DNA of 32,000 nucleotides from Candidatus Arthromitus sp. SFB-mouse-Japan (lineage in GTDB: Bacteria; Bacillota; Clostridia; Clostridiales; Clostridiaceae). The notes below the pieces were generated by a model. The model had not been told where the DNA came from. It was given only the letters and a program-made list of their open reading frames with translations, and did no database searches. The position numbers and the translations under genes are program-made. Shown one piece after another: positions 1 to 32,000 of this stretch (within the stretch, counting starts at the first letter, position 1; each line of letters opens with the position of its first letter). Location: assembly GCF_000270205.1 (NCBI RefSeq), contig NC_015913.1:1320001-1352000 (forward strand), given 5' to 3'.

Positions 1-61
1 CAATACAAAATGCTGAACATACTAAAACTCCAATAATTGAGAATATAAACATCTTTTTCAT
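1..61 (-). CDS. hypothetical exported/membrane protein, first 20 codons only (gene continues past the left edge)
   Basis: The ATG at 61-59 lies 6 nt downstream of AGGAGG (rc of 68-73). My translation MKKMFIFSIIGVLVCSAFCI is a hydrophobic, signal-peptide-like start. The gene is absent from the ORF track because it is truncated. Confidence 0.5.
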   Translation of the reverse strand, partial: MKKMFIFSIIGVLVCSAFCI

Positions 62-78
62 AAAATTCCTCCTAAAAT

Positions 79-744
79 TTAATAAATTATACCATCTGCA
101 TAATTTCTCTCTTCTCCGTCTTTAATAATTAATATCTGCTCATTAAGCCCATTTTCGAGTCTGAAACTCGGTCTATATCCAACTTCCTCTGGCTCCTTCG
201 GAAATACTAAAAGTACATTATTCTTATCGCTGTTATTCCCAAATATCTGTTTATAAAGACCCTCAAGCTCCTCTTCAAATACTTTATCTAAATTTTCAAC
301 TATAACAGAGCAATGACGAACATTCTCTCCATTTTGCTTGTATTCAATAGATTCAAACACATTATAAAATAACTCATTACTCTCATTATCAATTTCATGT
401 TTTAAATTTCTAAGAGTATCTTCCCTCAAACTATTTTTCAGTTCGAGCTCCACAAAATCTCTATACTCTTTTTTCAAGTCAACCCTAACAGATTGTTCAA
501 ATTTATCATATAACTCTGAATATAATTCATTCTCAACCTCTGTCTTTACCTTAGCCTTCATATTGGTGAAAACTTTCTGACGTTCACGATTTATATTGTT
601 TATAATTCCAATTATTGCAATACAAATCGATGCAACCAAAATAATTAGAAACTTCACCCACTCTTTCTTAAAAACATTTATTCTACTATTAGAATGTTTC
701 TTTTCCTCATCAGCGATAACATTACCATTCTCCACTTTATACAC
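79..744 (-). CDS. hypothetical bitopic membrane protein (one TM helix, then a Lys/Glu-rich helical region)
   Basis: This is ORF 79..771. The track start TTG 771 has no SD. The in-frame GTG at 744 is 7 nt downstream of GGAGGAG (rc of 752-758), so I call 744. The TM segment is WVKFLIILVASICIAIIGII. I recognise no family. Confidence 0.6.
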   Translation of the reverse strand: MYKVENGNVIADEEKKHSNSRINVFKKEWVKFLIILVASICIAIIGIINNINRERQKVFTNMKAKVKTEVENELYSELYDKFEQSVRVDLKKEYRDFVELELKNSLREDTLRNLKHEIDNESNELFYNVFESIEYKQNGENVRHCSVIVENLDKVFEEELEGLYKQIFGNNSDKNNVLLVFPKEPEEVGYRPSFRLENGLNEQILIIKDGEERNYADGIIY

Positions 745-785
745 CTTTTCTCTCCTCCAATCAAAATTCAAATATCAAAATATAT

Positions 786-1097
786 CTAAGATTTAACCCA
801 TTTTCTCTCGAGTCTAATCTCCTTTATCAAATCTTTCTTAAGACTATCCATAACATCATCCAAAAGTTCTACTCTAAGCTCCTTAAGTACCTCAGATTTT
901 AACGAATCTTTAAGTTTTGCCTTAACTTTCGTCTCAACTCCATTTAAAATTTGCTCCTTTACATCCCTTTTATAATTTGTGAGCATATATCTTGAAGACT
1001 CTACCTTCACAAAATTAATTATCGGTACTTGAATAATAGTTGAAAAAAATAAAACAACAACTGGAATAAGTGCGTATTTAAATTTTATAAACTTCAT
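786..1097 (-). CDS. hypothetical small bitopic membrane protein, distant paralog of the downstream gene
   Basis: The ATG is preceded by GGGAGAAG. There is an N-terminal TM segment (ALIPVVVLFFSTIIQVPII) followed by a charged helical repeat region (KVKAKLKDSLKSEVLKELRVELLDDVMDSLKKDLIKEI). Confidence 0.6.
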   Translation of the reverse strand: MKFIKFKYALIPVVVLFFSTIIQVPIINFVKVESSRYMLTNYKRDVKEQILNGVETKVKAKLKDSLKSEVLKELRVELLDDVMDSLKKDLIKEIRLERKWVKS

Positions 1098-1202
1098 TAA
1101 AATCTTCTCCCTTGTTCTTAATCATTGTATCTATTTTGGTATAATTGGATAATTTTAATACATTTGTAAACTTTAAAATTTTTTAGTCTTTTTTAACAGG
1201 AT

Positions 1203-1242
1203 AAAAAAAATATGAAGAATAACTTAACAATTATCTTCATAT
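1203..1242 (-). terminator. Rho-independent terminator of the lipoprotein gene
   Basis: The 9-bp stem ATATGAAGA (1210-1218) / TCTTCATAT (1234-1242) has extra inner pairs. On the minus strand it is followed by a T8 run (plus-strand A run 1203-1210). Confidence 0.8.
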
Positions 1243-1253
1243 TTAAAATTCCT

Positions 1254-1823
1254 CTATTTAGTTGTATAAAGCAAAATGTCACTAAACATTGAATCGCTCA
1301 CATTTTTAATTATCTTCTCATAATTATCAAACTGAAGAGATAAATCTATATTTCCATTCGGATGATCATATCTATCTATATTTCTTATCTCTGTTAAATA
1401 AATCACCTCTCGTGAACCCCCATTATCTGGAGTAAACACTATTGAGTTTCTCGTAACCTCAAAATTTCCAAGGACATCGATACCATCTAAATTATACTTT
1501 CCATAATATGTATTTTTGATATTAGCTAAATCTTCACTCTTAAAATTTTTCTCAGATGGATATATATTATTTTCTGATTTCTTTCCTACGTTATCTTTCC
1601 CCTCATAGGAATTCTCAAAAGTATTAGTTTTTGTATCTGTATTTTTATCTTTATCCTTATAATAATTATCAACAAATGATTTATCATTCACACTACTTAA
1701 AGCACTCTCAAATTTATCAGCATTTGCCCGTTTACTACAACTAACTAATATGATCAATATCAAAACCATACAAAACACAATTATGGGTTTTGTTATGTCA
1801 AAAGGATTTCTACCATTATTCAT
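1254..1823 (-). CDS. putative lipoprotein, unknown function
   Basis: The signal peptide carries a lipobox (ILVSC|SK). AGGAGA lies upstream of the ATG. The mature part is Asn/Lys/Asp-rich with no recognisable domain. Confidence 0.65.
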   Translation of the reverse strand: MNNGRNPFDITKPIIVFCMVLILIILVSCSKRANADKFESALSSVNDKSFVDNYYKDKDKNTDTKTNTFENSYEGKDNVGKKSENNIYPSEKNFKSEDLANIKNTYYGKYNLDGIDVLGNFEVTRNSIVFTPDNGGSREVIYLTEIRNIDRYDHPNGNIDLSLQFDNYEKIIKNVSDSMFSDILLYTTK

Positions 1824-1977
1824 TTTAAAAATTCTCCTTCCTTACAATAACAATTTTTGTTATAATTAGCTTATTTAAATTTAATTATACTTAAAATTAT
1901 GTATTATATTTCCAGATTTATCGACATTTTATACTAAATATTTTAAAATTAATAATTTCGGAGGATCTTTGCCTAAG

Positions 1978-2871
1978 ATGAATTTAAATATAATAACTGT
2001 TTCCACATTTTATGGATGTGATAAAAAAGGAGTTGAACTAGGACCTAAAGCTCTAATCAACAATAATCTTTTATCTATTATCAAAAATTGTGGACACACA
2101 ATAAATGAAATAATCGATATACCAGTAGATATAGATAATAAAAATAAATTTGATAATAATAAACAGATTAAATACTTTGATAAAGTTAAAACTATAGTTA
2201 AAAATCTTTCCATCTCAATTGAAGAAAGCTATAAAAATAATACATTTCCACTAGTTTTAGGTGGAGATCATGCCATATCTATCGGATCACTAGCTGGTTT
2301 TTCTAAAAGTTTCAAAAATACTGGAGTAATCTGGATAGATGCTCATGGCGATTTGAATATCCCAAGTTCATCGCCTTCATACAATGCCCACGGAATGCCA
2401 CTCGCATGCTCACTTGGGTATGGTCATGAAGAATTTATATCAATATTTAAAAAAAATATTGATCCCAAAAATGTATTTCTATTTGGCATACGATCTCTTG
2501 ATAATTGGGAAAAAGAATTTATAATCAAAAATGAAATGCACATATACGATAGAAATTCATTTGATCAAATTCCTCAAGACTTAATGATTGATACTTTAAA
2601 AAAATATACAAATAAAAATAAGATTGAAAACTTCCACTTATCATTTGATATTGATGTATTTGATCCTTTAATCGCACCTGGTACCGGTACTCCAGTCAAA
2701 AAAGGATTGTTAATGGATGAAGTTAAAAATCTTATGAGTAAGTTGTTATCTTCCATAAATATAGTTTCAATAGATTTTGTTGAATTTAACCCTCTACTCG
2801 ATAAAGATAATAAAACCCTTACTGCTTGCCTTGAAATTCTTGAATTTATATTTAGGAGGATAAAAAAATAA
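1978..2871 (+). CDS. rocF: arginase (ureohydrolase family)
   Basis: Ureohydrolase Mn-binding motifs are present: GGDHAISIG, WIDAHGDLN, SFDIDVFDP. The length (~297 aa) and overall pattern match Bacillus RocF. ATG 1978 is 12 nt after GGAGGA (1960-1965). The track's TTG 1969 is only 3 nt from the SD, so I consider it less likely. Confidence 0.85.
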   Translation: MNLNIITVSTFYGCDKKGVELGPKALINNNLLSIIKNCGHTINEIIDIPVDIDNKNKFDNNKQIKYFDKVKTIVKNLSISIEESYKNNTFPLVLGGDHAISIGSLAGFSKSFKNTGVIWIDAHGDLNIPSSSPSYNAHGMPLACSLGYGHEEFISIFKKNIDPKNVFLFGIRSLDNWEKEFIIKNEMHIYDRNSFDQIPQDLMIDTLKKYTNKNKIENFHLSFDIDVFDPLIAPGTGTPVKKGLLMDEVKNLMSKLLSSINIVSIDFVEFNPLLDKDNKTLTACLEILEFIFRRIKK

Positions 2872-3482
2872 TGAAATTATTGTTTTTAGATACCGAAACT
2901 ACGGATAAATCTCCAGGTCAAATATGCCAATTAACATACATAATATACGATACGGATTTACCTAAAGAAAATAGAGTTAGTGCAAAGAACTTCTTTTTCT
3001 CTGTTGACTTTGTATCAGATACTGCATACAATGTCCATGGATTTGATGTTAATACACTAAAGAGTCTAAGCGGAAACTTGACATTCAAAGATCTTTACAA
3101 GTTATTTAAAAAAGATTTAACAGAAAATGATTTTATACTTGGTCATAATATAAATTTCGATATTTCATTTTTAAGAAGGGAATTCGATAGGATCAATGTT
3201 GAATTTAAACCAAAAAACTTGTTTTGCTCCATGAACTATTTTAAAAACATACTTAAACTTAAAAATTCAATTGGAACGATTAAATCACCAAAATTATCAG
3301 AACTGTTAGAACATCTTAAAATTACTGAAGAAAATATTTTAAATTCTACAAATAAACTATTCAATAGCGACGAAACCTACTTTCATGACGCACGTTTCGA
3401 TACAACGGCACTATACCTTGCAATTATAAAATCCATAAAGCTTAATTTAATAAACAATGGATATTTTTCGAATCAAATATAA
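2871..3482 (+). CDS. DEDDh 3'-5' exonuclease (DnaQ/epsilon-like, stand-alone)
   Basis: Exo motifs are LFLDTETTD (ExoI), GHNINFDISFL (ExoII) and HDARFDT (ExoIII, H-x4-D). The start overlaps the rocF stop in TAATG (2869-2873). Confidence 0.8.
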   Translation: MKLLFLDTETTDKSPGQICQLTYIIYDTDLPKENRVSAKNFFFSVDFVSDTAYNVHGFDVNTLKSLSGNLTFKDLYKLFKKDLTENDFILGHNINFDISFLRREFDRINVEFKPKNLFCSMNYFKNILKLKNSIGTIKSPKLSELLEHLKITEENILNSTNKLFNSDETYFHDARFDTTALYLAIIKSIKLNLINNGYFSNQI

Positions 3483-3498
3483 TTTTAGGAGTGATTTT

Positions 3499-4845
3499 AT
3501 GATTAATGTTAAAAATTATATAAAAGATATTTACGAAAAAGTTATATCTAAAAATCCATCCGAACCTGAATTTCATCAAGCGGTACATGAAATTTTATTC
3601 TCTCTTGAACCCGTATTAGAAAAATACCCAAAATATATCGAACACAACATATTAGAAAGAATTGTTGAACCAGATAGATTCATTCAATTTAGAGTAGCTT
3701 GGCTTGACGATAATGGAAAAACTCAAGTTAATAGAGGTTTTAGAGTTCAATTTAACAATGCAATCGGACCATATAAAGGAGGACTCCGTTTCCATCCAAC
3801 AGTTTACTCCTCTATAATTAAATTCTTAGGATTTGAACAAATATTTAAAAATTCGCTAACAACCCTTCCTATGGGTGGAGGAAAAGGTGGATCTGATTTT
3901 AATCCAAAAGGAAAATCAGATAATGAAATAATGAGATTTTGTCAATCATTTATGAGTGAGCTTTACAAGTATATTGGAGAAAATATAGATGTCCCTGCAG
4001 GAGATATTGGCGTTTCATCAAAAGAAATTGGATATATGTTCGGCCAGTATAAAAGACTCAAAAACGATTTCACTGGAGTTCTAACTGGAAAAGGAATTCC
4101 TTTTGGCGGAAGTCTTGTTCGTAATGAAGCCACAGGATATGGAGTATGCTATTTTGGAGAAGAAATGCTAAATACATTTTCTAAATCTTTCAAAGGCTCT
4201 AAAATTTCTATTTCAGGTTCTGGAAATGTTGCAATTTACGCAGCTCAAAAAGCATATGAGCTAGGTGCAACCGTAGTATCCATGAGCGATTCATCAGGAT
4301 ACATCTACAATGAAAATGGAATAGATTTATCTATAATAAAAAAGATTAAAGAAATTAAACACGAAAGAATAAGTGAATATTTAGAATTTGATAAAAATAC
4401 TAAATTCAATGGAAACTTCAAAGAAATTTGGAATGAAAAATGCGATATTGCTCTACCATGTGCAACGCAAAACGAAATAACTGAGGATTCTGCGAAAGTT
4501 CTAATTAAAAATGGATGTTTCTGCGTTTGTGAAGGATCTAATATGTCATCAACTCCTGAGGCTATAAAATTATTTTTAGATAACAATATTTTATTTGGTC
4601 CATCAAAAGCTGCAAATGCTGGTGGAGTTGCAGTCTCTGGGCTTGAAATGTCTCAAAATTCACTTAGATATTCGTGGTCTTTTGAAGAAGTTGACGAAAA
4701 ACTTAAAAATATAATGAAAAATATATTTAAAGTTTGCTATGACACATGTTCCGAATTCTCACTTGGAAATAATTTTCTTGCTGGTGCAAATATCGCAGGA
4801 TTTAAAAAAGTTGGAGACGCAATGATATCCCAAGGTATATATTAA
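3499..4845 (+). CDS. gdhA: NADP-type glutamate dehydrogenase
   Basis: The GDH signature YKGGLRFHP...LPMGGGKGGSDF and the dinucleotide fold ISGSGNVAIYAA are present. ATG 3499 is 7 nt after AGGAG (3487-3491) and gives 448 aa. The track start 3457 lies inside the exonuclease gene and adds a non-homologous extension. Confidence 0.92.
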   Translation: MINVKNYIKDIYEKVISKNPSEPEFHQAVHEILFSLEPVLEKYPKYIEHNILERIVEPDRFIQFRVAWLDDNGKTQVNRGFRVQFNNAIGPYKGGLRFHPTVYSSIIKFLGFEQIFKNSLTTLPMGGGKGGSDFNPKGKSDNEIMRFCQSFMSELYKYIGENIDVPAGDIGVSSKEIGYMFGQYKRLKNDFTGVLTGKGIPFGGSLVRNEATGYGVCYFGEEMLNTFSKSFKGSKISISGSGNVAIYAAQKAYELGATVVSMSDSSGYIYNENGIDLSIIKKIKEIKHERISEYLEFDKNTKFNGNFKEIWNEKCDIALPCATQNEITEDSAKVLIKNGCFCVCEGSNMSSTPEAIKLFLDNNILFGPSKAANAGGVAVSGLEMSQNSLRYSWSFEEVDEKLKNIMKNIFKVCYDTCSEFSLGNNFLAGANIAGFKKVGDAMISQGIY

Positions 4846-4851
4846 AAAATT

Positions 4852-4880
4852 AAACGGTATGAATATCATACCGTTTTTCT
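4852..4880. terminator. bidirectional intrinsic terminator between convergent gdhA and the lipoprotein gene
   Basis: The 11-bp perfect stem AAACGGTATGA (4852-4862) / TCATACCGTTT (4866-4876) has a 3-nt loop. A T run follows on the plus strand and an A-rich tract precedes it (T-rich on the minus strand). Confidence 0.85.
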
Positions 4881-4881
4881 A

Positions 4882-5385
4882 TTAATTGGCATTATTTACT
4901 ACCTTAATTAAATTCTCAAAAATCGTAACTGCATTATCCGCTATAATATATCCTTTTATATTTCTATCACTAAACTTCTTAACATTCTTGATAAGTTCAT
5001 ATTGATCAGGTAAATATCTGCTCCATGTAGCATCCAAGTCCTCTAATCTTCTTGTAATACCTTTATCAATTAAATCTTCTTGTTCCTTAGTTGAAAACTT
5101 AAATAACGCAATTTCTGTTGCTTGAACATTCAATGGACTTAAACAAAATGTTGCCTCATCATAACTTGAAGAAGCTATTGCCATTAAACTTCCTATTTCA
5201 CTATCACCTAATTTCTCTAATTTTGGTATATCAACTCCACTTATAATTTTCTCATAAATTTCATCGGTTGAAAGGTTAACATTTTTAGACGCATTAGATC
5301 CTTTACAAGAAGCCATAATCCCTAATAATAAAAAACATACAAAAACAAATGAAAATCTCCTTATATTGTTAAACAAAAAAACCAC
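4882..5385 (-). CDS. DUF4358-like lipoprotein
   Basis: The lipobox is GIMASC|KG. Size and the C-terminal pattern (RYLPDQYELIKN...GYIIADNAV) resemble the DUF4358 family as I remember it. The start is either GTG 5385 or TTG 5376; the latter is 6 nt after GAGGTG. Confidence 0.6.
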   Translation of the reverse strand: MVFLFNNIRRFSFVFVCFLLLGIMASCKGSNASKNVNLSTDEIYEKIISGVDIPKLEKLGDSEIGSLMAIASSSYDEATFCLSPLNVQATEIALFKFSTKEQEDLIDKGITRRLEDLDATWSRYLPDQYELIKNVKKFSDRNIKGYIIADNAVTIFENLIKVVNNAN

Positions 5386-5433
5386 CTCTTTAATTTATTA
5401 ATGTTATTTTATATCACATAGAATTATTTTATA

Positions 5434-5462
5434 CAAAAAAAGCACCACATAAACGCAGTACT
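5434..5462 (-). terminator. intrinsic terminator after pfkA
   Basis: On the minus strand AGTACTGC pairs with GTGGTGCT (including G-U pairs, 5441-5462) and is followed by T7 (plus-strand A run 5434-5440). Confidence 0.5.
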
Positions 5463-6557
5463 TTAATCTCCAAATCCAATTCCCATACTCTTAGATATCT
5501 TTATTAATTCATGATCAGGATTAACAAATTTTTCATTTCCAATAACACCTTCAAGCTTTATACACGAAATTTCATCACCATCTAAACAAACCATATTACC
5601 AAACTTTCCTTCATAAATAAGTCTAGCTGCTGCAGCACCATATCTAGTAGATAAAATTCTATCGTATGTTGAAGTATTCCCTCCTCTTTGAATGTGACCA
5701 AGTATTGTTGATCTAACCTCCTGATCTGGTATTCTCTTCTCTAGATCAATTGCAAGCTTATTTGCTATTCCACCAAACCTTATTGGATCTGGAGAATCCT
5801 CAACAACTTTTGCAATAACAGTTTCTCCTAAAACTGACTTAGCTCCTTCGGATACGACTATTAAAGTATATTTATATCCCATAGCTTTTCTTTCATTAAT
5901 CTTCTCTACAATTTTATCCAAATTATACGGTATCTCAGGTATTAAAATTATATGAGCATCTCCAGCAATTCCAGCATGAAGAGCAATCCACCCTGCATTT
6001 CTACCCATAACTTCAGCAATTAAAATTCTATGATGTGATTCAGCTGTTGTATGGAGCCTATCCAAACAATCAGTAACTATCCCTATCGCCGTATTAAACC
6101 CAAATGTAAAATCCGTAGCTCCTAAATCATTATCAATAGTTTTAGGTACACCTACAACATTAACACCTTTACGGGCAAAATCTCTCGCTGATGTAAGAGT
6201 CCCATCTCCACCAACTATAACCAAAGCATCAATATTTTCTTTCTTAAGATTGTCAACAGCGATATCTGAAACATCTTTCTTAACTTTTTGTCCATTTTCC
6301 TCTACTATATAATCAAAAAGATTATCTTTATTGGAACTCCAAAGTATAGTTCCACCTTTATGTAAGATATTATCAACTGCATTAATATCAAGGTTAATAT
6401 AATCATTATTATACAAACCTCTATATCCAAACCTATACCCTATAACTTCATATCCATATTCTAATATAGCTGTTTTTGTTACTGCTCTTATAACTGCATT
6501 AAGACCTGGACAGTCTCCTCCACCTGTAAGTATCGCAATTTTCTTTATTTGATTCAT
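5463..6557 (-). CDS. pfkA: 6-phosphofructokinase
   Basis: Motifs are TGGGDCPGLN, VGGDGT, PKTIDNDL, MGRNAG and LGHIQRGG. ATG 6557 is preceded by GGGAGGA (rc of 6562-6568) and gives 364 aa. The track's extension to 6662 overlaps uppP and encodes junk. Confidence 0.92.
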   Translation of the reverse strand: MNQIKKIAILTGGGDCPGLNAVIRAVTKTAILEYGYEVIGYRFGYRGLYNNDYINLDINAVDNILHKGGTILWSSNKDNLFDYIVEENGQKVKKDVSDIAVDNLKKENIDALVIVGGDGTLTSARDFARKGVNVVGVPKTIDNDLGATDFTFGFNTAIGIVTDCLDRLHTTAESHHRILIAEVMGRNAGWIALHAGIAGDAHIILIPEIPYNLDKIVEKINERKAMGYKYTLIVVSEGAKSVLGETVIAKVVEDSPDPIRFGGIANKLAIDLEKRIPDQEVRSTILGHIQRGGNTSTYDRILSTRYGAAAARLIYEGKFGNMVCLDGDEISCIKLEGVIGNEKFVNPDHELIKISKSMGIGFGD

Positions 6558-6633
6558 AGTAATCCTCCCAATATCTGAGTACACTGAGATTAATTGTAAC
6601 ATAAAACATAATATGTGTAAATATATTATAATC

Positions 6634-7470
6634 CTATACTTTAATAATATTAAGATTAACAAGTATGATAAGAAGTATCGCTATAATTATCCTATAATAC
6701 GCAAAATATTTCATTGGATATTTCCTCAAAAATTTTATAAACGTATCAACGACTAAAATTGCAACCAAAAACGCAACTGAAAATCCAACCACAAGGGCAA
6801 TTGCGTGACCAGATGTAAATGATGAATAATCCATCCCAAAAAGTTCATAAACAGATGCCCCGATCATAGTTGGTATAGCAAGAAAAAATGAAAATTCCGC
6901 TGCCAATTTTGTTGAACATCCAAATATCCACGCTCCAGATATAGTGGAAGACGATCTACTCATTCCAGGCCATAGAGATAAAACCTGAAAACATCCAATT
7001 CCTAAGGCTTGTTTAAGTGTTACATCACCAATATCTTTAGTCTGCTTGTCTACATTTCTATTCGAAAAATACTTTTCTACAAATAAAAGTATAATTCCCC
7101 CAATAATAAGTCCAAATGACACACTAAATGTATTGAATAACTTAGATTTAATTATATCATTTATTAAAATCCCAATAAGTGCAGATGGTAAAAACGCTAT
7201 AAATATATAAAACCACATCTTAAATCCATACTCTTTTAAATGGACAATCGAATCTATGATCTTATTTCTATACAAAACCATAATAGCAAGAATAGCTCCC
7301 AATTGAATAACAACTTCGTACATTTGTACAAAATCCACACCGGCAGTTTCGATAAAATTTATTATATCACTTGCAATTATCATATGCCCAGTTGATGATA
7401 CAGGTAAAAACTCTGTTATACCTTCAATAATTGCAATTACAACTGCCTTCAATAACAATAAGATCTCCAA
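6634..7470 (-). CDS. uppP: undecaprenyl-diphosphate phosphatase
   Basis: BacA/UppP motifs are EGITEFLPVSSTGHM and PGMSRSSSTISG, in a polytopic membrane protein. The TTG start is 8 nt after AGGAGG. Confidence 0.9.
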   Translation of the reverse strand: MEILLLLKAVVIAIIEGITEFLPVSSTGHMIIASDIINFIETAGVDFVQMYEVVIQLGAILAIMVLYRNKIIDSIVHLKEYGFKMWFYIFIAFLPSALIGILINDIIKSKLFNTFSVSFGLIIGGIILLFVEKYFSNRNVDKQTKDIGDVTLKQALGIGCFQVLSLWPGMSRSSSTISGAWIFGCSTKLAAEFSFFLAIPTMIGASVYELFGMDYSSFTSGHAIALVVGFSVAFLVAILVVDTFIKFLRKYPMKYFAYYRIIIAILLIILVNLNIIKV

Positions 7471-7536
7471 TCTTGTATCCTCCTTTTAAAATTAAGTTAA
7501 ACTCCAATACATATATTATCATTTTATACTTACAAA

Positions 7537-7572
7537 TACAAAAAAACTTTAGGAAAATACTTCCTAAAGTTT
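7537..7572 (-). terminator. intrinsic terminator after the TPR protein gene
   Basis: The 12-bp perfect stem AAACTTTAGGAA (7544-7555) / TTCCTAAAGTTT (7561-7572) is followed on the minus strand by a T7 run. Confidence 0.85.
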
Positions 7573-7581
7573 TTACAAATT

Positions 7582-9456
7582 TTAGTATAAATAATCTAAA
7601 ATAGGTATCTCTTCACTCAATGTTTCACCAGTTGCATTATCATAAATCGCTTTAAGTTTAAAATAATTTTCTCTTATTATAAATGCTTCATACTCACTAT
7701 ATGAATCATCAAGACCCTCATAAGCTGATTCAACATTTGAAAATGCCCTCTGAATATTATTTTCTATATTCGCATAATAAGCTCCCGCATTATTTAAATT
7801 TAAAATATCCTTCGGATTAAGTTCATAGGCTCTTCTGATACTATCTATTCCAGGACCTACTTCTCCCATATTTAGGAGTAAAACTCCGTATGTTCTCACA
7901 TAAATAGAATCTTCATTTAATGCTATTGCTTCTCTAAGTTTAACTTTCGCCTCTTCATATTTTTTCAAATCTATATATATCTTAGCTGCTTGATATTTAA
8001 GGCCAGATTCATATATCGAAATTTTATTAGAAAATTTAAGTATATCTAATGCACTATTTACATCATTAAATTCATTTGTATATTTTAAGACAAACTCCTT
8101 GTCAATGTAAGTATTTAATATATCAAGTGATTTCATCTTAAGATAAAAATAGTTCATATTTAAAATTTTATTTTGTCCAACGAGCACATTGAGTAACACA
8201 TCATAACTTAGAGCAAAATCACTATTTAATTTAATGCTCTGAGTTATATTATTTAAAGACTCATTATAATTTTGAAGTTTCAAATTATGCTTGGCCAAAA
8301 TATAATAAACATAAAAATTTTTATCTTTAATGCTCTTTAACTCATTCAATAGTACATCAACATCATCTAATCTATTTGCATTTGTAAGTATCTCAAGCCT
8401 TATACCATTTGATAACATATTCCCATGATATTTTTTTGAGAACTCATAAACATCTTCAAGATTTGATTGAGTTTTAGACACATCTTTTATATTTATGATA
8501 GCACGAATAAACCTAAGTTCTGGGGTAGCTCCTTGAGATTCAATGAAAAAATTAAGAGAATCATTAGCCTTATTCATATCATAATACTTAATCATATCTA
8601 TAACAGATAAAACATCCGTATTCTCAGGATCACTTGCAAGTGTCTTAATTATCCCATTTAAACTATTATCAAATCTATTAAATATAACACTAAGTTTACT
8701 ATAACTAATAATGTCATCTATATCATTAATGGAAGATAAATCTATACCATTATAAATAAACAAAGCATTATCAGGATTATTTGATAAAAGATTATATAAT
8801 ATTTCCTTTTCTTTAAATCTTATCTCATCACCTAAATTTTGAACATTTTTATCCAAAATCTCTCGTGCCTCTTCAAGACTATTATATAAAAACAAATTAT
8901 CTAAGAGTTTATACACATTATTTTTATGATCGCTCTGATTCCTTACAAGAGTATTATGAGATATTTTATTTTTAAGTAACGTAAGTTCCTCTTTTGCTTG
9001 AGAAATATTATTAATAGAACTTAGTAGTGTCACAAGTTCTAAATGGCTTTCAATAGAAATTGATGAGTTGTTTCTATACGCATTTATAAGATTTTGAAAA
9101 TCTCCATGTATTACATAATCTAAATAACTTTCTATTATATCTGATTCATTATTCTTTCCATCTATCTTATTTACCAAAATTTCTATATTTTGATTAATTA
9201 CACTATAAGTTCCTGTAATGCTATAGCTTAATACTAAAAAAACCATACAGCATGAAATAATAACCGTACGTTTAAAAAATCTATTTGAGGGAAGCACTTT
9301 ATAATTTTTCCTTATATCTTTCTCTCTTAAATAATTAATTATCTCATAAGGTGACATTCCACTGAAGTCTACTTTCTTATTTTTCCTTTTTACTATTTTA
9401 TCTAAACGTTCAAAATAAACTTCCCTACTCTTATCACCCTTCAAATTTTTCTTCAT
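7582..9456 (-). CDS. membrane-anchored TPR-repeat protein
   Basis: The protein has a basic N-terminal cytoplasmic tail and one TM segment (VIISCCMVFLVLSYSI). A long helical-repeat ectodomain ends in clear TPR units (YQAAKIYIDLKKYEEAKVKLREAIALNEDS..., RRAYELNPKD). Confidence 0.7.
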   Translation of the reverse strand: MKKNLKGDKSREVYFERLDKIVKRKNKKVDFSGMSPYEIINYLREKDIRKNYKVLPSNRFFKRTVIISCCMVFLVLSYSITGTYSVINQNIEILVNKIDGKNNESDIIESYLDYVIHGDFQNLINAYRNNSSISIESHLELVTLLSSINNISQAKEELTLLKNKISHNTLVRNQSDHKNNVYKLLDNLFLYNSLEEAREILDKNVQNLGDEIRFKEKEILYNLLSNNPDNALFIYNGIDLSSINDIDDIISYSKLSVIFNRFDNSLNGIIKTLASDPENTDVLSVIDMIKYYDMNKANDSLNFFIESQGATPELRFIRAIINIKDVSKTQSNLEDVYEFSKKYHGNMLSNGIRLEILTNANRLDDVDVLLNELKSIKDKNFYVYYILAKHNLKLQNYNESLNNITQSIKLNSDFALSYDVLLNVLVGQNKILNMNYFYLKMKSLDILNTYIDKEFVLKYTNEFNDVNSALDILKFSNKISIYESGLKYQAAKIYIDLKKYEEAKVKLREAIALNEDSIYVRTYGVLLLNMGEVGPGIDSIRRAYELNPKDILNLNNAGAYYANIENNIQRAFSNVESAYEGLDDSYSEYEAFIIRENYFKLKAIYDNATGETLSEEIPILDYLY

Positions 9457-9537
9457 ATTTAAAAAACCTCATTCAACTACATTTTTATTATCTAGTTTGA
9501 TAATACTAAATACAAACTAATTACAAGGGGACTTAAA

Positions 9538-10440
9538 ATGAAATTTTTAATAAAATCATTAATCATCATCACGTTCTTTACAGGATTTTATCTTTGTACA
9601 TACGAGAATTTTTTTTCTGAATCCATACATTTTTTAACATTTTATTCTCAAAACTTTAAAGATTACATGAGTAACATTGTACTACAAAATAAAAATATTA
9701 ACAACACACTAGATGAAACAAATACCAAATCATTATTAAACGAGTACTTCATAACAATTTTTAACGAATGTCACATAAACGACAACTTCAAAGAAACTCT
9801 CAACTCTTCAAATTTCAAAATTTTAAATTTAAGAAATGAATCAGTCCAAAATATAGACTCAATTTTATCTATAAATGAAAAAAATTTATGCGTGTTAAAT
9901 GAAGTAGAAGACATGTTACAACTAAAATATTTAAAAATAGACGAATGTACTTACCGTTTATTTGGCTACGACAATTATTCAATTTCTTACGTTAATCCAA
10001 TACTTTTGACAAATAAAGATCTCTTAGATATCTATAAATATTTAAGAGTATTTGAGGACAACTTCTACACTTCTATTATTTTTGTTAATCAAAAAGATCT
10101 AAATAAAAAACTTATACCCCATATACTAAATAAAAATAGAATACTCTTAACTTTTGGAGAAGAATTTTCGATTAAAAATCACAAAAATTTTCCTTTAATA
10201 ACATTCGGAAAATTTAAAGATATAAACTTTTTATATCAATTAAATCTCTTCATATCAGATTATTCTATAAACAAAATAAAAATCAAATTATTCCCAACAA
10301 TTGAAGAAGGACTTCCTCTTCCATCCGAAAAAATAAAAGAAATGTTAGATGATTTTAATGATAATTCTAAATTAAAATTCTCGATTAGTGAAAATGGTGA
10401 CTATATTTATAGTGAATATGATATACTTAAGGATAGTTAA
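9538..10440 (+). CDS. hypothetical N-terminally anchored protein, first gene of the murT-gatD operon
   Basis: The SD AAGGGGA lies 7 nt before the ATG. There is an N-terminal hydrophobic helix. Only 25 nt separate it from murT and I see no terminator. I recognise no domain. Confidence 0.6.
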   Translation: MKFLIKSLIIITFFTGFYLCTYENFFSESIHFLTFYSQNFKDYMSNIVLQNKNINNTLDETNTKSLLNEYFITIFNECHINDNFKETLNSSNFKILNLRNESVQNIDSILSINEKNLCVLNEVEDMLQLKYLKIDECTYRLFGYDNYSISYVNPILLTNKDLLDIYKYLRVFEDNFYTSIIFVNQKDLNKKLIPHILNKNRILLTFGEEFSIKNHKNFPLITFGKFKDINFLYQLNLFISDYSINKIKIKLFPTIEEGLPLPSEKIKEMLDDFNDNSKLKFSISENGDYIYSEYDILKDS

Positions 10441-10465
10441 TAAAAATTTTAGAGGTTAGAGTAAA

Positions 10466-11806
10466 ATGAAAAAAATATTATCAATTATAATAACCAAAAT
10501 AGCTATTATGGTTTTAAAATTAAAGAAAAAAGGAAGTTCATTCCCTGGTAAAATTGCTTTAAAAATTTGTCCTGATATATTAAAACATGTATCAAAGAAT
10601 GTAAATACAATTTTAATCACAGGAACCAATGGTAAAACCACAACAACTGCTCTAACAAATCACATATTTAATAATTCATTTATCAACTGTTTCTCAAATT
10701 ACACAGGAGCAAATATGCTACCTGGAATAACTACAACTTACATAAAAAACTATAATTTATTTAACAAAAAAGTATCTAAGACCGCAATAATAGAAGTAGA
10801 TGAAGCTAGTTTAAAATATATTTGCAAATTTATCGAACCAAAAATAATTGCCGTTACAAATATTTTTCGCGACCAATTAGATAGATACGGAGAAGTCTAT
10901 ACAACTCTAAATCATATTAAAGAAGGAATAAAACTCTGCAGTAACTCAAAGCTCATATTAAATGGAGACGAACCTCTGCTATGCTCTCTCGAAAAAATAT
11001 ATAATAGCAAATATTATTTTGGATTTGAAAACTACAAAAGTAATTCAAATCAAGAAAACCTAAATGTAGAGGCTACTAATTGTAAGTTTTGTGGATCGCC
11101 TTACGAGTATAATTTCATAACTTATAATCATTTGGGAAATTTTAAATGCAGTAGATGTGATTTTAAAAGAGAAGAGCTTGATTTTTCTGTTGCAGATATT
11201 TTAGAAAATAATATAAATGAAAGTATTATAAAAATTAAAAACAACGTTATAACAATAAATCAAGGTGGTATTTATAATATATATAACGTTCTTTGTGCCT
11301 ATGCCATCAGTTCAGTTTGCAATATACCAGATTATATTATAATCGACTCTATAAAAACATTTTCAAATGTATTTGGACGACAGGAAAATTTTAAAATTAA
11401 AAATAATGACATAACTATGTTCCTAGTAAAAAACCCTGCAGGCTTTAATGAAACACTAAACACTATAAATTTAAATAAACAAAATGAATTTTATCTTGGA
11501 TTTTTATTAAATGACAACTTTGCAGATGGTCAAGACATCTCGTGGATATATGATGTAAATATTGAAATGATAAATGATTTTAAGCTAAAAGAAGTATTCA
11601 CTGGAGGAACAAGAACCCATGACATGGGTTTAAGATTAAACCTCGGAGAAGTTAAAAATATAAATATCTTTGAGAAATATGAAGAGATTTTAGATTATTT
11701 AGAAAACAAAGAAAATGAAACCGTATATATTCTTTGTAGTTATACTTGTATGCTTGAATTCAGAAGATTCTTGTATAGCAAAAAATACATAGATTCAATT
11801 TGGTAA
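10466..11806 (+). CDS. murT: lipid II isoglutaminyl synthase, Mur-ligase-like subunit MurT
   Basis: It has the Mur ligase P-loop ITGTNGKTTT and NIFRDQLDRYGE. The Cys4 ribbon CKFCG...CSRC and the C-terminal LNDNFADGQDISWIYD (DUF1727 region) are collinear with S. aureus MurT. Confidence 0.9.
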   Translation: MKKILSIIITKIAIMVLKLKKKGSSFPGKIALKICPDILKHVSKNVNTILITGTNGKTTTTALTNHIFNNSFINCFSNYTGANMLPGITTTYIKNYNLFNKKVSKTAIIEVDEASLKYICKFIEPKIIAVTNIFRDQLDRYGEVYTTLNHIKEGIKLCSNSKLILNGDEPLLCSLEKIYNSKYYFGFENYKSNSNQENLNVEATNCKFCGSPYEYNFITYNHLGNFKCSRCDFKREELDFSVADILENNINESIIKIKNNVITINQGGIYNIYNVLCAYAISSVCNIPDYIIIDSIKTFSNVFGRQENFKIKNNDITMFLVKNPAGFNETLNTINLNKQNEFYLGFLLNDNFADGQDISWIYDVNIEMINDFKLKEVFTGGTRTHDMGLRLNLGEVKNINIFEKYEEILDYLENKENETVYILCSYTCMLEFRRFLYSKKYIDSIW

Positions 11807-11823
11807 ATTAGGAGGTTTTTAAT

Positions 11824-12549
11824 ATGGAAATAACAGTACACCACTTTTATCCCGATCTACTAAATACATACGGTGATATTGGAAATATTTTAGCCTTAAA
11901 AAAAAGATGTAAAGAACGAAGAATAGAAGTTAAAATAAATAATGTCCACATAGGCGATGATATTTCTTTAAATATTGGCGATATTGTATTTATTGGTGGT
12001 GGACAAGATTTCGAACAGTCCTTAGTCGTAGATGACTTATTATCAAAAAGAAATGTCATAAAAGATTTTATAGAAGAAAATGGATGTGTACTTGCTATAT
12101 GTGGCGGGTATCAACTCCTTGGAAAAAGTTATACAACTCAAACTGGTGATATTCTAGAAGGACTTGGTATATTAAATATTTATACAGTCGCATCTAATAT
12201 TCGTAAAACTGGAAATATTGTAATAAAAAATGAAGAAAATGGGGAAACTTACATAGGTTTTGAAAACCACTCAGGTAATACATATATAAATGATCACACT
12301 CCTCTTGGGAAGTGCATAATTGGTTTTGGAAATAATGGAGAAGATTCTTATGAAGGACTTGTATATAAAAATACAATATGCACATATATGCACGGTCCAC
12401 TTCTGCCCAAAAACAGAGAAATTACAGATAGATTAATATCAAATTGCTTAAAATCAAAATATCAAAACTTTACAGAATTAGAAGATATTGACTCAACATA
12501 CGAGGATAAATGTAAAGACTTTTTACTTAATAGATTTAACATAAAATAA
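11824..12549 (+). CDS. gatD: lipid II isoglutaminyl synthase, glutaminase subunit GatD
   Basis: It has the CobB/CobQ-type amidotransferase nucleophile elbow ICGGYQLLG and GFENHSG...YMHGPLLPKN. It is collinear with S. aureus GatD. The SD is AGGAGG. Confidence 0.9.
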   Translation: MEITVHHFYPDLLNTYGDIGNILALKKRCKERRIEVKINNVHIGDDISLNIGDIVFIGGGQDFEQSLVVDDLLSKRNVIKDFIEENGCVLAICGGYQLLGKSYTTQTGDILEGLGILNIYTVASNIRKTGNIVIKNEENGETYIGFENHSGNTYINDHTPLGKCIIGFGNNGEDSYEGLVYKNTICTYMHGPLLPKNREITDRLISNCLKSKYQNFTELEDIDSTYEDKCKDFLLNRFNIK

Positions 12550-12593
12550 TATAGTTTAAAATTTTAAAATTTTATATATTTGGAGTAATTTTC

Positions 12594-13838
12594 ATGAAAA
12601 AATTTAAAACAAAATTATCAATGTTTTTATTTGCTATTTTTGCAATGACTTTGTTTTTAACAAATATTTCTTTAGCTGCAACCCCTTATTCTTATAAAAT
12701 AACTCTAGAAGAGGATATACACTTCATACATAATACAATAATAAATTATGATGGTCATGGTGGTAATCAAGAAGTAAATTATATTGAATTTGATTTAAAC
12801 AATGAAAACATTTCTTTAGCATTAATTAAAGCAAACAACCTAACAGCATCAAAAGAAACTTTATTAACACAATTAAATAATTCCGAATACATAACAGGTA
12901 AAAATATTATTGGTGGAGTAAATGGCGAATTCTTTCAAATGTCAAATGGTCAACCGCTTTTCACTACAATATCAGAAGGTGAAATATTCTCTATAATAAG
13001 TGATCCTTCTGATTCAAAAAGGCCTGTATTTTACATAGACAAATCTGGAAAGTATGGATTTGATTTTTTTACAGTAAGTGGAGCTATAAAATTTATAAAA
13101 GGATCTTATAAAGATCTCCAAATAGAATCTATAAATAAACTTGATTCATACAAACACACAAATATATCAAATTACAAAATAAATGAAGAATCAACTTACT
13201 ACCCACACGAAGGTTTACCTTCACGCTATATGCTAATAGAACTTTTTAATAGCGATGGAAGTATTTTTGCTGGAACAACAATATACGGAAAAGTAATTGA
13301 TATAGGAGAAATGAACGAACCTAAAAAAATCGAAAAGAACCAAGTTTTAATCACATCTTATGGTGATGAAAATTATTACAATATTGATTATAAATTTTTA
13401 AACGAAATCGTATCATTCAATTTTAATATTTATTCTAAAAATGAACAAAAGTTCAAAAACGATATTCTCCACGCCTTCACAGGTCATGAATATCTAATAT
13501 CTTCAGGTAAAGAGATGGGAATTGATTATTATAAAACACTAGGTGATACATCATTTATAACTGGAAGACATGCAAGAACAGCCTTAGGTATAACAAGTTA
13601 TAATAAAGTAATATTATTTACAGTAGACAAATCAGATGATAGCCTAGGTATGACGCTTTCTGAGCTTTCAAAATATTTAAAAGATCTAGACATAGTTGAT
13701 GCAATAAATCTAGATGGAGGTGGTTCAACCTCAATAGCACTTGAAAATAATACATACACTTTAAAACTAATGAATGATCAAACAAAATATCAAAGAGAGA
13801 TAACAAATGGAATTGGAATAATAGTAAATAAGGCGTAG
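12594..13838 (+). CDS. secreted phosphodiester glycosidase family protein (NAGPA/DUF2233 domain)
   Basis: The signal peptide ends in ISLAA|TP. Family hallmarks are GGVNGEFF near the start of the domain and TVDKSDDSLGMTLSELSKYL...AINLDGGGSTS at the end. Confidence 0.8.
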   Translation: MKKFKTKLSMFLFAIFAMTLFLTNISLAATPYSYKITLEEDIHFIHNTIINYDGHGGNQEVNYIEFDLNNENISLALIKANNLTASKETLLTQLNNSEYITGKNIIGGVNGEFFQMSNGQPLFTTISEGEIFSIISDPSDSKRPVFYIDKSGKYGFDFFTVSGAIKFIKGSYKDLQIESINKLDSYKHTNISNYKINEESTYYPHEGLPSRYMLIELFNSDGSIFAGTTIYGKVIDIGEMNEPKKIEKNQVLITSYGDENYYNIDYKFLNEIVSFNFNIYSKNEQKFKNDILHAFTGHEYLISSGKEMGIDYYKTLGDTSFITGRHARTALGITSYNKVILFTVDKSDDSLGMTLSELSKYLKDLDIVDAINLDGGGSTSIALENNTYTLKLMNDQTKYQREITNGIGIIVNKA

Positions 13839-13858
13839 ATATTAAATCTACGCCTTTT
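13830..13858. terminator. intrinsic terminator at the convergence of the glycosidase and surface-protein genes
   Basis: The 11-bp perfect stem AAGGCGTAGAT (13830-13840) / ATCTACGCCTT (13846-13856) overlaps the TAG stop. It has a short T run on the plus strand and a weaker one on the minus strand. Confidence 0.7.
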
Positions 13859-13916
13859 AGTTATAACTATTTGCTTTTTTAGGAAAATCACATGTGTTAA
13901 ATTAAAATTTCAAATT

Positions 13917-14279
13917 CTACCACTCAAAATTAAGCTTTTGAGCTAAAGTTTTTAATTCATTTTCATTAACCATTCTATCAGCTAAAGCTTGAAGAGTTGC
14001 AGAAGATGATCCATAAACTGATAATAATTTTTTGTATTCTGCCACCCAGAATGCCTTACCTTGAGTATCAGAATCTCTATTAACTATAGCATTATATAAC
14101 GCTTCTACCTTATTTTCAGGAGTTGTATATAGCTTGTCAAATTCTTTTTCATTTATCATATTTAATAAGAATGCCCTTAAAGAAACTTTCTTACTAGTTA
14201 AATTTCCTAAATGGAACATATATCCATTCTCATCAGCTGGTCTATTAAATACGACATTATAAACATTAGCTAAATAACT
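13917..14279 (-). other. shared C-terminal module, copy 1 (two DUF4214-like repeats, 120 aa)
   Basis: Repeat 1 is YLANVYNVVFNRPADENGYMFHLGNL. Repeat 2 is KVEALYNAIVNRDSDTQGKAFWVAEY. The module ends ...LAQKLNFEW*. Confidence 0.7.
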
Positions 14280-17105
14280 TTGACCTTCAGATGTAGAATC
14301 AATTTTTACATTTTTAAGAACTAAAGTTTTAGTTTTGTTATTTTTATCATTGTAATTAATACTTATTTCAGTATACTCTTTTCCTGGAACTAATCCTTCA
14401 AGAACTACCTTTCCATTCTGGAATCTAGCTTTAACATTTGAGTATTGATCATTAGTTTCAATTACAGTTTTACCGTTCTTATCTTTATATTTAAATCCAA
14501 CAGGTGTAGGATTTGCACTACTTTCAGTATAAGAAACGCCTGAAGGTATAGTTACACTTATTGAAGTCGAACCTTTAGTTGAATTAGTACTAGTTACATT
14601 AACTGTAGTAGATCCAGTTGATGAAGAACTACTGCTTCCTCCAGATATTGTTCCACCACTACCTGATGAAGAACCAGGCTTTGTTGTTGCCACAGCTATA
14701 TTAGAATAAATATCTCGGACTTCTGAATTTCCCTCTTTGTATGAATATGTCACCACAAACTCATATTCTTTACCAGCATTCAATCCTGTAACTACCTTAG
14801 TTACTGGATCTTCTTTTATATCACTAGATGAAATATCAGCACCCTTTGCAATTTCCCATCCATCATTAGCACCTAATCCAGCTTTATATTCTCTGTAATA
14901 AATTATTCCACCTGTTATATTTTTAATCAAATCATTATTTCCGAAGAAATCCATATCAATTGTCAATCTAACTGAAGATGTTGTAGGATTATCAGCTTTA
15001 AGTAATACAGTTATAGGATTATAATTTGCAATTACTCCAGCACTATAAGTTCCTTGATACTTTCCACTAGTTACAACATTATGAATTGTATTAATTCCTG
15101 ATTTAAATTGATCAAATGTAACTCTATCACTACCACTAACTGGATCGTTCACTCTTACAGTTCCAGTAGGTACCGTAGAATTAAATTTAGCATCTATTTT
15201 AAATTGATCAGTTATATTTTCTGTTCCACTGTTAGTAGCTTGAACATTTGTTAAATTTACGGATTCAACTACTCCAGGAGTTAAGTCTACCTTTCCTTCA
15301 ACTTTCTTACCATTTATCTCAAGAATCCAAGAAGCATCAGTTTTATTTGGAACAGCTCCATTAAATTGAACATCAAATACTAAATTGTCACTCTTACTCT
15401 CCGTACTATTAAATGTAGCTTTAACACCATCAACTGTTAATACTAATTTATTGTAATCTACTTTATCAAGCAAATTATTTAATAATTTATTTCCACCAAC
15501 TATTGTAACTTGTCCTTCTGAAGAACTAGTTTTTACGAACTTAGATTGTACAGCAACACCATCAATCTTATCAGTAGAAATTATTAATGATGTTTGAACA
15601 GAATCAAATGATCCAGGAGTAAATTCCGCCCCTACAGGAATCTCAGTACCACTATTTGTTGGCTGTTGTTTATTTATATTTTCCTTATCCTTAACATCAT
15701 TATAATCAAACGTAACTGCTACTGTTTGATATCCATGTTTGAAATTCTCTAAATTCAAAGTAACTGAAGCATTAGTATTTATTCCATTAGTAAAATCTTT
15801 TACTCCATTTGTAATATCTACATATCTAAAAGTACTAGTAGTAACAGTACTTGTCGCCGAAGTAACACTAGCAGAACTAAAAGCATTGAAATACATTGCA
15901 CTTCCTACACCAGATACATTAAATGAATATTCACCAATCAATGCAACATCACTCGTAGTAGCATTAGCACCACCAGCAGGAGCTGTAAATCCAAACCCCA
16001 CTTTAGATGTAGGTACAAAATTATCTTCAAGAGTACTTATATCACTATCTACTTTTGCACTTTCTACACTTATCTTAACTTCTTTTGTTCCAGCTGTAGG
16101 TTGATCTACCTTTAACTTCGCCCCTCCAATTTTAGCTGTATTACCAGTAGTCTCATTTTTAACTGTTTGATTGTATTCTAATAACTTATCAGTTCCAACA
16201 CTTATTATATAATTATCCCTATCTGCAACATGTGATGGTAATTCTGGTTCTTTAGCCTCATTAAAATCATTTTTTAAAGTTGTTTTCAAAGTATTCATTG
16301 CAGTTGAATCATTTGTGGCTACAACACTCTTAAAAGTTGAAGATTTATCTTGAACTAAAACAATATCTGAAGTTAAAGTATACTCTTTATTATTCCCATA
16401 AGCAATCTCTACTTTTACCGTATCATTTAAATCCAAATTCCCATTTTTACCTAACTTTAACAAACTAACTTTATATTCACCAGTTGTTGAATCTTTAGTC
16501 AGTTCAACTGCTTTTGTTTTATCATTCCCCAAATAAGCAGTTACCGACTTAGGTTCGAAATTAGCAATTTCTTGTGAACCATTATTAAATTTAAGATCCT
16601 TTAATACAAGTTGTCCTGTAGTTATATCAGTTGTAAAACTTACAGAATCACTTGGCTTTTTAACTAAGCTTAAAGTATATTCTGCTGTCATCTTATTTGC
16701 GTAAACTATAGTAACTTTTCCAGTATAAATTCCTGGCGCAGTTATTCCACTTACATTAAATTTTCCAGTATTTTTATCCCATACACCCGTAGCTTTTGAT
16801 GCAGTCTCTTTAAGATCAGATCTCTCAGTAAAAGGTTTATACTCAAACTCTCCTGTAACATTACTTATAGTTTCAGGACTTATCTTAGTAAATGTAACCT
16901 GAGCTTTACCATCTGCACTCATATCTACAGATGTCTCTAGAGACTCTATTTCTAAAGTTTTTAACTTATCTAATAAATCTGTACTTAATTTAGAATCTTG
17001 TGCATGAGCTATAAAAGCTTGTCCACCTACTGCACCAACAGTAACCATTAAAGAATTCATTCCAAGTGCTGCTGCCAAAGCAAGCGCTACTCTTTTTTTA
17101 TTCAT
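13917..17105 (-). CDS. large cysteine-free secreted surface protein (S-layer-like candidate) with a C-terminal tandem DUF4214-like module
   Basis: ATG 17105 is 10 nt after GGAGG (rc of 17116-17120) and gives the signal peptide MNKKRVALALAAALGMNSLMVTVGAVGGQAFIAHA|QDS; the track start 17129 adds MKNGGKNN. There is no Cys in 1062 aa, and the composition is Thr/Ser/Asn/Lys/Val/Gly-rich. An FN3-like unit (VTGLNAGKEYEFVVTYSY) is followed by a Ser/Gly linker and a second FN3-like unit (LEGLVPGKEYTEISINY). The protein then ends in the shared 120-aa terminal module. Confidence 0.85.
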   Translation of the reverse strand: MNKKRVALALAAALGMNSLMVTVGAVGGQAFIAHAQDSKLSTDLLDKLKTLEIESLETSVDMSADGKAQVTFTKISPETISNVTGEFEYKPFTERSDLKETASKATGVWDKNTGKFNVSGITAPGIYTGKVTIVYANKMTAEYTLSLVKKPSDSVSFTTDITTGQLVLKDLKFNNGSQEIANFEPKSVTAYLGNDKTKAVELTKDSTTGEYKVSLLKLGKNGNLDLNDTVKVEIAYGNNKEYTLTSDIVLVQDKSSTFKSVVATNDSTAMNTLKTTLKNDFNEAKEPELPSHVADRDNYIISVGTDKLLEYNQTVKNETTGNTAKIGGAKLKVDQPTAGTKEVKISVESAKVDSDISTLEDNFVPTSKVGFGFTAPAGGANATTSDVALIGEYSFNVSGVGSAMYFNAFSSASVTSATSTVTTSTFRYVDITNGVKDFTNGINTNASVTLNLENFKHGYQTVAVTFDYNDVKDKENINKQQPTNSGTEIPVGAEFTPGSFDSVQTSLIISTDKIDGVAVQSKFVKTSSSEGQVTIVGGNKLLNNLLDKVDYNKLVLTVDGVKATFNSTESKSDNLVFDVQFNGAVPNKTDASWILEINGKKVEGKVDLTPGVVESVNLTNVQATNSGTENITDQFKIDAKFNSTVPTGTVRVNDPVSGSDRVTFDQFKSGINTIHNVVTSGKYQGTYSAGVIANYNPITVLLKADNPTTSSVRLTIDMDFFGNNDLIKNITGGIIYYREYKAGLGANDGWEIAKGADISSSDIKEDPVTKVVTGLNAGKEYEFVVTYSYKEGNSEVRDIYSNIAVATTKPGSSSGSGGTISGGSSSSSSTGSTTVNVTSTNSTKGSTSISVTIPSGVSYTESSANPTPVGFKYKDKNGKTVIETNDQYSNVKARFQNGKVVLEGLVPGKEYTEISINYNDKNNKTKTLVLKNVKIDSTSEGQSYLANVYNVVFNRPADENGYMFHLGNLTSKKVSLRAFLLNMINEKEFDKLYTTPENKVEALYNAIVNRDSDTQGKAFWVAEYKKLLSVYGSSSATLQALADRMVNENELKTLAQKLNFEW

Positions 17106-17789
17106 ATTATTTTTGCCTCCATTTTTCATTTAAAAATAATCTTATTTTTTCTTATCTCTATGTAAATATTAACTATGCAAATTATCATATAGAAGTGTCA
17201 AATCTTTTCTCAGATTGTCCCTTTACTTCCGCATATCCAACTAAAAATTATAATCAGTATTTCTTCATCTTTTGTTAAAACCATTCCATTAAAAAGGATT
17301 AATCTAATCCTTACTCGCAATCTTATATTAATGCTCCATTATACTAATTTAACAATACTTATTGCTTGTCCATTTATTAAATATAGTAACAACACATTGC
17401 TATAATAAAATTATTAAAATACTTTGAAAACAAAATCAAATCACTAAATTTTTTTCTATCAATTTTCGGTTTTAAGTCAAACTTTCCAGTCAAAGATAAA
17501 ACTTCTCCTCAAAAATTTTATCTACATTGTTATACACTATAAATTTACAGAATTCTTTTTATATGTTCCCTCCAATTAACTTAAACACAAAGAATCATAT
17601 TAATTTTTATAAAATAATAACAATTACATTACAATATTAATACATTTCGCATACTAAAGTCAATATATTTTATAACTATTTTACTATAATTTTGGTTATT
17701 AATCCATAATTATTTCTCTATTTATGCGTTATATTTTTTATAAAATTATGATAAAACTATAAAAGTGTTACACTACATTAACTTTTAAA

Positions 17790-17820
17790 AAAACAAAAAA
17801 GCCATTTGAAAAACCAAATG
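17790..17820 (-). terminator. weak intrinsic terminator after the GT2 gene
   Basis: The 6-bp stem CATTTG (17803-17808) / CAAATG (17815-17820) sits immediately after the stop. On the minus strand it is followed by GCTTTTTTGTTTTTTT. Confidence 0.4.
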
Positions 17821-17821
17821 A

Positions 17822-18805
17822 CTACACAAGTAAAAACAAATTATGAAGATGCCTATATCCAAAATCTAAAAGTTGCACCTCTATACCCTTAATAAATCCT
17901 AAGCCACTAAGTATTGCAGTCTTACTGCTATCATAACTAAATATGTCCTCACTCATAAAACAATTAAAACCATATTCATCAATAAATCTACACCTAATAT
18001 TCGGATAATACCTTGAAAATATGTGATTGATAATATTTATTATCTCTCTCTCATATACGATTATAATATTATCAAAACTTTCTATAACATTTTTAAATAA
18101 ATAAGTAAGTTTAAGCTCAATATTTCTATACAACATATCATATGAGTTACTAGAATCAAGAGAAGTGTTCTTTTTATGAACCCTATAGTTATAAACCACC
18201 TCAGGTAAATTTCCTATCTTATACCCAGCATTATGAAATTCTAAATAAATAAGCTTATCTTCAACAATCGAAAACTCTTTCTTAAACGGCATAAGTTCTA
18301 TAAATAAATCTCGCTTTCCAAATAATCCTCCCCCGTTTATACAAGACCCCGAATATATCCTAAGAAATTGATGATAATCATCTAAAACTTCATAATTAAG
18401 TGATTCCATCATCTTCATGTAAATCTCGCTACCATTCCCAAAACCTTTTAAGTAGCACCCTATAAGATCATAATTTCCCTCTTTTAAATATTTAAGCTGT
18501 TTCTCATACCTATAAATATCATTGATATCATCCCCATCACATCTTGCAATGTATTTACCATTAGAAAGTAGTACTCCCATTTTCATTGCTTCACATATTC
18601 CACCATTTCTTTTAGTAATAACCTTGATCCTCTTATCCATCTTCTCATATTCTATCAAAATATTATAACTTCTATCAGTTGAACCATCATCGATAAGAAT
18701 TATCTCAAGATTACTGTAACTCTGATTAATAATACTATCTAATGAATCTCTTAAATAAATTTCATTATTATAAACTGGAACAATAACACTTATTAAATCT
18801 TCCAT
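17822..18805 (-). CDS. family 2 glycosyltransferase (GT-A fold)
   Basis: The N-terminus SVIVPVYNNEIYLRDSLDSIINQSYSNLEIILIDDGSTD and the DXD motif (RCDGDD) are present. The SD AAGGAG precedes the ATG. Confidence 0.85.
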   Translation of the reverse strand: MEDLISVIVPVYNNEIYLRDSLDSIINQSYSNLEIILIDDGSTDRSYNILIEYEKMDKRIKVITKRNGGICEAMKMGVLLSNGKYIARCDGDDINDIYRYEKQLKYLKEGNYDLIGCYLKGFGNGSEIYMKMMESLNYEVLDDYHQFLRIYSGSCINGGGLFGKRDLFIELMPFKKEFSIVEDKLIYLEFHNAGYKIGNLPEVVYNYRVHKKNTSLDSSNSYDMLYRNIELKLTYLFKNVIESFDNIIIVYEREIINIINHIFSRYYPNIRCRFIDEYGFNCFMSEDIFSYDSSKTAILSGLGFIKGIEVQLLDFGYRHLHNLFLLV

Positions 18806-18837
18806 ATATAATTCTCCTTAAAATTATACAATACTTT

Positions 18838-18872
18838 ATAAAAATAGCTAGAATTCTTAAAAATTCTAGCTA
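18838..18872 (-). terminator. intrinsic terminator after the 298-aa orphan gene
   Basis: The 11-bp perfect stem TAGCTAGAATT (18845-18855) / AATTCTAGCTA (18862-18872) is followed on the minus strand by TTTTT. Confidence 0.75.
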
Positions 18873-19005
18873 AATCTACTATATATAAAATCAAATCCAA
18901 ATTTAAATTTGATATTAATAATTTACGTAAACCAAAAACTCATTTAATTACAATTTTTATAAAAATAATTCAAGAGTGATATATCACCAGTTCTAATAAA
19001 CAAAA

Positions 19006-19902
19006 CTATAAACTGCTAAGCTCATCAATATATCTTTTAAGTGCGTTATTATCTTCTCTTTTAAGTGCATATTCACATAAAACTGCTAGTACATTTCTTC
19101 CTACAAATCTGTATAATTTCTCATTTAATCCAAAATAATTCTTATATTTACTACCTATACTTAAAGCATATTTTTCTATAACTTCATCTAATTCCATATT
19201 TTTAATTTTAGAGTCAAGTATATAATAATCCCAAATAGGATTATCATCTAGTAAACTTAACCTATTTAATATAAATCCATCGATATCACTACATTCAATT
19301 AACTTTAAATAATCTCTTATCTTTATAATATTTATCTTAGTATTTACAAAATTCTTATATTGATAATTACTTATCCTATCTTCTAATACAACTTCATTAT
19401 TAATTAAATCATTAATAGTAAAATTTACATTACATGGTACTATCTCTTTTAGTATGAAATATAGTTCACTTAATTCTAAATAATCTTCTAAAAAAAGCTC
19501 ATCAGCATTTAATCTTATAGCTATCTTATTAGAACAATCATAATTATGCATGTTTGGATACGTTTTAGAACAAATTTTATATAAGTTTTTATCTTGAACT
19601 TCATCTATAAGATCAATATCTATTCCATAATCTCTATAGTATAGAAGATTCTCAACAAAACAATCTAAATCCTCATATATGTTATAATAATCTAGTACCT
19701 CTTCATAATCGTTTCCAAAAAAATAATTCTTCAACCCATCAGACACAGAATCTATAAGCTTTAATACTTTAATCCTCCTTTGTACTTTTAAAATTAAATT
19801 ACTATTTATCTTTTCTCTTCCTAAAAGTTCATCAATTATATAGTAGAAAAAGTTAATGTTCCCTATTAAAAATTTGGAATACGCATGTACAAAATCTCCC
19901 AA
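19006..19902 (-). CDS. orphan acidic cytoplasmic protein, no recognisable domain
   Basis: The TTG start is 6 nt after AAGGAG. There is no TM segment or signal peptide. The sequence is Asp/Glu/Tyr/Asn-rich and looks predominantly helical. Terminators bracket the gene on both sides. Confidence 0.6.
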   Translation of the reverse strand: MGDFVHAYSKFLIGNINFFYYIIDELLGREKINSNLILKVQRRIKVLKLIDSVSDGLKNYFFGNDYEEVLDYYNIYEDLDCFVENLLYYRDYGIDIDLIDEVQDKNLYKICSKTYPNMHNYDCSNKIAIRLNADELFLEDYLELSELYFILKEIVPCNVNFTINDLINNEVVLEDRISNYQYKNFVNTKINIIKIRDYLKLIECSDIDGFILNRLSLLDDNPIWDYYILDSKIKNMELDEVIEKYALSIGSKYKNYFGLNEKLYRFVGRNVLAVLCEYALKREDNNALKRYIDELSSL

Positions 19903-19964
19903 TTTATTCTCCTTAAAAATTAATCTTCTTTATATAGATAATTATTTAATAATTAAAATATACC

Positions 19965-19997
19965 CATAACAAAAGGCATGTACATAGTACACGCCTT
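19965..19997 (-). terminator. intrinsic terminator after the 719-aa surface protein gene
   Basis: On the minus strand AAGGCGTGTAC-TAT-GTACATGCCTT (19973-19997) forms an 11-bp stem with one G-U pair, followed by TTGTTAT. Confidence 0.6.
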
Positions 19998-20004
19998 AAT
20001 TTAT

Positions 20005-20370
20005 TTACTCTACTCTCAATCCAAGACTATATAGGAAGTTTCTAGTTTCTGATTCACCAAGCATTCTCTCAGATATAGCTTGCATTGCTGCAGTTCTATC
20101 TCCGATTTCTGCAATTGTCTCTTCTAGAGTCTTAACCCACCAAGCAAGTCCCTCAGCATCAGATGTCCTTCCTGTAACTGATCTATACATACGCTCTACA
20201 TATTTAGTATTATCTAAGTTCTTCTCCTTGTACTCTTGCTCATTAACTATATTTGATGTAAAGTAATTAACTGAAAACTCTTGAGAAGCAAGTTTTGATG
20301 TCCAATATGCCATTCCATCTGGGTCTCCATCTCTTAAGAAAAAGATATTGTAGAATCCTTCAATCCACTC
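20005..20370 (-). other. shared C-terminal module, copy 2 (121 aa)
   Basis: Repeat 1 is WIEGFYNIFFLRDGDPDGMAYWTSKL. Repeat 2 is YVERMYRSVTGRTSDAEGLAWWVKTL. The module ends ...LYSLGLRVE*. Confidence 0.75.
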
Positions 20371-22164
20371 TTTTGCATTTGTGATTTTCTTAGTTGTAAA
20401 TGGATCTATATCCATAGATAACTCTTGTCCATCTGTAAGAGTAACTATTAATTGAAGCCCTTTAGTTAAATTGTTTGGAATCAATCCATATAGCTTAACC
20501 AAATTTTCCTTAGTATCATAGAATGAACTTGCAATTGAATCTCCAGTAATTGAAACATCCTTTATAATTCCATCTGGATCATTAAATAAAATTTCAAATT
20601 CTGCCTTAGTTGGAGTAACATTCTTAAGTTCAAAAGTATCTAATAACTCTCCTTCAGCTGAAGCCTTACCTCCCATTGTTCTTATTGTCATAGGATTTAC
20701 AGAAATAGGATCATAATTTGTAAATCTCCTATTGATATCTCCATCTCCTGAATTAAATGTTACAATTAATTCCGTAAACTTATAATCAGTTCCTGATTTT
20801 AATCCAGTTATCAATATATCTTTATATTCAGCAGCATTCTTCTGAGGATCTTTTACAGTATCATCAAGTTTAGCATAGGATTGCATAACTCCAACTTTCT
20901 CAGCCTCTTTTAAAATCTTGCCATCATAAAGTTTCCCATTTGAATCCTTCATTTGTATTCTTTTAATTGTATCTTCTGGGTCATATAACGCATCATAAAA
21001 TACGACACCATCGTCTATAGGTCTTATATTTGCATGGTTATAGCCTTGAGATTTATCATCTTCTGAAGTTGGACCCACGTAGCTAACTATATTACTATCA
21101 CTTGAGACAACCTCACCATTTTCATTAAAATCCAAATCAACAAAGTAAGAAACAGTTGGCTTAATTGCTAAAGGATCTAATGGGTTTGTATTATCAATGT
21201 TTATATTTTCTGTTAGTAGTGGATCTAAATATGGGATTATACCTGTTTTACTATTTATACTTGTTTGGATAGATGTTTTTTGTACTACACTCTGCTCTAC
21301 AAGAGTTGGAAAAACTAAAGAACCCCCAAATTCCACATTAGTTATCTCAGCTCCTGTTGGTAAACCATAAATTTTAAAATAAACATTACCATCATTATCT
21401 ACAATTTTTGGAGCATTATAAGTATTCGTATACTGGTTCCTCTTAGCTGTTGTAGTATCCATAACTAAATCTTCAATTGATATCTTTTTAGTTTCTGTCT
21501 TGGCACCACTTGTATATGTTACATTAAGTGTAAAATCTTTATTTACCAATTTCCCTGACTCATCTTTCATACCAAGTGAATTTTGTAAAACTGTTGCAAG
21601 AGTTTCTTGTTGAATCAATTCAATTTGACTACCTTTACCTTGAGAAAGCAATGTTGCATTCTTAGAATATTCCTTAACAGCTGCATCAATGGTAGACTTT
21701 AATGCAGTTGCTACATTTCCAGAAAATTTAACTTTAATATAAGCATATCCACCATTAGATGTATCCCTTAAATAAGACTTTTGATATCCCTCTATATCTT
21801 CTCTTGTCACAACCGAAGTATTACGAATTACTCCGCCTTCAATTCCTAATATCGTTAAAAATTGTTCATCTTCATTTTGTGATGATGAAGACTTTACAAA
21901 ATCTTCTGTTCCCTTTAAAGGAAGTATTTCATTCTCATCATACTGACCATTACCATTAAAGTCAACTGCTCCAGGATTTGCTCCAGCTGGTATTTCTACA
22001 TTTGAAAGGTTAACTGTAAACTGATTATCCCCTTCAACATATCTACTTTGTTGTGCTGGTACAGCCCAAGCATATTTTGAACCAAAATGAACTATAACAC
22101 CAGAAGCAATAGATAAAGATAAAAATATCCCAATTAATCTTTTTGTAAATTTTTTACTAAACAT
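20005..22164 (-). CDS. cysteine-free secreted surface protein with a C-terminal tandem DUF4214-like module
   Basis: The SD AAGGAGG precedes the ATG. The signal peptide is ...HFGSKYAWA|VPAQQ. It contains a Ca-loop-like DFNGNGQYDENE and FN3-like units (ITGLKSGTDYKFTELIVTF; LYGLIPNNLTKGLQLIVTL). It ends in the shared terminal module, and I saw no Cys. Confidence 0.85.
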   Translation of the reverse strand: MFSKKFTKRLIGIFLSLSIASGVIVHFGSKYAWAVPAQQSRYVEGDNQFTVNLSNVEIPAGANPGAVDFNGNGQYDENEILPLKGTEDFVKSSSSQNEDEQFLTILGIEGGVIRNTSVVTREDIEGYQKSYLRDTSNGGYAYIKVKFSGNVATALKSTIDAAVKEYSKNATLLSQGKGSQIELIQQETLATVLQNSLGMKDESGKLVNKDFTLNVTYTSGAKTETKKISIEDLVMDTTTAKRNQYTNTYNAPKIVDNDGNVYFKIYGLPTGAEITNVEFGGSLVFPTLVEQSVVQKTSIQTSINSKTGIIPYLDPLLTENINIDNTNPLDPLAIKPTVSYFVDLDFNENGEVVSSDSNIVSYVGPTSEDDKSQGYNHANIRPIDDGVVFYDALYDPEDTIKRIQMKDSNGKLYDGKILKEAEKVGVMQSYAKLDDTVKDPQKNAAEYKDILITGLKSGTDYKFTELIVTFNSGDGDINRRFTNYDPISVNPMTIRTMGGKASAEGELLDTFELKNVTPTKAEFEILFNDPDGIIKDVSITGDSIASSFYDTKENLVKLYGLIPNNLTKGLQLIVTLTDGQELSMDIDPFTTKKITNAKEWIEGFYNIFFLRDGDPDGMAYWTSKLASQEFSVNYFTSNIVNEQEYKEKNLDNTKYVERMYRSVTGRTSDAEGLAWWVKTLEETIAEIGDRTAAMQAISERMLGESETRNFLYSLGLRVE

Positions 22165-22310
22165 TTTTTCCTCCTTGAAAGAATTAAATTCTAAACATTA
22201 ATCTTCCAAACCGATGAATTTTTAAATTTAAATTCATGTTATGTTCACATAATCGGAATATTTTTATTTTTATTTACTATATGTAATTATTTTTATTTGA
22301 TTTTTTATGT

Positions 22311-22670
22311 TTAAAAATTCAAAATTGATTCCATATATTCCTTACTTGATTCCATATTTAAAAACTTATCTAAAATTTCAAGTTTAGCTTCATTAATAAA
22401 TTCCGCACTTGATAATTTTGTATTAAACTCTTCCAATGTAATTATAGATAATCTTCCATTTATTACTTTTTTATTTGATAAAAAATAAATACTATCAACC
22501 ATTTCTTTAGGAGTTGTATTCATTCTATCAAATTCATCGCTTAAAATAATATCTACCAATATACTTTTCAAATCAACCGTATTGTCTAAAATATTATGTA
22601 AATTTTCGGAGTACTCTTTTTCAGTGGGATATCTTTTCAATACCTGATAATAAATTTTAACAAAATAACT
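22311..22670 (-). other. shared C-terminal module, copy 3 (degenerate, 119 aa)
   Basis: YFVKIYYQVLKRYPTEKEYSENL and MVDSIYFLSNKKVINGRLSIITL align position-for-position with the repeats of the other copies. The module ends ...MESILNF*. Confidence 0.55.
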
Positions 22671-23435
22671 CTGAATTTCTGAATCATGTTCCATTAAGAG
22701 TTTTGGAATAATAAATTTCATTTTATTTGAACTATTCTCATCAGCGATTATTTCCACATTTAAATACTGTTTACCCGGAACCAAATTCCCAATTATTATT
22801 TTTTTATTATTTTTATCATAATCAATACTTAAACCCGAAATTTTATTTTCATTAAAATTTGCTGTAATGGTAAACTTTGAATTTGAACTTATATTTATAT
22901 TTTCTGGAATATTAACTAGGCTAGTTATCCCCTTTATTGTATAATCATTTAGTGTAATAACATTTTCATAACTTTGATATAATCCATCATCTATATTAAC
23001 CACAAAAATATCACTCATATAAATTTTTTCGTTATTTTTAAGAAATATCTTCAAATATAAATCTTTATTTTTATCTAACAAATCCAAACTTTTGTATAAA
23101 CTACTCTCAAAATTTTCATCAATATTAATATTAAATCTCTCTATATAGCTATCTTCTGTATTAATATCTTTACTATGTATAGAAAACTTATACTCATCTA
23201 AATTTTTCAAATTAATTTCTTGTAAATTATACATAATATATTTAACCAAATCGTCTTTAGTTAATTTATTTGTATCAATGGATGATAAAAATATCTTGCC
23301 ATCCTTTATACCTACAAATTCCTTACCTAAAATTTTTATATCAACAGTTTTCAATATAAAATCTAAATTTATAGTTACTAATAGTATGCAAATAAAAGCG
23401 ACTATCCCAATAAGATTACGTAATTTATAGTTCAA
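22311..23435 (-). CDS. N-terminally anchored surface-protein paralog with a degenerate copy of the shared C-terminal module
   Basis: It uses a TTG start and has an uncleaved-looking anchor (LIGIVAFICILLVTINL). An FN3-like unit (IIGNLVPGKQYLNVEII) precedes a 119-aa tail that is collinear with the module, but its R-x-x-D-x-x-G-x-x-x-W cores are eroded. Confidence 0.7.
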   Translation of the reverse strand: MNYKLRNLIGIVAFICILLVTINLDFILKTVDIKILGKEFVGIKDGKIFLSSIDTNKLTKDDLVKYIMYNLQEINLKNLDEYKFSIHSKDINTEDSYIERFNINIDENFESSLYKSLDLLDKNKDLYLKIFLKNNEKIYMSDIFVVNIDDGLYQSYENVITLNDYTIKGITSLVNIPENINISSNSKFTITANFNENKISGLSIDYDKNNKKIIIGNLVPGKQYLNVEIIADENSSNKMKFIIPKLLMEHDSEIQSYFVKIYYQVLKRYPTEKEYSENLHNILDNTVDLKSILVDIILSDEFDRMNTTPKEMVDSIYFLSNKKVINGRLSIITLEEFNTKLSSAEFINEAKLEILDKFLNMESSKEYMESILNF

Positions 23436-23523
23436 TTATATACACCACTTCTCTAATAAACTTTAAAAAGCTAACTAATACTCTACAATAAAAGCATATT
23501 TCTACTCGTACAATACTCACATT

Positions 23524-24516
23524 TTAATTTTCTATATACTTATCCTTTAATACTAAATCAACCCAATTCAAATTATCCAAATACCAATTTATAGTACTCC
23601 TAATAGCTACCTCAAAATTGGTATCACATTTAAACCCCAGTTCAGAATATATTTTGCTACTATCAACTGAATATTTTATATCGTGACCCAATCTATCATC
23701 AATATAAGTTATGAGAGAATAATCCTTATTTAATATATCCAATATTTTCTTTATCAAACTTAAATTATCAATCTCATATCCTGAAGAAATATTATATATT
23801 TCTCCTGTTTTACCCTCTCTTATAATTTTATCCACTGCTATTGAATGATCATGTACATATACCCAATCCCTAACGTTACTTCCATCACCATATACAGGTA
23901 TTTTATTCTCTCTAACTGCATTTACAATAACAATAGGTATCAATTTTTCTGGAAACTGATAAGATCCATAGTTATTTGTGCATCTCGATATTGTCACATG
24001 AAGTTTATACATTCTAAAATAACTCATTACTAACATATCTGCTGATGCTTTTGAAACTGAATAAGGTGAAGATGGTTTTAATATATCACATTCTTTAAAA
24101 CTTCTTCCATCATCTAATCTTAAATCACCATATACCTCATCGGTTGAAATTTGATGGTATTTATTAACACCATACTTTAAACACATATCCATTAAATTTT
24201 TTGTTCCTATAATGTTTGTCTCCAAAAATACTTGTCCATTATAAATTGATTTATCTACATGAGATTCTGCAGCATAATTTATTACAACATCAAAACTCTC
24301 ATTTTGAAAAATATTCTCCAAAAACTTTATATCCAAAATATTCCCTCTATAAAATTTAAAATTTATATTTTGTCTAACAAGCTCTAAATTTTCAAGGTTT
24401 CCCGCATAAGTCAATGCATCTATACAAGTAATATCTATATTTCTATACTTGTTAATCATATAATGAATAAAATTACTTCCTATAAACCCTGCTCCACCTA
24501 CTACACAAATCTTCAT
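23524..24516 (-). CDS. rfbB: dTDP-glucose 4,6-dehydratase
   Basis: It has the SDR Rossmann motif GGAGFIGSNF, AAESHVDKS, STDEVYG and the catalytic YSVSKASADM. It also has NNYGSYQFPEKLIP and RLGHDIKY. The SD is AGGAGGG. Confidence 0.9.
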   Translation of the reverse strand: MKICVVGGAGFIGSNFIHYMINKYRNIDITCIDALTYAGNLENLELVRQNINFKFYRGNILDIKFLENIFQNESFDVVINYAAESHVDKSIYNGQVFLETNIIGTKNLMDMCLKYGVNKYHQISTDEVYGDLRLDDGRSFKECDILKPSSPYSVSKASADMLVMSYFRMYKLHVTISRCTNNYGSYQFPEKLIPIVIVNAVRENKIPVYGDGSNVRDWVYVHDHSIAVDKIIREGKTGEIYNISSGYEIDNLSLIKKILDILNKDYSLITYIDDRLGHDIKYSVDSSKIYSELGFKCDTNFEVAIRSTINWYLDNLNWVDLVLKDKYIEN

Positions 24517-24776
24517 AAAACCCTCCTACTAAAAATTAAATATAGAAATCTTCACACATATCTTATAATTTAAAATTACAAATTTATCTAATCCGTATAA
24601 CATTAATAAGTCTACTATAATTTCTAAATTTCTTCTACTTTAATGAACATAATTTCCTTGAATTAATTCTAAATCATAATATAATAATTCTTAATAATCT
24701 TCATAAATAATCACAATATTACCTTAAAAATATTTTAATGGAGATTATTTAATTTTTAATAAAGGTGAATTTATAA

Positions 24777-26516
24777 ATGAATAAGAAAACTTACATTGAA
24801 AACATACAAGCATCCATAAAAAATATTCCATGTGATTTAGTGATAAAAAATATAACAATCATAGATGTATTCCAAAATTCCTCATTTGTATCAGATGTTG
24901 CTATTCATAATGGTTATATTGTTGGCATTGGAAATTACTCAGGACAAAATGAAATAGATGGAAATAAAAAATATATTTGTCCAGGTCTTATAGATGCACA
25001 TGCCCATATAGAATCATCTCTATTAACACCAAAAGAATATTATAAAACTGCTCTTATACATGGAATAACTTCAATAATCATAGATCCTCATGAAATTGCT
25101 AACGTTCTCGGAATTGATGGAATCAACCTAATGATAGAACTATCCCAAAATATTCCATTTGATTTTTACTTTATGCTCCCTTCATGCGTACCTGCAACAG
25201 AATTTGAAAATTCTGGTTCCATATTAAAAAATTCAGATCTTTATCCATTTTATAAAAATAATAAAATCCTTGGACTTGCTGAAGTTATGGATCTCAGAGC
25301 TGTTCTTGAATGCAATGAAGATATGATAGATAAAATTTACGATGCTTATTTAAATAATAAAATTATAGATGGTCACTGTGCTGGATTCTCAATCGATCAT
25401 ATAAATGCATATACAACTGCTTATATAAAAACAGATCATGAATGTCACACTCATGAAGAATTAATTGAAAGAATTCGTCGAGGAATGTATGTACATATAA
25501 GAGAAGGTACTGTTGCCAAAAATTTAAGAGAACTAATAAAAGGTGTATCAATACACAATAGCAGAAAACTTTGTTTATGTACTGATGATAAACACATAGA
25601 TGATTTTGTAAAATATGGTTCCATAGATAATTCAATAAGAATGTGTATTAGAAGCGGTCTAAGCCCTGAAACCTCAATTCAAATGGCCACTATAAATACA
25701 TCTGAATGCTATAAATTAAATAAAAAAGGTGCTATCGCTCCTGGATATATTGCAGACTTTTTAATATTAGATTCACTACACGATTTTAAAATTTCATCTG
25801 TATATAAAAATGGAAATTTAGTTGTTAAAGATAATGAACTAATAAATAATGATGACTCTACTACAAAAATTTCATTAAAAACTCAAATAAATATTCCAAA
25901 TCTTGCAGAAGATCATTTTAAAATCTCTATCAAAAATAAATCATTCCTAAATGTCATAGAAATAATACCTAACAATTTAAAAACTAATCATCTTAAAATA
26001 GACATATCTTCTCTTAATTTGAAATGCAATGAATACTTTAATGCACATATCGAAAATGATTTATTAAAACTAGCTATTATAGAAAGACACAATAATACTG
26101 GAAATATTGGACTCGGAATCGTAAAAGGACTTATGTTAAACTCTGGAGCAATAGCCACAACAATCGCTCATGATTCTCATAATCTAATTGTTTGTGGTGC
26201 AAATGATCAAGACATGATTCTTGCATGTAATCACATAAAAGAAATCGGTGGTGGAATTACAATTGTAGATAATGGGAAAGTACTCTACTCATTAAGGTTA
26301 GAAATTGGAGGTCTTATTACAAATAGAAAAGCTTCGGATGTTATAAAAGATTTAGAAATTTTACACAACAATATTAACATACTGTCACCAAACTTAACCT
26401 TCAATCCATTCTTAACATTATCTTTCTTATCTCTTCCAGTAATTCCTAACATAAAAATTACTGATAAGGGTCTATTTGACACTATAAATTTTAAATTTAT
26501 AGATGTATGTGAATAA
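24777..26516 (+). CDS. ade: adenine deaminase
   Basis: It has the amidohydrolase metal motif GLIDAHAHIESS. The adenine-deaminase C-terminal domain is present (IERHNNTGNIGLGIVKG...TTIAHDSHNLIVCGANDQDM...GGGI). The length of 579 aa is typical. Confidence 0.88.
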   Translation: MNKKTYIENIQASIKNIPCDLVIKNITIIDVFQNSSFVSDVAIHNGYIVGIGNYSGQNEIDGNKKYICPGLIDAHAHIESSLLTPKEYYKTALIHGITSIIIDPHEIANVLGIDGINLMIELSQNIPFDFYFMLPSCVPATEFENSGSILKNSDLYPFYKNNKILGLAEVMDLRAVLECNEDMIDKIYDAYLNNKIIDGHCAGFSIDHINAYTTAYIKTDHECHTHEELIERIRRGMYVHIREGTVAKNLRELIKGVSIHNSRKLCLCTDDKHIDDFVKYGSIDNSIRMCIRSGLSPETSIQMATINTSECYKLNKKGAIAPGYIADFLILDSLHDFKISSVYKNGNLVVKDNELINNDDSTTKISLKTQINIPNLAEDHFKISIKNKSFLNVIEIIPNNLKTNHLKIDISSLNLKCNEYFNAHIENDLLKLAIIERHNNTGNIGLGIVKGLMLNSGAIATTIAHDSHNLIVCGANDQDMILACNHIKEIGGGITIVDNGKVLYSLRLEIGGLITNRKASDVIKDLEILHNNINILSPNLTFNPFLTLSFLSLPVIPNIKITDKGLFDTINFKFIDVCE

Positions 26517-26522
26517 AATATA

Positions 26523-26552
26523 TTGATTTATAATCACAATTAAGTATATAAT
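26523..26552 (+). promoter_or_regulatory. candidate sigma-A promoter of the codBA leader
   Basis: TTGATT (26523-26528), an 18-nt spacer and TATAAT (26547-26552) sit just upstream of the PyrR-type leader. Confidence 0.45.
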
Positions 26553-26571
26553 ATCTTTCAAGAAAACTAGT

Positions 26572-26676
26572 CCTTTAATTTTAGTCCAGAGAGACTAACA
26601 AGGCCTTATACGAATATGTTTTTTATATAATTTAAGATAATTCGTTTTTTGACGGCCTTTTGGTCGTTATTTTTTT
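26572..26676 (+). promoter_or_regulatory. PyrR-type transcription attenuator (binding loop, antiterminator, terminator)
   Basis: AGUCCAGAGAGACU (26583-26596) matches the PyrR binding-loop consensus ARUCCAGAGAGGYU at 13 of 14 positions. It sits in the hairpin TTAGTC-CAGAGA-GACTAA, with a lower stem CCTT (26572-26575) / AAGG (26600-26603). An alternative long-range helix pairs AAGGCC+CGAAT (26600-26615) with ATTCG+GGCCTT (26639-26659). The terminator is ACGGCC-TTTT-GGTCGT (26652-26667) followed by T7 (26670-26676). Confidence 0.7.
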
Positions 26677-26718
26677 ATGCTAGTTTACTAAAAATTTAAT
26701 ATAATTGGAGATGACTAA

Positions 26719-27960
26719 ATGAATAAAAACAAAATGTCAGATATAGATTATTCTTTATCTTCTGTAGATCCAAATGACAGAAAAGGATTCTTTTCAATAT
26801 TTGTTGTAATGCTAGGATTTACATTTTTTTCTGCAAGTATGCTAACAGGTGCAACTATTGGAGTCTCTCTCAGTTTAAATGACTTCCTAAAATCTATATT
26901 AATTGGAAACTTAATTCTATCTATATACACTGGATTATTATCATACATAGGATCTGATACTGGATTATCACTACATTTATTAACTAAATATTCATTTGGA
27001 TTAAAGGGATCTTATCTCCCATCATTTATTACAAGCATAACTCAAATAGGATGGTTCGGTGTAGGTATTTCAATGTTTGCAATACCCATATCAAATAGAT
27101 TCAATATAAATCTTTATGTTATTGTTCTAATAACAGGAATTCTAATGACTAGTACTGCCTACTTTGGAATGAAATCACTTACTATATTGAGTGCAATCGC
27201 TGTACCTGCTATTGCAATACTCGGTGGTTTATCACTATTTATAGCACTCCAATCAATTGGCGGATTCGGTAAACTATATAGTATCACTCCGACAAATCCA
27301 ATGAATTTAATAACTGCAATAACCTTATGTATTGGATCTTTTATAAGTGGGGGAACTGTTACTCCAGACTTTACTAGGTTTTCAAGGACAAAGAAAATCG
27401 CAGTATCAACAACAGTAATAGCTTTCTTTATCGGAAACTCCTTAATGTTCTTGTTTGGTGCAATTGGTGCAATGGTTACTGGAAATTCTGACATAGCCGA
27501 TGTAATGTTTTCTCAAGGACTTATTATACCAGCTATAATTGTACTCGGACTTAATATATGGACAACAAATGATAATGCAATATATACAGCAGGACTCGGA
27601 CTTTCTAATATAACAAAAGTTAAAAAGAGTAAATTGGTATTAATAAGTGGTTTAATTGGAACTCTAGGATCTATATGGATTAATAATAATTTTACAGCTT
27701 TCCTAACTTTATTGAACTCAATGCTGCCTCCAATTGGGGGTGTTGTCATCGCAGATTACTTTTTCATAAAAAAACTCAAATACAATAAAATAGAAGTTAC
27801 TAAATTCAAAGAGATTAATCCAATAGCTATAATATCATTCATTATTGGATTTTTAGTTTCAAACTTTATATCATTTGGCATACCTGCTATAAATGCTATT
27901 ATTTCAACAATAATTGTTTATATTATTGGAATGAAAATTTTCAAGGATAAGGATGTGTAA
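26719..27960 (+). CDS. codB: cytosine permease (NCS1 family)
   Basis: It is collinear with E. coli CodB along the whole length (for example [44 protein letters not shown]). It is a ~12-TM protein with SD GGAGA. Confidence 0.9.
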
Positions 27961-27962
27961 TA

Positions 27963-29231
27963 TTGTTAATTAAAAATTTAAAACTCAAAGGAAAAAAAGA
28001 CGTTTATGACATAAGAATTAAGGATGGTATATTCCATGAAATCTCAAATAATTTAATACCTCTTAAAAATGAAGACATAATAGAAGGAAACTTTAATTTA
28101 GCACACCCTCCTTTTATAGAGCCACACATTCATTTAGATACTGTATTAACAGCTGGTGAACCTAGCTGGAATAAAAGTGGCACACTCTTTGAAGGGATAC
28201 AAGTATGGAATAAAAGGAAAACCTTCTTAACACATGAAGATATTAAAAATCGTGCAAAAAAAGCAATTAAATGGCAAATAGCAAACGGTATACAATTTGT
28301 TAGAACTCATGTTGATATTACAGATAAAAACTTAACTGCAATGAAAGCAATGATTGAGCTAAAAGAAGAACTTAAAGAATCTATAGAAATACAAATTGTC
28401 GCATTTCCACAAGAAGGAATTTTATCCTATCCTAATGGTTCTGAATTAATAGAAGAATCTTTAAAACTTGGAGCAGATGTTTTAGGCGGAATTCCACATT
28501 TTGAATTTACTAGAGAATATGGCGTTCAATCTATAGATTTAATTTTTTCCTTAGCTGAAAAATATAACAAACTTATAGATGTACATTGCGATGAAATTGA
28601 TGATGAGCAATCAAGATTTTTAGAAGTACTCGCAACTCGTGCATATGAAACTGGATTAAAAAATAAAGTTACTGCAAGTCACACAACTGCAATGGGTTCA
28701 TATAATGATGCCTACACCTATAAATTATTTAGAATCCTCAAGATGAGTGAAATCAATTTTGTGTGTAATCCACTTGTGAATATACATCTTCAAGGTAGAT
28801 TCGATACTTATCCTAAAAGAAGAGGTGTTACCCGAGTGAAAGAATTAAATAAATCTTCAATAAATGTTTGCTTTGGTCACGATGATATTTTCGATCCATG
28901 GTATCCCCTCGGATCTGGAAATATGCTGGAGGTTCTTCACATGGGATTACACGTTTGCCAAATGATGGGATATGATGACATAAATGATTCACTTAAATTT
29001 ATATCACATAATAGTTCTAAAACTCTGAACATACAAGATAGTTATGGAATAAAGGAAGGAAACCCTGGAAATTTAATAATACTTAATGGTAATAACGACT
29101 ACGACATCATTCAAAAAAGAAGCTCAGTACTATACTCAATACGAAATGGAAAAATAATTTCAAATACTATTCCTTCAAAAACATTTATTAATATAGATAA
29201 TAAATCAGAAGAAATAAACTTTAAAAAATAA
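27963..29231 (+). CDS. codA: cytosine deaminase
   Basis: [34 protein letters not shown]...[16 protein letters not shown] closely parallels E. coli CodA. The TTG start lies 2 nt after the codB stop, with AAGGA upstream. Confidence 0.9.
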
Positions 29232-29262
29232 GAGGCGCAATAAGTGCATCTCTTTTATTTTT
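29231..29262 (+). terminator. intrinsic terminator after codA
   Basis: The stem AGAGGCGCA (29231-29239) / TGCATCTCT (29245-29253) has one mismatch and one G-U pair. It is followed by TTTTATTTTTATTT. Confidence 0.55.
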
Positions 29263-29302
29263 ATTTACACATAAAAGACCTCTAAGCTCCTTCTCAATCT
29301 AA

Positions 29303-29331
29303 TTGTAAACATTATCCTTTAATGATATAAT
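29303..29331 (+). promoter_or_regulatory. candidate sigma-A promoter of the GT2-helical-repeat gene
   Basis: TTGTAA (29303-29308), exactly 17 nt of spacer, then TATAAT (29326-29331). This lies 65 nt upstream of the ATG. Confidence 0.45.
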
Positions 29332-29396
29332 TTTATATCATTTGAAATAAATATAATAATAAATTTTTATAATTAAAATCTGAAAGGTGGTTAACT

Positions 29397-30803
29397 ATGA
29401 TAATCATAGATTCTATAATAAATAGTATCGATACGGATTATTTCAAGTTTAATTTAAATTTTCACAAATATGTACTTCACAAACTAAAGACAGATAATTT
29501 TCCAATTGATGAAAAATTTGAAAATAAATTAACCAAACGTATAAAACTTTTAAGCACAATAAATGGTACATGCCCTAGCATTTTAAAATTTTTCATAAAT
29601 GATGATTATATAAACTATAAAGATGACTTAACTAACGAGAACCTAATAGAATTAATAAATATTTTTTCTGATGATACACCAATAAAACTAAGTGTAAATC
29701 TAATCGTATTTAATGAAGAACGTTGTATTGAAAGATCCCTAAATGCTGTTTCCACTTTTGCTGATGAAATCCTAGTTTTAGATACAGGATCAACAGATAA
29801 TACGGTAAAAATAATTGAAGAAAAATTCCCAAATGTTAAATTATATAGAGACAAATGGAGAAAAGATTTTGCATATTCAAGAAACTTACTAATAGATAAA
29901 TCTACTAATGACTGGATCTTATCTATAGATGCAGATGAAACCCCAACAGATGAATTTTATCTCATAAAAGATGTAATTTCAATATTTAACAATTTTAATT
30001 CAAACGAGAAACATCCATTAGTATTTTCTCCTACAATAGATTCTCTTGGACAAAAAATAAATACCACAAAGAGAATATTTAATAAAAAACATGAAATGAA
30101 ATTTGATGGTAAAATTCATGAAGAAATCGTATCTAAAAATGAATCAGAAATCAATTATATCATGCTTAACTTAACACTTCTTCATGATGGATATCACCCA
30201 GAAATATTTAAAAACAAAAATAAGGCTGAAAGAAATACTGAAATACTCGAAAAGATGATAAAACTCGAACCTAATAAAATTAGATGGTATTATTTTCTCG
30301 GACGTGAAAAAAATATATTAGGACACGATATAGACGAATGTATAAAAATCTTAAAATCAGGATTAAAATTAAAACACACTCAAAATTCTATCGAAAACTT
30401 TTATTACAATATACTAACACTTTTAGCTAAAATAGCTGTATCACATAAGAAATATGATTTATTAAAAGAAGTCATAGATCTTATGGAATATGAAATACCA
30501 AACTCACTAGACAGCTTTTATTTTCAACTTATACTTGAGAATGATTCTGTAATGAGTGATAAATTTGATCAAATCAATTCAATGGTAAAATCTATAGGTG
30601 ATATCACAAATAAAGTTAATACAATAGATGGAAGTTATTCACATGTACTACACACTCTAGGGATTATATATCTAAGTTTCAGAGATTATACAAGAGCATT
30701 TTATTATTTCAATCAAATAACCTCACCTAAAAATATAGAAGCAATTAAATCTATTTTACTTCCTTTAAGAGCTCAAATAGATGATTTCCTAAAAAATAAA
30801 TAA
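29397..30803 (+). CDS. family 2 glycosyltransferase fused to a C-terminal TPR-like helical-repeat domain (SunS-like architecture)
   Basis: The SD AAAGGTGG precedes the ATG. The GT-A core is LSVNLIVFNEERCIERSLNAV...ILVLDTGSTDNT...KWRKDFAYSRN...SIDADE (about 29688-30200). It is followed by HDGYHPE...AERNTEILEKMIKLEPN..WYYFLGRE and about 200 aa of helical repeats. Confidence 0.8.
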   Translation: MIIIDSIINSIDTDYFKFNLNFHKYVLHKLKTDNFPIDEKFENKLTKRIKLLSTINGTCPSILKFFINDDYINYKDDLTNENLIELINIFSDDTPIKLSVNLIVFNEERCIERSLNAVSTFADEILVLDTGSTDNTVKIIEEKFPNVKLYRDKWRKDFAYSRNLLIDKSTNDWILSIDADETPTDEFYLIKDVISIFNNFNSNEKHPLVFSPTIDSLGQKINTTKRIFNKKHEMKFDGKIHEEIVSKNESEINYIMLNLTLLHDGYHPEIFKNKNKAERNTEILEKMIKLEPNKIRWYYFLGREKNILGHDIDECIKILKSGLKLKHTQNSIENFYYNILTLLAKIAVSHKKYDLLKEVIDLMEYEIPNSLDSFYFQLILENDSVMSDKFDQINSMVKSIGDITNKVNTIDGSYSHVLHTLGIIYLSFRDYTRAFYYFNQITSPKNIEAIKSILLPLRAQIDDFLKNK

Positions 30804-30836
30804 AAGTGAAGTTCATATGAACTTCACTTTATTTTC
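30803..30836. terminator. bidirectional intrinsic terminator between convergent genes
   Basis: A perfect 28-nt palindrome AAAGTGAAGTTCATATGAACTTCACTTT (30803-30830) is flanked by A/T runs on both sides. Confidence 0.85.
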
Positions 30837-30844
30837 ATTAAACA

Positions 30845-31207
30845 TTACTCAAATTTAATTCCTAATTTATCAGCCATCGATCTTACTTCATCAGTATCTA
30901 ACATTCTTGACACAACAGAAGCTCTAGCTTGACTTTGAGTTTCTCCAGACTGTATACCCTTCTCAATTTCAGCTGTCCAGAAAGTAACTCCTTCAGTCTC
31001 TCCAGCTCTATCTACTATAGCATACATAGCCTCAACAAACTTAGTGTTAGTCAAATTCTTCTCTAATAATTCAGGTGTAAATGAAAGTTGTCCTAAGAAT
31101 CCTTTTAAAGTTTCTTCCTTAGTAGCTAACTTATTTACCCAATACATTAAACCTTCTTTATCAGGCTCTCTATTAAAGAATGCTCTATATACTCTTGTAA
31201 CATATCC
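30845..31207 (-). other. shared C-terminal module, copy 4 (120 aa)
   Basis: Repeat 1 is YVTRVYRAFFNREPDKEGLMYWVNKL. Repeat 2 is FVEAMYAIVDRAGETEGVTFWTAEI. The module ends ...MADKLGIKFE*. Confidence 0.75.
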
Positions 31208-32000
31208 AGCAATACCTGTTTCACTTTGTGATTGAGTGCTTGTCTTAAATGTTGGAACAGATAAAGTTGTACTCTTATCTCCATATTTTAATGTTAATTT
31301 AAGATCTGTATATTCTGTATTAGATTTAAGATCTGATAACTCAATTACATTTTTCTCAACATTATAAGTAGCTTTGATCCCATTAACTCCAGTTCCTGAA
31401 ACTTCAACAGATATCATTTCCTTATCAGTATTTTTAATTGAAGCATTAACTACTGCTGTACTTGTAGTAACACCAGTTACACTAACATTTGAAGTTGAAA
31501 CTTCAACTTTTGTAGTTCCAGCTCTTCCAGTTGCATATCTAGTAATAGACTGTTGAGTTTTTGTTCCACTAGCTGGTATTGAACCAAACGAACCAACTTC
31601 CCCAGTTCTTATAGATGATACTCTATTTCCATTTTCTGTAGTTGAGAATTCAAATCTAAAGTCTTTAGATTTTCCTGCTTCAATTCCTGTTATAGTAATT
31701 TCAACCATTTCGGAAGCTGACTCAATTTTACTTTCACTTCCTTGTATAACAGTATTATCTCTACTCTCTAACAATGGATAGCTAAAATTATAGACTCCGG
31801 ATACGCTACCATTACCATTAACATCTAAACCTTTAACAACTCTGTAATTTGTTTCAAGCTTAACCTTTGAATCATCTATTTTCTCGTAGTTTCCACCATT
31901 ATTTACATAAACATTAACACCATTTATAATATCATCAGCATCCTTAATTCTTCCATAGAATTTTACCCCACCTGGAATTTGCTCATATTTAAGCTCTGAA
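30845..32000 (-). CDS. cysteine-free surface protein with the C-terminal tandem DUF4214-like module, 5'-truncated by the window edge
   Basis: The track begins this ORF at TTG 31774. I translated 31775-31999 in the same frame and found no stop and no start (...SELKYEQIPGGVKFYGRIKDADDIINGVNVYVNNGGNYEKIDDSKVKLETNYRVVKGLDVNGNGSVSGVYNFSYPLLESRDN...), so the gene runs off the right edge. It has an FN3-like unit (LSDLKSNTEYTDLKLTLKY) followed by the shared terminal module. Confidence 0.8.
   Translation of the reverse strand, partial: SELKYEQIPGGVKFYGRIKDADDIINGVNVYVNNGGNYEKIDDSKVKLETNYRVVKGLDVNGNGSVSGVYNFSYPLLESRDNTVIQGSESKIESASEMVEITITGIEAGKSKDFRFEFSTTENGNRVSSIRTGEVGSFGSIPASGTKTQQSITRYATGRAGTTKVEVSTSNVSVTGVTTSTAVVNASIKNTDKEMISVEVSGTGVNGIKATYNVEKNVIELSDLKSNTEYTDLKLTLKYGDKSTTLSVPTFKTSTQSQSETGIAGYVTRVYRAFFNREPDKEGLMYWVNKLATKEETLKGFLGQLSFTPELLEKNLTNTKFVEAMYAIVDRAGETEGVTFWTAEIEKGIQSGETQSQARASVVSRMLDTDEVRSMADKLGIKFE

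Follow-up and report, generated by a model that had tools for sequence, protein, structure and literature searches.

How does a bacterium that is uncultivable and lacks sortase retain and present its surface antigens? The question matters for segmented filamentous bacteria (SFB), a model commensal for the induction of gut Th17 cells. The window, by which we mean the whole 32,000-nucleotide stretch of DNA that was analyzed, was 99.5-99.8% identical to Candidatus Arthromitus SFB-mouse-NL DNA with gene order unchanged, and on this sequence identity we assign it to a mouse SFB (genome G+C, ~28%). A sequence-only reading had located four tail-bearing open reading frames in it, here called A to D, and had proposed that they represent a candidate new wall-anchoring or S-layer system. 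All four were confirmed at their coordinates, and all lie on the minus strand (Table 1).

The shared C-terminal module and its published family

The last ~121 residues of A, B, C, and D were collinear, and their alignment ran to the final residue. Pairwise identity of the tails was 28-33% among A, B, and D and 10-23% for C; in the 100 residues preceding the tails it was only 12-21%. The Pfam family DUF4214 (PF13946; gathering cut-off 23.2 bits, a whole-protein score) was found as two repeats in each of A, B, and D, which scored 38.2, 51.5, and 53.7 bits. Gene C reached 16.3 bits (E 0.011). The DUF4214 assignment made from the letters alone was thus borne out for three proteins and stayed below the cut-off for the fourth. 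A leave-one-out family HMM recovered the tails of A, B, and D with E-values of 1e-20 to 1e-29 and that of C with 24.8 bits (E 1.5e-6), so the common tail is real with C included. The tail of C is a divergent, degenerate copy of the module.

A resemblance of this kind might also arise by chance or from the low-complexity composition of an AT-rich genome, and the low Pfam score of C would suit this explanation. It was refuted by the Pfam scores of A, B, and D, by the leave-one-out HMM, and by a profile search that collected 19,055 representatives at E<=0.001; the fold predictions, confident and concordant (see below), also speak against it. We give it practically no weight.

Five SFB-like lineages, represented by six loci, were compared for the position of the module: all copies (19 of 19) ended exactly at the C-terminus of their open reading frame.

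The family has been described before. Pamp et al. (2012; PMC3371716) reported 19 secreted SFB proteins ("Cluster.1") and a "Cluster.3" that share a PF13946-like region of tandem helices at the C-terminus, whose fold resembles that of the phycobilisome (PBS) linker 2KY4; the heads were reported to be polymorphic between SFB-mouse strains. Jonsson et al. (2020; PMC7474095) noted that SFB are without sortase and postulated an anchoring role of the motif in no fewer than 14 surface proteins. A cryo-ET study of 2025 called DUF4214 the likely surface-anchoring domain and reported it in SFB peptidoglycan hydrolases too (PMC12780176). The genes studied here belong to an SFB genome, A, B, and the ortholog of D have signal peptides, and the tails extend to the last residue, as in Cluster.1/3. 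The tail is therefore the already published DUF4214 motif of mouse-SFB surface proteins. Because the same family and the anchor postulate appear in these three papers, the system is not new, contrary to what had been proposed; with the idea in the literature since 2012-2020, the present analysis offers comparative support and not a discovery.

Table 1. Features of the window discussed in the text
Feature	Position	Strand	Description
MurT/GatD peptidoglycan amidation genes	10466-12549		Come after NAGPA-family gene
Exported phosphodiester glycosidase (NAGPA family)	12594-13838	+	Convergent with A
Gene A	13917-17105	-	1062 aa from MNKKRV
Tail of A	13920-14282	-	121 aa, two-repeat DUF4214 / predicted PBS-linker-fold helical module
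Beta-sandwich preceding A tail	14304-14564	-	Contains GLVPGKEY; AF2 strands, model residues 1-87
Variant of I-Ab-restricted Th17 epitope	15339-15383	-	One substitution, S to N
Swapped variable cassette, gene A head	15566-16626	-	blastn vs SFB-mouse-NL
GT2 glycosyltransferase	17822-18805	-	Pfam 113.9 bits; immediately upstream of A
298-aa protein between B and GT2	19006-19902	-	Searched, without family match
Gene B	20005-22164	-	719 aa, DUF4214 tail, Sec-exported
Tail of B	20008-20370	-	DUF4214, Pfam 51.5 bits
Gene C	22311-23435	-	374 aa, N-terminal hydrophobic segment and degenerate DUF4214-like tail
Tail of C	22314-22676	-	DUF4214-like, degenerate, Pfam 16.3 bits
dTDP-glucose 4,6-dehydratase (RmlB)	23524-24516	-	NCBIfam TIGR01181 417 bits, cut-off 365
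SunS-like GT2 (peptide/protein glycosyltransferase-like)	29397-30803	+	TIGR04195 205 bits (cut-off 350, below); Pfam GT2
Gene D	30845->32000	-	C-terminal 384 aa; cut by window end
Tail of D	30848-31210	-	DUF4214, Pfam 53.7 bits

Antigen orthologs, heads, and neighboring genes

Gene A, annotated in SFB genomes as "DUF4214 domain-containing protein", is by sequence comparison the ortholog of the major SFB Th17 antigen P3340/SFBNYU_003340. It was 74% identical to SFBmNL_01308 (P0003) of SFB-mouse-NL and 62% to SFB-rat-Yit, and it carries the peptide LVFDVQFNGAVPNKT where the published 3340 peptide reads LVFDVQFSGAVPNKT. Within positions 3916-27106 of the window, the cassette in the gene A head was the sole stretch without a blastn match to SFB-mouse-NL; residues 151-500 of the protein were 20-42% identical to mouse-NL and 40-76% to rat-Yit. 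Gene D is the C-terminal part of the ortholog of SFBNYU_003240, the source of the CD8 T-cell epitope SGLIYVTL. The full-length D ortholog in locus L004 has 981 residues, with SGLIYVTL at residue 225, and is 100% identical to D over the overlap. The tail is thus common to the dominant SFB CD4 antigen (A) and a dominant CD8 antigen (D).

The proteins had been described as exported and otherwise unrelated, and both statements needed qualification. Sec-type signal peptides were found in A, in B, and in the D ortholog (the N-terminus of D lies outside the window). Gene C begins with a hydrophobic segment only, without an obvious signal-peptidase site, and this segment is probably a membrane anchor. 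The heads of B and D shared 23% identity over 450 residues (E 1.4e-13) and are distant paralogs, so the claim of unrelatedness is only partly true. The reported absence of other anchors was confirmed: in none of the four proteins did a hydrophobic C-terminal tail follow a sortase-type (LPXTG) motif, and SLH, CWB2, LysM, GW, and choline-binding repeats gave no Pfam match at E<=1.

Sugar-nucleotide and glycosyltransferase genes do lie nearby, as had been noted (RmlB, GT2, and SunS-like GT2). A GT2 gene occupies the site upstream of A in the mouse, rat, L008, and L010 loci, which represent four SFB lineages, and L008 had additional GT2 genes. At the position of the 298-residue protein, L008 and L010 encoded a TylF-like methyltransferase instead. 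Gene B has a terminator-like hairpin at 19997-19973, A and the NAGPA-family gene share a bidirectional one, and the SunS-like GT2 gene is convergent with D. The rat, L008, and L010 loci retain the NAGPA-family and MurT/GatD neighborhood.

Predicted fold of the tail and of the preceding unit

An AF2 model of the C-terminus of A (215 residues) was obtained with pLDDT 87.8 and eight helices in the tail. In Foldseek, the tail model matched the PBS linker domains 2ky4 (E 6.6e-4) and 3osj (E 6.9e-4), with TM-scores on the target of 0.54-0.57, and 3pru, all at probability 1.0. The model of C (pLDDT 85.7) showed the same architecture, and its helical part matched PBS linkers, 9v7g_X and 3nph. The tail sequence profile also matched the REP domains of ApcE at E 1.4e-10. 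These confident and concordant models place the tail, as predicted, in the PBS-linker-like superfamily of all-helical two-repeat folds.

The unit directly before the tail had been read as FN3-like, with a G-L-x-P-G-K-x-Y signature in all four proteins. A beta-sandwich was indeed predicted there in the models of A and C. The FN3 label was not supported: fn3 (PF00041) gave no Pfam match at E<=1 in A, B, C, or D, and the best Foldseek matches of the C unit were Ig-like domains (dystroglycan, RPTP Ig, and titin Ig). The models thus describe a generic Ig-like sandwich. The signature is complete in A and C only, and incomplete in B and D.

Role of the tail and comparison with known systems

The tail was the best-conserved part of A and of B across SFB lineages, and this, like the match of the AF2 model to the PBS-linker fold, supports anchoring. 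In A no other block was as well conserved (64-88% identity). In B the tail was 97% identical to rat SFB and 86% to a distant SFB lineage, and the head 77-92% and 55-77%, respectively. The tail of C was no better conserved than its head. The suggested design of a variable head plus a constant tail is supported by these comparisons.

In the best explanation, A to D are members of the published SFB family of Sec-exported surface proteins, each with a fast-evolving head of beta-sandwich domains and a single two-repeat, all-helical DUF4214 module at its end. The module would hold the protein non-covalently on the envelope of an organism that possesses no sortase and neither an SLH nor a CWB2 system. 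Its ligand would be a conserved constituent of the wall (peptidoglycan or an accessory glycopolymer), and the head could diversify under pressure from host immunity. We consider this reasonably probable. The identity of the genes, the fold, the conservation pattern, and the surface and wall location of the gene A ortholog are established here or in earlier papers, and we infer both the anchoring by the tail itself and the nature of its ligand. The wall-anchoring part of the sequence-only reading is therefore partly supported: a non-covalent surface anchor is the best-supported function, and its novelty is lost.

In further support of wall anchoring, the closest relatives outside SFB had tandem arrays of 3-5 modules, fused to enzymes that act on peptidoglycan and to adhesin repeats. 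In a set of the 67 nearest multi-copy relatives, the partner domains included YkuD (4), VgrG3-like lysozyme (3), GH25, CHAP, and glucosaminidase (2 each), and VanY, M23, NlpC/P60, and polysaccharide deacetylase (1 each), as well as BspA-type LRR, Big_2, G5, or choline-binding repeats. Two of the fusions are named clostridial proteins; a Clostridium protein, for example, combines DUF4214 modules, SH3_3, and a VgrG3-like C-terminal domain.

The tail might instead be a docking or self-assembly module that plugs the proteins into a common protein scaffold, or oligomerizes them into the S-layer or the hair-like layer, and does not bind wall glycan. PBS linker and ApcE REP domains, its closest solved relatives by sequence and by fold, sit inside phycobiliprotein rings. 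The tails are not basic, and a count of exactly three modules, frequent among the relatives (81 of 147), would be consistent with pseudo-trimeric assembly. SFB do possess an S-layer (~8 nm spacing) and a hair-like layer, yet the Th17 antigen, abundant on the surface and "likely cell wall-associated", appears beneath the hair-like layer and does not itself belong to the hair-like structures (PMC12780176). Moreover, each genome encodes at least 14-19 different tail proteins (PMC3371716; PMC7474095), too many for all of them to be lattice subunits. Since relatives fuse the module to peptidoglycan-acting enzymes, wall targeting fits better than lattice building, and we regard docking as rather unlikely.

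A third explanation is that the tail serves export, sorting, or folding, for example in an accessory secretion or maturation step, after which the proteins are released. It would agree with the invariably extreme C-terminal position in SFB, with the entry of P3340 into host cells in vesicles (PMC12780176; PMC7474095), and with Psh of Pseudomonas putida, a type I secretion system (T1SS) substrate in which DUF4214 forms the C-terminal part. However, the signal peptides of A, B, and the D ortholog are of the ordinary Sec type, and P3340 was located on the SFB wall by immuno-EM (PMC7474095) and immunogold labelling (PMC12780176). In 133 relatives, moreover, the module block lay near the N-terminus (20), in mid-protein (26), or made up the whole protein (14), arrangements that a C-terminal signal would not allow. 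We judge this explanation very improbable.

Other observations were counted against anchoring. The only structurally characterized relatives, PBS linker domains, bind proteins and not glycans. With pI values of 4.6-6.8, the tails range from acidic to neutral; among SLH and CWB2 anchoring modules the tendency is toward basic values. Most relatives contain three or more modules and SFB proteins one, and C combines a degenerate tail with its own putative membrane anchor.

More tentatively, DUF4214 could be a true class of non-covalent cell-wall-binding module in Clostridia with the PBS-linker fold, beside SLH, CWB2, and choline-binding modules. Single copies might then tether the whole SFB surface proteome, including the immunodominant CD4 and CD8 antigens and the subunits of the S-layer and hair-like layer, to a lineage-specific glycopolymer made or modified by the variable glycosyltransferase/methyltransferase cassette that is interspersed among these genes. 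A proven ligand would define a new wall-anchoring chemistry, help to identify the subunits of both layers, and provide a handle for the display or purification of SFB surface proteins.

Compared with SFB Cluster.1/Cluster.3 (PMC3371716; PMC7474095), the organism, the proteins, and the arrangement of signal peptide, variable head, and PF13946-like tail are the same and nothing essential differs, apart from a gene A allele whose central cassette is unlike that of SFB-mouse-NL. With respect to P3340/SFBNYU_003340 (major Th17 and B-cell antigen) and SFBNYU_003240 (CD8 antigen), A and D are the orthologs; in A the Th17 epitope has N in place of S at one position, and residues 151-500 of the head have been exchanged.

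Psh, an RTX-DUF4214 protein secreted by T1SS, confers phage resistance; the authors' proposal is that it masks receptors at the cell surface, with an O-antigen contact suggested by modelling (bioRxiv 10.64898/2026.09.02.748959). Like the SFB proteins, it is a secreted DUF4214 protein proposed to act at or coat the surface of its producer; unlike them, it belongs to a Gram-negative, is exported by T1SS, has an RTX head, and its proposed O-antigen binding comes from modelling only. PBS linker domains (PF00427; 2KY4, 3OSJ, 3PRU; ApcE REP) share the predicted all-helical two-repeat fold and the profile match, but are cytoplasmic and bind phycobiliprotein rings, whereas the SFB module is extracellular and ends Sec-exported proteins of a non-photosynthetic Firmicute. 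SLH, CWB2, and choline-binding modules differ from it in sequence and fold (no relationship at E<=1), and the SFB tails are single-copy and acidic to neutral. What they have in common is the design logic of a variable functional head and a constant wall-retention module: DUF4214 likewise occurs in both adhesin-like proteins and peptidoglycan hydrolases, often in three tandem copies in the relatives.

Four minus-strand genes with a common C-terminal module

All four open reading frames delimited in the sequence-only reading were found, each on the minus strand, in a window with a G+C content of about 28%. The last ~121 residues of their products (hereafter the tail; the upstream part is the head) align without large gaps up to the final residue, which bears out the collinear module described there. 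Tail identity was 28–33% among A, B, and D and 10–23% for C; chance similarity was ruled out by a leave-one-out HMM.

Genes for tail proteins (A to D) and neighboring genes, in window positions
Gene or product	Position	Strand	Size or remark
A	13917–17105	-	1062 aa
GT2	17822–18805		between B and A
Protein without family assignment			298 aa; between B and A
B	20005–22164	-	719 aa
C	22311–23435	-	374 aa
RmlB			after C
SunS-like GT2	29397–30803	+	468 aa; convergent with D
D	30845 to window end	-	cut by window end

The proposed membership in Pfam DUF4214 (PF13946, cut-off 23.2 bits) held for A (38.2 bits), B (51.5 bits), and D (53.7 bits), but not for C, which scored 16.3 bits. Since the second repeat of C lacks the conserved R and W, its tail is a degenerate copy. 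The terminal motif (R-M-L/V...E) exists; set apart at first as a separate element, it makes up the latter half of DUF4214 repeat 2, according to the consensus of multi-copy relatives. Nor are the heads all unrelated, as had been thought: B and D have distantly paralogous heads, 23% identical across 450 aa (E 1.4e-13). With these small corrections the original observation was confirmed, including the statement that no other known anchor is present, for none was found in A–D by a Pfam scan and a check for sortase-type motifs. An Rfam scan of the window gave no match, and a promoter scan performed no better than on shuffled sequence.

Structure, conservation, and relatives of the tail

For A, AF2 modeling of the C-terminal 215 residues (pLDDT 87.8) gave a beta-sandwich followed by eight helices. 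In Foldseek searches against the PDB, the top matches of this model were phycobilisome linker domains (2ky4, 3osj, 7sc8, and 3pru; prob 1.0), and the tail profile found the ApcE REP domains from sequence alone (E 1.4e-10). The model of C, whose input alignment included the other tails, had the same architecture (pLDDT 85.7); its helical part also matched phycobilisome linkers. The unit directly preceding the tail had been called FN3-like. The Pfam fn3 profile had no match in A–D, and the beta unit of C matched Ig-like domains in Foldseek; we rejected the FN3 assignment and refer to an Ig-like beta-sandwich instead.

Among orthologs of A, the tail was 64–88% identical, whereas identity of the heads fell to 10–40%. 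For two orthologs of B, the values were 97% and 86% in the tail versus 77–92% and 55–77% in the head; the tail of C had no excess of conservation over its head. In 19 of 19 proteins, from six loci of five lineages resembling segmented filamentous bacteria (SFB), the tail reached the last residue of the ORF, and the tail of A as sole query found two distant SFB-like MAG loci.

An exhaustive profile search yielded 19,055 representatives (E ≤ 0.001). The best matches outside SFB had three to five tandem modules each (exactly three in 81 of the 147 closest relatives, P0033–P0179), most of them with signal-peptide-like N-termini by a crude test; the two named relatives are clostridial. The SLH and CWB2 anchors also have three repeats. 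The partner domains in 67 relatives included peptidoglycan-acting ones (YkuD in 4, VgrG3-like lysozyme in 3, GH25, CHAP, and glucosaminidase in 2 each, and VanY, M23, NlpC/P60, and polysaccharide deacetylase in 1 each), adhesin-type repeats (LRR_4 in 8, BspA LRR_5 in 6, Big_2 in 5, and G5 in 1), and choline-binding repeats (6). The Clostridium chrysemydis hydrolase WP_257915282.1, for instance, combines DUF4214 modules with SH3_3 and a VgrG3-like C-terminal domain. Such partners are what is expected for a Gram-positive wall-targeting module.

We incline, with some reserve, to the reading that the tail probably holds its protein non-covalently on the cell envelope. Several points call for caution: SFB proteins have one module each versus three in the relatives, the pI of the tails (4.6–6.8) ranges from acidic to neutral, and, to our knowledge, the sole characterized structural relatives of the tail bind proteins. 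The charge makes electrostatic binding to anionic polymers unlikely. That the tail is instead a module for protein docking or for building a lattice seems doubtful to us, and that it is a sorting signal, highly improbable. A further caution is that the O-antigen binding claimed for the Pseudomonas putida RTX-DUF4214 protein Psh comes from a model rather than a measurement (bioRxiv 10.64898/2026.09.02.748959); our literature search found no DUF4214 binding experiment.

Two T-cell antigens and the head of gene A

The product of A shared 74% identity with 'SFBmNL_01308' of Candidatus Arthromitus sp. SFB-mouse-NL and 62% with a protein of SFB-rat-Yit. The SFB-mouse-NL locus has the same gene order, gene content, and sizes as the window, and its DNA is 99.5% identical over 3916–15565 and 99.8% over 16627–27106; the window thus belongs to a mouse SFB. 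Between these flanks, 15566–16626 (~1.06 kb of the head of A) had no blastn match to SFB-mouse-NL, and residues 151–500 of A were 40–76% identical to the rat-SFB protein versus 20–42% to that of mouse-NL. In this strain A is a mosaic gene, and these comparisons suggest that its head cassette was replaced by recombination. Exact look-ups of the A product returned no identical sequence on record, the nearest being 95% identical. Strain polymorphism among the SFB tail proteins was already noted in 2012 (PMC3371716).

The peptide of the major Th17 antigen SFBNYU_003340 (P3340) is LVFDVQFSGAVPNKT (PMC6642154), and it is present exactly in the SFB-mouse-NL ortholog of A. At 15339–15383, A itself carries LVFDVQFNGAVPNKT, the 7B8/I-Ab Th17 epitope region with one S-to-N change, and A is therefore the P3340 ortholog. 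The change might affect how 7B8 T cells recognize the peptide. D, as far as it lies in the window, is the C-terminal third of the ortholog of SFBNYU_003240, from which the CD8 epitope SGLIYVTL derives. A look-up of neighboring genes yielded a full-length ortholog of D (L004 11448–14393); it has 981 aa, a signal peptide, and this epitope, and is 100% identical to the 384 residues of D that the window contains. The SGLIYVTL region of D aligned to 'GNVYFKIYGLP' of B. From these identities it follows that SFB encode their dominant CD4 antigen and their dominant CD8 antigen at one locus, 10 genes apart, and that both end in the same tail; the mechanism touches two immunodominant antigens.

Gene neighborhood and published proposals

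The sugar-nucleotide and glycosyltransferase genes reported nearby were found (RmlB, the GT2, and the SunS-like GT2). Rat SFB and two more distant lineages retain the order C-B-[methyltransferase/GT2]-A-...-NAGPA-GatD-MurT; a fifth SFB-like lineage lacks the C-B-A-NAGPA-GatD-MurT context. The B–A interval varies by lineage (17822–19902 in the window versus L008 2685–9560): mouse and rat SFB have one GT2 and the 298-aa protein, and the distant L008 lineage carries a TylF-like methyltransferase gene along with four for GT2, as well as another A-like paralog (L008 13428–16709). This neighborhood fits either a glycan ligand or glycosylation of the tail proteins. The GT2 convergent with D resembles the SunS-family peptide S-glycosyltransferases (205 bits, under the cut-off of 350) and could glycosylate a peptide or protein substrate. 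The MurT/GatD genes for lipid II amidation, together with the gene for an exported phosphodiester glycosidase of the NAGPA family, adjoin A at 10466–13838, in four lineages alike. This glycosidase could act on phosphodiester-linked wall polymers; a connection with the ligand of the tail is speculation.

The module had been presented as a candidate new anchoring or S-layer system, but the same protein family and the anchoring proposal are already in print. Pamp et al. (2012; PMC3371716) described 19 secreted SFB 'Cluster.1' proteins, plus 'Cluster.3', whose common feature is PF13946-like C-terminal conserved regions with tandem helices resembling the phycobilisome linker 2KY4; one member had an FN3 domain, and the heads were polymorphic between mouse strains. 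Jonsson et al. (2020; PMC7474095) reported that SFB lack sortase, that conservation of P3340 is limited to the signal peptide and the C-terminus, and that P3340 is located at the wall by immuno-EM, and postulated that at least 14 surface proteins are anchored via the DUF4214 motif. For the number of tail proteins per SFB genome, we used these published counts (19, PMC3371716; at least 14, PMC7474095). A cryo-ET study of 2025 (PMC12780176) regarded DUF4214 as the likely surface-anchoring domain, reported an S-layer and a hair-like layer on SFB, and found the Th17 antigen abundant, probably wall-associated, and masked by the hair-like layer. In view of these three studies, both the observation and its interpretation were already known, and the interpretation agrees with the published proposals without going beyond them.
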